In this document: piece by piece, positions 1 to 64,000 of the stretch
Layout of the letters: every line of letters starts with the position of its first letter
Position numbering within the stretch: position 1 is the first letter of the stretch
NCBI GenBank assembly: GCA_001779925.1
Contig: MFEK01000007.1
Coordinates: 4,108 to 68,107 of the forward strand
Source of the DNA: Candidatus Doudnabacteria bacterium RIFCSPHIGHO2_01_FULL_46_14
GTDB lineage: Bacteria > Patescibacteriota > Doudnabacteria > UBA920 > 2-01-FULL-46-14
Direction: 5' to 3'
DNA length: 64,000 nucleotides
Notes under the pieces: generated by a model
Databases searched by the model: none
What the model saw: only the letters and a program-made list of their open reading frames with translations
Told to the model about the DNA's origin: nothing
Translations under genes and position numbers: made by a program

Positions 1-342
1 GATTGGAATCGCAGTGATGGAAGGCGAGTTTCGCGGCAAAAAAGCAGTGGTAACCGTTGAAATGTTTGCTAGCCCGACGGAGACAGTGGCAGCCAAATAA
101 TTTACCATATTAGAAATGCCTTTCTAATATGACGAGCATTTCAGGCTAGCCCGGTAGTGAAAGTTCGATAGGCCGGAAAAAAACGGTTGAATCGAATTTA
201 ATATCGAACTTCTACTATCCGGGGTTAGTTTGATCAGGGTAGCCCGCACAAAACGGGCAAAAAAGGAGACTGATTTCCAAAAACAGGGTCTCCCAAAAAT
301 CTTATTGGATTTTTGGGGTGATCTAGAAGTCTTTCTCTAACA

Positions 343-376
343 AAACCCCCGCCGAATCGGCGGGGGTTTTGTTTTA
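343..376. terminator. GC hairpin plus T-run; likely bidirectional terminator
   Basis: aaaacccccgccgaatcggcgggggtttt followed by T-run, downstream of the 401..1078 minus-strand gene. Confidence 0.6.
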
Positions 377-400
377 TAACGCAGAACTTGCAAGCTCTGA

Positions 401-1078
401 TTATTTTCCAGTCACATCATCCTCAATCGCGTCCAAAACTTTTTTGGCGTGATCGCGTCCTCCAAGACCAAAGGCAATACCGCCGGCAATGGCCAGCATA
501 GCCACAAACGCGCGGAACAAATCCTTAACAAAGCTGTCGGCAACGTGCAGCTCAGAGAGGGCGGCTAGAAAGCTGAAAACGAGAACTGCCCATTTCGTGA
601 TGAGCGCGAGGCTGTCTGAGGTGCGCAACCCTCCCGCTTGTAAGGCGTGGCGTACCACGCCATGTAAGAAATTGGCCGCAACCATACCGACAAGCATGAT
701 AGCGACTGCGACGATGACGTTTCCAAAATAAGGAATAACCTCACCGTACAGGAAGGCGCCGACCTGGGACAGTCCCAAAATGTCAGCTGCCGCCACAAAT
801 GTAGCGATTATGAAAAACCATTTGATTAACCAATTGCCGAAAGCGGCAACGGAGAGCTTCTTTCCTGTCCGCTCCGAGAGTTTATCGAGGCCTACGGTGT
901 TAGCCAGGCTGTCGACTTTGAGCGTTTCCAATATTTTTTGCACCAAACCGCCAAGAGCCGCGCCGATCATCCAGCCCAAGATCAAAACGATCACGGCCAC
1001 AAGGAAATTCGGCACAAACATCACCAAGCGGTCATAAAGACCCTGCAGGGAGATTGCTACTATTTCTCCAGTTGGCAT
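401..1078 (-). CDS. Integral membrane protein with repeated conserved TM-helix segments (mechanosensitive-channel-associated type)
   Basis: 225 aa, multiple hydrophobic helices and a glycine-rich repeat pattern in the translation. Confidence 0.45.
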   Translation of the reverse strand: MPTGEIVAISLQGLYDRLVMFVPNFLVAVIVLILGWMIGAALGGLVQKILETLKVDSLANTVGLDKLSERTGKKLSVAAFGNWLIKWFFIIATFVAAADILGLSQVGAFLYGEVIPYFGNVIVAVAIMLVGMVAANFLHGVVRHALQAGGLRTSDSLALITKWAVLVFSFLAALSELHVADSFVKDLFRAFVAMLAIAGGIAFGLGGRDHAKKVLDAIEDDVTGK

Positions 1079-1192
1079 TTATAGATTCACCCCCTTCCGT
1101 GTTAGCTTGTAGGAATTAGGTTGTAAGTTGTAGGTCAGGTTCAGGTTCCCTATTCCTACCGGCTACAAGCTACTAGCTACCAGCTGTTAATG

Positions 1193-1630
1193 CTATTCTC
1201 CTAAAATTTGTACTAACACCCGGCGCGCTCTGCCGCCGTCGAGCTCCACAAAGAATATGCTTTGCCGCTCGCCGAGCATGAGCTTGCCGCCTTCAACCGG
1301 TACGGTTTCGCTGTCGCCTAAAAGGAAAGCTTTAACGTGCGCATGGCCGTTGGAGCGCTCGTCTGCTTTGACCTTGGAGCGCATCTCAAACAAATCATGC
1401 GCGTAATTAATGTCGATCGGCGCGGCTCTGTAAAGCATTTTCATAATATCCTGCTTGAGCAAAGGCTCGTTGTGGTTTACCCGTATGGCCGCGGTCGTGT
1501 GCGGACAAAAAATCACAGCCACGCCGGATTTAACCTTGCTTTGTTTTACGGCCTTGGCAACCTGGTCAGTTATGTCAACGATCTCAAACTGGGTTGTAGT
1601 GTCGATTTTTATTTCTTCATTGTAAGTCAT
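1193..1630 (-). CDS. YjbQ/UPF0047 family protein
   Basis: 145 aa with typical YjbQ-family length and motifs (FCPHTTAAI..., GHAHVKA...). Confidence 0.65.
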   Translation of the reverse strand: MTYNEEIKIDTTTQFEIVDITDQVAKAVKQSKVKSGVAVIFCPHTTAAIRVNHNEPLLKQDIMKMLYRAAPIDINYAHDLFEMRSKVKADERSNGHAHVKAFLLGDSETVPVEGGKLMLGERQSIFFVELDGGRARRVLVQILGE

Positions 1631-1640
1631 ATGTGTTTTT

Positions 1641-1712
1641 TCCCTCCCCTTGCCGTGTCCGCCGTAGCTTCAGCGGAGGCTGGGAGGGGGAGGGTTAGGG
1701 AGGGGTGAAAAT
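1641..1712. repeat. GC-rich palindromic hairpin element (family A), intergenic copy
   Basis: tccctcccc...ccgccgtagcttcagcggaggctgggagggggagggttagggaggggtgaaa; the same 3' module recurs at 20290-20325, 50617-50650 and 51784-51815. Confidence 0.8.
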
Positions 1713-1927
1713 TATTCTCCGATTCTTTCCTTAATTCTGCCTAGCCTGGTTGTTATAATCACCGCGGCCAGAGTCACCAAAATCGCATATAGAAAAAGAG
1801 AAAGTACGCCTTTCCCTTTTGGTATAAATTGTTCAATCAATTTTTTTATTGCTTCGTTCCACGCCAGCGCCGCGACCAAGCCAAAAGCCGTGCCAACCAT
1901 CGTCAAACTTTCACTAACAATTTTCAC
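1712..1927 (-). CDS. Small membrane protein (GTG start)
   Basis: 71 aa with two hydrophobic helices, preceded by a conserved TTTTAACGGGGTGA box upstream of the start. Confidence 0.4.
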   Translation of the reverse strand: MKIVSESLTMVGTAFGLVAALAWNEAIKKLIEQFIPKGKGVLSLFLYAILVTLAAVIITTRLGRIKERIGE

Positions 1928-2164
1928 CCCGTTAAAAATTCCTGTTAATTAAAAAGTTAACGTCGAATAACTTATTATTTAGAGTATATAGCCTGTATAT
2001 CGAACAACAAATATTTCTAACGGGGTTCATTTTTACTTTTTTGTTTTGCTCTACCCGGCATCAGCCGTAGCTTTGAACTGCAGGCGAACGCCCTAGTAAC
2101 ACTACAAATAATATTTTTATTTCAACAGCTTGCACTTATCAATATAATTATAGCAAATTTTACC

Positions 2165-3565
2165 TTAGTTGTCAAGGAATTTTTCTGCGGCTGCGCCAAC
2201 AGCTTCGGAAAACGAAGGGTAAGCGTGAATCATGCGAGCCATAGTGGTCACTGGAATTTTCCCTTTCATTGCCAGAGCAATTTCGTGAATGAGCTGGCCA
2301 GCGTTCTGTCCGGCGATGTGTCCGCCGAGAACCTCCATGGTTTTGGCATCAACGATGATTTTCACAAACCCGCGAAAATCCCTCTCTATAAGGTAACGTC
2401 CCAATCCGCCGGTGCGGAAGCTCTCCGCCCGGTAGTTTAAATTTTTAAGTTTTGCCTGCGCTTCGGTTATGCCGACAGATGCAACCTCTGGTTCGCAAAA
2501 CGTCACGCGCGGGACTACGTCATAGTTGGTTTTCTCTTCATGATTGTGGCAAATGTTGCGTCCTACCAGATCTCCCTCGTAAGCTGCGGTATGCGTAAAC
2601 TGCCAATTACCGGCCGCATCCCCTGCCGCCCATATGTGCGACTGGTTGGTTTGCAGATATTCATTCAGCTTGAGCCGGCCTTTATTGTCTACCTCAATTC
2701 CTGCAGCCTGAAGATTTAGATCAAGATTCGCACGTCTGCCGGTCGCCACCAAAATCTCATCTGCCGCAACCTCTGTCTCTTCGCCGTTCGATTTGATTCG
2801 AATAGATTTGGCGCTGGCCAATCTGTGCGCGAACATGATCTCGCAGTTGGTATGGATTTCCGCGCCGCGCTTTGCCATGTCCTTGGCCACGAGGTCTGCG
2901 ATATCCGCATCTTCCCGCGGCAAGATCTGAGGATCGCGCTGCAGGACAACAACGCGCTTCCCAAAGCTGAGAAAAAGCTCTGTGAATTCCATACCGATCG
3001 GTCCCCCGCCGATGATAATGATGGACTCTGGCAAGCTTTCTGCTTTGACTGCAATATCAGAAGTCCAAAACCCAACATCCGCCAGACCTTCAATGGGAGG
3101 AATAAATTCTTTGGAGCCGGTGCCGATGACCGCGTGGTTGAAAGAATATTTTTTGCCACCAATTTTTAATTCATGCTCAGAGATAAATTCCGCTCTCCCC
3201 CATATGAGATCAATGCCGGCATTATGGAGATTTCTTTCAATGCGTGGCCCAGTCAGCTGATCCACTACGCCTTGCCGAAACATCGCGATCTTTTTGAAAT
3301 CAAATCTTAGATTGTCCATTTCAATACCAAACTCGGCTCCTTGCTGGGCCATTTTGTAAATATGCGCAGATTTGAGCATGGCCTTCGTAGGCACGCAGGC
3401 ATAGTTCGGACAATGTCCCCCAAGCTTGTCTTTGAACTCTTCCACAACCGCGACCTTCATATTCGCGCGCTTCGCCACGAACGCAGCTGACCCGCCGGCG
3501 CTGCCTGAGCCGATCGAGATCAAATCATAATCGAATTTGTGGGGCATTTTTGCTATTTGTTTCAA
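2165..3565 (-). CDS. FAD-dependent pyridine nucleotide-disulfide oxidoreductase (dihydrolipoyl dehydrogenase/glutathione reductase family)
   Basis: 466 aa; N-terminal GSGSAGG FAD motif, redox-active CPNYAC (CX4C), second GGGPIG NAD motif, C-terminal dimerisation region with HAYPS. Confidence 0.75.
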   Translation of the reverse strand: MKQIAKMPHKFDYDLISIGSGSAGGSAAFVAKRANMKVAVVEEFKDKLGGHCPNYACVPTKAMLKSAHIYKMAQQGAEFGIEMDNLRFDFKKIAMFRQGVVDQLTGPRIERNLHNAGIDLIWGRAEFISEHELKIGGKKYSFNHAVIGTGSKEFIPPIEGLADVGFWTSDIAVKAESLPESIIIIGGGPIGMEFTELFLSFGKRVVVLQRDPQILPREDADIADLVAKDMAKRGAEIHTNCEIMFAHRLASAKSIRIKSNGEETEVAADEILVATGRRANLDLNLQAAGIEVDNKGRLKLNEYLQTNQSHIWAAGDAAGNWQFTHTAAYEGDLVGRNICHNHEEKTNYDVVPRVTFCEPEVASVGITEAQAKLKNLNYRAESFRTGGLGRYLIERDFRGFVKIIVDAKTMEVLGGHIAGQNAGQLIHEIALAMKGKIPVTTMARMIHAYPSFSEAVGAAAEKFLDN

Positions 3566-3598
3566 AAAATAAATCCGCTTTGCCGGTATTATACCAGA

Positions 3599-4105
3599 TT
3601 ACTGCCAATTCATTCCTACGCAATACCAGTTCCCGGCGCCATCATAACAATCTTCACCGCCAGGATAACTGCCTTCCGGCCACATCAGCAGATAATAGCT
3701 TTGCCCGCTTTTTTGAGTTCTGTAGTGATACGGGGAAGGAAAATATGTCGGAGGGGATGTGCTCAAGGGATCAAGCGGCAATTTGCTCGTATACGGAGCA
3801 AGCTTGGTTTGCAAATCAGTCCAGCAGCCTTCGTAGCCTGGATAATAGGTAGCCCAGGAACCACTGCAATTAACAGACCCGCCTCCATCATACCTTGGAT
3901 ATACGCCATTGTTCGCGTCATAATACAGCTCCAGAGCATTTTGCAGCTGATGCAAATCCGCCACTCGCCGCGAATTTCTGGCTTTTAGCCTTGCACCGTT
4001 GAGCGATACCAAAATAATGCTGGCCAAAAAACCAATCACGCTGATGACCACCAAGAGTTCGATCAGCGTGAAACCGGAATTTTTGTGATTGGATTTTTGT
4101 CTCAT
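3599..4105 (-). CDS. Type IV pilin/pseudopilin-like protein (prepilin N-terminal cleavage/methylation domain)
   Basis: GFTLIELLVVISVIG N-terminal motif after a short basic leader; Cys-rich C-terminal half. Confidence 0.7.
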   Translation of the reverse strand: MRQKSNHKNSGFTLIELLVVISVIGFLASIILVSLNGARLKARNSRRVADLHQLQNALELYYDANNGVYPRYDGGGSVNCSGSWATYYPGYEGCWTDLQTKLAPYTSKLPLDPLSTSPPTYFPSPYHYRTQKSGQSYYLLMWPEGSYPGGEDCYDGAGNWYCVGMNWQ

Positions 4106-4125
4106 GCTCGTTATCCCTAGTCCCA

Positions 4126-4647
4126 TTATAATTCAGGGTGTCGGTAATGGTCAAACACTTCTCTTGCGCCCCAGGGCTTGGTTTGCTCGATTGAGAACCC
4201 CAATTTTTCTACATGCTCGTTTATTGTCTCTTGACTGGGCCCTTCGATTTCTAAATAAGTCGGGAAATCAGAAAAGGTGTCGATCTCAAATCTTAAATCT
4301 TTTAAACTATAAGAAATTCGATGCTTGTTAAGCGGATAGCCTCGTTTTTCTCGAAAACCTACTGCCTCGAGAATTTTTTTGGTGGATTCATAATCACCGA
4401 CCTCTGTCTGAAGCTCTTCGGAAATTTTCGCGCCCGTTGTGCTCAATAGCTTTTTATGAGTTAATTCTGCGCGATCCCCTACCCGGCGCAGCCGCAACAT
4501 TTCACCTTTACCGAGCTTCCCATCCGGAAAATCAAATCCTGTCCAAGAAACCTCGCCGTCAAAAATCTTCTTTGCCCCAAGAGCGGCTAGTTTCTTTTGG
4601 ACGTCTTTAACATCAATTTCTAAAATCTTTACCTCTATCTCGTTCAT
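4126..4647 (-). CDS. CYTH-domain protein (class IV adenylate cyclase / triphosphatase-like)
   Basis: Translation begins MNEIEVKILEIDV...; EXEXK-like start and length typical of CYTH. The ORF-track N-terminal extension overlaps tRNA-Trp and was trimmed. Confidence 0.55.
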   Translation of the reverse strand: MNEIEVKILEIDVKDVQKKLAALGAKKIFDGEVSWTGFDFPDGKLGKGEMLRLRRVGDRAELTHKKLLSTTGAKISEELQTEVGDYESTKKILEAVGFREKRGYPLNKHRISYSLKDLRFEIDTFSDFPTYLEIEGPSQETINEHVEKLGFSIEQTKPWGAREVFDHYRHPEL

Positions 4648-4653
4648 ATTTAT

Positions 4654-4727
4654 TGGCAGGGGATGAGGGAATCGGACCCCCGTATCTGGTTTTGGAGACC
4701 AGTGTTCTACCACTGAACTAATCCCCC
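4654..4727 (-). tRNA. tRNA-Trp (anticodon CCA)
   Basis: Cloverleaf readable on the minus strand: GGGGGATTAGTTCAGTGGTAGAAC...CTCCAAA...GGTTCGATTCC...CCA; anticodon loop CUCCAAA. Confidence 0.8.
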
Positions 4728-4824
4728 TCGCCTCGGAATTATAGCCTTTTATTGACGGATTTGCTATACTTGCTAATATTAGTCCTAGGCTATTAAAAAT
4801 TAACAAATTAAACAAATGGGAAAA

Positions 4825-5097
4825 ATGACCAAGTCAGAGATCCTCTCCGCCCTCGCGGAAGGCACCACCATGAGCAAAAAAGAGATTGGTGAATTCATGG
4901 AAAAGGTAGCAAACCTCGCCTACAAAGAGGTTAAAAACAACGGGGAATTCGTGCTTCCGGGACTCGGCAAGCTCGTCAAGATCAAGCGCGCCGCTCGCAT
5001 GGGCAGGAACCCTGCCACCGGTGAGTCCATCTCAATCCCGGCCAAAACAGTGGTGAAATTCCGCGTGGCCAAAGCAGCGAAAGAAGCAGTTCTGTAA
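4825..5097 (+). CDS. hup: DNA-binding protein HU
   Basis: MTKSEILSALAE...GRNPATGESISIPAKTVVKFRVAKA, the canonical HU/IHF fold signature. Confidence 0.85.
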   Translation: MTKSEILSALAEGTTMSKKEIGEFMEKVANLAYKEVKNNGEFVLPGLGKLVKIKRAARMGRNPATGESISIPAKTVVKFRVAKAAKEAVL

Positions 5098-5115
5098 AAA
5101 AATAGTCAGATTTTA

Positions 5116-5141
5116 AAAACCCGCCTCATCGGCGGGTTTTT
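5116..5141 (+). terminator. Rho-independent terminator of hup
   Basis: aaaaacccgcctcatcggcgggttttt. Confidence 0.7.
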
Positions 5142-5206
5142 GTTTACTCTGTCCTCGCGTCGGGGTTATTTCTTTCACCCTACGGGTGATCTCCCGCAGG
5201 GAGACA

Positions 5207-5283
5207 TTTTACTTCTTCATCTCTTTGTGCGGGGTGTGCTTTTTGCACCACTTGTCAGCCAAAGGCTGATCTGCCGCGGGCAC
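5207..5283. repeat. Partial duplicate of the rpmG 3' end (last ~13 codons plus stop, minus strand) fused to a 30-nt hairpin motif TTGTCAGCCAAAGGCTGATCTGCCGCGGGC
   Basis: Reverse complement reads ...DKWCKKHTPHKEMKK*, a diverged copy of the rpmG C-terminus. The motif recurs at 48013-48052 next to the duplicated tRNA-Ser half. Confidence 0.6.
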
Positions 5284-5293
5284 GCTCTTTGCA

Positions 5294-5461
5294 ATAATTA
5301 AACTACTTCTTCATCTCTTTGTGGACTTGGTGTTTTTTACACCACCGACAAAATTTCTTCAGCTCCAAGGCGTTTGGAACAGCTTTCTTATTTCGAGTGG
5401 TATGGTAGTTGATCCGCTTGCAGACTGTGCACTGCAGCTTTACTAAATTTTCCTGGGCCAT
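5294..5461 (-). CDS. rpmG: 50S ribosomal protein L33
   Basis: MAQENLVKLQCTVCKRINYHTTRNKKAVPNALELKKFCRWCKKHQVHKEMKK (55 aa), below the ORF-track length cutoff. Confidence 0.8.
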
Positions 5462-5485
5462 AATTATTTGTTGCTCATCATTAAG

Positions 5486-5911
5486 TTACTGATTATTAGT
5501 CATTATTCTAACCGTTTCTTTGCCTTTTGCCAAGTCCTTGCCGCCGGCCAGTTTCCAGCCGGAATCCACGGGCTCAAAAGCTGCGACTGTGCGGTATCTG
5601 CCCTTCCCGGTCTCAATGAGGATTCGAAAAACATTATGCGTGTCATGATAGATAACGTAAGCATGGGGATCCCCTTTTACGAATTCCAATTCTCTGACTA
5701 TCCATGTTTCGGCAGTCGGCGGAGTTGGGGAAAGGTCATTGATCTGGCCGGCTATCTCTAAGACTGCTTCTGGATAGGACTCGCTGCTTAAAATTTGCCG
5801 TTCAAATTTATTCTCAGGCGGCTTTGTAATTTTCGGCAAAAAATAAACGGCGATCAAACCAGCTATGACAAACACAACGATGAGAATGACTTTTTTCATA
5901 ATGGAGCCCAC
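5486..5911 (-). CDS. Hypothetical membrane-anchored protein
   Basis: 141 aa with an N-terminal TM helix and no recognisable motif. Its 5' end overlaps the tRNA-Thr 3' exon by 11 nt, so the true start may be internal. Confidence 0.35.
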   Translation of the reverse strand: MGSIMKKVILIVVFVIAGLIAVYFLPKITKPPENKFERQILSSESYPEAVLEIAGQINDLSPTPPTAETWIVRELEFVKGDPHAYVIYHDTHNVFRILIETGKGRYRTVAAFEPVDSGWKLAGGKDLAKGKETVRIMTNNQ

Positions 5912-6164
5912 GAGCAGAATTGAACTGCTGACCTACTCCTTCATTCTATACCTCTCTTTATTTAACACATTATTAGAGGATTAGACTGTATCTTAATCCC
6001 GACATACCGCCGGGATTCCCTTGTCAGTCGTTCGAGCGCCAAATCAGCGCTACGGTCTTGATCTTGTGCAGACCTTTAACCGTTATTCGGGTGACGCCCA
6101 GAGATTACTCTTTGGGCGGGCAATTTCTACCATGGAGTTGCTCTACCAGCTGAGCTACGTGGGC
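5901..6164 (-). tRNA. tRNA-Thr (anticodon GGU) interrupted by a 188-nt intervening sequence between positions 36 and 37
   Basis: 5' exon 6129-6164 reads GCCCACGTAGCTCAGCTGGTAGAGCAACTCCATGGT. 3' exon 5901-5940 reads AAGGAGTAGGTCAGCAGTTCAATTCTGCTCGTGGGCTCCA. The acceptor, anticodon stem (ACTCC/GGAGT) and loop (AUGGUAA) only form after removing 5941-6128. Confidence 0.6.
5941..6128 (-). ncRNA. Candidate group I intron in the tRNA-Thr anticodon loop
   Basis: The 5' exon ends in U and the intron ends in G. P7-like pairing GACTG...CAGTC. An R-like segment CGACTGACAAGGG and an S-like segment AAGATACAGTCTAATCC resemble group I core elements. The 188-nt size is close to the smallest known bacterial tRNA introns. 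Confidence 0.45.
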
Positions 6165-6221
6165 AGGCTTTCAAATAATAATCGAAATATCGGGATTCTT
6201 CAAGACCGTCACAAGAATATT

Positions 6222-6308
6222 TCCTCCCCTGGATGGGGGAGGAATTGAGGAAGAGGTGTAGGAAACGTCATCACCCCCACCTAACCTCCCCCCTCAAGGG
6301 GGAGGAAT
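6222..6308. repeat. GC-rich palindromic hairpin elements (family A), two hairpins
   Basis: ttcctcccctggatgggggagga ... cacccccacctaacctcccccctcaagggggagga. Confidence 0.8.
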
Positions 6309-6313
6309 AAATT

Positions 6314-6922
6314 CTATTTTACCTTTGCGTATTGGCGGGTGACCCAGCCGGTGCTACCGTTTGCGAGCCTGATCTCATACCAGCCCTTGGTCTCATTTGT
6401 GGAAATAAGGATGTACGCTTCACCCGGCTTGACCTCGCCGATCTTTGCAAAATTCGTGCCAGGCCCTTTGCGAACATTTAGAAAATTTGTTGGAGTCGAA
6501 AGAATTTCCACCACTTGCACAGGAGCCGCAGGCTGTACGCCGGCTGGCGGAGTGGGCTCAGCAGCAGTGGTTGTCGGAGTCGTTGTGGCCGGAGGCGGCG
6601 GGCTCGCCGTGTCGTCGGGGATTGTAATTGTAGGCGCGGAATAATCATCCGGGGACGTAGTCCGAGTGTTTAAATAAAATAAAATTGCCGCGCCCGTAAG
6701 CCCCCCGAGAATCATCGCATAAAGGACGGCTTTTGCCAGTCGGTGATGGGACTCGGGCATGATGATCTTGGAATCAAGCAGTCGCCGCTCTGTTAATACG
6801 GTTGCGTCCTGTTTTTTGGGTACTGGTTTTTTCCTGGGCTTGCGAATCGGTACCGTTTTCCCAGAAACGGGACTGGAATTAATGTTTGGGTCTGAAGGCG
6901 TGCTTTCTATATTATCAGGCAT
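6314..6922 (-). CDS. Membrane-anchored protein with Pro/Thr-rich linker and C-terminal bacterial SH3 (SH3b)-like domain
   Basis: TM helix at 60-80, P/T-rich stretch, C-terminal GWYEIRLANGSTGWVTRQY. Confidence 0.5.
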   Translation of the reverse strand: MPDNIESTPSDPNINSSPVSGKTVPIRKPRKKPVPKKQDATVLTERRLLDSKIIMPESHHRLAKAVLYAMILGGLTGAAILFYLNTRTTSPDDYSAPTITIPDDTASPPPPATTTPTTTAAEPTPPAGVQPAAPVQVVEILSTPTNFLNVRKGPGTNFAKIGEVKPGEAYILISTNETKGWYEIRLANGSTGWVTRQYAKVK

Positions 6923-6935
6923 ATTTTAATTTTAA

Positions 6936-7676
6936 TTAACTTTTTAATGGCAAAGTGAAAATAAAAGACGTTCCTTTTCCTTCCTCAGAATCAAAACTGA
7001 TTTTCCCGCCCATAATCTCTACGAGAGATTTCACAATAAAAAGGCCCAGTCCGGTGCCGTCAGGAGAGAGCTTGAGGATGTTATGGCTGCGGAAAAATTT
7101 ACCAAAAACCTTAGCTTGTTCGCTTTTCGGAATCCCGACCCCGGTATCGGAGATTGATATTGAAACATTGTTTCCTTTCTTTTCCAGAACCACGCTGATC
7201 TTGCCGCCGCGCGGCGTATATTTAATGGCGTTAGAAATGAGATTCGCCATAATGCGGCTGAGTTTATCCGGGTCAGTCTGTACAAGCGGAAGAGGCCCAT
7301 TTACGATTTGGTAATCAAGGGACACTCCGGCTGTTTTGATGATCATGCTGTGATTGTCAATAATTTCTTCCGCTATTTTTTCAATCTGCATGGGTCTGAC
7401 CTCCAGATGGATCTGCCCTTCCTGAATTCGGGAGACATCGAGCAAATCATTAACCAAACCGATGGCCCGTTCGTTGGAGCGGTAGATTTCCCGCAAATAT
7501 TCTTCCTGTTTTTTGGCCAATTTCCCCGCGCGGCCGGCAAGCAGAATCTCGCAAGACCATTTCACTGCGGAAAGAGGCGTGCGAAGCTGGTGACTGGCGA
7601 GCGTAACAAAATCATACTGGATATTTTGCAGATTTACTTTTTCGCCTGAACCTAAAAGATTTTTGAGTTTACCCAT
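6936..7676 (-). CDS. Histidine kinase (HisKA + HATPase_c, no sensor domain)
   Basis: H-box SHQLRTPLSAV, N/G1/G2 boxes (NAIKYT, DTGVGI, GTGLGL). Confidence 0.8.
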   Translation of the reverse strand: MGKLKNLLGSGEKVNLQNIQYDFVTLASHQLRTPLSAVKWSCEILLAGRAGKLAKKQEEYLREIYRSNERAIGLVNDLLDVSRIQEGQIHLEVRPMQIEKIAEEIIDNHSMIIKTAGVSLDYQIVNGPLPLVQTDPDKLSRIMANLISNAIKYTPRGGKISVVLEKKGNNVSISISDTGVGIPKSEQAKVFGKFFRSHNILKLSPDGTGLGLFIVKSLVEIMGGKISFDSEEGKGTSFIFTLPLKS

Positions 7677-7723
7677 TTACCTGCTGAATTTATTATGGTT
7701 AGCCAATTTATAATACACGAAAA

Positions 7724-9502
7724 TTAAACTTTCGCCACCGGCTTTACGTTTTTTTCTTCCACGAGCGGCAAACTGAAATAAAATGTAGTGCCTTTTCCTT
7801 CGGCTGAGATGACATTTACGCGCCCGCCGTGCGCTTCCACTATTCCTTTGACGATAACAAGACCAAGGCCGGATCCTTTCTTTTCGCTTTTACTGGCTGT
7901 GGACAGCTGCTGGAATTTATTGAAAAGCCTGCCTACTTCAACCTCCGGAATACCCATCCCGGTATCAGAGATGCTTATGATAAGTTCATCCATGGCGCAA
8001 ACATTGCCCTTTGCAAACACCGGCCACGGCAATTTAAGGTTTTCCGCGTGCACGCCAACGTCATCGTCCCGTTTGCAGACAAACGCGGACAAGGTAATCT
8101 TGCCGCCAGGCGGCGTAAATTTGATGGCATTGGAAATGATATTGTTAAAAACCTGGGTGATTTTCATGTCATCCAAAGCAAGCGAATCCGGAACCTCCGG
8201 ACCCACGTTCTCCACGATTTCCAAGCGCGATTCGGCAGCGAGACTGGTGAAGGACTCGATCCGCTGCTTGATAATCTTTTTGATATCGCCCGGCTTTTTG
8301 AAAACCTGAAATTTGCCAGCCTCTATTTTGGCCACATCCAAGAGATCATTCACCAGATCCAGCATAGAGGAAGAATTTACGGAAATCAGGCTGACAAATT
8401 CCTGATATTTTTTTTGCTCATTTTTTATTTTTTCGCTTTTGAGCAAATCCGCAATACTCCGTATGCCAGTCAAAGGCGAGCGGAGTTCGTGCACCATCAT
8501 CGAGGTGAAATCCTCCCGCATTTTTTCCACCTCTTTTTCGTGCGTGACATCATGGAACAGCACCACGCTGCCGATCGGCTCGTTTTTATTATCTTTTACC
8601 GGACTGATCAAAATCTGCACAAACCGCCCTTCGATCGCCACCTCGTCCTCGACAATAACCTCATCTTTCCTGATGCTTTCTTCTATCTTTGTGCGCAGAT
8701 CTAAATGATCAGAGAGTTTATCGAGAATCTCAAAAATTGTCGGATGCTCAGCTTTTATCCCCAACAGTGTCCGAGTTTGAGGATTGACAACCATAACACG
8801 GTTGGCCGGATCCACCATTAGAACACCGTCAGCCATACTTGAGACCATCGAGTTAAGTTTGCCTTTTTCGACCTCCAAAACGATCTCCAGCTTGGAGACA
8901 GCCTCGGAGGCCTGGTTCATAATTGTATATAAAATCTCCACCTCCTGACTGGTTTTATAAAGACCGGGCTTTGTCGAGGCAACAGTAAAAATTCCGGCAG
9001 GGCGGTTGTTGATAACAATCGGAATGTTGAAAAACGATTCCACCTTGGACGCGTTGGTCGGGTCAGTGACCACACCGGTAACAGTCTCATCCACATCGCT
9101 TTCCGTATAATTTTTTCCAAGCAAGGTAGAAAAAGATTTCAGCATTCGTATTCTGGCATCGGCGATAAATCCTTTGCTCACCGGCTCGGCGAGATTGACG
9201 TGATATAAAAGCCGCCCCGATTCCGTGGGCAGCATGTAAACGACCATGGAGTACGGCAAAAGATTGCCCAGGGAAGAAGAAATAATGTCTACGATTTTCT
9301 GAACATTCAGTGAATAGCCAATACGCTCTCCCAGTTCCCGCAAAATCGAAATCTCGTACATGCGGCGCCTCATCAGCTCTTCACGGTCAATCAATCGGGC
9401 ATATAAACGACGAAATTCAATCCAGGCAACAATCAAAACTACCAGGCTAAAAATGGCCGCCCAAAATATTGGATCTGTCGAAATACCAGGATTAAACATC
9501 AA
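7724..9502 (-). CDS. Sensor histidine kinase with N-terminal TM helix and GAF/PAS-like region
   Basis: 592 aa; H-box HELRSPLTGI, N/G boxes (NAIKFT, DTGMGI, GSGLGL). Confidence 0.8.
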   Translation of the reverse strand: MMFNPGISTDPIFWAAIFSLVVLIVAWIEFRRLYARLIDREELMRRRMYEISILRELGERIGYSLNVQKIVDIISSSLGNLLPYSMVVYMLPTESGRLLYHVNLAEPVSKGFIADARIRMLKSFSTLLGKNYTESDVDETVTGVVTDPTNASKVESFFNIPIVINNRPAGIFTVASTKPGLYKTSQEVEILYTIMNQASEAVSKLEIVLEVEKGKLNSMVSSMADGVLMVDPANRVMVVNPQTRTLLGIKAEHPTIFEILDKLSDHLDLRTKIEESIRKDEVIVEDEVAIEGRFVQILISPVKDNKNEPIGSVVLFHDVTHEKEVEKMREDFTSMMVHELRSPLTGIRSIADLLKSEKIKNEQKKYQEFVSLISVNSSSMLDLVNDLLDVAKIEAGKFQVFKKPGDIKKIIKQRIESFTSLAAESRLEIVENVGPEVPDSLALDDMKITQVFNNIISNAIKFTPPGGKITLSAFVCKRDDDVGVHAENLKLPWPVFAKGNVCAMDELIISISDTGMGIPEVEVGRLFNKFQQLSTASKSEKKGSGLGLVIVKGIVEAHGGRVNVISAEGKGTTFYFSLPLVEEKNVKPVAKV

Positions 9503-9526
9503 AAATTATGATCGCCGATGAAACGA

Positions 9527-9823
9527 TTACTTCGCGATTCGAGTAAGTTTGGAAAAACCGATACCACAGCATAACAGCCCCAAAATCAGCAAAGAATTAT
9601 GAACCATTTCCGGATCGGAAAACCCTATAATATTTAAAACACTGAGATTGGCAAAAGTATCAAACACCCGGTCTAGTGACTCAATTGTAAAAAAAACAAT
9701 ACCAAGGCCGATCCATTTTAGAGCCGTACCAATGAGCCCGCCGTATGATTTGGTAGTTTGCCACAGCGTGTAAGCAACCCCGATAATAATGACTGCGATA
9801 AACCCTTGTAATATTAAAACCAT
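9527..9823 (-). CDS. Small membrane protein
   Basis: 98 aa, three hydrophobic helices, conserved 5'-UTR box upstream. Confidence 0.35.
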   Translation of the reverse strand: MVLILQGFIAVIIIGVAYTLWQTTKSYGGLIGTALKWIGLGIVFFTIESLDRVFDTFANLSVLNIIGFSDPEMVHNSLLILGLLCCGIGFSKLTRIAK

Positions 9824-9929
9824 TTGTTTGTATTTTTTACCCCGTTAGAAATCCACGTTAATAATTGAACTCTTAAAATTATTCTTAAAATAAACTACAT
9901 TCCCGCTCAAGAAAGATCGACATAGATTT

Positions 9930-10208
9930 CTAACTGGGTAAATTCAATTTTATGCCGGGATATTTGGCGAAAACCGGATTCAAAATATTTTTTACGATCG
10001 CGCCGGAGAGCGCGATGTATTCGTCAACGAGTTTCTGAAGAATCGCCTGAGCATTATTTTCATCAATGCTGAGAACCTCTCCCTTGTCGCTGAGCTTCAA
10101 GCCCGCGACGTTTGTTGCTTTGCGAATGGCAATCTCCGGACCGAGAATATCCATTTGTTTGCTGATAATCTCCTCAATGAGTTTTTTGTAATCCTGGTCG
10201 ATAGCCAT
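9930..10208 (-). CDS. Hypothetical protein, likely co-transcribed with the response regulator
   Basis: 92 aa immediately downstream of the 10209..10613 gene. Confidence 0.3.
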   Translation of the reverse strand: MAIDQDYKKLIEEIISKQMDILGPEIAIRKATNVAGLKLSDKGEVLSIDENNAQAILQKLVDEYIALSGAIVKNILNPVFAKYPGIKLNLPS

Positions 10209-10613
10209 TTAAGTAGCCGCGGCTCCTGTGCCGCGCCCCCTGGCAATCACGGTTTTGACTTTATCAAGCAAATCTTCGAGTTTATAATTGGCTTTTACTA
10301 AATAATCCATAGCGCCGAGGGACAAGGCCTCCGAAATTCGCTCGTAATCCGAAAGGTTGGTCAAAATTACAACAGGAATATCGCGCAGCTCACTATCCCC
10401 TTTTAAGCGCTGCAGCATTTCCATACCGTCCATTCTCGGCATGACTAAATCAAGCAGGATCAAATCCGGATGGAACGATTTGACCTTATCCAGACCGTCC
10501 TGCCCGTCGACAGCGCCTCCTACGTCATAGCCGCCGTTTAAGAGCTCTTCTTTAAGAGCGGTAAGTAAGATTTCCTCATCTTCGACCACGAGAATCTTCG
10601 CTTTATCTGCCAT
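10209..10613 (-). CDS. Response regulator, receiver domain only (CheY-like)
   Basis: ILVVEDEE...D at position 54 in LDLVMPRMDG...K105 pattern. Confidence 0.85.
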   Translation of the reverse strand: MADKAKILVVEDEEILLTALKEELLNGGYDVGGAVDGQDGLDKVKSFHPDLILLDLVMPRMDGMEMLQRLKGDSELRDIPVVILTNLSDYERISEALSLGAMDYLVKANYKLEDLLDKVKTVIARGRGTGAAAT

Positions 10614-10672
10614 ATTGCAATTGTCCTTTTGATTTCAAACTAAAGTATTAAGTTATTGTATTATATCATGCT

Positions 10673-10701
10673 TTGACTGTTTGTGTCAAAATTGATAGAA
10701 T
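10673..10701 (+). promoter_or_regulatory. Sigma-70-like promoter for the tRNA-Thr/tRNA-Tyr pair
   Basis: TTGACT, 17-nt spacer, TAGAAT, about 65 nt upstream of tRNA-Thr. Confidence 0.5.
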
Positions 10702-10766
10702 TCCTGACGTGCCACCTTAGCTCTCCGACCGCAGTCGGAGTCCGACTTTGGTCGGACAGTCAATAT

Positions 10767-10842
10767 GCCGGGATAGCTCAGCTGGTAGAGCAGCTGTTTT
10801 GTAAACAGCAGGTCGCAGGTTCAAGCCCTGTTCCCGGCTCCA
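10767..10842 (+). tRNA. tRNA-Thr (anticodon UGU)
   Basis: GCCGGGATAGCTCAGCTGGTAGAGCAGCTGTTTTGTAAACAGC...GGTTCAAGCCC...CCA. Confidence 0.85.
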
Positions 10843-10843
10843 C

Positions 10844-10929
10844 GGGCGGTTGGTAGAGTGGTCTATTACACCAGACTGTAAATCTGGCGGCTTATGCCTT
10901 CGGGGGTTCGAATCCCTCACCGCCCACCA
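10844..10929 (+). tRNA. tRNA-Tyr (anticodon GUA), class II with long variable arm
   Basis: GGGCGGTTGGTAGAGTGG...CCAGACTGTAAATCTGG...variable arm CGGCTTATGCCTTCG...GGTTCGAATCCC...ACCA. Confidence 0.85.
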
Positions 10930-10930
10930 C

Positions 10931-10958
10931 AAAAAAATCCTCTCATGAGGATTTTTTT
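10931..10958. terminator. Bidirectional rho-independent terminator
   Basis: aaaaaaatcctctcatgaggattttttt. Confidence 0.7.
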
Positions 10959-11053
10959 GTTTGTCACCATAACATCACACATTATTAGCATACGAATGCT
11001 GTCAATTACCAAAACTTCACCCCTACCGCCAAGGGAGAGTGGAATATCAATGA

Positions 11054-11569
11054 CTATTCGACGATCAGCTTGCCTTTCATGCCTGCGGCGCGGTGGATGG
11101 AGACGGAACAATAATACTCGAACGTGCCGGTTTTGTCGGCGATAAACTCCACAGAAGTTTTAGTGCCTGGGTTCACTCTTTCCGTATTGGCTTTGAATTC
11201 ATCCACTACCCAGTCATGAAACCCGTCAGTGCTTTCGAAATTGATTAACACCCTATCCCCATTTTTCACCTTGATTTCGGTCTGCGAGAATGAAAAATTC
11301 TTTCCAGTGATATTAAAAACTTTGGCTGGCGCTACATCCACGTCTCCCATGTCATCTTTAATTGGTCCTCCATCTGGGTCAGCCGGGGGTGGCGTGGGTG
11401 TTGGGGCAGGAGGGTCAATCGGCGACACTGGCGGCGGTTCAGGCATTGACTCCATGACCTCCCCTATCCCCTCCTCACGGAGAGCGGAATCAGACTTCTT
11501 GTTTTGCATCACATAAATTATCCCTCCGACAGCCGCTAGCAATAAAATTAAAATTACAATTTTCTTCAT
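11054..11569 (-). CDS. Cupredoxin-like (plastocyanin/azurin-type) copper-binding protein, membrane-anchored
   Basis: N-terminal TM, Pro-rich linker, then FHDW...YYCSVSIHRAAGMKG with the His/Cys/His/Met ligand pattern. Confidence 0.6.
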   Translation of the reverse strand: MKKIVILILLLAAVGGIIYVMQNKKSDSALREEGIGEVMESMPEPPPVSPIDPPAPTPTPPPADPDGGPIKDDMGDVDVAPAKVFNITGKNFSFSQTEIKVKNGDRVLINFESTDGFHDWVVDEFKANTERVNPGTKTSVEFIADKTGTFEYYCSVSIHRAAGMKGKLIVE

Positions 11570-11597
11570 GATTTCTTTTGTTACTTGTTAATTGTTG

Positions 11598-12458
11598 CTA
11601 GTTGTTTGTTTGGTATTTTAATTGCATTAATTTTTCACGAGCCAAAGTATTTGTCGGCTCGATCATTAATACTTTCTCCAGGAGAATTTCCGCCTCATCG
11701 CGACCCCCCTTTTTTACCAGAGCCTCTGATAAAATTATCACGGCTTGGGTATTTTCTGCATCCAAATCCACAGCCTTGCGATAATTGAGAATTGCTTCTT
11801 CGAGATGCTTTTTGGCCTCCAGAGTCATTCCCAGGTCGATATATCGGCGGGAATTCTCCGGCTCGAGATCGATAGCGCGCTCGTGAGCGCTGATCGCTTT
11901 GTCATACTGCTTGTGGTTATGGTACGCCTGTCCGAGACTGGCATGATAATGTCCTTTATCCGGGTAGTGCTTGATCAGAAACCGAAAAGTTTCTATTGAT
12001 TCTTTGGTTTTGTTTTGCGCCAAATAAAGCTTCCCTAGATAAGCGAACGCTTGCTCATTATGGGGATCTTTTTTTATAGCCTTAATAAAATGCTGTTCAG
12101 CATCAGCATGTTCACCCTGCTCAAGAAGCTTTTCTCCTTGTTTTATAAAAAACTCGGCTGTTCCGGGAGCCGCGCTTTTAAACGACGGCAATTTCAGCTT
12201 GGGTCGGGGCAAATGAAGTTTGGACAGATGTTTCGGCAGGAAACCCAGCGGCTGGGTTTTTCGGGAAAGCTCTTTGACCTCCAAAACAAAATGCCAGAGT
12301 TTTTGCGAGAGGATCCGCAGCCATTTTATGGTAAAATTTTCAAAATCTCGCAGCAGCACGGGCATGGGGAAGCGGAGCTCCGGTGTCCGGCGAAGCACAA
12401 TCAAAATTATGCCTGCCAATGAAAGCACAATTAATAATTGTGGGATAAACAAAAACAT
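11598..12458 (-). CDS. TPR-repeat protein with N-terminal TM helix
   Basis: Repeated AxxxYxxAlxxxP TPR-like 34-mers (HFIKAIKKDPHNEQAFAYLGKLY, etc.). Confidence 0.6.
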   Translation of the reverse strand: MFLFIPQLLIVLSLAGIILIVLRRTPELRFPMPVLLRDFENFTIKWLRILSQKLWHFVLEVKELSRKTQPLGFLPKHLSKLHLPRPKLKLPSFKSAAPGTAEFFIKQGEKLLEQGEHADAEQHFIKAIKKDPHNEQAFAYLGKLYLAQNKTKESIETFRFLIKHYPDKGHYHASLGQAYHNHKQYDKAISAHERAIDLEPENSRRYIDLGMTLEAKKHLEEAILNYRKAVDLDAENTQAVIILSEALVKKGGRDEAEILLEKVLMIEPTNTLAREKLMQLKYQTNN

Positions 12459-12473
12459 TTTTGATTTTGAAAT

Positions 12474-13070
12474 TTATTCGCCTAAAACGTAGCGTGTGAA
12501 TCTGCGGATTTGGATATTTTCCCCGATGGTAGCAATCTTTTGATTAACAAGCTCCTTGATGGTTATGTCTGGATCTTTGACAAACGGCTGTTCTAAAAGG
12601 CAAATTTCCTGAAAATATTTTTCTAGCTTTCCTTCCACGATTTTTTCGATGATATTAGCGGGTTTGGACTCTGCCACAATCTGCTCGCGGTAAATACTCT
12701 TTTCTTTTTCCACTAGATCAGTCGGGACATTCTCTCGCGCCACGTAAAGCGGGTTTGATGCTGCGACATGTAGCGCCAAATCGTGGGCCAGGGCTTTGAA
12801 ATCCTGATTGCGCGCCACAAAATCGGTTTCACAGTTGATCTCTAAAAGCACGCCGATGCGTCCCTCGCCGTGAATATAAGATTCGACAAGACCCTGACCA
12901 GTCGCGCGATCAGATTTCTTTCCGGCTTTCAAAACCCCCTTCTTGCGCAAAACCTCTACGGCAGCGGACACATCCCCCCCGGATTCAGACAAAGCAGTTT
13001 TGGCATCCATTACCCCGGCGCCTGTCTGTTCGCGCAAAGCCTTAACTTGTTCAGAGTTGATTTTAATCAT
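12474..13070 (-). CDS. tsf: Elongation factor Ts
   Basis: MIKINSEQVKALREQTGAGVMDAKTAL, UBA-like N-terminus and EF-Ts core. Confidence 0.9.
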   Translation of the reverse strand: MIKINSEQVKALREQTGAGVMDAKTALSESGGDVSAAVEVLRKKGVLKAGKKSDRATGQGLVESYIHGEGRIGVLLEINCETDFVARNQDFKALAHDLALHVAASNPLYVARENVPTDLVEKEKSIYREQIVAESKPANIIEKIVEGKLEKYFQEICLLEQPFVKDPDITIKELVNQKIATIGENIQIRRFTRYVLGE

Positions 13071-13073
13071 TGC

Positions 13074-13811
13074 TTATTTTTTCGGCAATGCCGACGTATC
13101 CGCCATAGGGACTGCGGCAACGGGCATCTCCAATTTACCCTCATTAACTGCAGCCGCAACCGCATCGCACATTAGGCTGATGGCTTTTATTGAATCATCG
13201 TTGCTGGGAATGACATAATCAATATCTTCCGGGTCAGAATTTGTATCCAGGAGGCCGATCACTTTGATTTTGGTCTTTTGCGCTTCTGTGACCGCGATCT
13301 TGTCATGATTAATATCCACCGCAAAAATCGCTTCAGGAAGTTTTTTTAGATCCTTGATGCCTTCAAAAAGATTGGCCAGTTTGGAGATCTCGCGCTCGAT
13401 GAGCAGTCGTTCTTTTTTGATATATTTTGTCTCAAAATCCGGACTCACTGCCAATTTCTGCAGCCGTTCCAATTTCTTGATGGTCTTCTGGATGGTTTTA
13501 AAATTGGTAAAAGTCCCGCCCAGCCAGCGGATCGTGACATAAGGCATGCCGCAAGAGACAGCGGCTTTCTTGACTGCGTCCTTTGCCTGGCGTTTGGTAC
13601 CGACAAACAATACCTGGCCGCCTTTTTTTGCAACTTCCCGCACGTGGTCGAGCGCCTTTTTCAGCTGTTCGAGAGTTTTTTCGAGATTGATAACGTGGAT
13701 GCGGTTGCGAGTAGTAAAAATGTACCGCTGCATTTTCGGATTCCACCGGCTGGAGAGATGTCCAAAATGCACCCCTGCTGTGAGCAGTTCTTCTAGTGTT
13801 GGGTAAGTCAT
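13074..13811 (-). CDS. rpsB: 30S ribosomal protein S2
   Basis: LLTAGVHFGHLSSRWNPKM..., VDINHDKIAVTEAQKTKIKVIGLLDTN. Confidence 0.9.
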   Translation of the reverse strand: MTYPTLEELLTAGVHFGHLSSRWNPKMQRYIFTTRNRIHVINLEKTLEQLKKALDHVREVAKKGGQVLFVGTKRQAKDAVKKAAVSCGMPYVTIRWLGGTFTNFKTIQKTIKKLERLQKLAVSPDFETKYIKKERLLIEREISKLANLFEGIKDLKKLPEAIFAVDINHDKIAVTEAQKTKIKVIGLLDTNSDPEDIDYVIPSNDDSIKAISLMCDAVAAAVNEGKLEMPVAAVPMADTSALPKK

Positions 13812-14032
13812 TGACGAGCTTTCTAGGATTTAGCTTGCCAGCTTTTTAGCCTGGCAACGGAATCCTTCCCTTAAACCTCTTCATCTCGTCATTTTTTTCC
13901 GGGAATTCGTTTTTCCCTCAGGAATCGCGAATCAGGGCCGAAAAAATCAGAGAGAATGTGTGATTAATAATACTTGAACGATTATAACAAGAATGATTAA
14001 CCTGCGCAAGGCCCGTCTAGCCGGCCATGCCC

Positions 14033-14061
14033 TTGCAAGAATCCTTTTTGCCTGTTATAAT
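14033..14061 (+). promoter_or_regulatory. Sigma-70-like promoter of rpmE
   Basis: TTGCAA, 17-nt spacer, TATAAT, 10 nt upstream of the rpmE start. Confidence 0.55.
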
Positions 14062-14071
14062 TTCGCTACTT

Positions 14072-14359
14072 ATGAAAAAAAGTTTACACCCAACATATTA
14101 CTCCTCTGCCAAAGTCGTTTGTGCTTGCGGCAATAGTTTTACCACCGGATCCACGCGCGAAGAGATCCATGTGGAAATTTGTAGCGCCTGCCATCCTTTC
14201 TACACCGGTAAACAGAAGCTTGTCGACACTGCCGGCCGCGTGGAAAAATTCCAGAAGCGCATGAAACAAGCAGAGACATCAGTCAAACTCCATATCTCCA
14301 AAAAACACAAGCTCACCAAAAAAGCTGAAGCAAAAGCTGCCAAAAAGGTAGAAAAATAG
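14072..14359 (+). CDS. rpmE: 50S ribosomal protein L31 with Lys-rich C-terminal extension
   Basis: [49 protein letters not shown]. Confidence 0.8.
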
Positions 14360-14437
14360 ATTAGCGATCTGCGAACAGCGATTGGCGATTTGGTTTTTCC
14401 CGATCGCTCTTCGCCAATTGCTCATCGCTTTATTTAT

Positions 14438-15487
14438 ATGAATTCAAATTATCAATCCATCCTCGACGAATACTCTGATATTCAAAAAAAACTCTCCGAA
14501 GCTTCTGACGGTGAGCAGTTGCGAATATTGGGTAAACGGCAAAAAGAATTGGATAAGGTAGTCAAAAAAATTCAAGAACTGAACGAAATAGAAAAACAGT
14601 TGCAAGAAAACGAAAAATTACTCAAAGATGAGGAGTTAAAAAATATTGCCGAAGAAGAGAAGCAAATCCTTAATTCTAAAATCTTACTTCTTAATTCTGA
14701 ACTTCAAAAAGCCCTAATCCCCCGAGATCCGCTCGACGAAAAAAACGCCATCCTGGAAATCAGGGCTGCTGCCGGCGGCGATGAATCCGGGCTATTTGCC
14801 GCGGAGCTGTTTCGCATGTATCAAAAATATTCCGAATCAAAGAGCTGGAAATTCTTTATTCTTTCGTCGAACCACACCAGCGTCGGAGGGTTCAAAGAAG
14901 TTATTTGTGAAGTCCGAGGCGTAGGATCGTATGGACATTTAAAATATGAGTCGGGCGTACACCGCGTTCAGCGTGTCCCGGAAACCGAAAAATCCGGCCG
15001 GGTCCATACCTCCACCGTGACTGTAGCGGTTCTCCCGGAGCTCGAGGAAAAAGATTTTGAAATAGACCCCAACGATTTAAAAATGGAGGCAACCACCTCA
15101 TCCGGCCACGGCGGACAGTCAGTCAACACAACCTATTCAGCGATCCGAATCACCCATATTCCTACGGGAATTATGGCCCAGTGCCAGGATGAACGGTCGC
15201 AGGTGCAAAACAAAGAAAAAGCCATGCAGGTTATCCGCGCGCGTGTTTACGAATACGAGCAGGAAAAAAAGAACAAGGAACTGCGCGAAAAACGCCTCTC
15301 GCAGATCGGCACTGGGGATCGTAGTGAGAAAATCCGCACCTACAATTTCCCGCAGGACCGCGTAACGGATCACCGCATCAACCAGAATTTTGGCCAAATA
15401 AACAATCTCATGGAAGGCAATATTGAACCGGTCATCCAGGCGCTGATTGCCGAGGATCAAAAGAGAATGTGGGAGTCAAAGAAATGA
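14438..15487 (+). CDS. prfA: Peptide chain release factor 1
   Basis: GGQ motif ([11 protein letters not shown]), RF1-type [22 protein letters not shown]. Confidence 0.9.
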
Positions 15488-16398
15488 CAATCCGGGAAGC
15501 CTTCGTTTGGACGGAAAAAAAAATAAATAAGGCAGATTCACCTCAGTTAGATGCTGAGGTTCTTTTGTCACATACCATAAAAAAATCCAAAGAATTCCTT
15601 TTTGCCAATCCGGACTTCAAACTTTCTAGCTTACAGTTTTCCATTTACAGGTCACTAATTCAGAAGCGCGATAGGCACTGGCCGGTCTCTTACCTCATCG
15701 GCCATAAAGAATTCTACGGCTTGGATTTCAAAGTCACACCCCATGTCTTAATTCCAAGACCGGAGACGGAATTGCTGGTAGAACTCGCGATTCAAAAGAT
15801 AAAAAACAAGCGATTAGCGATTAGAAATATCCTCGACATCGGCACTGGAAGTGGCTGCATTATCACAAGCATTGCTGTCATTGCGAGCCAGAGGCGAAGC
15901 AATCTCAAATTCTATGCGACGGATGTTTCAAATTCCGCTTTGAAAATTGCGAAGTCAAACGCACGTCGTCATAGCGTCGCAAAAAAAATAAAATTCCTCC
16001 ACAGCAATTTACTCTCAACCCTACCAGCTACAGCCTACAAGCTACCATCTCTGATTCTCGCCAACCTCCCCTACCTTACCCCTTCGCAATATAATTCGAA
16101 TCTTGATCTAAAACACGAACCACGCGCGGCATTGGTCGCAGGCCCAGATGGACTGAAATATTACCGGAAATTGTTTCGACAAATTCGTAACTCCCCCAAC
16201 CCCTCTTACCCTAAGAGGGGAACTCCTCCCCTTAGCCTAAGGGGAGGTAGGGAGGGGTTATTGACCCTCCTGCTGGAACATGACCCGTCGCAAACCTCCA
16301 AACTAAAGTTTCTCACCAAACAGTATTTTCCCCAGGCCAAACTGAAATTCCACCGCGATTTATCCGGTCTCAATCGAGTTCTAGAAATAAATCTCTAA
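15469..16398 (+). CDS. prmC: Release-factor glutamine methyltransferase PrmC/HemK, carrying an in-frame repeat insertion
   Basis: [13 protein letters not shown] motif, NLPY catalytic motif, LLLEHD tail. The family A palindromic element at 16189-16262 is translated in frame. Confidence 0.8.
16189..16262. repeat. GC-rich palindromic element (family A) inside prmC, in frame
   Basis: aactcccccaacccctcttaccctaagaggggaactcctccccttagcctaaggggaggtagggaggggtt. The first module is near-identical to 30089-30122 in dnaE; both encode [11 protein letters not shown]. Confidence 0.8.
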
Positions 16399-16470
16399 TT
16401 TCTTGGAAAAACTAGCAATTGCTAGAAAAAACAAGATTCGTTAAAAGAATCAGGGTTTGACGTGATCGAA

Positions 16471-16499
16471 TTGACATAATTAGACTGACAAACTAAAAT
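16471..16499 (+). promoter_or_regulatory. Sigma-70-like promoter for the 16531 gene
   Basis: TTGACA, 17-nt spacer, TAAAAT; AAGGAGG RBS 6 nt before the ATG. Confidence 0.5.
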
Positions 16500-16530
16500 A
16501 TAGAATTCCAGAATCCCCAAGGAGGCTGCG

Positions 16531-16842
16531 ATGACTACAAGCGTTGTAGGCGTGGAAATTGTTGAGCGTTTAATCGCTCTGACTGTTCGCGTTCCAGATG
16601 AATGGGTGGCACCCTTGATGAATGCTCTCAAGAATGCTCGCCTCATGACTCTTGAGCGGTTCGGAATGGATGTCACATATCCGAATCCTGAGGGAAGAAA
16701 TCTATACTTCAGGGTGCCGGTAAACAAAGAAACCGAGTTCACAGATTTCCTGCGCCGATTCTGTATAGAACGACAAATCGGTCACAAAGTGCCCGTCACA
16801 AGCATAAGTGTTAGGAATGTGGGGCACAGACCACTGAGCTGA
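16531..16842 (+). CDS. Hypothetical protein
   Basis: 103 aa ORF with a strong RBS and promoter, followed by a terminator hairpin. Confidence 0.4.
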   Translation: MTTSVVGVEIVERLIALTVRVPDEWVAPLMNALKNARLMTLERFGMDVTYPNPEGRNLYFRVPVNKETEFTDFLRRFCIERQIGHKVPVTSISVRNVGHRPLS

Positions 16843-16870
16843 GAGCAAGAAAATAGTCGCCGACGAGTAT

Positions 16871-16916
16871 CAGGCACAAATCACCATTTGCTTTTGGTGG
16901 TCTGTGCCTGTTTTTC
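16871..16916 (+). terminator. Rho-independent terminator
   Basis: aggcacaaatcaccatttgcttttggtggtctgtgcctgttttt. Confidence 0.55.
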
Positions 16917-16964
16917 TTATTGCGCAATATTTGCGAAAAAAGCGGAAATGGTGTAGGATAGGTT

Positions 16965-18059
16965 ATGGACGACAAAATCCGGCTAGGACTCACCTTTGAT
17001 GACGTACTTTTAGAGCCCAGAGAATCTGGGGTGGTGAGAGACGGTGTCCGGCTCGAAACAAAACTCACAAAGAAAATAAGATTACAAATTCCGATTCTTT
17101 CCGCAGCCATGGATACGGTATCTGAAACCGCCATGGCTGTTTCGTTGGGTAAATTGGGCGGCATGGCTGTCATCCACCGCAATTGTTCCATTGAGGCCCA
17201 GGTTAAAATGGTTCGAGACGCCAAAAAACATGACGTTCTTGTGGGCGCTGCTGTTGGCTCTTATGATCTCGAGCGGGCCAAGGCCCTCGACAAAGCTGGC
17301 GCGGATGTAATCGTGGTAGACACAGCTCACGCGCATAATTTGCAAACTATCGCAGGCGCAAAACAAATTAAAAAATCAATTCGAGCAGAGCTGATCGTCG
17401 GCAATATCGCCACCAGCGAGGCGGCCTCGGAACTAGTCAAATTTGCTGATGCCATCAAGGTCGGCATTGGCCCTGGCTCCATCTGCACCACACGCGTGGT
17501 GGCCGGCATTGGCGTTCCCCAACTCACCGCGATTTTGGATGTGGTAAAAATCGCGAACAAAAAAAATATTCCGGTGATTGCTGACGGTGGTATGAAATAT
17601 TCCGGAGACATTGTGAAGGCTCTTGCCGCTGGCGCTTCTACTGTAATGCTTGGTTCTATGCTAGCGGGTACAAAAGAGGCGCCGGGGCAAGTCGTTAAAA
17701 TTGACGGGAAAGAATTCAAATCCTACCGCGGCATGGGCTCTCTCGGTGTAATGCACGGCGGTAAATCTTCTGATAGATATTTTCAAAAGAACCCCCTCTT
17801 CATCTCCCCCTTATTAAGGGGGAGAAAGAGTGGGGGTTATGTGCCGGAAGGCGTGGAGGCCGTGACGCTTTACAAAGGAGAATTACAAGACGTAATTTTC
17901 CAGATTACCGGAGGCCTTGCAAGCGGCATGGGCTACATTGGCGCGCGCACCATTGCCTATATGCCAAAAAGGGCCAAATTCATACGGATAACAAACGCTG
18001 GTCTCAAAGAGTCTCACCCCCATTCTATAACAATAATTAAGCGTTCACCCAATTATTAA
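16965..18059 (+). CDS. guaB: IMP dehydrogenase/GMP reductase family enzyme (short form lacking the CBS subdomain), with a small in-frame repeat insertion
   Basis: [11 protein letters not shown] catalytic loop, ...SSDRYFQ...GYVPEGVE. A 15-aa insertion ([15 protein letters not shown]) is encoded by the palindromic element at 17792-17837. Confidence 0.75.
17792..17837. repeat. GC-rich palindromic hairpin element inside guaB, in frame
   Basis: accccctcttcatctcccccttattaagggggagaaagagtgggggt. Confidence 0.75.
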
Positions 18060-18065
18060 TGAAAA

Positions 18066-18150
18066 ATGTAAATATCAAAGATCAAAGTGACAGTGTAAAA
18101 TTTTAAAATTTTTAATTGTCATTTTCCATTTTGATTTTTCAATTTTAAAT
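18066..18150. repeat. AT-rich palindromic intergenic element, copy 1
   Basis: aatgtaaatatcaaa...tgacagtgtaaaattttaaaatttttaattgtcatttt; a second copy lies at 48400-48480. Confidence 0.7.
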
Positions 18151-18158
18151 TTACTCAA

Positions 18159-19151
18159 TTGCCCAAAATCACCAAAACCCAACGAGCAGAGCTTCATACC
18201 CATCTTGGCGCGGCTGTGGATCCGCCGATTCTCTGGTCAATCGCCCACCGCCAAGGCATCAAACTCCCAACAAAAAACTATTGGGATTTTGAAGACATGA
18301 TCACGATTGATCCAAACGAGAAAAACCGGAACGTAGGCGAGCTGGATAAAAATTTCTACCATTGGACCGAGCTTATTCAGTCTTCTCCCGAAGCCGTGGA
18401 AGAATCTGTGAAAAGCATTATCGGCGGCGGCTACCGTAAAAACAACCTGGTGCTTCAGGAGCTTCGGTTCAACCCTATGAAACGAAACCGCGGCGGTGAA
18501 CGCGATCTGGACCATATCATCATGTCCGCGATCTGGGGTCTAGACAAGGCTCTCCTCGAATACCCGCACGTGAAAGCCGGCATCATTCTGATGATGGGCC
18601 GCACCCTTACCTTAAAACAAAACGAGATCATTCTGCACAAAGCCATTAAATACAAAAATGAAGGCGTCATCGGTATCGATATTGCTGATCCTCAAGTCAA
18701 ATCATTCTCTATGAAAGAACACGCTAGACTTTTCCAAAAAGCCAAAGCAGCCGGCCTCGGTCTCACTATACACACTGGCGAAGAGGGCGATCTTGAGGAA
18801 ATGCGTTATGTGGTAAAAGAAATCAAGCCGCATCGAATCGGCCACGGCGTGATGGCTGCGCGCGACCCTCAACTCATGCGGGAAATTGCCAAAAATAAAA
18901 TCGTCTTGGAAATTTGCCCAACCTCAAATCTGCGCAACAGCGTAGTCAAAAACGTTGGGGAGCTCAAAAAAATAATCAGGGATCTAAAAAAACACAAAGT
19001 CCGATTTACCATCAACACAGACGGCCCGGAAATGTATCGTACCAATATTCATAAAGAACAAGAATTTCTGATTAAAAATAAAATCCTAAGCCCCAAAGAG
19101 GTGGCCCAGTGTACCAAATGGGCATTTGAAGCATCGTTCATAAAAAATTGA
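18159..19151 (+). CDS. add: Adenosine/adenine deaminase family protein
   Basis: ELHTHLGAAV, IHTGEEGD, TINTDGPEMY, the amidohydrolase metal-ligand pattern of adenosine deaminases. Confidence 0.7.
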   Translation: MPKITKTQRAELHTHLGAAVDPPILWSIAHRQGIKLPTKNYWDFEDMITIDPNEKNRNVGELDKNFYHWTELIQSSPEAVEESVKSIIGGGYRKNNLVLQELRFNPMKRNRGGERDLDHIIMSAIWGLDKALLEYPHVKAGIILMMGRTLTLKQNEIILHKAIKYKNEGVIGIDIADPQVKSFSMKEHARLFQKAKAAGLGLTIHTGEEGDLEEMRYVVKEIKPHRIGHGVMAARDPQLMREIAKNKIVLEICPTSNLRNSVVKNVGELKKIIRDLKKHKVRFTINTDGPEMYRTNIHKEQEFLIKNKILSPKEVAQCTKWAFEASFIKN

Positions 19152-19270
19152 TCTAATTGCTCTAATTTCTAATTGACTAAACAATGCCACAAATCCCAAT
19201 CCCCAATTAGACATTCGCTTTTTGGGTATTATTTAGAAATTAGGTTAATTAGAATAATTATAAATTCTTT

Positions 19271-20908
19271 ATGATTTACGTTCTTGATTTCGGTTCTCAA
19301 TACTCCCATCTCATTACTCGCCGCATACGCGAGCTCGGCGTACTTGCCGAATTGGTCGCGCCCAATATTTCTCTGGATAAACTGAAATCCGCAGACGGCA
19401 TTATCCTCTCCGGCGGACCGCAAAATCTTTCGGACAGCGACGCGCTCCGCGTGGACAAAAAAATCTTTAACCTAGGCGTTCCTATCCTTGGCATCTGCTA
19501 TGGCATGCAGCTGACGGCTTACGAGCTGGGCGGCCGCGTGAAGGCGGGTAAAAAACGCGAATACGGGCCGACTGACATTAAAATAATAAAACCCGGCAAA
19601 CTGTTTGCTGGACTCAAGCCAAACCAGCGAACCTGGATGTCACACGGAGACCAGGTGGTCAGACTGCCGAAAGGATTCACAAAAATTGCCGGCTCAGTAA
19701 ACTGTCCGATCGCGGCTATGTCCAACCAGGCAAAAAACATCTACTGCCTGCAATTTCATCCTGAGGTCATCCATACCGAGAATGGGAAAAAAATCCTGGA
19801 AAATTTTATAAAAATCACGGGAGCGGCCAGAACCTGGTCAATGAAAGATTTTATTGCTAAAGAAATCGACAAAGTAAAAAAACAAATTGGCAGAGATAAA
19901 GCGATCTGCGCGCTGTCCGGCGGCGTGGATAGCGCAGTGGCTGCAAAAATAGTTTCCAAGGCTATCGGCAAAAATCTCATTTGTATTTACGTGGACACTG
20001 GCCTCATGCGCCTTGGCGAAACCGCGCAGATCAAAAAGTCATTCAAAAACCTCAGAGTCGTTAATGCCGAGAAAGAATTTCTTGCCAAGCTCAAAGGCGT
20101 CACTGACCCAGAAAAAAAGCGTAAAACTATTGGCGAGCTGTTTATTCGGATTTTTGAACGCGAGGCAAGGAAATTGTCACCCCCACCTAGCCTCCCCCCT
20201 CGAGCCTACCCCAAAAGCGAGTACGCTTTCGGGGGACCCCGGCAAGGGGGAGGAAAAAGAAACAAATTCCCCTCCCTTACTGTGCCCGCCGTAGCTTCAC
20301 GCGAAGGCTGGGAGGGGAGGGTGAAATTTCTTGTCCAGGGCACGCTGTATACTGACGCGGTAAGCTCTGGCGTATCAATTGGAAAAACGGCTGCAGTCAT
20401 CAAATCGCATCACAATGTCGGCGGTCTTCCTAAAAAACTGGGGTTCAAACTCATCGAGCCGCTCCGTGATTTGTACAAATACGAGGTCAGAAAACTCGGC
20501 CGCGAGCTCGGCCTTCCCAAATCGATTTATAACCGCCAGCCCTTCCCCGGTCCCGGGCTCGGCGTCCGAGTGATCGGCGAGGTCACAGAAGAAAAACTGG
20601 AACTCCTGAAAAAAGCAGACGCTATTGTCTGCGAGGTAATTGAGAAATCCAAAATCGCCGTTGATCAATATTTTGCCGTACTGCCAGATATTCGGTCAGT
20701 CGGGGTTCAGGGTGATTTTCGCACCTATGGCTGGCCAATCATTATCCGCGCGCTGAATACCGCTGACTACCTCACGGTCCACTGGGCAAAAATTCCCCAT
20801 CCGATTCTGGAAAAAATCTCCACCCGCATCACCAACGAGGTTCGCGGCATAAACCGTGTGGTTTACGATATCACCTCCAAACCCCCTGCCACGGTGGAGT
20901 GGGAATAA
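19271..20908 (+). CDS. guaA: GMP synthase (glutamine-hydrolysing) carrying a ~150-nt in-frame repeat insertion
   Basis: Class I GATase N-terminus (GICYGMQL), PP-loop SGGVDSAV, C-terminal KPPATVEWE. A 48-50 aa insertion lies between REARKLS and KFLVQGTLY relative to canonical GuaA. Confidence 0.9.
   Translation: MIYVLDFGSQYSHLITRRIRELGVLAELVAPNISLDKLKSADGIILSGGPQNLSDSDALRVDKKIFNLGVPILGICYGMQLTAYELGGRVKAGKKREYGPTDIKIIKPGKLFAGLKPNQRTWMSHGDQVVRLPKGFTKIAGSVNCPIAAMSNQAKNIYCLQFHPEVIHTENGKKILENFIKITGAARTWSMKDFIAKEIDKVKKQIGRDKAICALSGGVDSAVAAKIVSKAIGKNLICIYVDTGLMRLGETAQIKKSFKNLRVVNAEKEFLAKLKGVTDPEKKRKTIGELFIRIFEREARKLSPPPSLPPRAYPKSEYAFGGPRQGGGKRNKFPSLTVPAVASREGWEGRVKFLVQGTLYTDAVSSGVSIGKTAAVIKSHHNVGGLPKKLGFKLIEPLRDLYKYEVRKLGRELGLPKSIYNRQPFPGPGLGVRVIGEVTEEKLELLKKADAIVCEVIEKSKIAVDQYFAVLPDIRSVGVQGDFRTYGWPIIIRALNTADYLTVHWAKIPHPILEKISTRITNEVRGINRVVYDITSKPPATVEWE
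20176..20325. repeat. GC-rich composite palindromic element (family A) inserted in frame in guaA
   Basis: cacccccacctagcctcccccctcgagcctaccccaaaagcgagtacgctttcgggggaccccggcaagggggaggaa...ccgccgtagcttcacgcgaaggctgggaggggagggtgaaa; near-identical to the intergenic copy at 50675-50755. Confidence 0.85.
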
Positions 20909-20960
20909 ACACTGTGCGGTGTTAGCGTACTAGTATGCTAACACTGTCTACTGAAATGCG

Positions 20961-20987
20961 ACCGCCTTGATACAAAGGCGGTTTTTT
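20961..20987 (+). terminator. Rho-independent terminator of guaA
   Basis: accgccttgatacaaaggcggtttttt. Confidence 0.7.
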
Positions 20988-21046
20988 GATAAATTTAGCT
21001 ATTGTTCCTACCAAATTTGCAATGATCTTTTTCAGGAGGACTGTAA

Positions 21047-22500
21047 TGACAAATAAAGAAAAGTTTCTACACGAGGCCCGGGAAGCTCAAGTTCTAGGAA
21101 TGGTTGGCGGCGCCGGAGGCGATGAATCGAAGGGACTCTGGACAGCCAGGGTCATGGATGGGTTCGACGCGGTAGCGCGGTGGGGAGGCGGTCAAAATGC
21201 CGGCCATTCTTACGGAGATTTCTCTCTGCATCTCATTCCCATGGGTGCGGTGAAGGGAATCCCCGGCTACATCGGGCAAGGATGCTTGGTCAATGCCGTC
21301 GGCGCGATTCAAGAATTGGCCGGAATCAACGCTCGGTTCGGAATAATGCCTCAACTGCGCATTGACCGAAACTGCCCGCTGTGGACGCCTTATCATCGGT
21401 ATTTAGAAATCTACATTGAAAAAATCAAGGATACCAATGCCACCGGCTCAACCGGCCAGGCAATCGGGCCCATGGCGGCATTAGATCTTCTCAGGACCAG
21501 TGTCCGAACAGGGATGCTGCTCCGGCCAGATCTGCTCCGAGACGGGATAGAAGAGAGCTACGACATCTTGCAGCCCATTTTCTTTCAGATGCAAGATCTA
21601 AAGTGGCTGGGAGAGGTAGAACATCCTGAGAAAGTCTGGACGACTTTGCTCCATGAATCCTCAGCCTTGCATCCTTTCATCACCGATGTCGGATTTGAAC
21701 TGAGAGAATTGCTGAAAAATGGAAAGCGGATCGTTGCAGAAGGTCACCAGGGCACAATGCTCGATCCGAAATTCGGCACATGGCCATTCGTTACCGCTAC
21801 ACCATGTACTGCCCACAGTATCAGCTATGGACTCGGCCTGCCGCCAAATATCCGCCAGCAAGTACTGCTCGTTACCAAAACCATGCCGACAAGAGTTGGC
21901 GCCGGTCCGTTCCCTTCGGAAATTTGGGACCGGGAATCGGCGAAAAACTTTCCCACTCTTCATCCCGAGCTTTTTCGGGACGGAGAGCCGCGCACCACTT
22001 TTCTGGAAAGTATTCGGAGAAAGATGAACGCCGAAATGTCGACAGATGCGGCAACCGCAGCGGAAATTTCCCAATATTTTCAGGTTCTGGCCAAGGAATT
22101 CGGCAGAACCACAGGTCGCGGCCGCAGTGTTGGCTATTTCGATGTCCCATGGCACCGCTATTCCATCATCATCAATGATGCCAAATGGGTGGCCCTCAGT
22201 CTTCTCGACGTGCTGTCAGGTCTGAAACGAATCCGGTACGTCAAGGAGTATTGGGTTGACGGGAAACGCCTCAAAGACGGCGAGGTTCCAGCATCTTGGA
22301 CTTCAAAACTGCAGGCGTACGCCGCCGACATCGACTGGGACTGCTGGCCAGAGAATATCTACAGCTGTAATTCCTGGGGAGAGTTGCCAGATGGAGCTAA
22401 AAAGTATGTAGAAAGGCTCCAGGAAGCTCTCGGCACCCCAATTCTTGCGACCAGCACGGGTCCAGAGGAAGATTCCTGGATGATGGTCAATATCGGCTAG
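21047..22500 (+). CDS. purA: Adenylosuccinate synthetase-like protein (divergent, extended)
   Basis: GGAGGDESKG P-loop analogue, RWGGGQNAGHS, LHLIPMG, matching PurA GDEGKGK / QGGHNAGHT / LHLIPSG. Confidence 0.6.
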
Positions 22501-22509
22501 AAACTTGGC

Positions 22510-22556
22510 TCCCTCGAAAATTGCGTTTTAGGCGCAGTTCGAGGGAGTTGTTTTTT
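22510..22556. terminator. Bidirectional terminator hairpin
   Basis: ctccctcgaaaattgcgttttaggcgcagttcgagggag followed by a T-run. Confidence 0.65.
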
Positions 22557-23289
22557 ATTTCTTTTCGGCTTTTTCTTCGGCTTTTGTTTCTTTCTTTTCC
22601 GCTTTTTCCGCCTTGACGGATTCGGCAGAGACGCCTTCGCCTTCAACAACAGCTTCTGGTACTTTCGTAAGAGCCTCTACCGCGGCTTTTTCCGCCTCAG
22701 CAGTCGGCTGTTCGAGAGAAGCAAGTTCTTCTTCGGAACGCGGCGCCTGCACAGAGACAATCATGTCATCCGGATTGCCTAAAATTTTCACTTTATCGGA
22801 AACCTTCACGTCAGCAAGCCGGATCGTATTTTCAAAAGTTTTTAAACCCGTCAGATCAATCTCAATCTTGTGCGGCAGATCCGCAGGCAAAGCCTCTACC
22901 TCAATCTCATTGGCGACTTTGAGCAGAATCCCGCCGAGCTCTTTGACTGCCGGGGCGATGCCAATAAATTCCAACGGCACCTTGGCATGCGTTTTCTTCG
23001 TCAAATCCACCTCATAAAAATCCACGTGAATCGCTTCATCGCGCATAAAGTGCTTGGCCACGTCGTGAATCAGAACCTTGGTTTCCGTCTTGCCGTCGAT
23101 TTTCAGATTGACCAGGGTATTTTCTCCGGCTTTCCGGTAGATTTTATCAAATGCCTTGGAAGCAATCTGAAGATGCACTGATTCTTTTCCCGAACCGTAA
23201 AGAACGGCCGGGAGAATGCCCTGCTTGCGAAGTTTGATATTTTGTTTGCCCAGAACAGTGCGTGCCTGAGCTTCAATAACTAGTTCCAT
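22555..23289 (-). CDS. rplY: 50S ribosomal protein L25/general stress protein Ctc with acidic/Lys-rich C-terminal tail
   Basis: MELVIEAQARTVLGKQNIKLRKQGILPAVLYG..., the L25 fold signature. Confidence 0.8.
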   Translation of the reverse strand: MELVIEAQARTVLGKQNIKLRKQGILPAVLYGSGKESVHLQIASKAFDKIYRKAGENTLVNLKIDGKTETKVLIHDVAKHFMRDEAIHVDFYEVDLTKKTHAKVPLEFIGIAPAVKELGGILLKVANEIEVEALPADLPHKIEIDLTGLKTFENTIRLADVKVSDKVKILGNPDDMIVSVQAPRSEEELASLEQPTAEAEKAAVEALTKVPEAVVEGEGVSAESVKAEKAEKKETKAEEKAEKK

Positions 23290-23293
23290 AAGC

Positions 23294-23440
23294 TTTACGA
23301 ATTACTAATGAGTACGAATATACGAATTCGTACATTCGTAATTGATTCGTTATTCGTAAAACAAATAATAGCAAATAAAAAACCCGCAGTCAAGGGGCGG
23401 ATTTGTAAATTCGTATTGATTAGTAATTCGCAGGGATCAG
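23294..23440. repeat. TACGAAT-heptamer palindromic element (family B), empty copy plus partial extra arm
   Basis: ttacgaattactaatgagtacgaatatacgaattcgtacattcgtaattgattcgttattcgtaaa; arms are reverse complements of each other. Confidence 0.8.
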
Positions 23441-23793
23441 CGTATTACCCCGGCAAAATTGCCATCGAATGTTTCCAGAAAATTGTGAAATTCCATAACT
23501 TCGTCCACGGTAATCTGGTCAGCGTCGCGGAACCGGGCCGCATCAGCGCTCGTCAGGTCTGTAACCATGCCCACCGAGAAAATTTCCGGTCCATCCATGG
23601 AAATGCTAAATACCACCGAGCTTTTGCAGCGCTCACAATCTGTATGAACCAGCATGGATGATTCCTCGGTTTTCTCCATGCCCTTGGTTTCAATGACATT
23701 AGTATTTTCCGCATTATATTTGGCCGCACAAATCGGGCAGTGAAGCACCAGCGCCAAGAGTTCTATCATTTTTTGGATATTTGTTTCCCGCAT
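23437..23793 (-). CDS. Hypothetical Zn-ribbon protein
   Basis: CPIC...CERC cysteine pairs in 118 aa. Confidence 0.35.
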   Translation of the reverse strand: MRETNIQKMIELLALVLHCPICAAKYNAENTNVIETKGMEKTEESSMLVHTDCERCKSSVVFSISMDGPEIFSVGMVTDLTSADAARFRDADQITVDEVMEFHNFLETFDGNFAGVIR

Positions 23794-24076
23794 TTCCTCA
23801 AAATTCTCTATTCTCTCTCCTTGTTCCTATTATACACCAAAAATACCTCTTTGACAAGCTCTCATGGTTAAAAAAAAATCGGCAGAGATCTCTCGTGAAA
23901 AGAGACCCCCTGCCGATTGTGCTTAACCGGTTGGGACTACTTGCACCCGATTTTTGAGCAGACGTTCGCTGCCCCCAGCAACTACCTCTGATTTTTGTGC
24001 ATGTGCGGTTTACGCTTCTTGCGTCTGCCGTTTTTAGGCTGATGAATGGTTGCGGTCGGATCGAAAGGCTTTGCCC

Positions 24077-24484
24077 TTAGAATTTTTGCAGAAATTGGGC
24101 GGGGGTGAGGATTTTTATGCCCCGAAAAATTTTCAAGTTCAAAAGTTCCAGGTCGCCGGTAACGATAAAATCGCAGCGACCTTCCGCTGCTGCTTCCAGT
24201 ACCCGATTGTCGTCTTCGTCCCGCAGTTCCCTCAGAATAAAGCTCGGGTGAACAAATTGAAATGCCTGCTTTATTTCAGATTCAGTTTGGATCAGACGCT
24301 CGTTTGAGAATTTGAATTTCTTTGCAAAAACATCCAAAACTTCTGCGAGCAGGATAGGAGATGTGATCGCTATGAAACGGCTCTCGATGAGCAAATCAAT
24401 TATCTGCTGTGGTTTGCCGCCGTAAAGAAACGCGGAAATGAGAATATTGGAATCAAGAACGGCCTTGACTTTGCCGTTTACCAT
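24077..24484 (-). CDS. vapC: PIN-domain toxin (VapC-like)
   Basis: VLDSNILISA (acidic D in PIN motif 1), ...TGD.. near the C-terminus, 135 aa. Confidence 0.7.
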   Translation of the reverse strand: MVNGKVKAVLDSNILISAFLYGGKPQQIIDLLIESRFIAITSPILLAEVLDVFAKKFKFSNERLIQTESEIKQAFQFVHPSFILRELRDEDDNRVLEAAAEGRCDFIVTGDLELLNLKIFRGIKILTPAQFLQKF

Positions 24485-24718
24485 GTCGATATTCGTAAAC
24501 TATCCGGTTTACATCTTCCTCGCTTTTAATCCCCATTTTCCGCCCGATTTTTTGGCCATAGGCGAACAGGTCTGCCCATTTTTCTTTCTGAGCCAAATAA
24601 ACCCGGACTGCTTCACGAATAAATTCACTGCGATTTTGATACTCGCGCTTAGCTGTTTGATCTATTTTCCTCACCAGCTGATCTGGCAAAGCAATATTGA
24701 AAGTTTTAGTCTTCACCC
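24453..24718 (-). CDS. vapB: Ribbon-helix-helix (CopG/RHH) antitoxin, overlapping vapC start
   Basis: FNIALPDQLVRKIDQTAKREYQNRSEFIREAVRVYL, an RHH beta-strand/helix pattern; GTG start; 32-nt overlap with the toxin gene. Confidence 0.6.
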
Positions 24719-24832
24719 CGTTTTAGAAATAAATAATTAATCGCTCAACCCCACTGAAACACCATGCGTTTCTAACGGGATTCATATACATATATTGTAT
24801 ATGATACATACATAATTGTCAAGCCCACTCAC

Positions 24833-25933
24833 CTAAAATCTTACAGGCGTGGAATGGATCGACAGGCTTTGCACAAGACCCACGAGTATGAAGGTTATGA
24901 CGAGCGAGGAACCGCCGTAGCTGAGGAACGGCAGAGTGATGCCGGTGACCGGCAAAAGCCCCAAGTTCATGCCAACGTTAACCGAGATCTGGGTGAGGAA
25001 CAAAAAAAACACGCCTGCGGCCAGGTAATTTCCGAAGCTGTCCGAGCTACGCTTCATCAGGCGCAATATTCGAAACAAAATCACCCCGAAAAATAGCAAA
25101 ACGAGAAGGCCGCCGAGAAGACCGAGTTCTTCTACGGTGGAGGCAAAAATAAAATCAGTCTGGCGCTCGGGCAGGAACTTGAGCTGGCTTTGCAGGCCGC
25201 GCGCCAATCCCCGTCCAAAAACACCGCCCGAACCAACCGCGACCATGGACTGGATCACATTGTATCCCCTGCCTAAAGGGTCTGCGGTCGGATCAATAAA
25301 AGTATGCAGACGGTCTTTCTGATAATCATGAAGGACAAACTGCCAGGAGGCCGCGGACGCGACCAAAAAAATCAAAAGCAAATATAAAAAAAATCGCTTG
25401 GGAATGCTTACCACAAGAAGCACCCCGCCCCAAATGCCCAGATGCACTATCGCGGATCCCAGATCAGACTGAAGCATGATAAGTCCTACCGGAATTGCTG
25501 CATATACAAACGACCAGGCAACGTAACGGAATTTGCGCAAGAAGGACTCTTTTCCTTGAAAATATTTTGCCAGAATAATGATGAGTGCCAGTTTGGACAG
25601 TTCCGCGGGCTGGAAATTTATCGGCCCAAGGGAAAACCAGCGCCGCGATCCGCGGATGTCTTGCCCAACCAGCAGAACGCCGACGAGTAGGAGGAGTGAA
25701 AAAATATAAATCCAGGAACTGGTTTTTCGAAAAAAACGGTAATCAAGGGAGCTGAAAAAAAACATGCCCGCAAGGCCGATGACAAGCGCAGCGATCTGCC
25801 GCATCCAAAGCGAGGATTCCGTCCGCCCGGCAAATCCCGTGGAATAAATCATCATAATCCCCACTGCGGAAAGCGCTAGCGCCGATGCAAAAAAAATCCA
25901 GTCAAAATTTTTAAACCCTTTTTCCCAAATCAT
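24833..25933 (-). CDS. SEDS-family peptidoglycan glycosyltransferase (FtsW/RodA)
   Basis: 10 TM helices, conserved GLQSQLKFLPE...DFIFA and LPVTGITLPFLSYGGSS motifs. Confidence 0.85.
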   Translation of the reverse strand: MIWEKGFKNFDWIFFASALALSAVGIMMIYSTGFAGRTESSLWMRQIAALVIGLAGMFFFSSLDYRFFRKTSSWIYIFSLLLLVGVLLVGQDIRGSRRWFSLGPINFQPAELSKLALIIILAKYFQGKESFLRKFRYVAWSFVYAAIPVGLIMLQSDLGSAIVHLGIWGGVLLVVSIPKRFFLYLLLIFLVASAASWQFVLHDYQKDRLHTFIDPTADPLGRGYNVIQSMVAVGSGGVFGRGLARGLQSQLKFLPERQTDFIFASTVEELGLLGGLLVLLFFGVILFRILRLMKRSSDSFGNYLAAGVFFLFLTQISVNVGMNLGLLPVTGITLPFLSYGGSSLVITFILVGLVQSLSIHSTPVRF

Positions 25934-26760
25934 CGCCAGCCGGGATCAAGCGGATTGACGTCAGCCATGACCTCGATTTGCCCCACAGCTGAGGGAAAAA
26001 GCTCGCTGCGGGGAACCGGCCAGAAAACCTTGGAATACCGGCTTTCAAAAGGCTGAAGATCATCAAGAACTGTTTGATTGACGGCCAGGACTGTTTTATT
26101 GTCGCTTGCGAAAACTACAACCGGCACCGTTACCCGCTTGACGCTAAACGAATTGGAATTTTTGACGAGCGCTTCCACAAAAAATTTTCCATCGCTGTCT
26201 CCTGATTGTTTTTGCAAAATATCAAACTGCGGTTTGAAATCAGTAACAGCGCGCGTCCATTTCACATCTTTGATCGTAAACAGAGCCTCGATCGGTGTTT
26301 CCGCAAGGGCAACCGCCGGCACGACGATGAATTTACTCGCTCCTCTGAGAAGGAAACTACTGCCTGAAACTGTATTCAACACAACCCCGTTTTTGTTTTT
26401 AAAAACAAACTCATAATCAAAGCTTCTAGCGGATAGATCAGCATTCGGGTTAAACACTCGCGCGTAAACCGAAAAAAAATCCGACGTTCCTACGGGGAAA
26501 AAATCTCTGCCGGCGATTTTTAAATCTTGCGGATGTACAGGATTTGAACTGACTGGAATAATCGGAAGATTGGCAATGAAAGATCTGGCCAACTGCTTTC
26601 TCAAAATAATCCCTGCCGGAATGCTTAAAATAATAACAGCAATCAAAACATAATACCAAATTTTTGAGGTTGACTGAAACTGCTGGTAGAGATCCATCAA
26701 AAAAGCTTTTTCTTTGAACTGGAAATCTTCTTTCTCCGGCAGTTTTGGGATGTTTATCAT
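25930..26760 (-). CDS. Hypothetical membrane-anchored protein, translationally coupled to the SEDS gene
   Basis: 276 aa with N-terminal TM; 4-nt overlap with the downstream gene. Confidence 0.4.
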   Translation of the reverse strand: MINIPKLPEKEDFQFKEKAFLMDLYQQFQSTSKIWYYVLIAVIILSIPAGIILRKQLARSFIANLPIIPVSSNPVHPQDLKIAGRDFFPVGTSDFFSVYARVFNPNADLSARSFDYEFVFKNKNGVVLNTVSGSSFLLRGASKFIVVPAVALAETPIEALFTIKDVKWTRAVTDFKPQFDILQKQSGDSDGKFFVEALVKNSNSFSVKRVTVPVVVFASDNKTVLAVNQTVLDDLQPFESRYSKVFWPVPRSELFPSAVGQIEVMADVNPLDPGWR

Positions 26761-26799
26761 GAGGTTATCGTATGCTCCTAAATAGATTATAATATAATT

Positions 26800-26886
26800 A
26801 GCTACGAACTACGAATTTTTTACGAAAATACGAAAAAGAACTGATTTGTTCGTAATTTCGTAGCCTTATTTCGTAATTTCGTAGCC
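26800..26886. repeat. TACGAAT-heptamer palindromic element (family B), empty copy directly upstream of dnaE
   Basis: gctacgaactacgaattttttacgaaaatacgaaaaa...gttcgtaatttcgtagcc (right arm duplicated). Confidence 0.8.
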
Positions 26887-26887
26887 T

Positions 26888-29800
26888 ATGCAATTTACGC
26901 ATCTTCACGTCCATTCACACTATTCCCTACTCGATGGGTTATCAAAAATCCCGGATCTTATAAGCGCCGTGCAAAAAAAAGGCATGGAGGCCGTGGCTCT
27001 GACAGACCATGGGGCGCTTTATGGTGCGCTCGAGTTTTACAAAGCAGCCCGACGCTCGGGTGTAAAGCCGATTATCGGCCTCGAGGCTTATGTGGCGCCA
27101 GGTAGCATGCTGGAAAAAAAGACTCCGGCCGACGCGGATTATTTTCACATGATCTTGCTGGCCCGCAATAACGAAGGCTACCAGAACCTTTTAAAGCTCG
27201 TTACCGCATCACACCTTGAAGGGTACTATTACAAACCACGCATTGATAAAAAATTACTCTCACAGTACTCATCCGGCCTGATCGGCCTATCAGGGTGTCT
27301 GCGCGGCGAGATTGCCCGGGCGGTCGCGGCCGGCAATTTTGATTCTGCAAAAAGAATCGCCCTGGAATACCAAAATATATTTGAGCCGGATGGTTTCTAC
27401 CTGGAACTGCAGAGAAACCTCGAGGAACCTCAGCAACAAACCGTCAACGACGGCCTAATCAAAATTTCCCGCGAGACTTCGATTCCGATCGTGGCAACCA
27501 ATGATGCGCACTACCTCAACCCGGAAGATAACGCGGCCCAGGACATCCTGGTTTGCATCGGCACCGGAACAACCGTAGAACAAACTGACCGTCTGGATAT
27601 GAGAAAAATGAAACTGCACCTGGCCTCGCCGGAAGAAATGGCAGAGCTATTTTCTGATATTCCCGAAGCGATCGCTAACACGCAAAAAATCGCGGACATG
27701 GTAGACCTGACGCTTTCCTTGGAAAAACGCCATTTCCCAAGCTTCCCGGTACCGGAAGGACAAAACGCGGAAGACTATCTGGAAAAGCTTTCGCTTAGAG
27801 GATTGAAAGAAAAAAAACCAGACCGCGAGCTCCCCGCAGAAATTTTGACCCGGCTGAACTATGAGCTTGATGTCATCAAAAAGAAAGGATACGCCGGGTA
27901 TTTCCTGGTAGTCGCGGATTTTGTAAACTGGTCGCGTGCGCGCGGCATTATCAGCACCACGCGCGGCTCTGCGGCCGGCTCTCTGGTGGCTTACGCGCTG
28001 GGCATTACGACCCTGAACCCTATAGAATACAAACTGCCGTTTGAGCGCTTTCTTAATCCCTACCGCCCCACTCCCCCCGATATTGATATGGATTTTGCCG
28101 ATAATCGCCGAGACGAGGTTTTAAATTATGTCAGCGACAAATACGGCCGCGATCGGGTTGCGCAAATCGTAACGTTTGGAACCATGATGGCCAGGGCTGC
28201 GGTACGCGATGTTGGCCGCGCTTTAGGCGTTGCGTATTCGAAATGCGACCGAATCGCGAAGATGATCCCCTTAGGCAAGCAGGGTTTCCACATGACCATA
28301 GAAAAAGCTTTGACGCTTGCGCCGGAGCTCAAAGAAGCCTTTGACCGCGACCAGGAGACGCGAAACCTCATCGAGCTTGCGCGCAAAGTCGAAGGCTGCG
28401 CCCGGCATGCTTCAGTCCACGCCGCCGGCGTGGTCATTGCCCCGACAAGCTTGTCCTCCTATACCCCGCTGCAGCTTGACACTGACAACAAAAACATCAT
28501 CACTCAATATGACATGCACTCTGTGGAAGAAGCGGGCCTTGTAAAAATGGATTTTCTGGGGATCCGCAACCTTTCCATTTTAGGAAATGCGGTCGAGGTG
28601 GTCCGCACTTCACGCGGTATTGATATTGATCTGGGAAAAATTCCGCTTGATGATCCGAAAACCTACAAACTGTTGTCCCTAGGGCGCACCATGGGAGTGT
28701 TTCAGCTTGGAGGAAGCGGTATGACCAAATATCTTGTGGATCTCAAACCCACGAACATCTTTGATATCATGGCCATGATATCTTTGTACCGCCCCGGCCC
28801 CATGGAATCGATTCCGGAATTTATCCAGAGAAAACACAATGCCGCGCTGATCACTTATATTGATCCGCGGCTCAAAGAAATTTTGGATATGTCCTATGGA
28901 GTCATCACTTACCAAGAAGACGTACTGCTGACCGCAATCACTGTTGCGGGATACACCTGGGAAGAAGCCGACAAGCTCAGAAAAGCAATGGGCAAAAAAA
29001 TCCCAAAAGAGATGATGGCCCAAAAAGAAAAATTTATCCAAGGAGCGATCACGGGAGGCTTGTCCTCAGAAAAGGCGGTCAAGCTTTGGGCTCTCATCGA
29101 ACCGTTTGCGGCTTACGGCTTTGGCAAAGCGCACGCTGCCTCTTACGCAATGGTAGCCTACCAAACGGCTTATATGAAAGCCAATTTTCCGGTCGAGTTC
29201 ATGGCCGCGGTCATGACTGCCGAGGCTGGGGATAATGAAAAAGTTGCGCAGGCAGTCAATGAATGCGCCAGTCTGGAGATTGAGGTCCTGCCGCCTGATG
29301 TAAACGAATCCCTGGCCAATTTTACCGCCATAAACGATCGCCAGATTCGCTTCGGCCTCAATGCCATAAAAAATCTTGGCTCAGACGTCATTGAGACCAT
29401 TATCGCCGAACGCGCTAAAGGAGGTGAATTTGCCTCGCTGGGTGATTTTGTTCGCCGCATGAAAACCCGCAATTTCAATAAAAAATCCTGGGAAGCGCTG
29501 GCGAAAAGCGGTTCGCTGGACAGGTACGGAGAGCGCAACCAATTGCTTTTGAACACCGAGATCATCCTCGAATACGCAAAGGCCGAACAAAAACAGCTGG
29601 CCTCCGGCCAATCCATGCTCCTCGGCGGCGCCACTGCCGCGGCTCAGGAACTGCTATTGAGGAACGCGCCGCAGGCCTCAGACCAGGAAAAACTTTCCTG
29701 GGAGAAAGAGCTGCTCGGCCTGTATGTTTCCTCGCACCCTCTGCGCAGCCATCGCGCGCTTCTGGAAAAATACTGCAAGCCGATTAATGTCCTTTCCATT

Positions 29801-30508
29801 GCGGACGAAAACCAGTATTTCACTATCGGCGGCATCATCACCCGCATCCAAAACATTCTCACCAAAAAAGGCGATCAGATGTGTTTTGCGGATATTGAGG
29901 ACGAAAGCGGCAAGCTGGAGCTGGTTGTGTTTCCGAATGTTTATAGTGAATCCAAATCCTTGCTCGCGGTAGACCAAATCCTTCTCACGAGAGGCAAGAT
30001 TTCCGATAAAGATGGGGAAATAAAACTGCTGGTGGATTCTATGAAATTGATTGGAGACGCGGATTTGGAAAAATGGGTTAACACTCGTAACTCCCCTAAC
30101 CCCTCTTACCCTAAGAGGGGTATTGCCCCCCACCTAACCTCCCCCACTGCCTACTCCGCCGAAGTGGCTACGGAGGCCGGACAGGGGGGAGGAAAAAATG
30201 CAGGGGATTTCCCTCCCCAGAACAGGACTTACTCTTCTATCTTCCCTCCCCCCGGTGAGGAGGGACTGAGGGAGGGGGGGCGCGTTCTCAAAATCAAAAT
30301 CCCCAAAACCGCAGACCCGCAGGTGTTTAACAAATTAAAAATCGTGTTCAACAAATTCCCAGGCGAGGTGGCCGTGTCCCTCGTCATCCCCGACCGCGAA
30401 GGAACGGAACGGGAAGTGAAAACTGACTTTAAAGTAGACAGCACCGACCTGTTCAAAACCGAGTTGCGGGAACTCTTACGCCAGAGCATCCAGCACGTCA
30501 AGTCTTGA
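26888..30508 (+). CDS. dnaE: DNA polymerase III alpha subunit with a ~190-nt in-frame repeat insertion near the C-terminus
   Basis: PHP domain (HLHVHSHYSLLDG), polymerase core, OB-fold region. The C-terminal region contains translated family A palindromic elements at 30089-30281. Confidence 0.9.
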   Translation: MQFTHLHVHSHYSLLDGLSKIPDLISAVQKKGMEAVALTDHGALYGALEFYKAARRSGVKPIIGLEAYVAPGSMLEKKTPADADYFHMILLARNNEGYQNLLKLVTASHLEGYYYKPRIDKKLLSQYSSGLIGLSGCLRGEIARAVAAGNFDSAKRIALEYQNIFEPDGFYLELQRNLEEPQQQTVNDGLIKISRETSIPIVATNDAHYLNPEDNAAQDILVCIGTGTTVEQTDRLDMRKMKLHLASPEEMAELFSDIPEAIANTQKIADMVDLTLSLEKRHFPSFPVPEGQNAEDYLEKLSLRGLKEKKPDRELPAEILTRLNYELDVIKKKGYAGYFLVVADFVNWSRARGIISTTRGSAAGSLVAYALGITTLNPIEYKLPFERFLNPYRPTPPDIDMDFADNRRDEVLNYVSDKYGRDRVAQIVTFGTMMARAAVRDVGRALGVAYSKCDRIAKMIPLGKQGFHMTIEKALTLAPELKEAFDRDQETRNLIELARKVEGCARHASVHAAGVVIAPTSLSSYTPLQLDTDNKNIITQYDMHSVEEAGLVKMDFLGIRNLSILGNAVEVVRTSRGIDIDLGKIPLDDPKTYKLLSLGRTMGVFQLGGSGMTKYLVDLKPTNIFDIMAMISLYRPGPMESIPEFIQRKHNAALITYIDPRLKEILDMSYGVITYQEDVLLTAITVAGYTWEEADKLRKAMGKKIPKEMMAQKEKFIQGAITGGLSSEKAVKLWALIEPFAAYGFGKAHAASYAMVAYQTAYMKANFPVEFMAAVMTAEAGDNEKVAQAVNECASLEIEVLPPDVNESLANFTAINDRQIRFGLNAIKNLGSDVIETIIAERAKGGEFASLGDFVRRMKTRNFNKKSWEALAKSGSLDRYGERNQLLLNTEIILEYAKAEQKQLASGQSMLLGGATAAAQELLLRNAPQASDQEKLSWEKELLGLYVSSHPLRSHRALLEKYCKPINVLSIADENQYFTIGGIITRIQNILTKKGDQMCFADIEDESGKLELVVFPNVYSESKSLLAVDQILLTRGKISDKDGEIKLLVDSMKLIGDADLEKWVNTRNSPNPSYPKRGIAPHLTSPTAYSAEVATEAGQGGGKNAGDFPPQNRTYSSIFPPPGEEGLREGGRVLKIKIPKTADPQVFNKLKIVFNKFPGEVAVSLVIPDREGTEREVKTDFKVDSTDLFKTELRELLRQSIQHVKS
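30089..30281. repeat. GC-rich composite palindromic elements (family A) inside dnaE, in frame
   Basis: aactcccctaacccctcttaccctaagagggg...ccccccacctaacctccccc...ggacaggggggaggaaaaa...cttccctccccccggtgaggagggactgagggaggggggg. Confidence 0.85.
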
Positions 30509-30562
30509 CCTCCTAATTGAATTTCCGTATCCTTCATCTGACCATAATCCAAGGAGGATACG

Positions 30563-30946
30563 TTGAAAATTCTATTGTTTGCACCTTTCGGCCACGACAA
30601 GCTCAGCTCGTTAGCGCAAGCGCTAAAAGACGACACAGTTAAAATCTACTCCGAACTCCAGGCCGCTGATCTGCTGGAAGTCATGGATACCTTCGATCCA
30701 GAGCTCGTAGTAATGTTCTGGGATGGCTCAGACTCGTCAGAAGAAAAGAGAACAATGTCCAACCGGTGCTGGGATCTAATCCGAATCGTTAGGCGATACC
30801 GCAGTACCATTTGGGTAGTCGATGATTATTATCCCCATGAAACCAAAGATTACCAACGTCTATGCGACAAAGTCTTCGACGAAGACTTGTTCACCCCCGA
30901 AGTTTTCGCCGCCTTGATCAAAGCCGCCAGTCCGGTGCTGGCATGA
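30563..30946 (+). CDS. Hypothetical protein (TTG start, strong RBS)
   Basis: AAGGAGG 7 nt upstream; 127 aa. Confidence 0.35.
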   Translation: MKILLFAPFGHDKLSSLAQALKDDTVKIYSELQAADLLEVMDTFDPELVVMFWDGSDSSEEKRTMSNRCWDLIRIVRRYRSTIWVVDDYYPHETKDYQRLCDKVFDEDLFTPEVFAALIKAASPVLA

Positions 30947-30984
30947 TTGACAAGTTCCGCCCAGAATCTTAGACTTTAATTACC

Positions 30985-31127
30985 GATAGCGTTTGGACGA
31001 AGCCTAACCATCTTCGGAGCAATCGGTAAATCGAGAAAGTGTCTCCGACGCAAGGTCGGAGGAAGCCGGGTGGAACCGCTCCGACCATAGTCGGAGTCCC
31101 AGCAACAAGGATGTTGCTGGTTTTTTA
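30985..31127 (+). promoter_or_regulatory. thrS leader: candidate T-box-like element with a terminator
   Basis: Stem taccgat...atcggta with ACC in the loop, GGGTGGAACCGC (T-box core-like), then terminator cccagcaacaaggatgttgctggtttttt. Alternatively the CTCCGAC...GTCGGAG hairpins belong to a small repeat family also seen at 10717-10760. Confidence 0.3.
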
Positions 31128-31217
31128 TTTAATTAAAAGCATTGTCATTCCTGACTTGATCCGGAATCCAGAACCCAATGGATCCCAAATCAAGTTTGGG
31201 ATGACAGAAATGAGACT

Positions 31218-32957
31218 ATGAAATCACTCGAAAATAATCGCCACTCACTCGCTCATCTTTTGGCTGCGGCAGTAATGGATCTGTGGCCGGATACCAAACG
31301 GACAATCGGCCCGGCGATCGACAATGGCTTTTATTTTGATTTCCAATTCTCCAAACCTATCTCAGATTCTGATCTGCCGAAAATCGAAAAAAAGATGCGG
31401 CAGATTCTACCGACCTGGGACAAATTTGAGAAGCACGAACTTTCTGCCGCAGAAGCCAAAAAAGAATATCCAGACAATTTGTTCAAACACGAACTCATTG
31501 ACGAATTTGCCAAGGACAGCGGTAAACTTAGCTTTTACAAATCCGGTGACTATTGGGATTTGTGCAAGGGCGGACATGTGGAAAGCATGAAAGAGGTAAA
31601 ACCTGATTCGTTCAAGCTCTCTCACATCGCAGGAGCGTATTGGCGCGGGGATGAAAAAAATCCCATGCTGACGCGGGTCTATGGCCTGGCGTTTGCCAGC
31701 AAACAGGAACTGGAGGAGCATTTAAAAATGCTGGAAGAAGCCAAAAAACGCGACCACAAAAAGCTTGGCGTGGACCTGGATCTATTTACTTTCTCGAATC
31801 TGGTTGGGGCAGGTCTGCCGCTATGGACTCCTAAAGGCACTATCCTCCGGGATTTACTGGATGATTATGTGTGGCACCTTCGACAAATTCGAGGTTATCA
31901 AAAAGTCGAAATCCCGCATATCACCAAAAAAGATCTCTATGAAAAAAGCGGTCACTGGGACAAATTTAAGGACGAACTCATGCGGATAAATACCCGAGAA
32001 GGACATGAATTTGCCATGAAGCCTATGAACTGCCCTCATCATATACAGATTTTTACCCGGAAGCCTCACAGCTATCGCGAAATGCCCCAACGCTACGCCA
32101 GCACAACCATGGTTTACCGCGACGAGCAAACCGGCGAACTTTCAGGACTTTCCAGGGTGCGTTCAATTACGCAAGATGATGCGCACGTTTTTGCCAGGCA
32201 TAACCAGATCAAAGACGAGATTCTCAAAGTCTGGGAAATAGTGGACGAATTTTACAGCGCATTTGGCTTTCCTATGGAAATTAGACTTTCCCTGCACGAT
32301 CCTGAGCAAAAGGATAAATATCTCGGCGATGCAAAAATTTGGAATGAAGCCGAAGATACACTGCGAGCTATCGCTAAACAAAAAAAAGTGAAGCCGATAG
32401 AAGGAATCGGTGAAGCTGCGTTTTATGGTCCAAAAATCGATTTCATGGCGAAAGATTCACTTGGACGACAGTGGCAGGTTGCAACTATTCAACTTGATTT
32501 TAATCAACCAGAACGATTTGACCTCGCCTGTGCTAACGAAAAAGGCGAAAAGGAACGAATAGCCATGATTCACGCGGCCGTTATGGGAGCTATTGAAAGG
32601 TTTATATCTATCATCATCGAGCATTTCGCCGGCGCGTTTCCGCTGTGGCTGTCCCCTGTCCAGGTCGCGATTTTGCCGATCAATGATGAGGTGGTGGAAT
32701 ATTCCGAAAAAATTGCCGCAGAATTGCGTACAGCAGGATTGAGGATCGAGCTCGACAGCCGCAACGAATCAATCGGCAAAAAAATCAGAGAAGCCGAGAA
32801 ACAAAAAATCCCCTATATGCTTATCATCGGGAAAAAAGAAATGGAAGCAGAAACAATCTCTGTACGGGGCAGGGGTGAAAAGGACCTAGGCAGTATGAGC
32901 CTGGACAAATTCATTGAGAAGATTCAAAAAGAAATCAGCGAAAAACAGATTCAATAA
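31218..32957 (+). CDS. thrS: Threonyl-tRNA synthetase (short form without N-terminal TGS domain)
   Basis: Class II motifs, HMIHAAVMGAIERF, anticodon-binding C-terminus. Confidence 0.9.
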   Translation: MKSLENNRHSLAHLLAAAVMDLWPDTKRTIGPAIDNGFYFDFQFSKPISDSDLPKIEKKMRQILPTWDKFEKHELSAAEAKKEYPDNLFKHELIDEFAKDSGKLSFYKSGDYWDLCKGGHVESMKEVKPDSFKLSHIAGAYWRGDEKNPMLTRVYGLAFASKQELEEHLKMLEEAKKRDHKKLGVDLDLFTFSNLVGAGLPLWTPKGTILRDLLDDYVWHLRQIRGYQKVEIPHITKKDLYEKSGHWDKFKDELMRINTREGHEFAMKPMNCPHHIQIFTRKPHSYREMPQRYASTTMVYRDEQTGELSGLSRVRSITQDDAHVFARHNQIKDEILKVWEIVDEFYSAFGFPMEIRLSLHDPEQKDKYLGDAKIWNEAEDTLRAIAKQKKVKPIEGIGEAAFYGPKIDFMAKDSLGRQWQVATIQLDFNQPERFDLACANEKGEKERIAMIHAAVMGAIERFISIIIEHFAGAFPLWLSPVQVAILPINDEVVEYSEKIAAELRTAGLRIELDSRNESIGKKIREAEKQKIPYMLIIGKKEMEAETISVRGRGEKDLGSMSLDKFIEKIQKEISEKQIQ

Positions 32958-33811
32958 ATAATATCTTTCGCCTGTTTGATGATTTCATAGGCCCGCAAGT
33001 TAAGACCAGCTTTGCGGTGATTTTCTGCTTCGTCGAGCAGGTCTGAGACTTGTTTGATTTTCTCTTTGCCCTGAACCGTGAGCAAAGCCTCTCGTACTAA
33101 AGTGATATGTTTGGAGAGAATGGTGCTGTGCTTGCGGATATCCGCTTCATTGGCCTGGTATTTTTCCACCATGAATCTGAAAATCTTTTCGTTTTGGCCG
33201 CGAGCTATAGATAACGCTTCTAATGCCACGGAAGGAATTTTCTCTACTGGCGCGCCTTCTTTGAGCTCGCGGAGATATTTTTCCTGAAGCCGGGTTTCTT
33301 CTTCGAATCGGTCTGCGACTGCAATCTCATTGCCGTCAATAAAGACAATCTTTTCAGCCATGTCCTCCGCGCTTTCCAAATAGTATTGGTAACGCCCGAG
33401 CGCCTGATTGAGATATTTCTCTTTCATCTCAGGAACAAACAAGAGGGCGCCAATTTCAGCCACGCGCTCGGATGCATAGGCCAATTTTTTAGCTTGCTTC
33501 TTTTTTGTGCTGAGCGTGAAAATGTTGACTGACAGCCACTCGGCTGGCTTTTCGAAAATATAAGCCAGCTCGCCAGGCAGTCGTCCCGGATCAGCCTCTA
33601 GCTCCGGCTCCAGACCGTGAGCCAGGACAGTTAAAGGCAAAAATACTATAATAATTATGATCGACAATATTCTCATCAATATGAATAATAACATTGGGCT
33701 GGAAAATCTCAAAGATGAACGCGCTACACGGCGCGAGAAAAAGAAACGGCCACGCATGCGAGTGCATGGGAGGAGCTTAAAAAAACCTAATTTGAGAGCC
33801 GTAAAACACAT
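32951..33811 (-). CDS. Hypothetical secreted/membrane protein (start probably MRILSII near 33675)
   Basis: Signal/TM segment followed by a helical domain. Confidence 0.35.
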   Translation of the reverse strand: MCFTALKLGFFKLLPCTRMRGRFFFSRRVARSSLRFSSPMLLFILMRILSIIIIIVFLPLTVLAHGLEPELEADPGRLPGELAYIFEKPAEWLSVNIFTLSTKKKQAKKLAYASERVAEIGALLFVPEMKEKYLNQALGRYQYYLESAEDMAEKIVFIDGNEIAVADRFEEETRLQEKYLRELKEGAPVEKIPSVALEALSIARGQNEKIFRFMVEKYQANEADIRKHSTILSKHITLVREALLTVQGKEKIKQVSDLLDEAENHRKAGLNLRAYEIIKQAKDIIY

Positions 33812-33911
33812 TGCTAAAATTGAACGCCGGAAGAATAAATAACTCCTCCTCGCCTCCCATTAAATTAAGGGGAGGAAACTATCCTCTTAAGATAAGCGGG
33901 GCGGAAAAATT

Positions 33912-34862
33912 ATGAAGTTGCCAAAGCTCATCATCATAACCGGACCCACCGCCTCCGGAAAGACTGCCTTGTCTTTAAAATTGGCCAAAAAAATTCACGG
34001 CGAAATAATCTCAGCTGACAGCCGGCAAATCTATCGCGGCATGGACATCGGGACGGCAAAACCGTCCCGAGATCAAAGATCAAAAATCAAAGATCAAAAT
34101 TTTTATTCCAAAGGGATTCGCCACCACCTCATTGATATTCGTAATCCTGATCAGCCCTATACTCTGGCTGAGTTCAAACGCGATGCCATAAAAGCGATAA
34201 ATACCATTGCGAAACGCGGCCGCGTCCCCTTTCTGGTCGGCGGCACAGCTCTCTACATCTGGGCTATTCTGGAAAATCCGGAAATACCCGAGGTTAAACC
34301 GAATAGCAAATTTAGAAATCTGCTTGAACGACAGTTACAGCGACACGGCGTTCAATACCTCTACAAAAAACTAATTCTAAAAGACCCCGAAGCCGCCTGC
34401 ATCATTGATCCAAAAAATCCCCGCAGAATCATCCGCGCTCTGGAAATAATGCACGCTACAGGCAAACCGTTTTCGGATTCTCGAAAAAAAGGAGCATCGC
34501 TCTTTGATTGCATGGTTTTGGGAATGAAACTGCCGCCCGCAAAATTGAAAAAAATAATCAAGCTTCGCGCAGCCCAGCAGTTACGCTCCAATCTCATTTC
34601 CGAAGTCCGAAGATTAACTAAAAAATATGGCATACAAAGGCAAGCCTTTGATGCTATAGGCTACCGCGAAATAATTTCTCATTTGAATGGGCAAATTTCC
34701 AAAGCCGAAGCTCTAAAACAAATCCAAAACAACACCTGGCATTTTGCTGGCCGCCAGATGACCTGGTTTAAAAAACTACCGATTGAGTGGATCAAAAATT
34801 ACAAGCAGGCTGAAACGAAAATCAAAACGCATTTATTCCTCCCCCTTGAAGGGGGAGGTTAG
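33912..34862 (+). CDS. miaA: tRNA dimethylallyltransferase
   Basis: P-loop GPTASGKT, DSRQIYRGMDIGTAKP. The last 9 codons and stop lie in a palindromic element. Confidence 0.85.
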   Translation: MKLPKLIIITGPTASGKTALSLKLAKKIHGEIISADSRQIYRGMDIGTAKPSRDQRSKIKDQNFYSKGIRHHLIDIRNPDQPYTLAEFKRDAIKAINTIAKRGRVPFLVGGTALYIWAILENPEIPEVKPNSKFRNLLERQLQRHGVQYLYKKLILKDPEAACIIDPKNPRRIIRALEIMHATGKPFSDSRKKGASLFDCMVLGMKLPPAKLKKIIKLRAAQQLRSNLISEVRRLTKKYGIQRQAFDAIGYREIISHLNGQISKAEALKQIQNNTWHFAGRQMTWFKKLPIEWIKNYKQAETKIKTHLFLPLEGGG

Positions 34863-34924
34863 GTGGGGATGGAGAATTTAAGTACTTCACCCCTCCCTTA
34901 ATCCCTCCCCCTCAAGGGGAGGGA
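34837..34924. repeat. GC-rich palindromic hairpin elements (family A), three hairpins overlapping the miaA 3' end
   Basis: ttcctcccccttgaagggggagg...cacccctcccttaatccctccccctcaaggggaggg. Confidence 0.8.
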
Positions 34925-34932
34925 AAATTTCT

Positions 34933-36402
34933 TTAATGTAATTTTTCTTCAAGTAACCTACTGGCCACTTGCGGGTTGGCTTTCCCTTTCATTTCCGCCA
35001 TGATTTTGCCAACCAAAAATCCAAGGGCTTGTTTTTTGCCGCCTTTATAATCCGCGACAACATTGGCATTTTTAGCGATCACCTTGTCAACAACAGCTGT
35101 AATCGCGACTTCATCAGAGACTTGGGAGAGTCCCTCGTCCGCGGCTACATGCGAAGGATCGCCGCCGGTTTCGAACATCACTTCTAGAATCCTTTTGGCA
35201 GCTGTGGTAGAGACCTGGCCTTGATGGATCATTTTGATAAGCTCAGCCAGATTCTCTGCGGTGATGCGTGAGTTCTGCGGATCAATGCCCTCGATTTTGA
35301 GTAAAGCCTGAAGATCCCCACTGATCCAGTTGTAAGCCATCTTGGCCAGCTTGGCAATATCCGCCTCCAGTCTTTCCTCCTTGAACCATTCTTCCAGTTC
35401 TGAGACAACCTCCTCAAAATAGGCAGCCAAATTTTTGTCATTGACCAGCACCCCTGCATCTCGGTCCTGCAAACTAAATTCGGAAATAAATCTTTCCTCC
35501 TTTTGAGCTGGGAGCTCCGGGAGTTCTGCGCGTATCTTTTCCACATCCCCGCGGATAAAATGCATTATTGGCAAATCAGGCTCGGGAAAATAGCGGTAAT
35601 CATGGGCCTGCTCTTTAGTACGCTGCTCGACAGTAATCCCTTTGCTATCGTCCCACCCCCTGGTTTGGCTGGTCAATTTTTCTCCGCTTTCCTGCATTTC
35701 GCTTTGGCGCTTGATCTCATAGTTGAGCGCGGCTTCCACGGATTTAAAAGAATTAAGATTTTTAACCTCGATTTTATACGGCGGCAGATCCTGACTGCCT
35801 GCTGGACGCAGAGAAATATTTGCATCGCACCGCATATGTCCTTTTTCCATGTCCGCGTCTGAAACTCCGAGATACCGGACGATGTTTCGAAGATTTTGTA
35901 AAAAAATTTTTGCTTCGGCAGGGGTTCGAAAATCCGGTTCCGTTACAGTTTCAAGAAGCGGAACGCCGGCCCGATTCAGATCCACGAGCGTGGTACTTCC
36001 CTCATGAATCAATTTCCCCGCATCTTCCTCCAGATGCGCCCGGGTGATGCGAATCGGTCGCTTTTTGCCCTCGTATTCAACAACCTGGATACCGGCCCCG
36101 CAGATTGGCTGATCAAATTGGGAAATTTGGTATCCTTTAGGTAGATCCGGATAAAAATAATTTTTCCGGTCAAATTTGCTATATTCAGGGATCTCGCAGC
36201 CCAGCGCCAAACCGACCAAAATAGCCATATGAACCGCCTCTTTATTTATGACCGGCATTGATCCGGGCTGGGCAGTGCAAACCTCGCAGATATTCCGGTT
36301 CGGCTCAGTCTCGTCCGGATTATTCGGCGAGGCGCAAAACATTTTGGATCGTGTTTTCAATTGCACGTGTATTTCGAGACCGATGACTGGTTCGTAGTTC
36401 AT
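34933..36402 (-). CDS. gatB: Asp/Glu-tRNA amidotransferase subunit B
   Basis: MNYEPVIGLEIHVQLKT..., GatB/YqeY C-terminal domain. Confidence 0.9.
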   Translation of the reverse strand: MNYEPVIGLEIHVQLKTRSKMFCASPNNPDETEPNRNICEVCTAQPGSMPVINKEAVHMAILVGLALGCEIPEYSKFDRKNYFYPDLPKGYQISQFDQPICGAGIQVVEYEGKKRPIRITRAHLEEDAGKLIHEGSTTLVDLNRAGVPLLETVTEPDFRTPAEAKIFLQNLRNIVRYLGVSDADMEKGHMRCDANISLRPAGSQDLPPYKIEVKNLNSFKSVEAALNYEIKRQSEMQESGEKLTSQTRGWDDSKGITVEQRTKEQAHDYRYFPEPDLPIMHFIRGDVEKIRAELPELPAQKEERFISEFSLQDRDAGVLVNDKNLAAYFEEVVSELEEWFKEERLEADIAKLAKMAYNWISGDLQALLKIEGIDPQNSRITAENLAELIKMIHQGQVSTTAAKRILEVMFETGGDPSHVAADEGLSQVSDEVAITAVVDKVIAKNANVVADYKGGKKQALGFLVGKIMAEMKGKANPQVASRLLEEKLH

Positions 36403-36471
36403 GTATTTATGCGATAATTCATAACTCAGTTCTCAAACCTAACTCTGACGTTTAACATACAAATTTTAAGT

Positions 36472-37950
36472 TCAAAAACCAACGGGTTTTTGCTTATGCC
36501 AATCCGTGATTTGCTGATACGCATACCCAACTTGGAAGACCAACTCCTCACCCCATTGCGGACCAAGAATCTGCATACCTATAGGGAGACTGACCGCAGC
36601 GCCGTCATCCGGCTTGCCCAAACCGCACGGCACTCCCATCGCTGCCAAACCAGCCAATGAGGCTGGGATGTTGAGCTGATCGGCGATGTAACCGAACAGC
36701 GGGTCATCGGCAGCCTTGCCGATTTTCAAAGCGACATTTGGAGTAGATGGACAAAGAAGGATGTCAACTTTCTTGAACATCTCATGGAATTCATTGACCA
36801 AAAGCCTTCTGACTTTTTGCGCTTTGGTATAGTAAGCGTCCCGATAACCGGCTGACAGCGCATAGGCGCCAGTCATTATGCGGCGTTTAGCTTCGTCACC
36901 GAACCCTTCCGCCCGGCTTTTCGCGTAGAGCTCATACAGATCGTTTGCCTTGTCAGTGGTATGTCCAAAACGGATCGAATCATAGCGGGACAGATTGGAA
37001 CTGATCTCAGACGGGGTAACGATTGCGTAGACCATGGATCCGTAGGAGGTCATGGGCAGGGAGACTTCGATAATCTTCGGTCCCAATTTTCGGATTTCCT
37101 CAATCGCCATACTGACCTTTTCCTTAACATCTTTTTCAATACCCGGAACAAAATATTCCTGCGGCACGCCGATTCGCAAACCCTTCATGCTTCGCGTTAA
37201 ATTTTTCGACCAAGCTTTGACCGGCAGCTTTCCGGATGTCCCGTCCTTGGGATCAAAACCGGAGATTGCCTCAGCGGTGATTGCCAAATCTTCGGCTGAA
37301 CGCGCGACTGTGCCCATGGTGTCCATTGAAGAAGACATGGCAATCACTCCATATCGCGAAACGCGGCCATAAGTCGGTTTCCAGCCGGAAATGCCGCATA
37401 AACTCGCCGGTTGGCGGATCGAACCTCCGGTTTCAGTGGCAAGGGCAAAAGGAACAAGACCGGCCGAGACCGCAGCCGCGCTTCCCCCGGAAGACCCTCC
37501 GGGGTTGCGCTCCAAATCCCAGGGATTGTGGACTGGGCCATAATAGGAGGTTTCAGTAGAGGATCCGTGAGCGAATTGGTCAAGGTTGGTCTTGCCGACC
37601 AGCACCGCCCCGGCAGCGCGCAGTCTGGCGACCACAGTGCTGTCATACGGGGGAACAAAATTTTCTAAGATCTTGGAGGCTGCCGTGGTTCTCACACCCC
37701 GCGTACAAAATAAATCTTTGGCTGCGTACGGAATGCCGGTGAGCATTTCCTGAGAGCCGGCTGCAATTCGTTTGTCAGCAGCTCGCGCTTGCTCCAGGGC
37801 AAGATCTTCAGTCAAAGTGATGAATGCGTTCAGATCCTTGTTGAATTTTTTTATTCGATCCAAATAATATTTGGTAAGCTCCGCCGAAGAAAATCGCTTG
37901 CTATCCAAGCCCTGTCTGAGTTCTTTGATTGTCGCCAAATGAAAATCCAT
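36472..37950 (-). CDS. gatA: Asp/Glu-tRNA amidotransferase subunit A
   Basis: Amidase signature GGSSGGSAAAV, Ser-cisSer-Lys triad context. Confidence 0.9.
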   Translation of the reverse strand: MDFHLATIKELRQGLDSKRFSSAELTKYYLDRIKKFNKDLNAFITLTEDLALEQARAADKRIAAGSQEMLTGIPYAAKDLFCTRGVRTTAASKILENFVPPYDSTVVARLRAAGAVLVGKTNLDQFAHGSSTETSYYGPVHNPWDLERNPGGSSGGSAAAVSAGLVPFALATETGGSIRQPASLCGISGWKPTYGRVSRYGVIAMSSSMDTMGTVARSAEDLAITAEAISGFDPKDGTSGKLPVKAWSKNLTRSMKGLRIGVPQEYFVPGIEKDVKEKVSMAIEEIRKLGPKIIEVSLPMTSYGSMVYAIVTPSEISSNLSRYDSIRFGHTTDKANDLYELYAKSRAEGFGDEAKRRIMTGAYALSAGYRDAYYTKAQKVRRLLVNEFHEMFKKVDILLCPSTPNVALKIGKAADDPLFGYIADQLNIPASLAGLAAMGVPCGLGKPDDGAAVSLPIGMQILGPQWGEELVFQVGYAYQQITDWHKQKPVGF

Positions 37951-37953
37951 TTA

Positions 37954-38234
37954 TTATAAAACTTTCTTAACCCGGATAAACCGACCCGAAGTCTCAGAAA
38001 TGTTTTGCAAAATGTCATCAGCGATTCCCTGTTCCTCCGCCTCATCACTGCGAAAAATATTCTCAAGCCCGGTAACCTGGGCGAGCGGTTCCACTCCTGT
38101 GGTATCAACTGTTTTAAGAATCTCGATGTAACCTAAAATTTTGTTCAAATCTATCCGGTATTTTTCCAATTCTTCTTGTTTGAGCTCGATCCTGGCGAGT
38201 TTGGCGATGTAGGCCACCTCTTCTTGAGTAATCA
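37954..38234 (-). CDS. gatC: Asp/Glu-tRNA amidotransferase subunit C
   Basis: MITQEEVAYIAKLARIELKQEELEKY...; the ORF-track N-terminal extension was trimmed to the conserved start. Confidence 0.7.
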
Positions 38235-38332
38235 TGGTTTTTGAAGCTTTATTGCTAAATGCTTGATTGACACCTCTACCCAATAGTATAAACTTAAAAG
38301 GCAGCAGCTCACAAGCATTAAATAAGGATACA

Positions 38333-38893
38333 AATATGACCCTATCATTGATCACTCTTATCGTAATCGGCCTGGCGGTTGGCTGGCTCATAGCCACCTA
38401 CAATGGACTCATTCGTTCCCGCAACCGCGTAGACGAAGCATGGAGCGACATCGAGGTTCAGCTCAAACGTCGCTATGACCTCATCCCTAACCTGATCTCC
38501 ACAGTCAAAGGATACGCGGCGCACGAAAGCGGGGTATTTGAAAAAGTCACCGCTGCTCGGACCGCGGCCATGAATGCTTCAAATACGCACGACAAATTGG
38601 AAAAAGAAAACATGCTTTCCGGCGCTCTCAAATCTCTGTTCGCAGTCGCAGAAAACTATCCTGACCTGAAAGCCAATCAAAATTTTCTGAGCTTGCAGAG
38701 CGATCTTACTGACACGGAAAACAAAATTCAAGCTTCCCGCCGCTTCTACAACGGCAATGTCCGTGATTACAATACTAAGATCCAAGTTTTCCCCACAAAT
38801 TTTATAGCCAGCATGCTCGGCTTCAGTGCTCGCGAATTTTTCGATATAGATGAAAAGGGAGTAGAGGGACAGGTCCCCCAAGTCAATTTCTAA
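38333..38893 (+). CDS. lemA: LemA family protein
   Basis: N-terminal TM then YNGLIRSRNRVDEAWSDIEVQLKRRYDLIPNL, the LemA signature. Confidence 0.75.
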   Translation, partial: NMTLSLITLIVIGLAVGWLIATYNGLIRSRNRVDEAWSDIEVQLKRRYDLIPNLISTVKGYAAHESGVFEKVTAARTAAMNASNTHDKLEKENMLSGALKSLFAVAENYPDLKANQNFLSLQSDLTDTENKIQASRRFYNGNVRDYNTKIQVFPTNFIASMLGFSAREFFDIDEKGVEGQVPQVNF

Positions 38894-38998
38894 TTGACCT
38901 AATTTCTACCCTTCGACAAGCTCAGGGAATAACTTATTTATTAGTTGGTGAGCCTGTCGAACCATAGGTCTATTAGAGATTAGGGTAATTAGAAATTT

Positions 38999-39904
38999 AT
39001 GGCTGTTGTCTATCAGCATATAACGGAAAATAAAATTAAAACTGCAGTGCTTCTGGCAGTCTTTTTGCTTCTGATAATCCTGCTTGGTTTCGTATTCAGC
39101 CAGGCTTACGGGGAGCCGACAATCCTTTATGCAGCCGTGGCGTTCAGTTTTATTTATTCGCTCATCAGCTACTATTTCAGCGCCAACATCACTCTGTCCC
39201 TGTCGCGCGCAGAAAAGGTTGATCGAACCACTAATCAGGATCTCTATAACCTTGTTGAAAACCTCGCTATTACAGCCGGCTTGCCGACCCCGAAAATCTA
39301 TATAATCCGCGACAGTGCCATGAATGCGTTTGCCACAGGACGCAATCCGGAAAACGCAGTAGTCGTGTTTACCACCGGCATCCTGGAACGGCTTAACAAA
39401 ACAGAGCTCGAAGGCGTAGTGGCGCACGAACTCTCGCACATCGGCAATTACGACATTCGCCTCATGACTCTGGTGGTGGTACTCGTCGGGATTTTGACCC
39501 TGCTTGCGGATTTTCTGCTGAGAATGACTTTTTATGGAGGGCGGTCGCGTTCCAAAAACAGTAATCAGATGCAAGCCTTGTTTATGGTACTGGGCATCGT
39601 TCTCGCGATTTTATCGCCGATTATCGCCACCCTGATTCAGTTGTCAATTTCCAGAAAACGGGAGTTCCTGGCTGACGCTTCAGGAATATTGCTTACTCGC
39701 TACCCCGAAGGCCTGGCTTCCGCGCTGGAAAAAATTTCCGCGGATACTGAGCCGCTGGAAGCAGCCAACAAAGCCACGGCCCATCTCTATATAGCGAACC
39801 CTCTAAAAAACCGCCATGGTAGTATTGGCTGGTTTGCCGGGCTTTTTAATACTCATCCGCCGGCAGAAGAGCGCGTCAAACGGTTGCGGGAAATGAATAA
39901 ATAA
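38999..39904 (+). CDS. htpX: M48-family Zn metalloprotease HtpX homolog
   Basis: HELSHIGN (HExxH), four TM helices, downstream glutamate in EFLADASG. Confidence 0.8.
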   Translation: MAVVYQHITENKIKTAVLLAVFLLLIILLGFVFSQAYGEPTILYAAVAFSFIYSLISYYFSANITLSLSRAEKVDRTTNQDLYNLVENLAITAGLPTPKIYIIRDSAMNAFATGRNPENAVVVFTTGILERLNKTELEGVVAHELSHIGNYDIRLMTLVVVLVGILTLLADFLLRMTFYGGRSRSKNSNQMQALFMVLGIVLAILSPIIATLIQLSISRKREFLADASGILLTRYPEGLASALEKISADTEPLEAANKATAHLYIANPLKNRHGSIGWFAGLFNTHPPAEERVKRLREMNK

Positions 39905-39944
39905 CCTAAACTGCCTCCAGATAACTTTCGTTAAGGAGGCAACA

Positions 39945-40178
39945 ATGGCTTTGAAAAAACTTCGCATGATTTGCGCGGGCGGAGACAAAACGCTCGCCGA
40001 ATGGGATACGGACACTGTGAGCCCTGATCGGCTGAAAAAGATCGAGGAGGAATTCAATCAGAAGCTTTCTGCAGGCTGGTTCGCGGCTGATATTTCCGAA
40101 AAACGGGATGTACTCATCCGCGAGTTTGACCCGCAGGCCGAGATCCTCTTGATCCCGCGAGTCCAGGGCGGCTGCTGA
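39945..40178 (+). CDS. Hypothetical protein
   Basis: 77 aa; RBS AAGGAGG upstream. Confidence 0.3.
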   Translation: MALKKLRMICAGGDKTLAEWDTDTVSPDRLKKIEEEFNQKLSAGWFAADISEKRDVLIREFDPQAEILLIPRVQGGC

Positions 40179-40639
40179 TGGCCGGTCTAGCACAAAACAA
40201 TTTCCCCTTGCAAAGGATAGACATATTCGTTTATCCCTCGCAGGATGACTACGAGCGGGCCAGGGACAAGGCCAGGGATCTGCTTCGGTCAATAGTAACC
40301 GAACTGGAGTGGTCCGAACTGGAAAACAAGGGCGTGATCGAGCTGGCAGGAAAACGCGCCAGATATGATATCTCACCTTATAGCCAGACAGAAATCCGGG
40401 ATTTAAACTCCGGCCGGATCACAGCATACGCCTGCCTGCAGCTATCCATTCTGGCGCCGACCTATGACCGGATGGTCGCGGAATACCTGCTCATCAAAAA
40501 CGCGGAAGATGATTACTGGGAAACTGCAAACATCTTTTCGCGCAGGGTAGACGAGTTTGGCACCAGGACTATGCTTCTGATCGGCCTTATCATCGCGATG
40601 TTAGCGGATCTCCTGCTTAATGTTTTCCATATGCGATGA
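40178..40639 (+). CDS. Hypothetical protein with C-terminal TM helix
   Basis: 153 aa; start overlaps the preceding stop (ATGA). Confidence 0.3.
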   Translation: MAGLAQNNFPLQRIDIFVYPSQDDYERARDKARDLLRSIVTELEWSELENKGVIELAGKRARYDISPYSQTEIRDLNSGRITAYACLQLSILAPTYDRMVAEYLLIKNAEDDYWETANIFSRRVDEFGTRTMLLIGLIIAMLADLLLNVFHMR

Positions 40640-40661
40640 TGCGACACAACCGAAAGGCGCT

Positions 40662-41108
40662 CTACCTCAAAATGGTGAGCGCCTTTCTTACTGCCTCGCC
40701 GCGGAATCCGCGTCTGGCAAACGCGGCCGACAGCTGTTCGTAAGCTGTTTTTTTTTGTTTCAGCAATTTTTTTAAAAGCCTTTGGGCTACCGCCATCTCC
40801 TCTTCCAGGGTAAAAAACTCTTTCAACGCGTCGGCCGCAATATCCTCCGGAATCTGTCTTTGAGCCAGCTTGACTTTAATGCCATAATAACCAAAATCTT
40901 TGTAACGCTTGAGGTTTTCCACAAAAATTTCAGCAAAGCGCTTGTCATTTAAAAAATCCGACTCTTCGAGTCTGCGCAGAACCGGCAAAATATCGCCGTC
41001 TTTGAAGCCGCGGGTCTTCAGCTTACGGTGCAGCTCACCCGTGGTGTGAAACCTGATTGATAAAAGCTTAATGGCTTTTTCGTAAACTTTTTCGTTAATT
41101 TCACTCAT
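40662..41108 (-). CDS. recX: RecX-like regulatory protein
   Basis: Three-helix repeats typical of RecX (YEKAIKLLSIRFHTTGELHRKL...); the ORF-track N-terminal extension was trimmed. Confidence 0.5.
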   Translation of the reverse strand: MSEINEKVYEKAIKLLSIRFHTTGELHRKLKTRGFKDGDILPVLRRLEESDFLNDKRFAEIFVENLKRYKDFGYYGIKVKLAQRQIPEDIAADALKEFFTLEEEMAVAQRLLKKLLKQKKTAYEQLSAAFARRGFRGEAVRKALTILR

Positions 41109-41230
41109 GGTATACTTATAATCATAACACGGCGGCCTCTCCCTGCCCCCGGCTACCATCCCCAGGCCTGGAGAAGGAAAGGAAGGGGTCCAATCCACAT
41201 TCGACATTCTAAATTCCATATTCGAACCCA

Positions 41231-43705
41231 ATGACCGATTTCATAAACGAAAAATTTTCCTCTCGGGCCAAAAATGCCCTAAAGACTGCACAAAAAATCT
41301 CTGAAGAGCTCGGCTATACCTATATCGGCTCTGAGCATTTACTATTTGGAATAGTGGTAGAGTTCAGCTCGTTTGCCTCTGAGGTAATTCTCAAAAATAA
41401 GATCAATGAAGAATTGCTACGCATGGAGCTCATCCGGCGCAGAAAACAACCTCTTTTTCCGGAAGCAAAGATTACTCCCGACGTCAAAGCATGCTTGGAA
41501 AGAGCGGCTATTATTGCAGCAAAATATCAATACCAGTTTATAGGCACCGAACATTTTCTTTATGGAATAGTAGACAGTGAAGATAATGAAGCAAGGAGGA
41601 TCCTCACTGCTCTTGGCATCGAGCCGCGGGAGATTAAAAAAAACTTGCTTTCCATTTTTGAAAATGTCTCCAAATTTCCAGATCCGGTGATGCGTGAAAC
41701 CCCCAGGATCCCGGATGAGCCAAATATGGCAGGTGGCGCTCTCAGCTATTTCACGACCGACCTTACCGCTAGGGCCAATGCTGGACACATTGATCCGCTC
41801 ATCGGCCGAAAAGATGAAGTCGAAAGACTCGTTAGCATTCTCGGACGGCGCCACAAAAACAATCCTGTCCTCATTGGCGAGCCAGGCGTTGGCAAGACTG
41901 CGATTGTTGAAGGGCTGGCCCTGGCAATCAAACAGCGAAAGGTTGCCCGGAATCTTCTTGGCAAACGAATCTTGTCTCTTGATCTGGCACTGATGGTCGC
42001 AGGATCAATGTTCCGCGGCGAATTTGAAAATCGCCTCAAGCAGGTACTGGAAGAAATAAAAGAATCAACTGATGTAATCTTGTTTATTGACGAATTGCAC
42101 ACCCTTGTAGGCGCAGGAGCCGCGACAGGCAGTCTTGATGCTGCCAATATTCTTAAACCTGCCCTGGCACGCGGAGAAATACGCGCGATCGGGGCCACGA
42201 CTCTGTCGGAATATAAAAAACATATCGAGACTGACCCTGCTCTGGAGCGCCGGTTCCAGCCGATCGTTGTTCGAGAACCAACTCCTGCTGAAGCACTCGA
42301 GATTCTCAAGGGTCTGCGGCCTCATTACGAAAACCACCATGGGGTAAAAATCACGGAAGATGCCCTGGAAGAAGCCATAAAACTCTCCGTGCGCTATATT
42401 GGCGAGCGTTTTTTGCCTGACAAAGCTTTGGACCTGATTGACGAAACTGCGGCTTTCCATAAGATGCACCATGATCAAAAAAATCTTGATCCCGGATCTG
42501 AAAATCCCCAGGAGAATCTTGAATATCTGGTAGCGCAGAAGCGGCTGGCAGTGCTGAACCGAAATTTTGAAAAAGCGACTGTTCTCCGCGGCCAGGAAAA
42601 CGTACTTCTCAAAAACCTCGACAGCGCGAAAAAAAACGAAACTGATAAACCTCCTATTTTAGAAATATCCAAATCGCATATTGCCGGATCGGTAGCCCGG
42701 ATAACAGGCATTCCTATTGAAGCACTACGGGCCGCCGACCGTTCGCATTTAAAAAACCTGGAAAAAAGGTTGAAAACCAAGATTCTGGGCCAGGATAACG
42801 CTATCAAGGAAATTTCCTCGGCGATCCGCCGCTCACGAGCCGGAATCTCTTCGGCCACGCGACCTTTGGGCTCTTTTATGTTTCTCGGGCCTTCCGGAGT
42901 TGGTAAAACCCTCCTTGCAAAAATACTGGCGCGCGAACTGTTTGGAGACGAAAAGGCCTTGGTGCGGATCGATATGTCAGAATTAATGGAGCGTCACAAT
43001 GTCGCGCGCCTTATCGGCGCTCCGGCAGGGTACGTGGGATTTGAGGAAGGCGGCCGGCTCACGGAAACAATCAGAAGAAAGCCCTACTCCATAGTGCTGT
43101 TTGACGAAATGGAAAAAGCTCACGCAGACGTGTTTAATCTGTTGCTGCAAATTCTCGAAGAAGGAGAACTCACCGATGCTGCCGGAAAAGTTGTGAATTT
43201 CCGCAATACCTTGATTATCATGACCTCGAATATTGGCCTCAGTACGTTTAACAAAGCCGCGCGCGGCTTTGGCTTTGACAGAGACAGGAAATCGAAAGTA
43301 AATTTTGAACAGACTGCAGAAGCGGTACTCGATGAAGTCAAAACGAATCTGCGTACGGAATTTATAAACCGGATAGATAAAATAATCGTGTTCGAACCGA
43401 TCAAAGCTGAGGAACTTGAAAAAATTGCGGTCTTGGAAATGGAAAAATTGAAAAAACAGCTCTCAGAACTCGGCATTCACCTAACTGCATCACAAAAAAC
43501 CTATGAGTATCTGGCGAAAATAAGTTTTGACCCGGAGCAGGGGGCGCGAAAAATCCGTAAAAACATACAGGAACAGGTGGAAGATTTGATAGCAAAAAAA
43601 ATTATCGCAGGCAGCATCAAACCCGGTCAAAATATCGAACTCACTCTCAAAGGCAATAAAACAAAAGCTTTGCATGTTCAAATCGTGGACCGGATCACTG
43701 CTTGA
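41231..43705 (+). CDS. clpC: Clp/Hsp100 ATPase (ClpC/ClpB family) with tandem Clp_N repeats and two AAA+ modules
   Basis: Two Walker A sites (GEPGVGKT, GPSGVGKT), Walker B (DELH), sensor and arginine-finger regions. Confidence 0.85.
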   Translation: MTDFINEKFSSRAKNALKTAQKISEELGYTYIGSEHLLFGIVVEFSSFASEVILKNKINEELLRMELIRRRKQPLFPEAKITPDVKACLERAAIIAAKYQYQFIGTEHFLYGIVDSEDNEARRILTALGIEPREIKKNLLSIFENVSKFPDPVMRETPRIPDEPNMAGGALSYFTTDLTARANAGHIDPLIGRKDEVERLVSILGRRHKNNPVLIGEPGVGKTAIVEGLALAIKQRKVARNLLGKRILSLDLALMVAGSMFRGEFENRLKQVLEEIKESTDVILFIDELHTLVGAGAATGSLDAANILKPALARGEIRAIGATTLSEYKKHIETDPALERRFQPIVVREPTPAEALEILKGLRPHYENHHGVKITEDALEEAIKLSVRYIGERFLPDKALDLIDETAAFHKMHHDQKNLDPGSENPQENLEYLVAQKRLAVLNRNFEKATVLRGQENVLLKNLDSAKKNETDKPPILEISKSHIAGSVARITGIPIEALRAADRSHLKNLEKRLKTKILGQDNAIKEISSAIRRSRAGISSATRPLGSFMFLGPSGVGKTLLAKILARELFGDEKALVRIDMSELMERHNVARLIGAPAGYVGFEEGGRLTETIRRKPYSIVLFDEMEKAHADVFNLLLQILEEGELTDAAGKVVNFRNTLIIMTSNIGLSTFNKAARGFGFDRDRKSKVNFEQTAEAVLDEVKTNLRTEFINRIDKIIVFEPIKAEELEKIAVLEMEKLKKQLSELGIHLTASQKTYEYLAKISFDPEQGARKIRKNIQEQVEDLIAKKIIAGSIKPGQNIELTLKGNKTKALHVQIVDRITA

Positions 43706-44381
43706 TTTTGTTTTTCCAGTGTTTTGCCAGGGGTGCGCGCGCGAAGGCTCTTACCTCTGCCTGCCCTGCCAAAACAGAATCGAATCCCCTATCCATCGCT
43801 GCCCTGTTTGCAGTAAAAATTCTGCCCTCGGGCAGGTTCACCACGAGTGCGCCAATCCCAAGACAGCCTTAAACGGCCTAATGGTCGCGGCTGAGTATCG
43901 CACACCTGCTGTCCGCAATCTCATCTGGCAGCTCAAATACAATTCAGTACGCGATATCAGCCAAACAATCGCGCTCGTCATGGCTGATTTTATCATCAAA
44001 AATGACCTTGCGGATTATTTTGCGCAGAGTACGATCATCGCCGTTCCGACCCATAAAAAAAGACTGCGTTTCCGGGGGTTCAACCAGGCCGAAGAGATCT
44101 CCAGACATTTCGCGGCCAGTCTTGGACTCGAGTACTGCGAAGCACTAGTCAAATCCAAACCAACAACCAGACAGGTTGATCTGCAAAAAAATGAACGCCT
44201 GGAAAATCTTAAAGGCGTGTTTGAACCCTATACCTCCCTGCAAACTGAGAAGGTGCTGGGTAAAAAAATTATCCTTGTGGACGATGTAGCCACCACTGGT
44301 ACGACGCTGAACGAATGCGCTCTGGCTTTGCAAAAATTGGAACCAGCGGAAATCTGGGGCCTTGTAGTGGCAAGAAATTAA
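43674..44381 (+). CDS. comF: ComF-family phosphoribosyltransferase (competence protein ComFC-like)
   Basis: N-terminal double zinc ribbon (CxxC...CxxC) and PRTase motif ILVDDVATTGTT. Confidence 0.7.
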   Translation: MFKSWTGSLLDFVFPVFCQGCAREGSYLCLPCQNRIESPIHRCPVCSKNSALGQVHHECANPKTALNGLMVAAEYRTPAVRNLIWQLKYNSVRDISQTIALVMADFIIKNDLADYFAQSTIIAVPTHKKRLRFRGFNQAEEISRHFAASLGLEYCEALVKSKPTTRQVDLQKNERLENLKGVFEPYTSLQTEKVLGKKIILVDDVATTGTTLNECALALQKLEPAEIWGLVVARN

Positions 44382-44393
44382 TAATCCAAAACA

Positions 44394-44422
44394 AAAAACA
44401 GATCAATACGATCCGTTTTTTG
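44394..44422. terminator. Bidirectional terminator between comF and the tRNA-Arg trailer
   Basis: aaaacagatcaatacgatccgtttttt. Confidence 0.5.
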
Positions 44423-44525
44423 GTGCCCCCGCGAAGAACCCCAGTAGTAGAACGGATTACCGTTCACTACGGGGCAAGTCGAACTTCTCTACACGGCACT
44501 TGCCCGGTACTAAAATATGCGTAAT

Positions 44526-44602
44526 TGGTGCGCTCGACAGGGATCGAACCTGTGACCTCAAGCTCCGCAAGCTTGCGCTCTATCCAACTGAGCTACGAGC
44601 GC
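44526..44602 (-). tRNA. tRNA-Arg (anticodon GCG as read)
   Basis: GCGCTCGTAGCTCAGTTGGATAGAGCGCAAGCTTGCGGAGCTTG...GGTTCGATCCC...GCACCA; anticodon loop UUGCGGA. Confidence 0.75.
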
Positions 44603-44656
44603 ATATTTTTAGTACCTGGGTCCATTGAGCTACGGGGGCGCTTGAAAAATTATAAC

Positions 44657-44685
44657 AAAAACCCCAGATTTTGTCTCGGGGGTTT
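44657..44685. terminator. Terminator hairpin downstream of the minus-strand sigma/anti-sigma operon
   Basis: aaaaaccccagattttgtctcgggggttt. Confidence 0.6.
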
Positions 44686-44702
44686 GAAATCCACGATTTT
44701 TA

Positions 44703-45560
44703 TTACTGCACTGCTTCGGGCTCGTTGTTTTCGTCAATGGTGACTACATCGCCGAGCTGAGTATCGGTTTCGACCGGCGTATCTTTTACGACCGGACTCT
44801 TTATTATTTTCTTACTCTTTGCAGGAAAACTGGGAACACTTGAGGTGGTTTTTGGCGTTGTCGTAGCCTCAGTCACATTTTCTTCTCCAGCGCTCACTGT
44901 TGTGCCCTTGACCTCTTCACTGGTCAATTTCGTTATAGATTCTTTGGTGCTAATGATGGCATGCTCTACTGCCTCTTTGACCTCGCTCGTCGCGCCAGAA
45001 CCCACGCTGGTCAAAACTTTTTCCTGTTCAACCGCCACCTCAGTAGCCTCATTTGTCAGCTCTGGTCTGACCTCAAAAACAGCCACCACCTCTACCATTT
45101 CTTCGGTTGAAGTCTTTAAAGCCGCCAAAGTATCCTCGACAATCTTTGTGTCTTTCTTGGCTTCCACGAGAGTTTTTACTTCCGCAAGTCTGCGCTTGGC
45201 ATGTCTGATGCTAACCTTGACCTTGGCTTCATCAGTGACGGCAGCAACCTTTTCCACCTGTTCAGCTACGATCTTGACCGGATACAGGGTTTCACCAGGC
45301 TGGGCATTGGCGACCGACCCTACCATAGTCAAAGCCAAAATCACCACCATGACAGTAGCCCCGATTCTGGCAAGAGTCCGCGGCAAAAATAGGTATTTCC
45401 ATACCGGCAGGCTGATTTCGGCTTTGTCCTGCAGTCTCGCGGCTATTATATAATTATGGACGCGCTGCCAAACCTTTTCTTTATCAGAAAAAGGCAAAAG
45501 CTTCCGCGGCAAACCCGCGGACATTTGGCTTATTAATTTTTCGAACTCATTATCATTCAC
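44703..45560 (-). CDS. Putative anti-sigma factor (cytoplasmic N-domain, one TM helix, extracytoplasmic helical domain)
   Basis: Downstream of the ECF sigma gene; TM at ~60-85; conserved 5'-UTR box upstream. Confidence 0.45.
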   Translation of the reverse strand: MNDNEFEKLISQMSAGLPRKLLPFSDKEKVWQRVHNYIIAARLQDKAEISLPVWKYLFLPRTLARIGATVMVVILALTMVGSVANAQPGETLYPVKIVAEQVEKVAAVTDEAKVKVSIRHAKRRLAEVKTLVEAKKDTKIVEDTLAALKTSTEEMVEVVAVFEVRPELTNEATEVAVEQEKVLTSVGSGATSEVKEAVEHAIISTKESITKLTSEEVKGTTVSAGEENVTEATTTPKTTSSVPSFPAKSKKIIKSPVVKDTPVETDTQLGDVVTIDENNEPEAVQ

Positions 45561-45633
45561 CCCGTTAGAAATCCTATGTTAATTATTTTACTTTAAGTCT
45601 CGATTTTTCCTACCACTCCCGTTAGCGAGATTT

Positions 45634-46203
45634 CTAACGGGGTTCATATTTTAAAATCTTTTTTAGTTCACTAATGGCTCGATGCTGGATAACGCGGATC
45701 GCGCCTTCTGATTTGCCAAGTATCTTGGCGATATCAGGATTGTCGAGCTCCTCGAGAAATTTGAGCTTGATGACGATTTGTTGTTCTTCGGTTAGCTGGC
45801 CGAGATTTTCCAAAAAGGCTTTTTGCTGAAAAGACAGATTCGTCCGGTCAATCATATTGTCTTCGTACTGCAGGACATTCTCCAAAAGACTGATGTCCAC
45901 GTTCTCTTTGCGGGAACGGTAATAATCGATCACCAGGTTTCTGGCGATCTGGTAAATCCAGCCGTTGAAGGCTTGGGCTTCCTGGATTTTATCCAGCTTG
46001 TCCCAGACTTTGATAAACACCTCTGAAACCAGGTCTTCGGCTGCTTCCTTGTGATTGACCCGGAAATAGATAAATCTATAAACCTTTTGAAAGTACAGAT
46101 CGTAAATCTGGCCAAAAGCTATCTCATCGCCATTTTTGGCTCTAAGGACGAGCGCTTCTAGGTTTTGAGAATTGCTGTTTTGGTCCACAAATTGCTGGAT
46201 CAA
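45634..46203 (-). CDS. ECF-type RNA polymerase sigma factor
   Basis: Sigma-70 region 2 (FIYFRVNHKEAAEDLVSEVFIKVW) and region 4 HTH (ELDNPDIAKILGKSEGAIRVIQHRAISELK). Confidence 0.8.
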   Translation of the reverse strand: MIQQFVDQNSNSQNLEALVLRAKNGDEIAFGQIYDLYFQKVYRFIYFRVNHKEAAEDLVSEVFIKVWDKLDKIQEAQAFNGWIYQIARNLVIDYYRSRKENVDISLLENVLQYEDNMIDRTNLSFQQKAFLENLGQLTEEQQIVIKLKFLEELDNPDIAKILGKSEGAIRVIQHRAISELKKILKYEPR

Positions 46204-46327
46204 TGATTAAGACGAGCCACAATGAGAAATGTTTCAAAGTGGAATCTATATTACACCATATATCGAGAAAAAAATCCAGCCCTAGGCTGGTCAGCCTCGG
46301 GCTGAAAAGCTGATTGTAAAAGTTGAT

Positions 46328-47341
46328 TTAGTATTTGCTCTTTCCGGTGTTAACAATGAGAATTTTCTTACCTCGCGGCAGCATTCTTTGCAGCTGCAGC
46401 AAAAGGGCCAATCCCGCAATCCCTGAGGGCTCGCAATTGACGTTATTGCGGCTGGCCAGAGCCAGAGCTTTGTCGAGGAAATTCTCTTTTAGCTGGTAAA
46501 TGCGGCTTTTTGCGCCAATTAAGCCGCTGTAAATATAATACTTTATCCACTGCTCGGAATAGTTGGCAAAAGGAAGAAACGGAGCATAAAGCTTATCAGC
46601 CTTGCTCTTCGGATCACTGGTAGTTGCGCCCAAGAAAGAGCAATCCCTCAGAGTTTTTTTGTTGCCTTTGAACCTCGGGTCGCGGGCTCCGTACTGGAGC
46701 TCTTTCTTTACGATGTTTAAAAGATTTTCATAGAGCTGTCCGGTACCAAATGGTAAAAACACGTAATTAGCGTCACTATTGATAATCTCGTAGCTCATCC
46801 AGTCATAAAACCTGACAGTAGGATCATAAGCTTCATTAGAGGTAATATCAAATCCTTTCGGATTCCTGGTGAGGCGCAAAATATCTTGCCAATCAAAAAC
46901 TTTTCGTCTTAAGGTCTCTAAAAAAATCCGGCAACCGATTTTTTTTAGACTGCTGACTACTTTCGAATCAGTCCGTGAATCCATGAGCACCAGCAAATCA
47001 GGCAGATGGTATTGTCTAAGCTTGGTTTGGATAGCAAGAGCTGCAGAGCCAGAGCTCAAAATCGACAAATGCGGGAGTTTGTTTATTAAACCTTTCTTTT
47101 TGGCGAGTAAAAATTCGCGGTAAGTAACTACCATCTCCCAGGCCATGCGGTCCTTGTGCGTGCCCGTCAGATTTACACTTTCGTCTTTCAGCCAAACATT
47201 GGAAAAACCCTGCACATTGATTTGGTAGGTCGGCGTAGCAGGAAACCTCGGGTTTTCCGGAGGAAACTCTGGCCGGTTCGGATCATTCTCGGAAGCAACC
47301 AGGATAGATTTTAATATTTTTTCTTCTGCTTTGCTGAGCAT
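46328..47341 (-). CDS. PLP-dependent enzyme, fold-type II (Trp-synthase beta / threonine synthase-like)
   Basis: LKDESVNLTGTHKDRMA with the lysine in the THKDR context; glycine-rich loop FGTGQ. Confidence 0.55.
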   Translation of the reverse strand: MLSKAEEKILKSILVASENDPNRPEFPPENPRFPATPTYQINVQGFSNVWLKDESVNLTGTHKDRMAWEMVVTYREFLLAKKKGLINKLPHLSILSSGSAALAIQTKLRQYHLPDLLVLMDSRTDSKVVSSLKKIGCRIFLETLRRKVFDWQDILRLTRNPKGFDITSNEAYDPTVRFYDWMSYEIINSDANYVFLPFGTGQLYENLLNIVKKELQYGARDPRFKGNKKTLRDCSFLGATTSDPKSKADKLYAPFLPFANYSEQWIKYYIYSGLIGAKSRIYQLKENFLDKALALASRNNVNCEPSGIAGLALLLQLQRMLPRGKKILIVNTGKSKY

Positions 47342-47366
47342 CTATTGTTTACCAATATTATCCGTC

Positions 47367-47456
47367 TGGCGGAGGAGGTGGGATTCGAACCCACGAGACC
47401 CCTGACGGGGTCGCAGATTAGCAATCTGCTGGTTTAAGCCGCTTACCTACTCCTCC
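47367..47456 (-). tRNA. tRNA-Ser (anticodon GCU), class II
   Basis: GGAGGAGTAGGTAAGCGGCTTAAACC...GCAGATTGCTAATCTGC...long variable arm...GGTTCGAATCCCACCTCCTCCGCCA. Confidence 0.8.
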
Positions 47457-47474
47457 GCTAGAAGGACAATCAAT

Positions 47475-47942
47475 TTAAAATTTGAGTGTTCGGGAGATTT
47501 TGTCGGAGATTCGCTCTTCCCGGTCCAAATCCTCCGGAAGATAGTCTAGCAGGAAATCGCGCACCTCGGAAGGATTCTGGTCTTCAAGCTGGAGGGTCAG
47601 AAAACGGTTCAAATACGCGGAAGTTTCGAAATTCACCGTCTTTATATCCGGCGGTTCATACACCAACCAGAAAGTTTTGACTTGCTGATAAGGAATATGT
47701 GAATCATTCATGGTTACGCCGCGCGGCCCTAGAATGATGCGCATCTGACGAGGCTTGGCGCGGGAAAAAAAGAATGCCATGAGAAAGAGCAAGATAAACA
47801 TCATTGCCGTGAGAAAATCCTTTTTAAAGAAAAAGTACCCCACTAGAAGCGCGCCAAAAATACCAAGTACCAGATACCATTTTGGGCCTTTTGGGTAGTG
47901 GATGAATTCCGGTGCTGACCAAATTATCTCTTTCTTTTCCAT
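47475..47942 (-). CDS. Hypothetical membrane protein
   Basis: 155 aa, two TM helices. Confidence 0.35.
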   Translation of the reverse strand: MEKKEIIWSAPEFIHYPKGPKWYLVLGIFGALLVGYFFFKKDFLTAMMFILLFLMAFFFSRAKPRQMRIILGPRGVTMNDSHIPYQQVKTFWLVYEPPDIKTVNFETSAYLNRFLTLQLEDQNPSEVRDFLLDYLPEDLDREERISDKISRTLKF

Positions 47943-47985
47943 AACCTTATTTTATCATATAATTAATAGTGCTACGAGGTGGGGT

Positions 47986-48023
47986 CGCATAGCGGTTTAG
48001 TGCACCAGTCTTGTCAGCCCAAG
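47986..48023 (+). pseudogene. Duplicated 5' half of tRNA-Ser(UGA): acceptor, D-arm and anticodon stem up to CUUG
   Basis: GGTGGGGTCGCATAGCGGTTTAGTGCACCAGTCTTG versus the intact gene at 48302 (GGTGGGGTCGCATAGTGGTCGAGTGCACCAGTCTTG): 32/36 identical. Confidence 0.6.
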
Positions 48024-48028
48024 GCTGA

Positions 48029-48316
48029 TCCGCCCCGGGCGGAAAAACCAAAAACTATACGCATTATGTTTACATACTAAAAAGTGAAAAAACGGGAAAA
48101 CTCTACAAAGGCAGCACGGATGATTTGAGGAAAAGAATACTTAACCACAATGCTCGCAAAGTAAATTCCACAAAAGGCGGGACACCATGGAAATTGATAT
48201 ACTATGAAGCATTTATCTCAAAAATGGACGCAAGGAGAGAGGAGCTATTTTTAAAAAGCGGAAAGGGTCGCGAGAGAATTAAGTGGCTATTTAATCAAAA
48301 TGGTGGGGTCGCATAG
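48029..48316 (+). pseudogene. GIY-YIG endonuclease-domain ORF with no in-frame ATG/GTG/TTG before the GIY motif (possibly degenerate)
   Basis: Frame reads ...HYVYILKSEKTGKLYKGSTDDLRKRILNHNARK...GTPWKLIYYEAFISKMDARREELFLKSGKGRERIKW. The GIY...YKG, R, E, N core is intact. An in-frame TGA lies at 48026; the first candidate start (TTG 48125) is after the GIY motif; the stop lies inside the downstream tRNA. Confidence 0.55.
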
Positions 48317-48391
48317 TGGTCGAGTGCACCAGTCTTGAAAACTGGAACGGGTGAAAGCCCGTCGAGGGTTCGAATCCCTCCCCCACCGCCA
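48302..48391 (+). tRNA. tRNA-Ser (anticodon UGA), class II
   Basis: GGTGGGGTCGCATAGTGGTCGAGTGCACCAGTCTTGAAAACTGG...ACGGGTGAAAGCCCGTC...GGTTCGAATCCCTCCCCCACCGCCA. Confidence 0.85.
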
Positions 48392-48399
48392 TAGAAAGT

Positions 48400-48480
48400 T
48401 CAAAATGTAAATATCAAAATGTAAAATGACAGTGTTTAAATTTTAAAATTTTTAATTGTCATTTCGATTTTTACACTTTG
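48400..48480. repeat. AT-rich palindromic intergenic element, copy 2 (upstream of recG)
   Basis: aaaatgtaaatatcaaaatgtaaaatgacagtgtttaaattttaaaatttttaattgtcatttcga. Confidence 0.7.
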
Positions 48481-50612
48481 CATTTTACATTATCATGTTA
48501 TCAATAAATGATTCTGTCTCCAAACTCCACCTTGTTAAACCTGAGCACCTTGAGGCCTTATCCAAGCTTGGCATTAAAACCGTAAAAGATTTACTGTATC
48601 ATTTTCCCCGGGACTGGCAGGATCTTTCGGAAATTAAAAAGATTTCCGAGATACGGCCAGGGGAAAAGATCAGCATCAAGGCTCGAGTTAAACATCTGAG
48701 CATTCCTGGCTTTCCTTTTCGCAGGGTCAAGATCACGGAAGCCCTGCTCGAGGATGAAACCGGAAATGTGGTCGCGATCTGGTTTAACCAGCCGTACATA
48801 AAAAATTCGCTTCGCTTGGGAAATGAATATTATTTCAGCGGCAAGGGTCAGATTTACGCCACAAAAAAACAGCAAACCCTCCAGCTGACGCATCCCACAT
48901 TTGAGATGGTACGCGAGGAAACAATTCATGTTGCCGGTCTTATCCCTGATTACCCGCTCACAGAAGGTATAACCCAAAAACAAGTCCGCTATTGGCTTAA
49001 ACAAGCTCTGGAATCTTTGCCGCAGCTCATAGAGATCCTGCCGGAAAAGTTGAAGAAAAAAATGAAGCTTATCGGGCACACGGAGGCAATAAAAAATCTA
49101 CATTTCCCTGATGATGCAGCCCATCTCAAAAAAGCAAAAAACCGCCTAGCTTTTGAGGAGTTATTTCTGTTTCAGCTGGCTTTCCAAAGCTATAAAAAAA
49201 CGTTAAAGTGCCTGCCGGCACCGGCAATCCAATTCGACAAAAATCTGGTAAGCCAATTCGTCGAGAAACTTTCGTTTCAGCTCACTGCCTCCCAGCGCCT
49301 CTCTGCCTGGGAAATCCTCAGCGACATGGCAAAGCCCCACCCTATGAACCGGCTCCTGGAAGGAGAGGTCGGCTCCGGGAAAACCGTAGTCGCCGGACTG
49401 GCTATGCTGGAAACGGCTACGGCCGGCTATCAATCGATATTGCTGGCACCGACGGAGATTTTGGCCTGGCAGCATTACCAAACCCTGGAAAAGCTTTTTG
49501 CGCATACTGGCATTAAGATTGCTTTGCAAACACGAAGTCATAAAATTGGGGAGATTAGGGAAATAAGGGAAGGCACGATCAAAATAATTGCAGGAACTCA
49601 TGCCCTTCTCCAAGAGCGGATCAGTTTCCATAAAATCGGTCTTTTAGTAATCGATGAACAGCACCGGTTTGGCATCAAACAGCGGCAAGCATTGCTTCGC
49701 GGACAAGCCGAGTTAGTTCCTCACCTATTAAGTATGACTGCGACCCCGATCCCGCGCACGCTCGCTCTGGCATTTTACGGAGACCTGGATATATCAAAGC
49801 TGAAGGAACTGCCCTCGGGAAGAAAAAAAGTCATCACGAAATTGGCATCGCCTGAGAATCGCGTGCTCGCCTACGAAGTTGTCAGAAAGGAATTGCAAAG
49901 AGGCCGACAGGCTTATGTGATCGTGCCGCTTGTCGGAGAAACAAGCGATTTATCACCCCTCCCTAACCCTCCTCCTCAAGGGGAGGGAAATACAAATGAA
50001 ACAAAATCAGTAATTACAGAGGTCGAAAAATTAAAAAAAATTTTCCCAGAATTCCAGATCGGCCTTCTTCATGGCAAAATGCCCGGCGAGGAAAAGAAAA
50101 AAATCATGCAAGTATTTTCCGCCAAAGGCGGATCCGCAACCGGCGGAAAAGCTCATAAAATAGACATTCTCGTTTCCACGACCGTGGTCGAGGTCGGCGT
50201 AGATGTTCCAAACGCCACGATTATGATCATCGAGAACGCAGAACGGTTCGGCTTGTCGCAGCTGCACCAACTACGCGGTCGGGTTGGAAGATCACACCTG
50301 CAGTCTTTGTGCGTGCTGTTCGCCGGCCTCTATTCCGAAACGACACGGCAGCGCCTGGAAGCAGTCGTGAATAGCAATGACGGATTTGAGCTTGCGGAAA
50401 TTGATTTGAAGATGCGCGGCGCCGGCGAAATACTCGGCACCAAGCAGTCCGGTTTTATTCCCTTCAAAATCGCCTCGCTCAGCGACGAAAAAACAATCGA
50501 ATCAGCAAAAAAAGAAGCCCTGGCTCTTTTGGAGCAGGACCCTGAACTTGAGAATTATCCAATGCTGATGAAAAAGGTTGCGGAGATTTCAAAAGAAGCC
50601 CATCTGGAATGA
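48456..50612 (+). CDS. recG: ATP-dependent DNA helicase RecG with small in-frame repeat insertion
   Basis: Wedge/OB N-domain, helicase motifs GSGKT, DEQHRFG, TATPIPR, QLRGRVGR. A 13-aa insertion SPLPNPPPQGEGN is encoded by the palindromic element at 49954-49988. Confidence 0.9.
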   Translation: MSFRFLHFAFYIIMLSINDSVSKLHLVKPEHLEALSKLGIKTVKDLLYHFPRDWQDLSEIKKISEIRPGEKISIKARVKHLSIPGFPFRRVKITEALLEDETGNVVAIWFNQPYIKNSLRLGNEYYFSGKGQIYATKKQQTLQLTHPTFEMVREETIHVAGLIPDYPLTEGITQKQVRYWLKQALESLPQLIEILPEKLKKKMKLIGHTEAIKNLHFPDDAAHLKKAKNRLAFEELFLFQLAFQSYKKTLKCLPAPAIQFDKNLVSQFVEKLSFQLTASQRLSAWEILSDMAKPHPMNRLLEGEVGSGKTVVAGLAMLETATAGYQSILLAPTEILAWQHYQTLEKLFAHTGIKIALQTRSHKIGEIREIREGTIKIIAGTHALLQERISFHKIGLLVIDEQHRFGIKQRQALLRGQAELVPHLLSMTATPIPRTLALAFYGDLDISKLKELPSGRKKVITKLASPENRVLAYEVVRKELQRGRQAYVIVPLVGETSDLSPLPNPPPQGEGNTNETKSVITEVEKLKKIFPEFQIGLLHGKMPGEEKKKIMQVFSAKGGSATGGKAHKIDILVSTTVVEVGVDVPNATIMIIENAERFGLSQLHQLRGRVGRSHLQSLCVLFAGLYSETTRQRLEAVVNSNDGFELAEIDLKMRGAGEILGTKQSGFIPFKIASLSDEKTIESAKKEALALLEQDPELENYPMLMKKVAEISKEAHLE
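49954..49988. repeat. GC-rich palindromic hairpin (family A) inside recG, in frame
   Basis: cacccctccctaaccctcctcctcaaggggaggg. Confidence 0.8.
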
Positions 50613-50616
50613 GTCT

Positions 50617-50765
50617 TTTCCCCTCCCTTGATGGGAGGGGTAAGGGAAGGGTGAAATTTAATTATGCCACCCCCCACCTATAACCTCCCCCATCGAGCCT
50701 ACCCCAAAACCGAGTACGCTTTTCGGAGACCCCGGCAAGGGGGAGGAACTAAATTCAGGGGGATA
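50617..50765. repeat. GC-rich composite palindromic element cluster (family A), intergenic
   Basis: cccctcccttgatgggaggggtaagggaagggtgaaa...caccccccacctataacctcccccatcgagcctaccccaaaaccgagtacgcttttcggagaccccggcaagggggaggaa; 80-nt core about 90% identical to the guaA insertion. Confidence 0.85.
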
Positions 50766-51766
50766 ATTCCAAAGAATACAAATTACCCGCGCCGTCAATA
50801 TAAAAGAGGATGTCCTTGAATGGATGCAAAAACGCGTCGCGGACAGGACCGCCGGGAAAACTGCCCCAGTCTTTGACATCGCCGGTTCTGGTATTTTCTT
50901 CTTTCAGCAAACCATTGGTCGCGAATATCACACCGCCGCTATCCCTGCTCCATATCGCAAAATCGGTACTGGCGATGCTAAAATCCTTTCTCTGCTTGGT
51001 GGCAAAATCATAGAACCAAAATACCAAAACCCCTGCCTTGTTTTCGCTGACCAAAAGCTTGCTACCGTCCGGAGAAAACCGAGTATTTTCATACCTGCCG
51101 TTATCCGCAATATTGCTGAATGTTGACGCGGCCAGATCAACATGAATCAAAGGCGAGGTTGTGGCGTTTGCAAACATCACAAGCTCCAGCTTGCGCGGAT
51201 GCGCGACAAGTCGATAGTCGGACCGGAACAGGTCGCCGATTTTGGCAAAATTACTGCTGTTGATATCAGAAATTTTCAGTTCGTGATTATCGCCTATTAC
51301 CCAATCATAGGCAATTCTGGCATCGCCGGCGAGGATAACCGGCTCGCGAATATTGTCCGGATACTGCGAAAGCTGTTTATCACTGGCGCGAACATAAGTG
51401 TAGCGAAGGTGTCCGTCAATATTTTGCGCAACGATGAAATCACTGCCTTTTTCCTGCCATTGTACGTCCGAGGGATTTTTTATGGTTTCCGGAAGGATAA
51501 ACTCTTCGCGTGCTCCAGATTCAAGATTTACGCTAAGGATTTTACCATCCAGAGTCAGGTACCATACCCGCTCTCCGTTGAATGAAGGAACAGCCGAGAC
51601 AACCTCTTGGGCTAGTATTTTTTGGGCAGGGTTCTCGTCAGAAACAGTATTCTCAGGCGCAGGAACCGGTACGGTATCGCGATTGCGGCGAATATAAAGA
51701 AAACCGAGACTCAATATCAGCAGTATAGTGAGAATGACCGTGGTGATTATAAAAATTTTTCTCATT
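50755..51766 (-). CDS. Hypothetical membrane-anchored protein, possible beta-propeller repeats (start MRKIFII)
   Basis: N-terminal TM then repetitive beta-rich sequence. Flanked on both sides by family A elements; the ORF-track N-terminal extension into the repeat was trimmed. Confidence 0.4.
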
Positions 51767-51783
51767 GTACATCTCCTGTCTTT

Positions 51784-51866
51784 TCCCCTCCCTTGATGGG
51801 AGGGGTTGGGGGAGGGTGATAAATTAGACAGTTCACCCCACCTTACCTCCCCCCTCAAAGAGGGAA
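51784..51866. repeat. GC-rich palindromic element cluster (family A), intergenic
   Basis: cccctcccttgatgggaggggttgggggagggtgataaa...caccccaccttacctcccccctcaaagaggg. Confidence 0.8.
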
Positions 51867-51914
51867 GAACTAAAACAATATTGGGAATTATATACAAAGC
51901 TACCCTAAAGTAAA

Positions 51915-52148
51915 TTACTCTGTTGCTGGTGGGGCATACTTAAAAATATAAGTCCGCTTTACCGCCGCCGCACAAGCCTTACGGCCTTCCTCATTAAAAT
52001 CAGAACTAGAGCAATACCTAATACTGTTTATCACTTCCAAATTATGCTTTTGAATCCCGATATACAGATTAAATCCAAACAACAAAATAGACAGCCCAAA
52101 GAATACCAGTAGTGTAAACCTGAACCAATTTTCTTTAATAAATCTCAT
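51915..52148 (-). CDS. Small membrane protein (77 aa, MRFIKENWFRF...)
   Basis: The upstream part of the 135-aa ORF-track ORF is occupied by a tRNA gene, so the start was moved to the internal Met with a TM helix. Confidence 0.3.
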   Translation of the reverse strand: MRFIKENWFRFTLLVFFGLSILLFGFNLYIGIQKHNLEVINSIRYCSSSDFNEEGRKACAAAVKRTYIFKYAPPATE

Positions 52149-52233
52149 AACTCTTGACAATCCTGTGGATACTTGATAATATATTCTTTCGTTCTTTGTT
52201 ATACTAACTTTAGCAGTTTTTGAAATAATGGCC

Positions 52234-52318
52234 AGCCTCGCACGGGATTCGAACCCGTATGTCCGCCACGGACGATAGTTTTCTAAACTATTGCGTATAC
52301 CAGTTCCGCCAGCGAGGC
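52234..52318 (-). tRNA. Class II tRNA (Leu-like body) with unusual anticodon loop UUAGAAA (reads as AGA), T discriminator, no encoded CCA
   Basis: GCCTCGCTGGCGGAACTGGTATACGCAATAGTTTAGAAAACTATCGTCCGTGGCGGACATACGGGTTCGAATCCCGTGCGAGGCT. Perfect 7-bp acceptor, D-arm like tRNA-Leu, long variable hairpin, canonical T-arm. Confidence 0.5.
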
Positions 52319-52405
52319 ACAAAGCCGCTCAAAGTGCAGATTAGGATTTAACGATAAAGTTCCAACGAGTCCTTTCTTCCTAATCTGCGCCCTGGGCGGC
52401 TTTTA

Positions 52406-53158
52406 TTATGCGTCAGTAGTATCAGGTGGTCGAGGAGATTTTTTGGATAAATAGTCTTCAGCTACGGCTTTCAAGTCTTTTAATGCTTGACGATATTTGG
52501 CACTCAATTCGTCATCAAAATTTGTATCGCTTTGAAAATCAGGCGGCACAAGCAAGGTAAATTTTCCATCTACGATTTTAATCGGAAATAAACCAGATGG
52601 CGTATGCGGCTGATTATGAATAACATTCGGAGTTTTGGTTGAACTTTCTGTCCGTGCCTTTTTTTCTGCCCTCGGCTGTCGTATTCTGGAAACTACCGAT
52701 CCCTCCTCTTTTAATCCTGCATATTCCAACAACCGATTAAATACGGGAATTGCTGTTCTGACTAATCGCCCCGAAAGGCCATATTGCGCTATGAACTCAT
52801 TGTTAAGATCGTCGGGCGATAAATCCTGCGGTGCTTCAACTACGCTAAATAGTTTGTGATATGCGGCTCTAACGATTTTTTCAAACTCTTTTTTGCGAAC
52901 ATCGCCTTTCAATCGCACTTTTTGAAAAAGCTCCGTCGGTTTGCCTTGTTCATCTATTAGTCCCAAAAAGCGCAAAGCATTCACGGCAAGGAGAGCGTCA
53001 GTATCCCCGAATCCATACCCTGTAAAAATGGACTGATTAATTTCAGCGTAATTACGGGTAGAAATTAGCTCAATCGTTTTATCCAGCTTCGCTACGCTGA
53101 AATACGGCGGCTTCATTTGCCTGGGATTTTCAGTTTTGGTGTCTTCTTGGTCGGTCAT
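52406..53158 (-). CDS. Hypothetical protein
   Basis: 250 aa, no recognisable motif; adjacent to the IS element. Confidence 0.35.
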   Translation of the reverse strand: MTDQEDTKTENPRQMKPPYFSVAKLDKTIELISTRNYAEINQSIFTGYGFGDTDALLAVNALRFLGLIDEQGKPTELFQKVRLKGDVRKKEFEKIVRAAYHKLFSVVEAPQDLSPDDLNNEFIAQYGLSGRLVRTAIPVFNRLLEYAGLKEEGSVVSRIRQPRAEKKARTESSTKTPNVIHNQPHTPSGLFPIKIVDGKFTLLVPPDFQSDTNFDDELSAKYRQALKDLKAVAEDYLSKKSPRPPDTTDA

Positions 53159-53409
53159 ATAGATAGAGGGTAATATAATGCGAGGATAAAGTCAAGGGGG
53201 CTGGAGTAGGCTCGTATTACTTTTTTCACTAGATTCAGCATATATCCTAAACTTGAACTTGTCAAATGGTTAAGTCCAAGTGTCATACTTGAATTAGGTA
53301 GAATGTGATAAATTAGTCATTTCTCTGACCGCATAATGGCTTATTTTAGCCAATTATTTATCCACAATTCGGACTTGACAACCCCACAATACTGATATAT
53401 ATTGCATAT

Positions 53410-54333
53410 ATGAACAACATTAAGCCCAAGACACTAATAGACTTCTTAGCCAACTTCAAAGATGAGACTACCTGCCAGAGATACTTTGAGGAGGTTCGCT
53501 TCCGAAACGGCCAGTATTGCGCCCATTGTGGCCATACCACTATCTACCGCTTCAAGGACGGCAAACGCTTTCGCTGTGCCGATTGCCGCAGGGATTTCAC
53601 TATCAAAACCAATACAATCTTTGGTGAAAGCAAAATTCCCCTGCAAAAATGGTTTATAGCCATTTATCTGCTCTCTACATCTAAAAAGGGCATTTCCTCG
53701 GTTCAGCTTGCTAAACAAGTTGGCACTACCCAAAAAACGGCCTGGTTCATGGATCACCGCATAAGGGAGGCCATGAAACAAAACAAAGGCCAGCTATTCG
53801 GGACTGTGGAAGTGGACGAAACCTATATCGGCGGTAAAGAGAAAAATAAGCACTTCAATAAAAGAGCTAAAGGCACGCAAGGCCGAAGCACAGAAACTAA
53901 AACGCCAGTCATGGGTTTAATTCAGCGCGGCGGCAAAGTCAAAGCGTCTGTGTTGGAAAATGTCAGCATGAAAGTTATTGAGCAGAACATCGTTGACCAT
54001 GTAAAGCCAGGCTCAAAAATTTACACTGACGATTTCCTATCATACTCACGAATTAAAAAGCTCTACCCGCACGAAGCCGTAAAGCACGGCAAAGGTGAGT
54101 ATGTCCGGGCAGGCGGTATTCACTCAAACAGCGTGGAAAGTTTCTGGGCGATTTTCAAAAGGGGTTATCATGGCACATACCATAAAATGAGCCGGAAGCA
54201 CTTACAGAGATATGTTGATGAGTTCGTATTTCGCTTCAACGCAAAGGCAGTAGATTTTGGCGAAACCTTTAGCGATATGGTTATGAAAGTATCGGCCAGC
54301 GAAACATTGCGCTACAAGGCTCTAGTAAAGTAA
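53410..54333 (+). mobile_element. IS1595-family transposase gene (N-terminal zinc-ribbon plus DDE domain)
   Basis: FKDETTCQRYFEEVRFRNGQYCAHCGHTTIYRF...RFRCADCRRDFTIKTNTIFGESKIPLQKWFIAIYLLSTSKKGISSVQLAKQVGTTQKTAWFMDHRIREAM, the hallmark IS1595/ISXO2 N-terminus. Terminal inverted repeats not resolved. Confidence 0.8.
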
Positions 54334-54676
54334 AATCTATGTATGAGCAGAAAATCAAAAATTCACGAGCCAATCCCTGTTAGTTTTGACAAAATCCTAA
54401 CTGGTATTGCGGATGAGAAAAAACCTCGTAAGCATAAGGAGCGAAAGCGCAAAGTGCGAGGGTATAAGAAAAAAGCATGAGAAATTGGATTAAAGAAACC
54501 TGGTTCAAAATTATAATCGCCACTTTTCTATTAGTCGTGTGCTATTTTCTTATCTACATTACTTTCAAAGGATTTCCTGTTTGCAATACTGATCCAAAAA
54601 CATCTCTAATTTTAAGACACGGTTGCAAAACTTTTTAAAAGTTTAGGGTAGCTTTGTATATAATTCCCACAATATT

Positions 54677-55987
54677 CTATTCTGAATTAATTGGCCCGCT
54701 ATCTTGTTCGCATTTGCGTAGGCTAATGTAAACATGATCAGCATTTTTGTCAGCACAAGAAACCTCGTCGGCATTAACAGTCTCACATACTGCACGGTTC
54801 AAGGCAATGCCTAAAACCTCACTGCAATACTGAGCGGCTTGCAAAATCTGCCCGCCCATCACGGCTTCATTGCCCACACCCTCACTGCCGGCAAAATCTG
54901 CAGCTAATGCCCCGGTTTTGCCAAGTGCTCCGCCATAATGGCAGGAATTAACTGGATAGGCACACTGACCGCAGATTTCCGCACCCCTGGTATAGTTGCA
55001 GACCTCGCCGCCTTGCTCAAAGGTCGAAACCCCTCCCGCATCAGGCGCTTGCGTACGAATGCAGGAAACAAGCCGGTCAAGGTCCGGATCGGTGCGACGC
55101 GGATGCGGCGCATTGTTTTGCTGGGCCAAAATCTCCGGCGCACTGCACATGGCAGTCAAACCGCTTTCCACGATTCCTGCGACACTGCCCGTCACTCCCG
55201 ACAGGCTCCCGCCGACGCTATTCAGCGAGTCGCAGACCTGCTTGGGAACCCCTATATATTCCGTATAATCAAAAGCTTCCAGAAGCGATAGCAGCCCTTG
55301 CGGATTGCAGACTATATAGAGAGGCCAGACAATAAAAATAACCAGGAGCAAGACTACCAATAAAATCGCACCAAGATCTATGACAGCCAGCTGAACCTTC
55401 TGCGCTATCGAGAATTCGCCAAACAGTTTTGATCCGAGCTTCGAAGCCAAAAAATGCGCATTCAAATATAAAAAAGGAATTATCCATCCGAATAAAGTAA
55501 GAATGCTGACCCAAAATGCTGTGAAAGCAGTGTACAATAAATACCAGCTGGCAGAGCTTTTGGCGATATTAGTCAAGCTTTCACCCTGCATTGCGCCTGA
55601 TATCGCTCCTCCCAGGGCTGCCGATTTTCCGCCGCTCATTTTTCCAACCTTGCCTTTGTATTTAGTTTTATTGAAAGCTTTCCTTGCAAGCCCTTTGCCT
55701 TGAGCAAATTTTGCAGCTTGACCGCCAGCAAAACTTGACGCGGCTTTGCGCCCGGCGCCATGATGGCCTGTTCCAGCTTCCTTAAAACCATGAGCCCCTT
55801 CACGAAATTCGTCGGCCAGGTCGTGCTGGCCTGCCATATAAGCGCCAAGTTGGCCGGCCCTCATGGCGTATTTACCAAGCTTCAAAAGCCGTTTTTTGTT
55901 TTTGCTGCTTGTAAGTTTGTCTAGATTATGCAGCTCTTCTTCGGTCAAGGTTGCCATAATACCTTCTCTTAGTTGCAAATTGATCAA
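54677..55987 (-). CDS. Membrane protein with Gly-rich N-terminal region, two TM helices and Cys-rich C-terminal domain; last gene of the VirB4 operon
   Basis: 436 aa, TM helices at ~150-180 and ~205-235, 12 cysteines in the C-terminal 150 aa. Confidence 0.4.
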   Translation of the reverse strand: MINLQLREGIMATLTEEELHNLDKLTSSKNKKRLLKLGKYAMRAGQLGAYMAGQHDLADEFREGAHGFKEAGTGHHGAGRKAASSFAGGQAAKFAQGKGLARKAFNKTKYKGKVGKMSGGKSAALGGAISGAMQGESLTNIAKSSASWYLLYTAFTAFWVSILTLFGWIIPFLYLNAHFLASKLGSKLFGEFSIAQKVQLAVIDLGAILLVVLLLVIFIVWPLYIVCNPQGLLSLLEAFDYTEYIGVPKQVCDSLNSVGGSLSGVTGSVAGIVESGLTAMCSAPEILAQQNNAPHPRRTDPDLDRLVSCIRTQAPDAGGVSTFEQGGEVCNYTRGAEICGQCAYPVNSCHYGGALGKTGALAADFAGSEGVGNEAVMGGQILQAAQYCSEVLGIALNRAVCETVNADEVSCADKNADHVYISLRKCEQDSGPINSE

Positions 55988-56948
55988 AAGTCTTGTCTAC
56001 CAGTCTGGCCAGTGTTTTATTTCGCGTGATCATTTTCCCCGCTTTGAAAAGCGGAGCGTAAATTTCCCTCCCTATCCCGGCTGTCCTTGCCACAGCAGCG
56101 CTTCTTGTCAGGATCTTTGCTCCAAGAACCGAACCCTTGACTGCTTTGGTGCCGATTGCACCAACGCCGGTCATGTCTAGAATGAAAAAACTGCCTCCTT
56201 CTAAAGCGTGCAAAGCGCGCTTCCAACCGGACAATTTTTGTCCATCTAACGTTTTTCCCTTTACTGCTTCAACCAGCATTTTCGCAGGACCAATGACAGG
56301 AATGAAATCAATGCCTGTGGAAGCGATTTTTTTTAATCTCCCGCCGTCGCCTGCCTCCTCTGCTTGTTTAATTTCTTTTACGGTGCTATCAAAGCTCTCT
56401 TTCGGGATAGCTAATTTGAATTTTTCTACTACTCCCAGAGCAGTCTTTGCCAGATTTTTATAATCAGAGCCGTCTTCGACTTTATCGAGCGCCTGAGATA
56501 TCTGTGGCGCAAGAGTGCGCAGTTTTTCCAATATCTCCAGCGATTTTTCGGAAAAAGTTTTTTTCTCGCGCAGGCTTCCAAAAAAAGCCAGCGCTTCTTG
56601 GGCGAATCTTTCTGAGGCTGTATCCAGGTCTTTTGATTCAAAAACTTCTGATAGAACCCGGCCCAGCTCCTGCTCGGCGGTTTTATCAACAACTGGCTCA
56701 GCATCAGATTCGGGGTTATCTTCCACATTTTCCCTTAAACCGATTGATGCTCTCACTTCTTGAATCTTTACTTCGTCATCAGCTTCTCTCTCGTAGACTG
56801 TGGCGTCCCACGCCGCCTCTCCTTCTTCATCATCCAAAGCTTCTTCCATAGTTGTGATATGTGGTGTTGCCCGCAATTCCCGCAAACCCTCGCGGAATTG
56901 ATGGGTTTTATCGAGATCGGCCTGGTTTTCCTGAAGTCTTTCCGTCAT
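55926..56948 (-). CDS. Acidic hypothetical protein, translationally coupled to VirB4
   Basis: 340 aa; start overlaps the VirB4 stop (ATGA). Confidence 0.4.
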   Translation of the reverse strand: MTERLQENQADLDKTHQFREGLRELRATPHITTMEEALDDEEGEAAWDATVYEREADDEVKIQEVRASIGLRENVEDNPESDAEPVVDKTAEQELGRVLSEVFESKDLDTASERFAQEALAFFGSLREKKTFSEKSLEILEKLRTLAPQISQALDKVEDGSDYKNLAKTALGVVEKFKLAIPKESFDSTVKEIKQAEEAGDGGRLKKIASTGIDFIPVIGPAKMLVEAVKGKTLDGQKLSGWKRALHALEGGSFFILDMTGVGAIGTKAVKGSVLGAKILTRSAAVARTAGIGREIYAPLFKAGKMITRNKTLARLVDKTFDQFATKRRYYGNLDRRRAA

Positions 56949-58759
56949 TGCTTTTCCCCTTCCATCTCCTCTTTGGCGCGGTCGATTTCCATGCGCTGGC
57001 GGGGGTCGGTCGTGATGATCTGGTCCTCGGTGTAGGAGGCTACAATGCGGATCGCGGCGTGTTTGAGGCCGGCAAAAAAGATGCCCTCGCCAACCTCGCT
57101 CTCCAATAGCAGATATTTTTCCCCTTCAGTCAGGAAAAAGGTCTGGGCCACTGTGTCAATCGCGGCCGGCGATTGTTTTAAAAGAAGCTGGATGGACGAG
57201 TTGGTAACAATCGGCCGGCCATAGGGACTCGCCAAAAAATCTGACACGTCCTGAGTTATAGTTGTAACCCCCAAATAATATTTCCTAGCGCGTTTGACTA
57301 GCCCGAACAAAAACCTGGCAGAGTCCTCGTGCTGCATCATCCACCACGCTTCATCCACGACAAGGATGCGCTTCTTCAGAGACGAACGCACTTCATTCCA
57401 AATAAATCCGAGAACGACATAGATCGCAATCGGTCGAAGGCTATCCTCCAAATCGCGCACGGAAAAAACCACCAGCTGATTATTCATATTAATGTTGGTG
57501 GACTGGTTGAAAATTCCGGCAAACGTGCCTTCCACGTATTTGCCCAGCCGCTGGGCCAGAGATTCCGCTCCGGTTATGCCGGAAAGAACATTGACTAAAT
57601 CCTGCATGGTGGGCATTTCTTTGCCGACAAAATCACTCCCCGGAGTAATGTCGCGCGTGGCATAAGTTTCCCAGAGAGCGCGATCCAGCATGGCTTCTTC
57701 CGTGGGATCAAGCTTGCCGAGCATGAGACCCATGAGTCCCATGAGGCTGATCACGGCTGAACGCAAAATATCCTCTGGCGATTCATCCTCGATGCCCTTT
57801 GGCAGATCAAATGGATTGATGCGCGAGTTCGAGTTGAGCGACACGTTCAAGAACGACCCGCCGACCGCCTCAGCCAAATGCTTGTATTCATTTTCCGGGT
57901 CAATCGCGATCACGTCCGTGCCGAGCATCAACGAGCGTAAAATATCAAGTTTTATAGCGTACGATTTGCCGGCACCTGATTTGGCGAAAATCACAGAGTT
58001 GGCATTTTCCATTTGAAACCGGTCAAAAAGTATCAAGCTGTTATTGTGGCGGTTGATACCGTAAAGAATTCCGTCATTGGAGCTAACCTCTGCCGACACA
58101 AACGGAAAAGTCGTGGACAACGGGCCAGTATTCATATTCGCGGTTATGGCAAGCTCATCGCTGCCCAGGGGAAGCGTGGAATTGAACCCTTGCTCTGCCT
58201 GCAGAACCGCCCTTTTACTGACAATGAGCTTGGAAGATAAAAGCGATTCCACGTTTGCCGATATCTTGTCGAGACTAGCCAGATCATCAGCGTAAATCGT
58301 GTAATAAAGCGCGAAACGGAAATAACGCTCCGTGCCCTGCATCAGAGCGTCGCGCAGCTCCTCAACATCGCGATAAGCTGTTTCCAGCATCGGATCCCGC
58401 ACTGCTCCTTTCTGCTGGTTCATGGAAATGGTTGCCTGCAGCTGCCCGACTTTGTTTTTTAGTTTTTTCATGACCACGTCCGTTTCCATGGGATAAATAA
58501 ACATGGAAATATCCATGGGCTGGTCAAGGTTGATGAGCGGCGACAGCCAGTTGGAGGAGAGAAAACGCGGATAGGTCAGCACAAAAAAAGTACGCGCGTA
58601 TTTGCCTGAAACCTGGATATGCGTAGATTCGATCTGCATTGCGGAAGGCGCGATCAGATCGAGAAGCGAAGTCATGCCTTTTTTAAAGGCTTGCTCGGCC
58701 TCCAATATCTCGCGGCCGACAGCGGCTTCAGTAGATTTATTTTTGTTGAATAATTTCAT
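56945..58759 (-). CDS. virB4: VirB4/TraC/TrbE-family type IV secretion ATPase
   Basis: Walker A AKSGAGKS, Walker B/hallmark LVVDEAWWMM (DEAW), 604 aa. Confidence 0.75.
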   Translation of the reverse strand: MKLFNKNKSTEAAVGREILEAEQAFKKGMTSLLDLIAPSAMQIESTHIQVSGKYARTFFVLTYPRFLSSNWLSPLINLDQPMDISMFIYPMETDVVMKKLKNKVGQLQATISMNQQKGAVRDPMLETAYRDVEELRDALMQGTERYFRFALYYTIYADDLASLDKISANVESLLSSKLIVSKRAVLQAEQGFNSTLPLGSDELAITANMNTGPLSTTFPFVSAEVSSNDGILYGINRHNNSLILFDRFQMENANSVIFAKSGAGKSYAIKLDILRSLMLGTDVIAIDPENEYKHLAEAVGGSFLNVSLNSNSRINPFDLPKGIEDESPEDILRSAVISLMGLMGLMLGKLDPTEEAMLDRALWETYATRDITPGSDFVGKEMPTMQDLVNVLSGITGAESLAQRLGKYVEGTFAGIFNQSTNINMNNQLVVFSVRDLEDSLRPIAIYVVLGFIWNEVRSSLKKRILVVDEAWWMMQHEDSARFLFGLVKRARKYYLGVTTITQDVSDFLASPYGRPIVTNSSIQLLLKQSPAAIDTVAQTFFLTEGEKYLLLESEVGEGIFFAGLKHAAIRIVASYTEDQIITTDPRQRMEIDRAKEEMEGEKQ

Positions 58760-58762
58760 GGT

Positions 58763-58828
58763 TTTACGAATTACGAATATTTACGAATGTACGAATTCGT
58801 AAATTCGTACGATTCGTTATTCGTAAAG
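58763..58828. repeat. TACGAAT-heptamer palindromic element (family B), empty copy between virB4 and the upstream gene
   Basis: ttacgaattacgaatatttacgaatgtacgaattcgtaaattcgtacgattcgttattcgtaaa, a perfect central palindrome gtacgaattcgtac. Confidence 0.8.
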
Positions 58829-58830
58829 CT

Positions 58831-59508
58831 TTATTCATTTATCTCTATCCCCTTAATATTATCAGCGTGCAGGATGGAGGCAGAATCCAGGTTATAGGCC
58901 TGGTAAAGGAGCTCAACTAGTTCCTCCGTGGTCAGCAAAAGCGAACGCAGTCCCACACCGCCGAGCTCTGATATAACGTGATTGGTGCGCTCATCCAGCT
59001 TGGTCTTCGCGCGATGGAAATCTCCCTGAGAGGTTGCAATCTGGGAAAGCGGATTGAAAAAGGTTCTAATCCTTGACCCCCAGGTTTGTTTTACCGGCTG
59101 GGCCGAATACGGCACCACGACATAGAAATTTTTCTGCATGATATTGGCAAACTCCACAAGCTTGCCGACGTATTCGATGTACTCGGTCATTTGGATCCGC
59201 AGCAGCTCATTGGTTTGTCCAGCGGCCAGGCCTTTGAGCTTCTCCAGATAACCGCCGATGTCGAGAATGCGCGAGTGGATCAAAATCTGCAAAGGAAAAT
59301 CTATGGAGTTGAGCATGCCCTGATAAGCGCTAACTAGCGCATTTTGCTCGTCTTCCGATTTTAGAGCGAAATTCGTCGAAGACACCGCGATAACCGCGCG
59401 CAGTGAGCCGTCTTTTAGTACCAATGTGTCTTCTTTTATTTCCGCCACATTGATATATTTTTGGGTGGAATACGAGGGGCCTTTAGTTTTTGCTTTTTGC
59501 ATTTCCAT
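58831..59508 (-). CDS. Hypothetical protein of the T4SS-like operon
   Basis: 225 aa, no TM, no motif recognised. Confidence 0.35.
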   Translation of the reverse strand: MEMQKAKTKGPSYSTQKYINVAEIKEDTLVLKDGSLRAVIAVSSTNFALKSEDEQNALVSAYQGMLNSIDFPLQILIHSRILDIGGYLEKLKGLAAGQTNELLRIQMTEYIEYVGKLVEFANIMQKNFYVVVPYSAQPVKQTWGSRIRTFFNPLSQIATSQGDFHRAKTKLDERTNHVISELGGVGLRSLLLTTEELVELLYQAYNLDSASILHADNIKGIEINE

Positions 59509-59511
59509 AAT

Positions 59512-59617
59512 GGCTACGAACTACGAAATGAATACGAAAATACGAAACGAATCTTGAAAATATTGTATATAAATAAATGGATTAGCGTCATTTTTTCGTA
59601 TTTTCGTAAGGATTCGT
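59512..59617. repeat. TACGAAT-heptamer palindromic element (family B), empty copy with 45-nt AT-rich spacer
   Basis: ggctacgaactacgaaatgaatacgaaaatacgaaacgaa...tttcgtattttcgtaaggattcgtagttcgtagc. Confidence 0.8.
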
Positions 59618-60043
59618 AGTTCGTAGCAGCCGTTCTTCTTCCGCGCTCTGCGCATCCAAAATGTAAGCTAAATTTTTAAGCCGCGATGCGACTGGGGCGT
59701 CTTGTGATCCTACGGATTCCTGAACCGCGGCTTGTTGCTGCTTGTGCACTGTTATGGCGCTCCCCTGTCTTGAAAAAACGCGATACCGCGGCGCTGTCAC
59801 GAAACGCATGAGGTTGGGCAGATTGACCAGCAAGGATCGGCCGTTGAATTTATAGAAAGTTACGGGCAGGATGACCAGAAGCGTTAAAAGCATTAAAATC
59901 GCAAAAATAAAACCAACTCCGAAAATCACCCAATAGACGAGCCCCAGAATCCCGCAAAAAATCAGCATCAGAAACTGCTTGACAGTCAGGTGCGGGAGAA
60001 TCTGATCCTCAACATCTACGAATTGTGGGAGAGAATACTGCAT
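59588..60043 (-). CDS. Small two-TM membrane protein (position consistent with a VirB3/TcpE-like T4SS component)
   Basis: 151 aa, two adjacent TM helices (FLMLIFCGILGLVYWVIFGVGFIFAILMLLTLLVILP). Confidence 0.4.
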   Translation of the reverse strand: MQYSLPQFVDVEDQILPHLTVKQFLMLIFCGILGLVYWVIFGVGFIFAILMLLTLLVILPVTFYKFNGRSLLVNLPNLMRFVTAPRYRVFSRQGSAITVHKQQQAAVQESVGSQDAPVASRLKNLAYILDAQSAEEERLLRTTNPYENTKK

Positions 60044-60044
60044 A

Positions 60045-60522
60045 GGCTACGAATTACGAACGAATACGAAAAATACGAAATTATTGAGCATTGACAATTC
60101 TTTTATACGCAACCCCATTAGCAGTAAAGTTTGCCAAGATTCCTAAAGATAAATTGAAAGCTTTCAAATAACCAAGAACCTGTTCAATGTTTTTATTCGA
60201 AAAGTTTCTGCCGTTTTTTATTTCCAGTATTACCTTGTCTTCAATAAGAAAATCGAGAAAATACTTACCTATTTTAGTATCTTGGTACTTTAATTCTATA
60301 GGCACCTGCTCTTTAAACTTTAAACCGCTTCTTTTTAATTCCACATTATTTAAAGCTCTCTGGTAATGCTTTTCGAGATAGCCGCTTCCCAACTCTTTAG
60401 ATACCTTAAATAAAACACCCATTATTTGATAACTCAATTCCGGATATATTAAATCCTTTCTTTTTAGGAGGGTTTTTTGCACTTTTGTTTCGTATTTTCG
60501 TAAGTATTCGTAGTTCGTAGCC
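60045..60522 (-). mobile_element. Family B palindromic element carrying a GxxExxY gene between inverted TACGAA-repeat arms
   Basis: Left arm ggctacgaattacgaacgaatacgaaaaatacgaaa (60045-60080) and right arm tttcgtattttcgtaagtattcgtagttcgtagcc (60486-60522) are reverse complements; a tandem extra right arm lies at 60565-60600. Confidence 0.65.
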
Positions 60523-60524
60523 AA
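60081..60524 (-). CDS. GxxExxY-family protein (PD-(D/E)XK nuclease-like)
   Basis: IYPELSYQIMGVLFKVSKELGSGYLEKHYQRAL...GKYFLDFLIEDKVILEIK...LGILANF; paralog of 61430..61825. Confidence 0.75.
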   Translation of the reverse strand: MATNYEYLRKYETKVQKTLLKRKDLIYPELSYQIMGVLFKVSKELGSGYLEKHYQRALNNVELKRSGLKFKEQVPIELKYQDTKIGKYFLDFLIEDKVILEIKNGRNFSNKNIEQVLGYLKAFNLSLGILANFTANGVAYKRIVNAQ

Positions 60525-60601
60525 TTTATTATAGCATAAATTGAAAAAATAACAAAAAACCTCCTTTTCGTATTTTCGTAAGTATTCGTAGTTCGTAGCC
60601 T

Positions 60602-61390
60602 CTATAATCTCTTGAGATTCGTCCGGAAATCGGTCAGGGTCTCGAATTCCTCACGCGAAAGCTCCGTGTTTTTTTCGTGGTTCAGAAGAGCCATACCAAC
60701 CTTGAGATAGGATTTATGCAAGGGGCTTTTTTCAAACGCTAGAAGGATTTCTTCCGCAGGAATCCGTTTCGCTATCAGAGATAAGATATATTGATTTAGA
60801 TTTTCCAAAAATACATAGATGGAAGATTCGCGTCGGAGATCCTCCATAGACAGAGACGCCAGCTTGGCAAGCTCGGGAATGACAGGCTTTTGTGGAATGG
60901 CGTCAGGCCTGCGAATTGATGCTGGAATGTTGAATTTGGAATTTGGAATATCGGCTTTTGGTATTGTGGATTCTTTCTTTACCGGAAGTGGAATTTGCGG
61001 TTTGGGTTTTTCAATATTCAATATTCGAGATTCTATATTCTTTTGTGCGGGCGGAGCAGGAGGCTCGGAAATCCGCGGACGATTCATTATAGTCGGAGCG
61101 GGTGCTTGAGGCGCAGGTGGTTTTATATCAGTAACAGGCGCCCGTAACTCCCTCTCTCTACCTCTTAGATCAAGAGGGGGTTGCCCGCCTCGACTCGCTC
61201 CGGCGAGGCTGGGGGGGGCGTTATTGAAAACTTTTGACGGCAGCTTTATTGATAAAATCCGGTCAAGCTCTTTTATTTCCTGCTCAGTCATTCTGGGCAA
61301 CAAAAATAGCCATTCTTTCTTCTCGGTCATTGATAACATACTGGATGACTCGATTCTTTGTTTGATCTGAGTAAACTGTTCTGGGCTCAT
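60602..61390 (-). CDS. Proline-rich hypothetical protein
   Basis: 262 aa with a P-rich central region (PPAPPAQ, KPKPQIPLP). Confidence 0.4.
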   Translation of the reverse strand: MSPEQFTQIKQRIESSSMLSMTEKKEWLFLLPRMTEQEIKELDRILSIKLPSKVFNNAPPSLAGASRGGQPPLDLRGRERELRAPVTDIKPPAPQAPAPTIMNRPRISEPPAPPAQKNIESRILNIEKPKPQIPLPVKKESTIPKADIPNSKFNIPASIRRPDAIPQKPVIPELAKLASLSMEDLRRESSIYVFLENLNQYILSLIAKRIPAEEILLAFEKSPLHKSYLKVGMALLNHEKNTELSREEFETLTDFRTNLKRL

Positions 61391-61394
61391 CTAG

Positions 61395-61858
61395 GTTTTA
61401 CGAATAACGAATCAATACGAATGTACGAATTATAAATTCACCAGCCTCTTAAAATGTAGTTTACGTGGAGCAAAGTAGGCTAGAATGCCCAATCTTAGTT
61501 TGTTTGCATGTAAATACTGTAATACTTGATCTATATGTGCCTTGGCAAAACGATCGCCTTTCTTGATTTCCAGAATAACTTTATCCTCTATCAAAAAATC
61601 TAAAAAATTCTTACCGATGACTTGACCATTATAAATGACAGGTACACAGACCTGTTCTCGAAAATCGAGACTACTATTTTTTAGAGCTAACGCTATTGCC
61701 TTTTGATAGGTCTTCTCACTTAAACCATAACCGATTTTGTTATAAACGTCGAACAGTATTCCTGTTATTTGATAACTTAACTCAGGATAAACAATATCCT
61801 CTCTTTTCAATACGGGTTTCGTCATTCGTAAATTCGTACAATTCGTTATTCGTAAAGC
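61395..61858 (-). mobile_element. Family B palindromic element (second arm subtype) carrying a GxxExxY gene
   Basis: Left arm ttttacgaataacgaatcaatacgaatgtacgaat (61395-61432) and right arm attcgtaaattcgtacaattcgttattcgtaaa (61823-61858) are reverse complements. Confidence 0.65.
61430..61825 (-). CDS. GxxExxY-family protein (PD-(D/E)XK nuclease-like)
   Basis: VYPELSYQITGILFDVYNKIGYGLSEKTYQKAI...GKNFLDFLIEDKVILEIKKG...LGILAYF. Confidence 0.75.
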   Translation of the reverse strand: MTKPVLKREDIVYPELSYQITGILFDVYNKIGYGLSEKTYQKAIALALKNSSLDFREQVCVPVIYNGQVIGKNFLDFLIEDKVILEIKKGDRFAKAHIDQVLQYLHANKLRLGILAYFAPRKLHFKRLVNL

Positions 61859-61864
61859 TTACAA

Positions 61865-63196
61865 CTACACTTCTTCTTCTAGCTTCTTCTCCAGCTCCTG
61901 CAGCTTTTGCTCCACTCTGTCATCGCCGGACACTACCTGCCCGCCTTCCTCCTTACTGCCGGCCCGCGCGACCGCCGCGTTTACGGAAAATGATCGCTCC
62001 TCCTCCTGTATTTTATGAAGCTCCTCTAGGGTTGAGGGTTTGGCTACGGGTGAAATAGGCCTTGGCGGAACCGCAGGCGCGGGAGGCATGGCTGCGCGCG
62101 TCATAACTCTGCCGGCCGAAGGCAGGTTAGGCATCAATTTCGGCGGCCTGGGCGGCGGAGGGAGAACTCTCTTGGGCGATTGGCGATTGGCGATTGGCGA
62201 TTGGGTCGGCGGTATTTTGCTAGTCGCTAATCGCTGTTCGCTAATCGCTGAGCTGGGCCTTATCTCGCTGATGAGCTCTCGTGGGGTCAGCCCCTGCGCC
62301 TGTGAATTGGCAGGAGGAGGCTGAGGTTTCACAGCCGCTGGTGGAGGCGGGGTCTGCTGCGGTCTGGGAATTTGAGGCGGCCTAACCTGCGATGCTGAGG
62401 GCGAGCTGGCCCTCGGTATAGGTACGGTAACATGCTCGGCTCTGTAATATGGCGCTGTCCTAGGAATTTGCGCTGCCGGTAAAAAGCTTTTCAGCCAATC
62501 ATATAACTCAAGCACTCTCCTCAGAATAGTCTTTTCGTCCTCGCGCAGTCCCCTAACATTCGGACTATGGGTGACGTAGGACGCGCGCTCGACCCCTCCC
62601 CTTTTGACCTGGCCGCCCGTAGTACCCGCAAGCGACACAGAGTACTGATTGTAATCAATGATCCAGTTCGAGACAATAGGATCCTCGTCATGTTCCCTGC
62701 CTTTGAGCTTCAAGCTTACTGTGCCGAGATACTCCTCGCTTGTTTCCATGGCTTTTACCAGCGTCTTGGCAATTTCCTGCTGGCCGTCGGGAAATTTATA
62801 GTAGACTAAAAAGAGATCATTGATCTTTTGAGTGATGTCAAAATCGAGAACCTCCATAGTAGAAAGAAGATTCTCTTTCATAAAAGTTGAAACATCGTTG
62901 GGGGACATCATTACTAAAAAGCAAGCTTTGAGAACGGACAGGAGGCGCATATATTCCTCAAAGATATCTGGCCTTTGGTTCACCAGGTCGGGAATTTTTT
63001 CCAGATGCTTATGCAGGATCTGCAATGCCCGCGAAGCATCAGCGCTGTCGCTGCTGTCCGCCGTGTCCATAACAAATAGCTTCACCTGTGCCATAATCCG
63101 TTCATCGCCAAGCCATTCAGGCTTGAGCAATTCAAAATTCTTCCAGGTAATGGAGGCGATATTTTGAGGAGTCAGATTTTGCTGTTCGTTGGCCAT
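61865..63196 (-). CDS. Proline-rich protein with C-terminal coiled coil
   Basis: 443 aa; structured N-domain, then PPQIPRPQQTPPPPAAVKPQPPP..., C-terminal EEERS...KLQELEKKLEEE. Confidence 0.4.
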   Translation of the reverse strand: MANEQQNLTPQNIASITWKNFELLKPEWLGDERIMAQVKLFVMDTADSSDSADASRALQILHKHLEKIPDLVNQRPDIFEEYMRLLSVLKACFLVMMSPNDVSTFMKENLLSTMEVLDFDITQKINDLFLVYYKFPDGQQEIAKTLVKAMETSEEYLGTVSLKLKGREHDEDPIVSNWIIDYNQYSVSLAGTTGGQVKRGGVERASYVTHSPNVRGLREDEKTILRRVLELYDWLKSFLPAAQIPRTAPYYRAEHVTVPIPRASSPSASQVRPPQIPRPQQTPPPPAAVKPQPPPANSQAQGLTPRELISEIRPSSAISEQRLATSKIPPTQSPIANRQSPKRVLPPPPRPPKLMPNLPSAGRVMTRAAMPPAPAVPPRPISPVAKPSTLEELHKIQEEERSFSVNAAVARAGSKEEGGQVVSGDDRVEQKLQELEKKLEEEV

Positions 63197-63199
63197 ACT

Positions 63200-64000
63200 T
63201 TATGGAGTAATGATGGTCGGACCACCGGGATTAGTGCCTCCAGGGCTTGGATTTGCTCCCGAAGGCGGCGCGCCAGGAACATTTCCGGGCGTTCCCGGTG
63301 CATTAGGTCCAGGTGTGGTCAATCCCGGCCCGCCGCCAGGAAATGTGGTAGTGCTTCGCGCTCCGCTGCCAAAACCCGTTGGAGGCGTGATTATTGGTTG
63401 CGCCGCACCTCCTCCCTGGCCTGCCCCGCTCCCTCCTCTGGCACTTCTTGGTTCCCCTGGCAGGTCGCTAATATTAATTCTTTCGATTGCTCCTTGGCCA
63501 GCAGAAGGAATCCCCTTAGCATCAAGATACTCATTAAAATTTGTAGCAAAATGACTGCGTTGTTCATAGGTGAATAAACGATCGCTTCCTGTTATGGCAT
63601 TGAACATTTTTCGGTTCAAGCGTGCAGTTGTTACCATCTTGTCCATGCCACGGATGTGCTGAGTCTGCTGCTCTTCTAATAATTCTTTCTTATGCGTGTC
63701 ACCACCGGACTTTGCCGTGATATCTATGTTCGTTTGTTTGACAATGTCATAATCAGGCAGTTCCCATTTACCTGTAGCAGAGTCCTGCAAAGCCCCGAAA
63801 CCCTGCAGTAAACGGCCCTGGCTTTCATGGATACGAGCGGTAATAGATTCGATGATGTTTGGCCCGACTTCATGGGTCAGCATTGAACCTAAAAGGTTCA
63901 TCCTAGTCCAGCCCTCATTTGGGTCCTGGTCGTCAATCACGGCTGCCTCAATATTTCTCGCATGCGTACCGGCATTGCCGCGCCGCAGCTTGATATGCGC
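63200..64000 (-). CDS. Hypothetical Gly/Pro-rich C-terminal protein, 5' end beyond the window
   Basis: The frame stays open upstream of the GTG at 63938 to the window edge; C-terminal GGGPGLTTPGPNAPGTPGNVPG repeats; stop overlaps the next gene start. Confidence 0.4.
   Translation of the reverse strand, partial: AHIKLRRGNAGTHARNIEAAVIDDQDPNEGWTRMNLLGSMLTHEVGPNIIESITARIHESQGRLLQGFGALQDSATGKWELPDYDIVKQTNIDITAKSGGDTHKKELLEEQQTQHIRGMDKMVTTARLNRKMFNAITGSDRLFTYEQRSHFATNFNEYLDAKGIPSAGQGAIERINISDLPGEPRSARGGSGAGQGGGAAQPIITPPTGFGSGARSTTTFPGGGPGLTTPGPNAPGTPGNVPGAPPSGANPSPGGTNPGGPTIITP

Follow-up and report, generated by a model that had tools for sequence, protein, structure and literature searches.

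In-frame copies of a BoxC/PIT/TMECO-like hairpin repeat in housekeeping genes of a Candidatus Doudnabacteria genome

Introduction

The stretch of 64,000 nucleotides analysed here (the window) raises the question of how a G/C-rich palindromic repeat has come to lie within the reading frames of conserved housekeeping genes and what becomes of those copies. A first-pass annotation had described it as a family behaving like the Rickettsia palindromic elements (RPEs) in a CPR-like host, and as not known to be described. The host is indeed a member of the CPR, Candidatus Doudnabacteria. To our knowledge, triplex or G4-hairpin repeats have been regarded as mere curiosities of intergenic DNA, with no known function, and their conservation and mode of spread have lacked an explanation since the 1990s.

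Results

Repeat units in the window

The window contains a genuine multicopy family of palindromic repeats. The literal motif first proposed for it, CCYCCCCC-N3-5-GGGGGRGG, has only two matches (at 6285 and 34838), but a relaxed form allowing up to two mismatches with a 4-nt loop is clearly in excess, with nine hairpin-core matches at five loci where shuffled sequence would give 0.07. A profile derived from the repeat units themselves recovered about 16 units (at least 16) at the same 11 loci that the first-pass annotation had given as a minimum, which is a very high density of about 16 units per 64 kb (Table 1). At least nine units lie within guaA, dnaE, recG, guaB, prmC, and the tail of miaA. 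The expected hairpins were also predicted, with z-scores of −2.3 to −5.2 that refer to Watson-Crick hairpins only.

Table 1. Positions of repeat units (TM units) and related elements in the window
Position	Strand	Element	Location and remarks
1640..1712	+	TM unit, 37-nt nested hairpin in loop 1	Intergenic, directly upstream of UPF0047 gene start (1630, minus strand; Pfam); C-box CCCTCCCC, G-box GGGGAGGG, TTA, mirror G-box GGGAGGGG
6218..6262	+	Degenerate TM unit, left half of inverted doublet	Intergenic
6266..6312	-	TM unit	End 2 nt from SH3-domain gene stop (6314); on + strand CACCCCCACC-TAA-CCTCCCCC-CTCAA-GGGGGAGG
16185..16264	.	In-frame composite	prmC, about aa 239-265; outer C-box/G-box stem around hairpin A (CCCCTCTTACCCTAAGAGGGG), TM hairpin, mirror box
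17788..17842	.	In-frame four-box palindrome	guaB, IMPDH flap
20177..20256	-	First unit of insert, 47-nt nested hairpin in loop 1	guaA; coding strand C-rich
20267..20320	+	Second unit of insert (inverted partner), 33-nt nested hairpin, third box truncated	guaA
30085..30120	.	Second copy of hairpin A	dnaE; same 12-residue peptide as prmC
30120..30195	-	TM unit, 39-nt nested hairpin	dnaE, in frame (APHLTSP...GQGGGKN)
30236..30285	+	Degenerate inverted partner unit	dnaE, in frame
33836..33882	-	Degenerate TM unit	Between divergent DUF5667 gene and miaA
34829..34876	+	TM unit	miaA tail; last ~9 codons and stop
34883..34930	-	TM unit, inverted partner of miaA-tail unit	Fills gap to gatB stop (34933)
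49946..49992	-	In-frame TM unit	recG, +15 aa, SPLPNPPPQGEGN...
50611..50657	+	TM unit	Begins at recG stop codon; with next unit occupies whole spacer between recG and next gene
50664..50752	-	TM unit, 47-nt nested hairpin	91% identical to guaA copy
51776..51824	+	TM unit	Intergenic; 93% identical to 50613-50654
51828..51872	-	Degenerate partner unit	10 nt from left end of IS1595-family transposon

Each unit follows the order C-box, short loop, G-box, TTA/TAA, mirror-image G-box: a pyrimidine box is followed by a loop of 3-7 nt (loop 1), the complementary purine box, a second loop (TTA, TAA, or TTG in the window units), and a further purine box, the mirror of the preceding one. The two G-boxes agree in at least 7 of 8 mirror positions in 13 of the 16 window units. 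Over all DNA compared, a mirror rule described the third box better than a direct one in 183 units, with 32 ties and 3 units in which the direct rule was better; without the stem class selected by the search pattern, the corresponding numbers were 50, 31, and 2. The first-pass annotation had overlooked this third box, as well as the nature of the long versions, in which loop 1 of an otherwise ordinary unit contains a further, nested hairpin.

The repeat occurs in three forms, namely single units of 40-45 nt, which are asymmetric, inverted doublets of about 85-145 nt (ends TCACCCC...GGGGTGA), which resemble a REPIN or MITE, and units whose loop 1 is enlarged by a small nested hairpin (five units). 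The earlier description "usually in tandems" is better replaced by inverted doublets, with pairs starting at 6218/6266, 34829/34883, 50611/50664, 51776/51828, 20177/20267, and 30120/30236.

Relation to the BoxC/PIT/TMECO repeats

The BoxC, PIT, and TMECO intrastrand triplex motifs have been described in E. coli, other Proteobacteria, cyanobacteria, Deinococcus, and archaea (Hoyne and Maher 2000-2002; Holder et al., NAR 2015, PMC4666352). TMECO is composed of a C-rich stem, a 3-6 nt loop, a complementary G-rich stem, a loop of about 3 nt, and then one more G-rich stem, which is the mirror (antiparallel purine-motif) of the previous one, with A facing A or T. This stem-loop plan is present in 13 of the 16 window units, and an E. 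coli copy is collinear with them box for box, TTA loop included, at about 75% identity as read from the alignment. The published TMECO pattern, CCCTCNCCC-N3-6-GGGNGAGGG-N3-GGGNGAGGG, has no match on either strand of the window, and the window units are therefore a variant rather than members of the E. coli subfamily. Judged by its architecture and about three-quarters of its sequence, the repeat is thus a sequence variant of this G4-hairpin repeat group, and the impression that it had not been described does not hold.

At no fewer than 120 loci in many phyla, and also on plasmids and chromids, the identical 18-mer CCCCACCTAACCTCCCCC was found in front of this hairpin. With this spread and the BoxC/PIT/TMECO architecture, a new CPR-specific family is ruled out. 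Every one of the 12 units detected in three related, syntenic CPR loci lies inside prmC or guaA; other genomes carry inserts relative to homologues in CarA and thiolase, and in-frame copies were also found in two alphaproteobacterial MAGs.

Copies inside housekeeping genes

Pfam confirmed the identities of the insert-bearing genes, and together with homologue alignments it upheld the reported in-frame copies in guaA, dnaE, recG, guaB, and prmC, although with other lengths for recG and guaB. The clean guaA insert comprises 47 aa (141 nt, positions 20180-20320, both units together); the recG insert, 15 aa (45 nt, not 35) relative to 1gm5; and the guaB insert, which lies in a variable flap, 12 aa (36 nt, not 46) relative to the 71%-identical relative L122 and about 9 aa relative to 2cu0. 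About 26 aa of prmC are element-derived; the PDB alignments end exactly where the element begins, and some of this sequence may stand in for the native L-x-P-G-G loop. In dnaE, a composite of about 200 nt lies in the inherently variable linker from the OB domain to the conserved C-terminal domain, with a net gain of about 38 aa over the closest homologue, and its 12-residue hairpin A peptide is identical to that in prmC. As had been claimed, a unit also supplies the end of miaA: the TAG stop (34860-34862) is the TTA loop in frame. The inserted segments are absent from PDB homologues and the closest relatives, so that the suspected lineage specificity is borne out.

In guaA, PDB chains are contiguous across the insertion site in the alignment, and the nearest relatives of the window GuaA have no insert, with gain and loss being read from a simple neighbour-joining tree. 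Such inserts occur in 24 of 121 CPR GuaA proteins, at two hot spots. Doublets of one and the same type occupy site 1 in L124, and site 2 in the window as well as in L122; two lineages with about 72% amino-acid identity have a doublet at the same site, and those of the window and L122 could be orthologous rather than independent. The AlphaFold2 model of GuaA shows the insert as a coil with pLDDT below 50, which is not proof of a surface position, between the helix 280-302 and the strand 351-355. It is worth mentioning that the window GuaA is annotated as a "hypothetical protein" in GenBank.

All five internal inserts keep the frame, and their lengths are multiples of three. Among the 11 units whose coding strand is C-rich, frame 1 is used in eight and frame 2 in three, whereas the TAA-containing frame is never used. 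Translation is likely because of these two regularities, and the in-frame copies most likely give rise to additional loops rich in proline and glycine. By prediction, inserts of dnaE and carA lie in interdomain linkers and that of GuaA lies in a coil, positions that would be compatible with the fold. We infer that the inserts are translated and near-neutral.

Probable copying of composites

The claimed near-identity of intragenic and intergenic copies was confirmed: positions 20188-20255 in guaA and the intergenic 50681-50748 are 91% identical over 68 nt, nested hairpin included. At 89% identity, prmC (16185-16231) and dnaE (30085-30131) share a piece of 47 nt, and 50613-50654 and 51778-51819 are 93% identical. 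Since the 68- and 47-nt pieces match across loci, entire composites appear to have been copied to new places.

Discussion

Origin and maintenance of the copies

We consider it very probable that the repeat is a three-box variant of BoxC/PIT/TMECO that is selfish and non-autonomous, is copied as whole composites, and has in-frame copies translated as loops. It would behave as selfish repeated DNA at very high density, and its copying would most likely depend on single-stranded hairpin or triplex structure, through either template switching in replication or repair or an unlinked single-strand transposase. Copies in coding DNA would persist only at permissive loops or linkers, with a length that is a multiple of three, and in frames free of the motif's TAA, TAG, or TGA; the survivors would be translated as disordered loops rich in Pro/Ser/Leu and Gly/Arg/Lys, such as SPxPNLPxQGGGK...FPSLEGRGKG.

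It is quite unlikely that the units instead form a strictly RPE/MITE-like family of miniature transposons that is confined to the CPR and mobilised by a classical DDE transposase, for which the IS1595-type enzyme of the window would be a candidate. The inverted ends of the doublets and the patchy presence among relatives would suit such a family, as would the IS1595-family transposase gene at 53410-54333, which adjoins the units at 51776-51872. However, this element, which encodes the sole transposase in the window, is bounded by perfect 28-bp ends of its own (TGGGAATTATATAC...) and shows a CAATAT duplication, both unrelated to the units, and no transposase linked to the units was found. Neither target-site duplication nor a consistent target sequence was seen at five doublet junctions, at which divergent orthologues limit the precision. 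Moreover, single units are asymmetric, and the unit occurs in many phyla and is thus not CPR-specific.

That such transposition signatures were not found would fit units arising in place, by slippage or hairpin-templated synthesis at G/C-rich codons, with convergent similarity among copies. Part of the prmC insert overlaps the native L-x-P-G-G position, and hot spots recur in guaA and prmC. We regard this origin as highly improbable, as the 68-nt composite shared by two unlinked loci includes an unrelated nested hairpin, prmC and dnaE have the 47-nt piece in common, and the same 18-mer is present in many genomes.

The strong hairpins predicted inside coding regions, and the analogy with mitochondrial GC clusters, might also suggest that the segments never reach the protein, being excised or passed over beforehand in the manner of introns or of ribosome bypass at byps, leaving normal proteins. 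This is scarcely credible for five internal inserts that all keep the frame in multiples of three and for 11 units that never use the TAA frame; one unit provides the genuine miaA stop codon, and no Rfam ribozyme or intron family matched, only tRNAs reaching gathering scores and the sub-threshold matches being chance microRNA hairpins. Least probable of all is that the segments are old functional protein parts (selected linkers) or assembly artefacts, for although those of dnaE and carA are located in linkers and two lineages have a doublet at the same guaA site, neither PDB homologues nor the closest relatives have the segments, which resemble intergenic copies at the DNA level and, in GuaA, recur within the exact same protein in independent NCBI, JGI, and ENA assemblies.

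The selfish three-box repeat may have a wider role. We put forward as a possible but doubtful extension that this phylum-spanning repeat is a general, previously unrecognised source of protein-loop insertions in CPR and some Alphaproteobacteria, copying itself with no transposase of its own, its hairpin or triplex inducing a switch of template in the course of replication or repair. If so, the in-frame copies and empty orthologous sites would be the first precise junctions that reveal the mechanism.

Significance

What looks new is the location, with in-frame copies in essential genes as opposed to the TMECO of E. coli, which has been reported only between genes. The repeats are in frame, and likely translated, within guaA, dnaE, recG, prmC, carA, and other genes of reduced-genome bacteria. 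Selfish structured DNA thus appears to shape essential CPR proteins, as RPEs do in Rickettsia, and its insertion accounts for odd annotations such as that of GuaA as a hypothetical protein. Caution is advisable, as "insertions" in CPR proteins may stem from repeats. Repeat movement and selection on the three-box structure can be tested by means of filled and empty sites, of nested copies, and of the constraints on frame.

Comparison with known repeat families

Like BoxC, PIT, and TMECO, the window repeat is multicopy, strongly conserved within the genome, and phylogenetically widespread, and it forms inverted pairs without associated mobility genes. However, its boxes are GGGGGAGG/GGGAGGGG in place of GGGNGAGGG, one or two positions apart, and loop 1 often holds a nested hairpin. 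Its density is about 50 times higher, with 16 units in 64 kb against 23 in the E. coli K-12 chromosome (median of 17 per E. coli genome), and many copies lie in frame within genes, whereas TMECO has been reported as always intergenic in E. coli K-12. A mark of the known family is an intrastrand triplex (or G4) formed by its single strands in vitro; a stable triplex was not seen in vivo by Holder et al. (PMC4666352).

The four G-runs beside a complementary C-rich tract, e.g., GGGGGAGGGTTAGGGAGGGG at 1686-1705, resemble the HPG1/HPG2 G-quadruplex-hairpin-duplex switch motifs of E. coli (Kaplan et al., NAR 2016, PMC5100583) and the recurrent PQS of methanogenic archaea (PMC8044849). In those motifs the hairpin competes with a G4 or triplex, as it may in the window units. 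They have been described only in non-coding regions, and in comparison with HPG1/HPG2, several window units have G-runs of 2 (e.g., GGTTAGGTGGGG) and hence weaker G4 potential.

As far as RPEs (Ogata et al. 2000, 2002) are described in the summary given in PMC10969869, they share with the window repeat a palindromic structure, in-frame positions in unrelated housekeeping genes, a recurrent peptide, fold-compatible sites, and the lack of a transposase of their own. The RPE-like behaviour first noted, in-frame insertion into unrelated conserved ORFs with a recurrent encoded peptide, is therefore apt. RPEs are, however, probably a different sequence family, and their size is about 100-150 bp, as opposed to units of 40-45 nt and doublets of 85-145 nt. 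The window repeat further differs in its three-box mirror architecture and in being pan-bacterial, whereas RPEs are genus-restricted. RPEs are A/T-rich; the window repeat, by contrast, is G/C-rich.

The RAYT-mobilised REPs and REPINs are likewise short, G/C-rich imperfect palindromes with an inverted doublet as the apparent copying unit and no target duplication. However, no REP-type GTAG/CGTC tag flanks the window units, and no RAYT or Y1 transposase was found among the 40 larger window ORFs scanned. REPs are extragenic and species-specific, whereas the window unit is conserved across phyla and enters genes.

The mitochondrial GC clusters and byps of yeasts also invade protein-coding genes as small, G/C-rich hairpins. 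The ribosome passes over byps, for which keeping the frame is not required, whereas the window inserts keep both the frame and the absence of stop codons throughout.

Structure of the repeat unit and its copies

Repeat finding in the window resolved several repeat families of 38 to 70 nt. The literal motif CCYCCCCC-N3-5-GGGGGRGG, put forward in the first-pass annotation, occurs as written at only two places, but it holds as a family: with up to two mismatches and a 4-nt loop, nine matches were found in the window against 0.07 expected from shuffles, and a profile built from ten units recovered all 11 loci originally listed, comprising about 16 units. On its purine-rich strand the unit reads TTCC(C/T)CCCC, a loop that is usually TTGA-like, GGGG(G/A)GGG, a second loop of TTA or TAA, a second G-box and TGA. 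The C-box pairs with the first G-box, and the expected hairpins were recovered in DNA fold prediction, with energies of −9.9 to −19 kcal/mol and z-scores of −2.3 to −5.2. The second G-box (the third box of the unit) mirrors the first at 7 or more of 8 positions in 13 of the 16 window units, and where the single A in the stem is shifted between units, the C-box and the A/T of the third box shift along. In all DNA examined, a mirror rule described the third box better than a direct rule in 183 cases and worse in 3, with 32 ties; without the stem class picked by the search pattern, the corresponding numbers were 50, 2, and 31.

The units occur singly, as inverted doublets (six cases), or with a second hairpin nested in loop 1. 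Nested hairpins of 33 to 47 nt are present in five units and belong to two families (D5 and D10). The doublets end in TCACCCC...GGGGTGA and have A/T-rich flanks. Because units are paired, no strand bias is seen among the 16 window units (eight per strand). The spacer between recG and the next gene and that between miaA and gatB are made of units throughout.

In-frame copies in housekeeping genes of the window

Pfam searches confirmed the identities of the six genes (guaA, dnaE, recG, guaB, prmC, and miaA) in which in-frame copies had been proposed. PDB GMP synthases are unbroken from GuaA residue 303 to 351, which makes residues 304 to 350 (141 nt) a clean insertion; the insert is also missing from the closest relative (85% core identity), which has GGA AAC at the site. 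In the AlphaFold2 model of GuaA (mean pLDDT of 80.9), the insert is coil with a pLDDT below 50, located between helix 280-302 and strand 351-355, and its predicted peptides include LSPPPSLPPR, NKFPSLTVPAVASR, and EGWEGR. Exact protein look-up identified this GuaA as OGE79101.1 (UniProt A0A1F5NN39) from a 92.9-kb contig of a Candidatus Doudnabacteria MAG (proteins OGE79096-OGE79115), and such look-ups bear out the suggestion of a CPR-like host. The insert-bearing GuaA is present in NCBI, JGI, and ENA assemblies, which rules out the assembly artefact that had been considered. The protein is labelled "hypothetical protein" in GenBank, perhaps because of the 47-aa insert.

The recG unit corresponds to a 15-residue gap at exactly the same position in Thermotoga RecG. 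In a variable flap, GuaB exceeds a relative of 71% identity by 12 aa and 2cu0 by about 9 aa. In prmC, the PDB alignments stop at the start of the element, relatives bear different inserts there, and part of the element may replace the native L-x-P-G-G loop. The dnaE composite lies in the linker that joins the OB domain to a conserved C-terminal domain. The linker is variable among all homologues, and the window version is the longest, exceeding that of the closest homologue by about 38 aa. The last ~9 codons of miaA come from the unit, whose TTA loop is read as TAG, the stop codon.

We infer from the reading frames that the inserts are translated. The frame is kept by all five internal inserts, and the measured lengths of the guaA, recG, and guaB inserts are multiples of three. 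The C-rich strand of the unit carries TAA in one frame; among the 11 in-gene units with this strand coding, eight are read in frame 1 (S-P-x-P-N-L-P-x-Q-G-G-G-K), three in frame 2 (H-P-H-L-T-S-P...K-G-E-E), and none in the TAA frame. Excision of the segments or ribosomal bypass would force neither the keeping of the frame nor the avoidance of the TAA frame, and in miaA the stop codon of the unit itself is in use.

In-frame copies and hosts beyond the window

Of 121 CPR GuaA proteins, 24 were found to have Pro/Ser/Gly/Arg-rich inserts of 6 to 42 aa (for example, SPSPNLSHQGRGKNKKFPSLEGRGK and APPPHLPHKGGGKKQKIPPLDG), located at two hot spots that follow residues 259 and 303. They are dispersed over the tree, and the nearest relatives of the window protein have none. 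In L122, a syntenic relative, the guaA site occupied in the window holds a plain doublet; the window copy differs from it in that a hairpin is nested in each loop. L124, another relative, carries a doublet of the same kind at the other of the two hot spots. All 12 units detected in three related loci of 13 to 22 kb lie inside prmC or guaA. Peptides such as VIARSEATKQSR... also stand in frame at the guaA and prmC hot spots (the GuaA homologue P0024; prmC at 1193-2188 of L122). They appear to come from a different hairpin repeat family, so that these permissive sites seem to be shared by several repeat families. L124 (CAZMCQ010000001.1), labelled Saccharibacteria, shares with the window the gene order TPR-tsf-rpsB ... 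prfA-prmC-guaB-add-guaA ... ftsW-dnaE; this points either to deep conservation of the order or to a questionable MAG label.

A scan that took a single genome from each species yielded at least 120 loci with an exact match to the 18-mer CCCCACCTAACCTCCCCC; in nearly all of those listed, a short loop and GGGGGAGG(A/G)A come next, forming a unit of the window type. The hosts among the matches listed include Devosia, Azospirillum, Sideroxydans, Dehalococcoidia, Tepidisphaeraceae, Nitrospirota, Spirochaetota, Melainabacteria, Omnitrophota, Saccharibacteria, and Doudnabacteria, and the unit is also carried by large plasmids and chromids of Deinococcus, Photobacterium, and Rhizobium. The phage collection contained no match to the repeat. 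An 84-bp tandem array in an Oscillibacter MAG (L116, 1-422) has the 18-mer in every copy, and Dehalococcoidia OZ241913.1 (loci L028, L051, L098, and L105) contains a very high-copy unit with longer conserved flanks, often adjoining a second hairpin, TTCCTGCCTGCGCAGGAA.

Among the matches listed, 144 units were found via the 18-mer, of which four are in frame in Pfam-supported genes: a glycosyltransferase of a MAG labelled Saccharibacteria, CarA of Doudnabacteria (29 aa at a domain junction), a thiolase of a Rickettsiales MAG (10 additional aa), and an oxidoreductase of an alphaproteobacterial MAG; CarA and the thiolase are also supported by PDB homologues. The thiolase and oxidoreductase cases indicate that in-frame copies are not restricted to CPR, where they look much commoner. 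A role of the G-box as a Shine-Dalgarno sequence in a regulatory hairpin preceding genes was rejected as a general function, since a start codon (mostly TTG or GTG) and a long ORF come after only 15 of the 144 units.

Other repeats and mobile DNA in the window

The features with their coordinates are collected in the table. Members of the second repeat family are pairs of small hairpins standing side by side, CAGCC-NNN-GGCTG-ATC-NGCC-NNN-GGCN, whose stems differ from copy to copy in a compensatory manner; recG contains one of them in frame, at 50114, where Thermotoga RecG has a 10-aa gap (KGGSATGGKAH). The partial tRNA-Ser(tga) duplication was not called as a tRNA by ARAGORN or Rfam and may be an integration or rearrangement remnant. 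TACGAA/TTCGTA hexamers (68 against about 35 expected) form intergenic, often palindromic arrays that may be operator sites; they cluster at 58.7-61.9 kb and adjoin type IV secretion-like (TraG/VirB4) and PT-TG toxin genes.

Coordinates of repeats and associated features in the window
Feature	Position (nt)	Remarks
GMP synthase gene (guaA)	19271-20908	OGE79101.1
guaA insert	20180-20320	
guaA copy; intergenic copy	20188-20255; 50681-50748	68 nt, 91% identity
prmC copy; dnaE copy	16185-16231; 30085-30131	47 nt, 89% identity
Further pair of copies	50613-50654; 51778-51819	93% identity
Units adjoining IS1595 transposon	51776-51872	
IS1595-family transposon	51882-54669	2.8 kb; flanking CAATAT direct repeat
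Inverted ends of transposon	51882-51909; 54642-54669	28 bp, perfect
tRNA-Ser(aga), in transposon	52234-52318	
DUF5343 gene, in transposon	52406-53158	
Transposase gene, in transposon	53410-54333	
Second repeat family	5171-5201; 5251-5281; 46272-46302; 48010-48040; 50114-50144	
Partial tRNA-Ser(tga) duplication	47978-48013	First 36 nt of gene at 48302, 92% identical; then double-hairpin repeat
TACGAA/TTCGTA arrays	23296-23353; 26803-26878; 58765-58820; 59515-59620; 60017-60074; 60489-60592; 61399-61424; 61825-61849	
GCGATT(G) tandem repeat and related inverted copies (GCGATCTGCGAACAGCGATTGGCGA)	62176-62206; 14358-14394; 62224-62254	Two distant loci
A/T-rich 70-nt palindromic repeat	18063-18132; 48402-48471	Downstream of guaB; upstream of recG; 74% identical
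Gene order shared with L124	11598-30508	

Mode of spread

A coding site and an intergenic site share whole composites, unrelated nested hairpin included, which favours copying over repeated origin in place. No target-site duplication was found at five junctions, and no fixed target sequence was seen. An IS1595-type gene is the only transposase detected by Pfam among 40 of the larger window ORFs. Movement of the units by the neighbouring IS1595 transposon was rejected, as its ends are unrelated to the units. We favour the hypothesis that spread would be structure-dependent and involve single-stranded DNA. Candidate routes would be template switching, either in repair or where a fork has stalled, and the action of an unlinked Y1-type enzyme.

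Relationship to known repeats

Rfam contains no family for the repeat: at gathering thresholds only tRNAs were detected, and a relaxed search gave only chance microRNA-like hairpins. The unit resembles BoxC, also known as the PIT element or TMECO, described by Holder et al. (2015; PMC4666352) as an "intrastrand triplex motif" with the pattern CCCTCNCCC-N3-6-GGGNGAGGG-N3-GGGNGAGGG, in which the type-A second loop is TTA. According to that study, 262 proteobacterial genomes hold 3610 TMECO copies, and G/C-rich relatives of the motif exist in cyanobacteria, Thermus, and Neisseria; inverted pairs occur; the triplex forms in vitro and has not been shown in vivo; and the motif is tied to local genome instability. 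Kaplan et al. (2016; PMC5100583) interpreted the E. coli motifs as a G-quadruplex-hairpin-duplex switch. Nowhere in the window is the published pattern matched in its strict form, which points to a variant subfamily of the known family. Judged by architecture and sequence, the window repeat is such a variant of BoxC/PIT/TMECO and not a new family. The first-pass annotation is thus largely upheld in its observations and in the RPE-like behaviour of in-frame copies in a CPR host (RPE, Rickettsia palindromic elements), but not in its view that the family was undescribed.

A limited literature search found no paper on palindromic, MITE, REP, or in-frame insertions in CPR, and novelty is unproven. 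All 23 TMECO copies of E. coli K-12 are intergenic (PMC4666352), similar motifs in methanogens and Deinococcus are all non-coding (a 2021 paper on archaea, PMC8044849), and in our survey E. coli genomes had a median of 17 TMECO-type places, with the best five matches free of annotated features. The features that appear new are the presence in coding sequence of a repeat reported as strictly intergenic, the density and nested forms of the units, and the hot spots at which they recur in CPR housekeeping proteins. TMECO is likewise found without nearby mobility genes (PMC4666352), and one E. coli copy is collinear with the window consensus, box for box.

Follow-up and report, generated by a model that had tools for sequence, protein, structure and literature searches.

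Four inverted-repeat pairs in a Doudnabacteria genome are best read as copies of a MITE-like mobile element

Four pairs of short inverted repeats lie on the minus strand of the window, the whole 64-kb stretch of Doudnabacteria DNA analysed here. Reading of all four loci confirmed the statement of the initial annotation that each pair fronts a gene. The four downstream genes are unrelated, and they also match their earlier description. Copy 1 is followed by a gene for a DUF5654 protein (1712-1927, minus strand), copy 2 by a gene for a 98-aa membrane protein with no Pfam match, copy 3 by genes for an RHH_1 antitoxin and then a PIN_3 toxin, and copy 4 by a gene for a DUF5667 anti-sigma-like protein, with a sigma factor gene on its upstream side. 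On the minus strand, all four loci have the same layout of 4 nt, CCCCGTTAGAAAT, a spacer, ATTTCTAACGGGG and another 4 nt, and the orientation relative to the downstream gene is identical in the four copies. The copies are located 8-20 kb apart among housekeeping genes and tRNAs and do not form an array. Their positions are as follows.

1927-2025, minus strand: copy 1, 99 bp; proximal arm 1927-1939, distal arm 2013-2025
9840-9938, minus strand: copy 2, 99 bp, degenerate; proximal arm 9840-9852, distal arm 9926-9938
24716-24780, minus strand: copy 3, 65 bp; proximal arm 24716-24730, distal arm 24768-24780
45560-45642, minus strand: copy 4, 83 bp; perfect arms 45560-45572 and 45630-45642

The pairs exist as first annotated, although two of the intervals given for them, 1911-1935 and 9913-9930, are off by up to ~16 nt. 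The two halves had been placed 70-100 nt apart; the measured gap is 37 to 73 nt, occupied in the four copies by an AT-rich, non-conserved spacer. The arms of copy 1, CCCCGTTAGAAAT (distal, 2013-2025) and ATTTTTAACGGGG (proximal, 1927-1939), differ by one C>T change, which corresponds to a G.U position in the sense-RNA stem. In copy 2 the distal arm is CCCAGTTAGAAAT, with one change, and the proximal arm is ATTTCTAACGGGG. The arms of copy 3, TCCCGTTAGAAAC (24768-24780) and ATTTCTAAAACGGGG (24716-24730), show a first-base change, a 2-nt insertion in the proximal arm and a mismatch at position 13. Within the 64 kb there are five exact matches to TTTYTAACGGGGT, all of them inside the four pairs and far above the chance expectation for a 13-mer. 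Apart from the arms and ~12 nt beside the proximal arm, the window copies have almost nothing in common, and this near-total lack of a common interior suggests that they are old or of different sources.

Copies 1, 3 and 4, three of the four in the window, have the direct repeat TGAA on both sides, with an A before the upstream TGAA.

1923-1926 (right) and 2026-2029 (left), minus strand: TGAA duplication of copy 1; A2030 precedes the left copy, giving an original ATGAA
24712-24715 and 24781-24784, minus strand: TGAA duplication of copy 3
45556-45559 and 45643-45646, minus strand: TGAA duplication of copy 4

The flanks of copy 2, TTTA (9939-9942) and TAAA (9836-9839), are not a direct repeat. 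Removal of the element together with one TGAA in silico rebuilds ATG starts at the three bracketed copies, ATGAAAATT (MKI...), ATGAAGACT (MKT...) and ATGAATGAT (MND...). The rebuilt empty site of copy 1, AAAAATGAAAATTGTT, reads ATG AAA ATT, the MKI... beginning of the DUF5654 protein. At copy 3 the rebuilt site TATATGAAGACTAAA starts the RHH antitoxin as MKTKTF..., 9 nt after a promoter-like TTGACA-17-TACAAT (24822-24794) that now lies just upstream of the retained ATG at 24785-24783. The rebuilt site of copy 4, AAATATGAATGATAATGAG, ends the sigma gene with TAT GAA TGA and starts the anti-sigma-like gene with ATG AAT GAT, so that the junction carries an 8-nt overlap, ATGAATGA. The present GTG starts of the three genes are composed of the last G of the element and the TG of the duplicated TGAA: G1927 plus the TG of the duplication for the DUF5654 gene, 24716-24714 for the RHH antitoxin gene, and 45560-45558 for the anti-sigma-like gene. 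The sigma ORF now stops at the TAG of the copy 4 arm (45636-45634), with the tail ...KYE-PR in which Pro-Arg has been added. At copy 2, the upstream ORF 9930-10208 also terminates in the arm's TAG, and the downstream gene begins at an ATG at 9823, 16 nt past the element.

Pfam profiles align with the DUF5654 protein from its residue 2 and with the RHH protein from its residue 7, and MK/RIVSESL is the N-terminus of all twelve DUF5654 homologues. Based on this agreement, the GTG-started N-termini of both proteins are considered genuine. The public DUF5654 annotation takes an internal Met as the start, which shortens the protein from 71 to 62 residues. The motif GGGGTGA before these genes had been taken for an SD-like region. 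Since each GTG consists of the element's last G and a duplicated TG, the motif is accounted for as the last G's of the element joined to the duplicated TGAA of the old start codon. The GGGG also adjoins the GTG start with zero spacing, and most genes here have no SD: among 43 long genes of the window, the AT-rich sequence ahead of the start mostly contains none.

Orthologous empty sites were found for two window copies, at the sigma/anti-sigma junction (copy 4) and at the DUF5654 gene (copy 1), the element being absent from both sites in relatives with 75-82% identical proteins. In L132, with a 75% identical sigma factor, the junction is CC ATGAATGA ACAGGAGTTAGAAAAGTTAATA, an element-free version of the overlap rebuilt for the window; CC ATGAATGA ACAGGAG in L132 and T ATGAATGA TAATGAG in the rebuilt window have the identical form. 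ATGA overlaps are also present at this junction in L131 (79%) and L002 (64%). In L133 and L134, with 81-82% identical DUF5654 proteins, the gene begins directly with ATG and no element is found upstream. The reverse situation is seen in L001, which is syntenic with the window across tRNA-Ser-sigma-anti-sigma-comF-clpB and is filled at a site that is empty in the window.

43702-43705, plus strand: unoccupied target TTGA at the clpB stop codon; filled in L001

The L001 clpB stop contains a 67-bp copy, CTGC TTGA[CCCCG...CGGGG]TTGA TCTGG, and the same stop without the element reads CTGCTTGATTTTG in the window and TTTCTTGACCTG in L002. L001 and L004 also carry copies at the sigma/anti-sigma junction. 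Relative to the window copy, the L001 junction copy is displaced by 5 nt in the upstream direction, and it is therefore regarded as an independent insertion. Among 119 other sigma homologues, only those of L001 and L004 have the element-encoded Pro-Arg ending. Two further assemblies are identical to the window.

The repeat is real, and the explanation that fits it best is a MITE-like mobile element rather than a conserved regulator in the 5'-UTR. The four pairs are very probably the ends of four copies of a small, non-autonomous hairpin element of this kind, 65-99 bp in length. The copies are short (a MITE is under ~300 bp) and without transposase-coding capacity, end in terminal inverted repeats, are flanked in three of four cases by a duplication of fixed length, and are dispersed with both empty and filled sites, all of which are features of a MITE; a further feature of a MITE is an autonomous insertion sequence that has the same ends and supplies the transposase. 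The element would consist of 13-bp terminal inverted repeats, CCCCGTTAGAA(A/G)N, around a spacer, with 4 bp duplicated on insertion by a mobilising enzyme that presumably makes 4-bp staggered cuts. As the element ends in ...GGGG, an insertion into the TG of an ATGAA start would leave the old ATG upstream and create a GTG, from G and TG, downstream, so that the gene retains a start codon. Such an insertion explains at once the motif resembling a ribosome-binding site, its place before four unrelated genes, and the mirror copy upstream.

The family beyond this genome was defined by an exact-pattern scan for CCCGTTAGAA N50-80 TTYTAACGGGG in one genome per species. Among the matches listed, the pattern loci number at least 120 in at least 12 phyla. 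By record title, the hosts of these listed matches include many Patescibacteria lineages, Planctomycetota, Thermodesulfobacteriota/"Deltaproteobacteria", Nitrospirota, Nitrospinota and Omnitrophota, as well as KSB1, Cloacimonadota, Ratteibacteria, Clostridia, Gammaproteobacteria and Bdellovibrionales; nearly all the matches listed are MAGs recovered from anoxic environments, groundwater and sediment among them. Of 154 elements, 89 have the same 4 nt on both sides, as opposed to 4 of 154 in a control with the flanks offset by 4 nt, and no other duplication length fits these 154 elements. It should be mentioned that a perfect duplication is absent in 65 of the 154, as it is in copy 2. Element lengths range from 26 to 260 bp with a mode of 70-110 bp (161 elements), the minimal versions of 26-40 bp being two arms alone.

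Arm positions 1-11 are set by the search pattern, so only positions 12 and 13 were free to vary. Position 12 varies between A and G and position 13 among all four bases, and the two arms of an element match at these positions in 126/141 and 116/141 cases, respectively. Two-sided changes number 36 and 49, and unpaired cells only 10-15. From position 14 onward ~60% of the cells are unpaired, a sharp drop in complementarity that sets the arms at exactly 13 nt. The 11-nt arm core is identical across many phyla, partly owing to the exact-match search, and arm variants such as CCCCATTACAAAT exist. Ends of insertion sequences are not usually so invariant across phyla, and the arms themselves may be under selection.

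The interiors are mostly unique, with the exception of lineage-restricted subfamilies. The largest of these, 94 bp long with a conserved interior and two GC hairpins, is found at different sites in 8 deltaproteobacterial MAGs and is a textbook active MITE. Within a subfamily of constant interior, the two flanks vary in concert (TTTA/TTTA and TTCA/TTCA). The neighbours, inspected at loci of several phyla, are diverse housekeeping genes on either side and in either direction, with no recurrent partner, and all-against-all clustering of 920 ORFs from the loci returned housekeeping families only. In a scan of viral contigs the pattern occurred in 1 of 2.9 million, a single match from which we conclude that phages do not carry the element. 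Plasmids searched by BLAST with the 94-bp subfamily gave no match. A metagenome scan with the Doudnabacteria-type subterminal motif gave 3 matches, all small elements. Literature searches, on the arm sequences and on MITEs of these phyla, turned up no account of the element.

Orientation of 91 sites by target gives the consensus R|T(A/G/C)AA, with a purine at position -1 in 83, T at duplication position 1 in 82, and A at duplication positions 3 and 4 in 78 and 80 of them. ATGAA, GTGAA and stop-codon contexts such as G|TAAA and TTGA all fit this target. Along with the 4-bp duplication and the empty and filled orthologous sites, the consensus bears out a possibility raised at the outset, that of "another repeat family with a preferred insertion site". 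The other possibility raised, a shared post-transcriptional or transcriptional control element, finds no such support: only the 13-nt arms are conserved, interiors and neighbours are unrelated, and there is no Rfam match. With regard to insertion polarity, the GC-hairpin subfamilies have a single one (19/19), and the AT-rich Doudnabacteria type is divided 3 versus 1, with L127 opposite. An asymmetric target combined with fixed polarity is atypical of two-fold-symmetric DDE transposition.

Thirteen elements sit exactly on A|TGNN, ahead of an ORF of 60 codons or more that starts with GTG, and three of these (L039, L073 and L115) are read through in frame as an N-terminal extension. In L127 the element breaks murC at codon 6/7 and supplies a new in-frame ATG; N-termini replaced or extended in other genomes include those of murC, ligA-like and other genes. 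A candidate start codon is overlapped by 21 of 134 elements, compared to 2.4% of random TNNA sites, and a stop codon by 15 of 134, compared to 3.5%. The start-codon excess relative to permissive sites is only about two-fold and noisy, since 33 of the 80 sites fell "inside" ORFs under naive ORF calling, and we place no reliance on it. We attribute the start-codon association to target preference plus the survival of harmless insertions and claim no more than that. Overlap junctions in a compact genome tolerate the insertion because the 4-bp duplication keeps a stop and a start for both genes.

The effect of an insertion on the transcript was evaluated from predicted RNA folds. The initial annotation had proposed that each pair forms a long-range stem. 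This applies to copy 1 (-27.2 kcal/mol, z = -3.2), copy 2 (-33.5 kcal/mol, z = -4.9) and copy 4 (-27.2 kcal/mol, z = -3.6), for which stable folds are predicted, but not to copy 3 (-18.7 kcal/mol, z = -1.4), where a local hairpin is preferred over the long-range stem. Sequestration of a ribosome-binding site by the stem had also been proposed. With an SD mostly missing upstream of the 43 long genes, there is no usual ribosome-binding site to sequester, and it is the GTG itself that lies in the stem. In every window copy a reading frame runs over the distal arm, provided by the sigma gene, by ORF 9930-10208, or by a short MNPVRN... ORF. In copies 1, 3 and 4 the short ORF runs from the old ATG to a stop that is 4, 6 and 27 nt ahead of the GTG, respectively. 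We propose that the arms would pair in the mRNA (about -27 to -33 kcal/mol) into a stem that has the GTG at its base, and that ribosomes translating the retained upstream frame would reach the distal arm and open the stem, permitting initiation or re-initiation at the GTG. Because the upstream frame covers the distal arm, its translation should open the stem and let the GTG initiate, and the insertions would be tolerated without being regulatory. The hairpin in the mRNA is a by-product of insertion, and it is probably melted by ribosomes that come from the retained upstream ATG or ORF. The stem would form in any transcript crossing the element, and a side effect on translation is plausible.

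The same stable predicted stems, with a start codon at their base, could instead belong to a dedicated cis-regulatory leader RNA, in which the stem hides the ribosome-binding site or start of a small-gene regulon and is opened by temperature, a ligand or a protein. The single orientation relative to the downstream gene in all four window copies, the covariation of arm positions 12-13, and the recurrence of the element at the sigma/anti-sigma junction in three lineages are consistent with such a role. However, covariation at positions 12-13 is equally expected of two transposon ends, and the 4-bp target duplications show arrival by insertion. There is no conserved interior or loop able to sense a signal, no SD in this genome to be sequestered, and no relation among the downstream genes, which across phyla are arbitrary housekeeping neighbours. 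Close relatives hold the same genes without the element, and the L001 junction copy sits at another position. A search of the whole window against Rfam at gathering score yielded tRNAs only, and a search of two loci at E<=1 yielded chance miRNA and sRNA matches far below threshold. We consider a leader RNA very unlikely, and as a function of the family this reading is already largely refuted.

A related proposal places the control in a leader peptide, with conserved ATGAACCCCGTTAGAAAT encoding MNPVRN and its translation governing the downstream gene by attenuation or coupling. Copies 1, 3 and 4 do carry ATG AAC/AAT CCC GTT AGA AAT, and in copies 1 and 3 the ORF stops at the proximal arm's TAA, 4-6 nt before the GTG. 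The ATG, however, is the old start codon left upstream of the duplication, the peptide is not conserved past six residues, and the ORF varies widely in length and in where it stops, the extremes being a stop 61 nt ahead of the GTG and read-through in frame. Such an ORF is missing from copy 2 and from most members of the family, and we give the leader peptide very little chance of being correct.

A mobilising enzyme for the MITE-like element was sought in the window and in ~0.9 Mb of loci, and an autonomous partner with a transposase between the same ends was not found there. MAGs often lack assembled IS copies. Among arm pairs 260-6000 bp apart, the only ones with matching flanks are coincidental TTTA pairs formed by separate small elements; solo arms are elements with a degenerate partner arm. 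Two candidates were rejected: a 2.7-kb segment of L008 between two inverted copies, considered as a parent, encodes a secreted protein and not a transposase, and the IS1595-family transposase of the window has unrelated ends. Members of the IS1380 family end in CC and duplicate 4-5 bp, and in piggyBac the ends are CCCTAGAAAG and adjoin a TTAA duplication of 4 bp. We take both kinds of ends to resemble the TNNA|CCCCGTTAGAAAT of the element, a possible lead, although the piggyBac target is palindromic (TTAA) and that of the element is asymmetric. A tblastn search with an ISEcp1 (IS1380-family) transposase gave one spurious match, inside a P-type ATPase gene, and no IS1380-like transposase was found in the loci DNA.

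The lack of a transposase beside the copies would also be expected of a REP/REPIN-like palindrome, maintained by the host and moved as single-stranded hairpin DNA by a single-copy HUH (Y1, RAYT-type) enzyme. The whole element folds as one hairpin, minimal versions of 26-40 bp consist of just the two arms, the arms are conserved and the interiors are not, and the target is asymmetric with a fixed polarity in several subfamilies; one related contig contains a weak Y1_Tnp gene. HUH elements, however, do not duplicate their target, and the 4-nt flanks of this element change together from copy to copy, even where a subfamily has a constant interior. The arms are not palindromic themselves and have no GTAG-type 5' tetranucleotide, REP sequences are lineage-specific and not common to many phyla, and no RAYT gene was found beside any copy among the neighbour genes of the loci. 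An HUH-type "guide" model, which predicted a correlation of the 4-nt flank with arm positions 12-13, was rejected, as none was seen. Movement by an HUH enzyme is, in our assessment, very unlikely.

Integron-type attC recombination sites between gene cassettes were also considered, since GTTAGAA and TTCTAAC of the arms resemble the attC core GTTRRRY / RYYYAAC and since the genes that follow include small ones and a toxin-antitoxin pair. Compared with attC, the core-like motifs nevertheless come in inverted order, GTTAG preceding CTAAC on both strands. The copies are dispersed 8-20 kb apart among housekeeping genes and tRNAs and not arrayed, no integrase is nearby, and 4-bp target duplications are foreign to attC. 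This leaves next to no probability for attC sites.

Returning to the MITE-like element, it is possible, although we hold it only tentatively, that the elements form a previously undescribed, cross-phylum hairpin-MITE family with near-invariant 13-bp ends that inserts with fixed polarity into an asymmetric R|TVAA. These near-invariant ends are seen in bacteria of the subsurface and of sediments that range from Patescibacteria to Planctomycetota, Thermodesulfobacteriota, Nitrospirota and Omnitrophota. We know of no partner transposase for the 13-bp ends. If such a family exists, it would point to an unrecognised, widely shared transposase or to a REP-like system retained by the hosts, and it would be a recurrent shaper of gene starts in streamlined genomes. 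The presence of the same 13-bp ends in at least a dozen phyla, mostly of uncultivated anaerobes, provides a concrete lead to an uncharacterised transposition system.

At the level of the gene, landings on starts and stops would regenerate a GTG, add Pro-Arg tails or new N-termini, and put a translation-opened hairpin between coupled genes. For annotation, the conversion of ATG to GTG and the element-encoded residues alter gene starts and protein ends, and a MITE that targets ATGAA can leave a recognisable signature for genome scans. The 14-bp stem inside the former 8-nt sigma/anti-sigma overlap is a natural experiment on the separation of tightly coupled genes.

We have compared the element to known systems. 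The downstream start sits in a stem and an upstream reading frame runs across the opposite strand, so that translation from upstream should unmask the start; this resembles translational coupling through structures such as the long-range pairing of RNA phage MS2 and those of some ribosomal-protein operons. In contrast to MS2-type coupling, the arrangement here appears to be an accidental product of insertion, unconserved at the same genes in relatives. REPINs, mobilised by RAYT, likewise have two short conserved inverted sequences that form a hairpin around a variable spacer of ~40-80 nt, and are dispersed in intergenic space with no adjacent transposase. REPINs, however, show no target duplication, are species-specific, and are built of REPs that are each palindromic with a 5' tetranucleotide, none of which applies to the element.

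The element is also similar to Correia/NEMIS of Neisseria, RUP and ERIC-like MITEs in being short (~100 bp), non-coding and multi-copy. As in Correia/NEMIS and bacterial MITEs, terminal inverted repeats fold transcripts into a long hairpin, a target duplication flanks the copies, and presence or absence is polymorphic between related genomes. Correia elements and bacterial MITEs lie near or between genes with which they are co-transcribed; the element is likewise placed, and by analogy may be co-transcribed. RNase III processing and promoter activity are known for Correia elements. Correia elements have a TA duplication and 26-bp repeats, compared to a 4-bp duplication (mostly TNNA, rarely containing TA) and 13-bp repeats in the element. 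A conserved core with an IHF site and confinement to one genus characterise Correia, whereas the element combines mostly unrelated interiors with an occurrence in at least 12 phyla.

Copies of the MITE-like element bear on the ends of two gene products in the window. The gene next to copy 1 is annotated in a public protein record (P0123) as a 62-aa product starting at an internal Met:
1712-1927, minus strand, DUF5654 gene
Homologues and the Pfam profile support a 71-aa protein, read from the GTG created by the insertion. At the sigma/anti-sigma junction, the distal arm of copy 4 encodes the C-terminal Pro-Arg of the ECF sigma factor together with its stop codon (45634-45642, minus strand); before the insertion, the C-terminus of this protein was ...KYE.

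Among the comparison loci from other genomes, the element is also found within coding sequence, in L127 (also L128 and L129) at ~1870-1975, L039 at 5239-5333, L073, and L115 at 1562-1641. The murC gene of L127 is split by the element directly behind its sixth codon. An ATG carried within the element supplies this gene with a new N-terminus in frame, MKENTKEISNGV-KIHFIGIGG. Three further genes read through the element in frame as MNPVRN...SNGV-.

The element can be reduced to its two arms alone, in minimal versions of 26-40 bp that keep the 4-bp flanking repeat. Nested copies occur as well, one of them with an inner element bearing the variant arms CCCCATTACAAAT / ATTTGTAACGGGG.
Minimal and nested copies: L041 2990-3014; L027 6015-6042; L032 1262-1291; L086 2081-2178; L124 907-997
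In MAG DX4.bin27 (L008, 2046-2369 and 4832-5155), the element sits inside inverted repeats of ~330 bp, which enclose a 2.7-kb segment whose product is a 686-aa secreted protein. This larger repeat was found again in L006, L018 and L031.

The orientation of the element interior was compared with the asymmetric target duplication in GC-hairpin subfamilies (L016, L025, L039, L050, L082, L088, L109, L114, L116 and L122, with the further groups L020, L037 and L103; L017 and L053; L106 and L107). The orientation is constant in 19 of 19 cases, the duplication always being TTTA, TTCA or TTGA on the strand that has ...ATGCCCCGC or ...GCCCCRGC after the left arm. This fixed internal orientation implies that insertion of the GC-hairpin subfamilies is polar. 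It should be mentioned that the AT-rich Doudnabacteria type does not strictly obey the orientation rule.

Two other repeat families are present in the window. The second family (repeat groups D1, D4, D6, D8, D15 and D16) is made up of palindromes rich in G and C, with the pattern TCACCCC...CCCTCCCCCTCAAGGGGGAGGG, lying just 3' of gene ends. These palindromes are possibly terminators, or else a further kind of small mobile element. The third contains many TACGAA/TTCGTA units, and in the 59-64 kb region several of its copies border small genes of the PDDEXK_3 and bAvd/23S-rRNA-IVP-like types.
Second family: 1640-1710, 6271-6308, 16185-16231, 20177-20322, 30085-30192, 34831-34926, 49953-49990, 50613-50748, 51778-51859
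Third family: 23294-23434, 26801-26835, 58763-58809, 59513-59627, 60046-60080, 60485-60599, 61397-61443

A 36-nt stretch at 47978-48013 (repeat D11) matches the tRNA-Ser(tga) 5' half at 92% identity and lies 290 nt upstream of the tRNA-Ser(tga) gene itself (48302-48391). It may be a leftover of integration at the tRNA. The window also carries an insertion sequence:
53410-54333, plus strand, IS1595-family transposase (Zn_ribbon_IS1595 + DDE_Tnp_IS1595, E = 6e-46)
Comparison of its flanks with the CCCCGTTAGAA arms of the element found no relation. Adjoining this insertion is a conjugation or type IV secretion-like gene set (~54600-64000), including TrbL_3, a CagE_TrbE_VirB / P-loop_TraG ATPase and a TraC-like gene, which extends past the window in L126. 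Together with the IS, this gene content suggests that a CPR genome here carries a putative integrated conjugative element.

What the first reader, a model, noticed from the sequence alone, without database searches (positions are those of the whole stretch)
5901..6164. tRNA-Thr(GGU) split by a 188-nt group I-like intron 3' of the anticodon
A complete tRNA-Thr cloverleaf forms only if 5941-6128 is removed. It has the GCCCACG/CGTGGGC acceptor, a Thr-like D-arm, the ACTCC/GGAGT anticodon stem, loop AUGGUAA, variable AGGUC, a T-arm and encoded CCA. The 5' exon ends with U and the intervening sequence ends with G, as group I splice sites require. The intervening sequence contains a P7-like pairing (GACTG/CAGTC) with an adjacent AAGATACAGTC segment resembling the conserved S element. 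Bacterial tRNA group I introns are known in tRNA-Leu, -fMet, -Ile and -Arg. I do not recall one in tRNA-Thr, and 188 nt would be at the small end of known sizes.
Basis: partly seen in the sequence, partly recalled or inferred. Interest (0 to 1): 0.65.

Follow-up and report, generated by a model that had tools for sequence, protein, structure and literature searches.

The report
Compact group I intron splitting tRNA-Thr
A threonine tRNA gene of an uncultured ultra-small (Patescibacteria/CPR) bacterium is interrupted right after its anticodon by a 187-base group I-type (self-splicing) intron; the intron is real and well supported, but it belongs to a class already described in these bacteria, so it is a new example, not a new kind of thing.

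Summary
On the minus strand, tRNA-Thr(GGU) is exon 1 (6164-6129) plus exon 2 (5941-5902), split by a 187-nt intron (6128-5942) between U36 and A37. ARAGORN with its intron option calls exactly this. The joined exons are 76/76 identical to an intron-less tRNA-Thr(GGU) at the syntenic locus of a Doudnabacteria relative.

The intron is one of at least 97 distinct homologs (169-297 nt) found in genome and metagenome contigs. In those whose host gene could be resolved, it sits in tRNA-Thr(GGU) at 36/37, follows U and ends in G. The family folds into a group I architecture: P1 with a U•G wobble, P2 with a GNRA loop, the P3/P7 pseudoknot, and P4-P9. In 85 aligned sequences, 36 of 51 pairs change on both sides. 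A covariance model built without the window sequence scores it 159.7 bits, the only hit in the 64 kb.

RF00028 misses it. That matches the literature, which describes "divergent group I introns" found only in Patescibacteria tRNA-Thr(GGU) (Castelle 2018; Williams 2020; Nakagawa 2026).

Verdict: a real, probably self-splicing intron and a new member of a known kind. I found no published splicing assay for this class.

The parts
6129..6164 (-). tRNA-Thr(GGU) exon 1 (positions 1-36: acceptor 5' strand, D-arm, anticodon stem 5' strand, loop A32 U33, anticodon G34 G35 U36)
   Evidence: ARAGORN after in-silico splicing and with the intron option. Identical to the intron-less ortholog in L003/L004.
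5942..6128 (-). Group I-type intron, 187 nt, inserted between tRNA positions 36 and 37. It has no ORF.
   Evidence: boundaries. (leave-one-out model R1: 159.7 bits, E about 3e-47, full length). (covariation). Boundary fixed at 36/37 because 59 of 97 homologs do not start with A.
5902..5941 (-). tRNA-Thr(GGU) exon 2 (A37 A38, anticodon stem 3' strand, variable loop AGGUC, T-arm, acceptor 3' strand, U73, encoded CCA)
6119..6131 (-). P1. The anticodon G34 G35 U36 (6131-6129) plus intron A1 G2 pairs with the internal guide sequence U6 U7 G8 C9 C10 (6123-6119). U36•G8 is the wobble pair at the 5' splice site. The loop is AAA.
   Evidence: G-C, G-C and U•G in 85/85 sequences. The +1 pair is G•U 43, A-U 38, U-A 2. 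The +2 pair is G-C 50, A-U 25. In a phage copy the exon is GCU and the guide is UGGC.
6095..6118 (-). P2 hairpin (CGCCC/GGGCG, then AGA/UCU) capped by a GUAA tetraloop (6105-6108)
   Evidence: All 8 pairs change on both sides in the family. G-N-A-A in the loop is conserved (invariant and near-invariant columns).
6089..6091 (-). P3 5' strand (CCC)
   Evidence: Pairs with 6018-6020. Family combinations: CCC/GGG, CCU/AGG, CUC/GAG, UUC/GAA, UCC/GGA. 99% of cells paired and all 3 pairs change on both sides.
6052..6083 (-). P4-P5 domain: P4 ACGGUU (6083-6078) / GACCGU (6057-6052), J4/5 AAA (6077-6075), P5 hairpin GGUCU-GCACA-AGAUC (6074-6060), J5/4 AA
   Evidence: P4 is 100% paired and nearly invariant, with compensatory changes only in the phage copies and L195. 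P5 pairs change on both sides.
6035..6051 (-). P6 hairpin (AGCGCU-GAUUU-GGCGCU)
   Evidence: All counted pairs change on both sides. The segment closes as a hairpin in 79/86 members against 23/86 shuffles.
6025..6034 (-). J6/7 (CGAAC, 6034-6030) and P7 5' strand (GACUG, 6029-6025). G100 (6029) pairs with C145 (5984). This is the counterpart of the guanosine-binding G-C pair of P7, with C99 as the probable bulge.
   Evidence: Invariant in the family. That invariance is partly fixed by the search pattern for the metagenome set. It is also present in all 5 complete introns found by the intron-agnostic exon search. The guanosine-binding role is an inference from the Tetrahymena P7 GACUA/UAGUC, recalled from my own knowledge.
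6018..6024 (-). J7/3 (ACAA, 6024-6021) and P3 3' strand (GGG, 6020-6018). P3 crosses P7, giving the group I pseudoknot.
5996..6016 (-). P8 hairpin (AUCCCGGC-GGUAU-GUCGGGAU)
   Evidence: The segment closes with at least 4 bp in 86/86 members against 27/86 shuffles. The three outer pairs are 97% paired and all change on both sides.
5984..5995 (-). J8/7 (UAAGAUA, 5995-5989) and P7 3' strand (CAGUC, 5988-5984).
   Evidence: Aligns to the RF00028 consensus gAAGAUAUAGUC. Invariant in the family.
5942..5979 (-). P9 hairpin (CCUCU...AGAGG, 5979-5951), 3' tail UAUAGAAU, and terminal guanosine ωG at 5942
   Evidence: P9 is 99% paired and all 5 pairs change on both sides. A G precedes exon 2 in every resolved member (my filter required it) and also in the contig-edge cases read by eye.
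6175..6203 (-). Promoter-like site (TTGAAG-17-TATTAT) ending about 10 nt upstream of the tRNA 5' end. Context only and weak.
   Evidence: Consensus scan, 9/12 matches. 2 sites found against 0.7 expected in shuffles.

Best explanation
The 187 nt at window 5942-6128 (minus strand) are a compact group I-type intron interrupting the tRNA-Thr(GGU) gene between U36 and A37. It belongs to the 'divergent group I' intron family that is widespread in Patescibacteria tRNA-Thr(GGU) genes.

Proposed mechanism. The helices are shown by covariation. The chemistry is inferred from established group I knowledge. The pre-tRNA is probably transcribed from its own promoter. The intron's guide sequence (U7 G8 C9 C10) pairs with the anticodon G34 G35 U36 plus A+1 to form P1, with U36•G8 marking the 5' splice site. 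The core (P3-P8 and P4-P6, tied together by the P3/P7 pseudoknot, with A-rich J4/5 and J8/7) positions P1. An external guanosine bound at the G100-C145 pair of P7 cleaves after U36. The terminal G187 then takes that site, and U36 attacks the 3' splice site. This joins U36 to A37 and restores the AUGGUAA anticodon loop of a tRNA identical to the intron-less ortholog.

The intron has no endonuclease gene. Its patchy presence among close relatives suggests a tolerated selfish element that persists because it must splice.
For: Boundaries and host gene: ARAGORN after splicing and with the intron option. The spliced tRNA is 76/76 identical to the syntenic intron-less gene in L003/L004. The locus is identical in two samples.

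Family: an exon-based genome scan, blind to intron sequence, found 5 complete homologs in Patescibacteria-type contigs, including Ca. Doudnabacteria, plus one cut at a contig end. A core-based metagenome scan brought the total to 103 resolved split tRNA-Thr(GGU) genes. These comprise 97 unique introns of 169-297 nt in 89 distinct host tRNAs, all at 36/37. U-1 and ωG were required by my boundary filter. The contig-edge cases read by eye show the same bases.

Structure: on MAFFT alignment A1, 91.1% of cells are paired, against 76.3% in shuffles and 30-48% with slid partners. 36 of 51 pairs change on both sides. The covariation score is 0.413 against 0.148, reached by 0/500 shuffles. On model-based alignment A3, 97.2% are paired against 81.3%, and 31 of 41 pairs change on both sides. 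The P3 pseudoknot covaries at all three pairs.

Membership: model R1, built without the window sequence, scores the window intron 159.7 bits at full length. It is the only hit in the window. There is no hit in intron-less L003. tRNA-borne family members score about 118-190 bits.

Splice rules work elsewhere: three family copies in a phage major head protein gene (L136) restore a 442-aa ORF only when cut after U and at a G. One of them has exon GCU matched by guide UGGC.

Core match to group I: the RF00028 alignment of P8'-J8/7-P7'. MFE z = -4.3.

Literature: the same class is described.
Against: No experiment. [quoted passage not shown]

RF00028 scores only 21.9 bits against a gathering score of 50, and its 5' half is misaligned. 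That model also misses the other bacterial tRNA introns tested, so this weighs little.

The window copy has a very short P1 (4-5 bp) and P3 (3 bp), and no convincing P10. A need for a protein cofactor cannot be excluded.

Invariance of J6/7-P7 and J8/7-P7' in the metagenome set was imposed by my search pattern. P7 therefore has no covariation evidence and rests on conservation plus the five introns from the pattern-independent set.

The equation with the published 'divergent group I' tRNA-Thr introns rests on matching descriptions (host, site, terminal G, Rfam-negative, phylum). I could not obtain those published sequences.
Confidence: 0.9

Rival explanations
1. The element is group I-derived and is removed in vivo, but it is not autonomously self-splicing. 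Being so reduced (no P2.1, P5abc, P7.1/7.2 or P9 extensions; 3-bp P3), it would need a host or phage protein cofactor or RNA chaperone, or it would splice only inefficiently.
For: The architecture is minimal: 75 of 97 family members are shorter than the 205-nt Azoarcus intron. P1 and P3 are short in the window copy. I found no published splicing assay for this class. From my own knowledge, many organellar group I introns depend on proteins.
Against: The complete catalytic core is conserved and supported by covariation. The conserved GNRA loop in L2 suggests self-contained tertiary docking, as in other compact introns. [quoted passage not shown] No candidate cofactor gene is linked to the locus.
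Confidence: 0.12
2. The gene is a dead tRNA, a pseudogene disrupted by insertion of a non-splicing mobile or repeat element.
For: Default tRNA finders and Rfam do not call the gene. RF00028 is below threshold.
Against: The exons are 76/76 identical to the intact ortholog, with no decay. About 100 homologs sit at exactly the same phosphodiester bond in 89 different tRNA-Thr(GGU) sequences that ARAGORN still calls as tRNA-Thr(ggt) once spliced. Compensatory changes in every variable helix show selection on the RNA fold. There are no terminal repeats and no ORF.
Confidence: 0.03
3. It is a protein-spliced intron of the archaeal/eukaryotic bulge-helix-bulge kind at the canonical 37/38 position. 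The A/A ambiguity in the window sequence formally allows that placement.
For: Boundaries 5941-6127 give the same mature tRNA as 5942-6128.
Against: 59 of 97 homologs begin with G, U or C, which forces 36/37. The intron ends in G, follows U and forms P1 with a U•G pair. From my own knowledge, bacteria lack the splicing endonuclease. The fold is a group I core, not a bulge-helix-bulge motif.
Confidence: 0.01
4. It is an assembly chimera: a metagenome mis-join placed foreign DNA inside a tRNA gene.
For: The window is a metagenome-assembled contig.
Against: The sequence is identical in independent assemblies of two samples. The same architecture appears in about 100 unrelated contigs, including a closed 804-kb chromosome (L066).
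Confidence: 0.01

Closest known systems
'Divergent group I' introns of Patescibacteria tRNA-Thr(GGU) (Castelle et al. 2018 Nat Rev Microbiol, as summarised in bioRxiv 10.1101/2025.07.03.662931; detected by the tFind tool of Williams 2020 with its gpI_bact_tRNA.cm model; Nakagawa et al. 2026, PMC13011429)
   Same: Same host gene and anticodon. Same insertion directly after the anticodon (36/37). Ends in G. Group I-like size and structure. Not detected by RF00028. Same phylum. The window organism's nearest named relatives are Ca. Doudnabacteria.
   Different: Nothing substantive. This is another locus of the same class. The published counts were 15 introns (Castelle) and 3 in complete genomes (Nakagawa). 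I could not align against the published sequences themselves.
Azoarcus sp. BH72 tRNA-Ile(CAU) intron (subgroup IC3, 205 nt) and the other classical bacterial tRNA introns (Leu 34/35, fMet 33/34, Arg 36/37)
   Same: Compact P1-P9 architecture without large peripheral domains. Located in the anticodon loop. Williams' code 'Ile2.5Ug' suggests the same 36/37 site, which is my reading of that code. U•G at the 5' splice site and ωG at the 3' end. No endonuclease ORF.
   Different: The core sequence is different. J8/7-P7' is UAAGAUACAGUC here, against GAAGGGAUGGUCC in the IC3-like alphaproteobacterial Thr introns. Model R1 does not detect those introns. Most family members are shorter than 205 nt. 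Nakagawa et al. place the Thr introns with subgroup IA, not IC.
Patescibacteria tRNA-Asn and tRNA-Asp group I introns at 35/36 (subgroup IA; self-splicing shown in vitro, Nakagawa et al. 2026)
   Same: Same phylum. Anticodon-loop insertion. Similar P/Q/R/S-type core motifs (AAUUGCGGGAAA / AAUCCGCAGC / GUUCAGAGACUA / GAGAUAGUCC against AAUAACGGUUAAA / AAGACCGUAGC / CGAACGACUGA / AAGAUACAGUC). They are reported as the closest phylogenetic neighbours of the Thr introns.
   Different: Different host tRNAs and insertion site. They are longer (roughly 225-570 nt in Table S3), carry extra sequence between P7 and P3' (presumably P7.1/P7.2, my reading), and some encode homing endonucleases. They are detectable with RF00028. 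The Thr family is not.
Group I introns in phage structural genes (for example the multiple introns of Staphylococcus phage Twort orf142, from my own knowledge)
   Same: Three copies of this same intron family interrupt one phage major head protein gene on metagenome contig L136. They follow U, end in G, and restore the ORF when removed.
   Different: The host is a protein-coding gene, not a tRNA. One copy has a retargeted guide sequence (UGGC for exon GCU). The relationship to Twort-type introns was not tested.

Membership tests
Group I introns | P1 helix formed by the 5' exon end and an internal guide sequence, with a U•G wobble at the 5' splice site | tested here: met
   G34-C10, G35-C9 and U36•G8 occur in 85/85 aligned family members. 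The +1 and +2 pairs covary. The guide changes to UGGC where the exon is GCU.
Group I introns | Terminal guanosine (ωG) at the intron's 3' end | tested here: met
   G at window 5942. G precedes exon 2 in all 103 resolved members, where my filter required it, and in the contig-edge cases read by eye. In L136 the ORF is restored only with G-terminal boundaries.
Group I introns | Conserved core of P3-P9 with the P3/P7 pseudoknot and the P4-P6 domain | tested here: met
   All helices are 87-100% paired, apart from MAFFT misalignment inside P8. Compensatory changes occur in P2, P3, P5, P6, P8 and P9. Shuffle and slide controls are far lower. P4 and P7 are conserved and not covarying. P7 was partly fixed by the search pattern.
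Group I introns | Conserved joining segments (A-rich J4/5; J8/7 of the AAGAUAUAGUC type) and a G-C guanosine-binding pair in P7 next to a bulged base | tested here: met
   J4/5 is AAA. J8/7-P7' UAAGAUACAGUC aligns to the RF00028 consensus. GACUG/CAGUC is preceded by C99, with A98 able to pair with U146. The functional role is inferred.
Group I introns | Match to the curated Rfam model RF00028 at its gathering score | tested here: not met
   21.9 bits against 50, and 12.8 bits on the intron alone. The test lacks power. RF00028 also missed 17/17 other family members, the 3 phage copies, and 2 unrelated alphaproteobacterial tRNA-Thr introns. Williams notes that none of its 12 seed sequences were bacterial.
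Group I introns | Guanosine-dependent self-splicing by two transesterifications | not testable with these tools
   Needs an in vitro splicing assay or RNA data. Indirect support comes from perfectly conserved exons and ORF restoration in L136.
Patescibacteria 'divergent group I' tRNA-Thr(GGU) intron family | Host is tRNA-Thr with anticodon GGU, with insertion directly after the anticodon (36/37) | tested here: met
   Literature definition.
Patescibacteria 'divergent group I' tRNA-Thr(GGU) intron family | Sequence and structure homology to other members | tested here: met
   Leave-one-out model R1 scores 159.7 bits, E about 3e-47, full length, within the family range. The nearest member, L182, is 82% identical with an identical host tRNA. 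Caveat: the comparison set was collected here. The sequences published under that name were not available.
Patescibacteria 'divergent group I' tRNA-Thr(GGU) intron family | Host organism in Patescibacteria/CPR | tested here: met
   The flanking protein's only named homolog is from Ca. Doudnabacteria, at 59% identity. The syntenic locus occurs in relatives. Intron-bearing homologs come from Ca. Doudnabacteria, Ca. Kerfeldbacteria and 'Patescibacteria group' MAGs. Lineage.
Subgroup IC3 bacterial tRNA introns (Azoarcus/Anabaena type) | IC3-type core sequence | tested here: inconclusive
   There is no hit between R1 and the IC3-like alphaproteobacterial Thr introns L061 and L112, and J8/7 and J6/7 differ. 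No subgroup-specific models were available. The overall minimal architecture resembles IC3, but Nakagawa et al. group the Thr introns with IA. I do not file it under IC3.

The most novel reading that the evidence does not exclude
This family may be a distinct, minimal lineage of group I ribozymes. Most copies are 169-204 nt, shorter than the 205-nt Azoarcus intron, and I found no report of any being spliced in vitro. It is shared between Patescibacteria tRNA-Thr(GGU) genes and phage capsid genes. It may move between these targets by retargeting a 3-4-nt guide sequence (GCC for the anticodon or Gly codon GGU; GGC for GCU), with phages as the vehicle, although it has no homing endonuclease. If it splices by itself, it would be among the smallest natural self-splicing group I introns I know of and a useful minimal model.
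Probability: 0.3. Interest if true: 0.5.

Novelty: new member of a known kind. Interest (0 to 1): 0.25.

Why it matters
For annotation: this essential-looking tRNA-Thr(GGU) gene is invisible to default tRNA finders and to Rfam. Genomes like this one would be scored as lacking it, which lowers completeness estimates for CPR genomes. Nakagawa et al. 2026 already made this point for tRNA-Asn and tRNA-Asp.

For RNA biology: the class is known, so this window adds one more example. The family assembled here has at least 97 distinct sequences, a covariation-supported secondary structure and a working covariance model. It shows that these introns are abundant, mostly shorter than the Azoarcus ribozyme, and have close relatives in a phage capsid gene. 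A splicing assay on a 170-190-nt member would be a cheap and worthwhile experiment.

Tried and rejected
1. Rfam RF00028 as arbiter. It gave only sub-threshold hits with a misaligned 5' half, borrowing an upstream hairpin as P1/P2. It later proved insensitive to all bacterial tRNA introns tested, so I rejected it as a refutation test.

2. The published tRNA-Thr intron sequences were not in the stored part of the Nakagawa supplement.

3. My exon-pattern assumption that G38 is rare in intact tRNA-Thr(GGU) was wrong. Most of the 120 genome hits were intact Lachnospiraceae and Chitinophagaceae genes. Only 8 complete split genes emerged, plus one cut at a contig end. The single genome scan was therefore used inefficiently.

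This was corrected.

5. My first P5 numbering was off by one and was corrected.

6. The MFE fold pairs GUCA with UGAC and GCC with GGG. That conflicts with P7 and P3. I rejected it because P3 CCC/GGG covaries and P7 matches the group I consensus.

7. I considered the 37/38 placement (bulge-helix-bulge type). It is rejected by homologs that do not start with A.

8. MAFFT misaligns the inner part of P8, giving 69% paired. The anchor-based test (86/86 closed) and the model-based alignment (97%) resolve this.

9. A literature search for 'smallest known' group I intron found nothing citable. Only the 205-nt Azoarcus length could be cited.

10. Pfam found no family for the spliced L136 protein. PHROGs did.
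Full report
**Observation**

The feature lies on the minus strand. Default ARAGORN and the Rfam tRNA model find seven other tRNAs in the window but nothing at this locus. Deleting 187 nt (window 5942-6128) yields a sequence that ARAGORN calls tRNA-Thr(ggt). ARAGORN with its intron option independently reports a 76-nt tRNA-Thr(ggt) spanning 6164-5902, with a 187-nt intron at position 36-37.

The corrected anatomy is exon 1 at 6164-6129, intron at 6128-5942 and exon 2 at 5941-5902. With these boundaries the 5' exon ends in U and the intron ends in G.

**Is it a real gene?**

The window matches an ENA metagenome contig of 90.5 kb. A second sample carries the identical locus. The protein encoded immediately downstream has only a handful of homologs. 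The only named one is from Candidatus Doudnabacteria, at 59% identity.

Contigs encoding that homolog (L003, L004) keep the same gene order: two histidine kinases, an SH3-domain protein, tRNA-Thr, the 137-aa protein, L33, HU and tRNA-Trp. There, the tRNA-Thr(GGU) is uninterrupted. It is 76/76 identical to the window's joined exons. The exons are therefore under full purifying selection, and the insertion point is defined to the nucleotide, apart from an A/A ambiguity. A promoter-like site ends about 10 nt upstream of the gene, just after a terminator-like hairpin that follows the SH3 gene.

**Is the insert a group I intron?**

Rfam RF00028 gives only 21.9 bits (gathering score 50). It aligns P8'-J8/7-P7' convincingly (GGGAUUAAGAUACAGUCUAA against ggaUgAAGAUAUAGUCuaa) but misplaces the 5' half. 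The single-sequence fold is unusually stable (z = -4.3) and recovers P2, P4/P5, P6, P8 and P9. This is suggestive only, so I looked for homologs.

*Homolog search.* I ran an exon-based pattern on one genome per species, blind to intron sequence. It returned mostly intact genes. It also returned eight complete split tRNA-Thr(GGU) genes and one cut at a contig end. Five of the complete ones, plus the cut one, come from Patescibacteria-type contigs (Ca. Doudnabacteria, Ca. Kerfeldbacteria, a 'Patescibacteria group' MAG, and an 804-kb closed chromosome). These share long invariant blocks with the window intron. Two come from Alphaproteobacteria and have a different, Azoarcus-like core.

I then ran a core-based pattern on metagenomes, which hit its 120-locus limit. 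In total, 103 core matches resolve as tRNA-Thr(GGU) split at 36/37. They comprise 97 unique introns of 169-297 nt (median 195) in 89 different host tRNAs. U before the intron and G at its end were required by my boundary filter. The contig-edge cases read by eye show the same bases. About 14 other matches are chance hits in coding genes, and two lie in other contexts. Because 59 of the 97 introns begin with G, U or C, the insertion site is 36/37, not 37/38.

*Structure.* I derived a secondary structure for the window intron by hand, guided by the family alignment, and projected it onto an 85-sequence MAFFT alignment. In intron numbering it reads:

- P1: exon G34 G35 U36 plus A1 G2, paired with U6 U7 G8 C9 C10
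- P2: 11-34, with a GUAA tetraloop
- P3: 38-40 with 109-111
- P4: 46-51 with 72-77
- J4/5: AAA
- P5: 55-69
- P6: 78-94
- J6/7: CGAAC
- P7: 100-104 with 141-145
- P8: 113-133
- J8/7: UAAGAUA
- P9: 150-178
- ωG: 187

The pair counts support it. 91.1% of cells are paired, against 76.3% in column shuffles and 30-48% when partners are slid by 1-3 columns. 36 of 51 pairs change on both sides. The covariation score is 0.413 against 0.148, and no shuffle out of 500 reaches it. The three P3 pairs, which cross P7 and create the group I pseudoknot, occur as CCC/GGG, CCU/AGG, CUC/GAG, UUC/GAA and UCC/GGA. An alignment-free test cuts each intron at the invariant blocks. It shows that each variable segment is a closed hairpin far more often than its shuffle. 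For P8 the figures are 86/86 against 27/86.

P4 and P7 are essentially invariant. For P7 this was partly imposed by my search pattern, but the five introns from the pattern-independent genome scan carry the same P7.

*Membership test.* I built a covariance model from 84 family members, excluding the window sequence. It matches window 5942-6131 over its full length at 159.7 bits (E about 3e-47). That is the only hit in the 64 kb. It finds nothing in the intron-less ortholog or in the alphaproteobacterial Thr introns. tRNA-borne family members score about 118-190 bits. On the resulting structure-aware alignment, 97.2% of cells are paired and 31 of 41 pairs change on both sides.

*An independent check on the splice rules.* The same model found three full-length copies (107-138 bits) on a phage-like contig, L136. 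Removing them, each cut after a U and at a G, restores a single 442-aa ORF. Other boundary choices do not. The ORF matches a PHROG major head protein family across two of the junctions. In one copy the exon ends in GCU instead of GGU, and the guide sequence reads UGGC instead of UGCC. The guide therefore covaries with its exon, as P1 requires.

**Mechanism**

*Shown:* the helices, the U•G wobble at the 5' splice site, the terminal G, the conserved joining segments, and a guide sequence that reads the anticodon itself.

*Inferred from established group I chemistry:* an external guanosine docks at the G100-C145 pair of P7 and cleaves after U36. G187 then occupies that site, and U36 attacks the 3' splice site. 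This restores the AUGGUAA loop. The conserved G-N-A-A loop of P2 suggests a tetraloop-receptor contact, as in other compact introns. I did not test that.

There is no ORF, so there is no homing endonuclease. Presence in the window organism and in L095, but absence in L003/L004, all Doudnabacteria-like, indicates gain or loss among close relatives.

**Comparison with what is known**

Williams (2020) expanded it to 21 settings using exon-aware mapping and a bacterial tRNA-intron model.

Castelle et al. (2018), as summarised, described 15 'divergent group I' introns in CPR bacteria. [quoted passage not shown] Nakagawa et al. (2026) found three such Thr(GGU) 36/37 introns among 95 complete Patescibacteria genomes. 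They noted that RF00028, and in two of the three cases ARAGORN, fail on them, and placed them on a long branch next to the Patescibacteria IA introns. Their splicing assays covered only the Asn and Asp introns.

The window intron fits this description on every point, so it is a new member of a known kind. I could not retrieve the published sequences to align them directly.

RF00028 at its gathering score misses all 17 other family members tested, the three phage copies and the two alphaproteobacterial introns.

**Size**

At 187 nt the intron is shorter than the 205-nt Azoarcus intron. It is in the lower third of its own family. 75 of 97 members are under 205 nt, and the shortest confirmed is 169 nt.

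**Verdict**

Residual interest lies in three things. No splicing experiment has been published for this class. The family is compact and abundant. The phage-borne relatives have a retargeted guide sequence.

Noticed in passing
L136:6187-8100 (JGI contig Ga0208465_1000533); introns at 6280-6469, 6746-6935 and 7569-7752: Three copies of the same intron family (190, 190 and 184 nt; model R1 scores 107-138 bits) interrupt one phage major head protein gene downstream of a scaffold-like ORF. Removing them restores a 442-aa ORF (phrog_9953, E = 1e-5). The first copy has exon ...GCU and guide UGGC instead of GGU/UGCC. Castelle 2018 reportedly saw this intron type only in tRNA-Thr.
   Followed up: partly
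L061:3894-4145 (Hyphomicrobiaceae MAG) and L112:171-396 (Acetobacteraceae MAG): tRNA-Thr(GGU) genes in Alphaproteobacteria are also split at 36/37, by 252- and 226-nt introns. Their core is different and Azoarcus/IC3-like (GGUGUAGAGGCCAGACGG ... GAAGGGAUGGUCC). Model R1 does not detect them, and neither does RF00028 at its gathering score. The same site appears to have been colonised independently by a second intron lineage.
   Followed up: partly
L195:909-1103 (WNFH01120602.1): Another group I-like element shares CGAACGACUG and AAGAUACAGUC but has a different P4 (AUCGGGGGAAG / AAUCCCGACG). It scores only 34 bits with R1. Its host gene was not identified.
   Followed up: no
L066:2771-6122 (OY970216.1, 804-kb chromosome): The 23S rRNA match spans 3352 nt for a 2925-position model, so the gene probably carries an insertion of about 400 nt, which is common in CPR rRNA genes. 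It lies about 1.4 kb from the split tRNA-Thr.
   Followed up: no
window 6221-6310: Between the SH3-domain gene and the tRNA there are GC-rich hairpins built from CCUCCCCC/GGGGGAGG repeats. One (6244-6221, minus strand) scores as an intrinsic-terminator-like site. These hairpins produced spurious weak microRNA and whalefall-1 hits in the Rfam E-value scan, and RF00028 mistook one for P1/P2.
   Followed up: partly
L025:1-53 and L049:2341-2369 (Lachnospiraceae and Clostridiales MAGs): A normal-looking tRNA-Thr(GGU) 5' half is followed by sequence that does not complete the anticodon stem, and no exon 2 is found within 2.3 kb in L049. This could be a different insertion, an integrated element at the tRNA, or a pseudogene.
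   Followed up: no
L005:1-32 and L006:1-36: In two more distant homologs of the 137-aa flanking gene, the sequence just upstream does not end like tRNA-Thr(GGU). It reads ...AGGTTCGTACTTTGTTGTAAATATACTCC. The tRNA-Thr linkage may therefore not be conserved, but the contigs are too short to tell.
   Followed up: no
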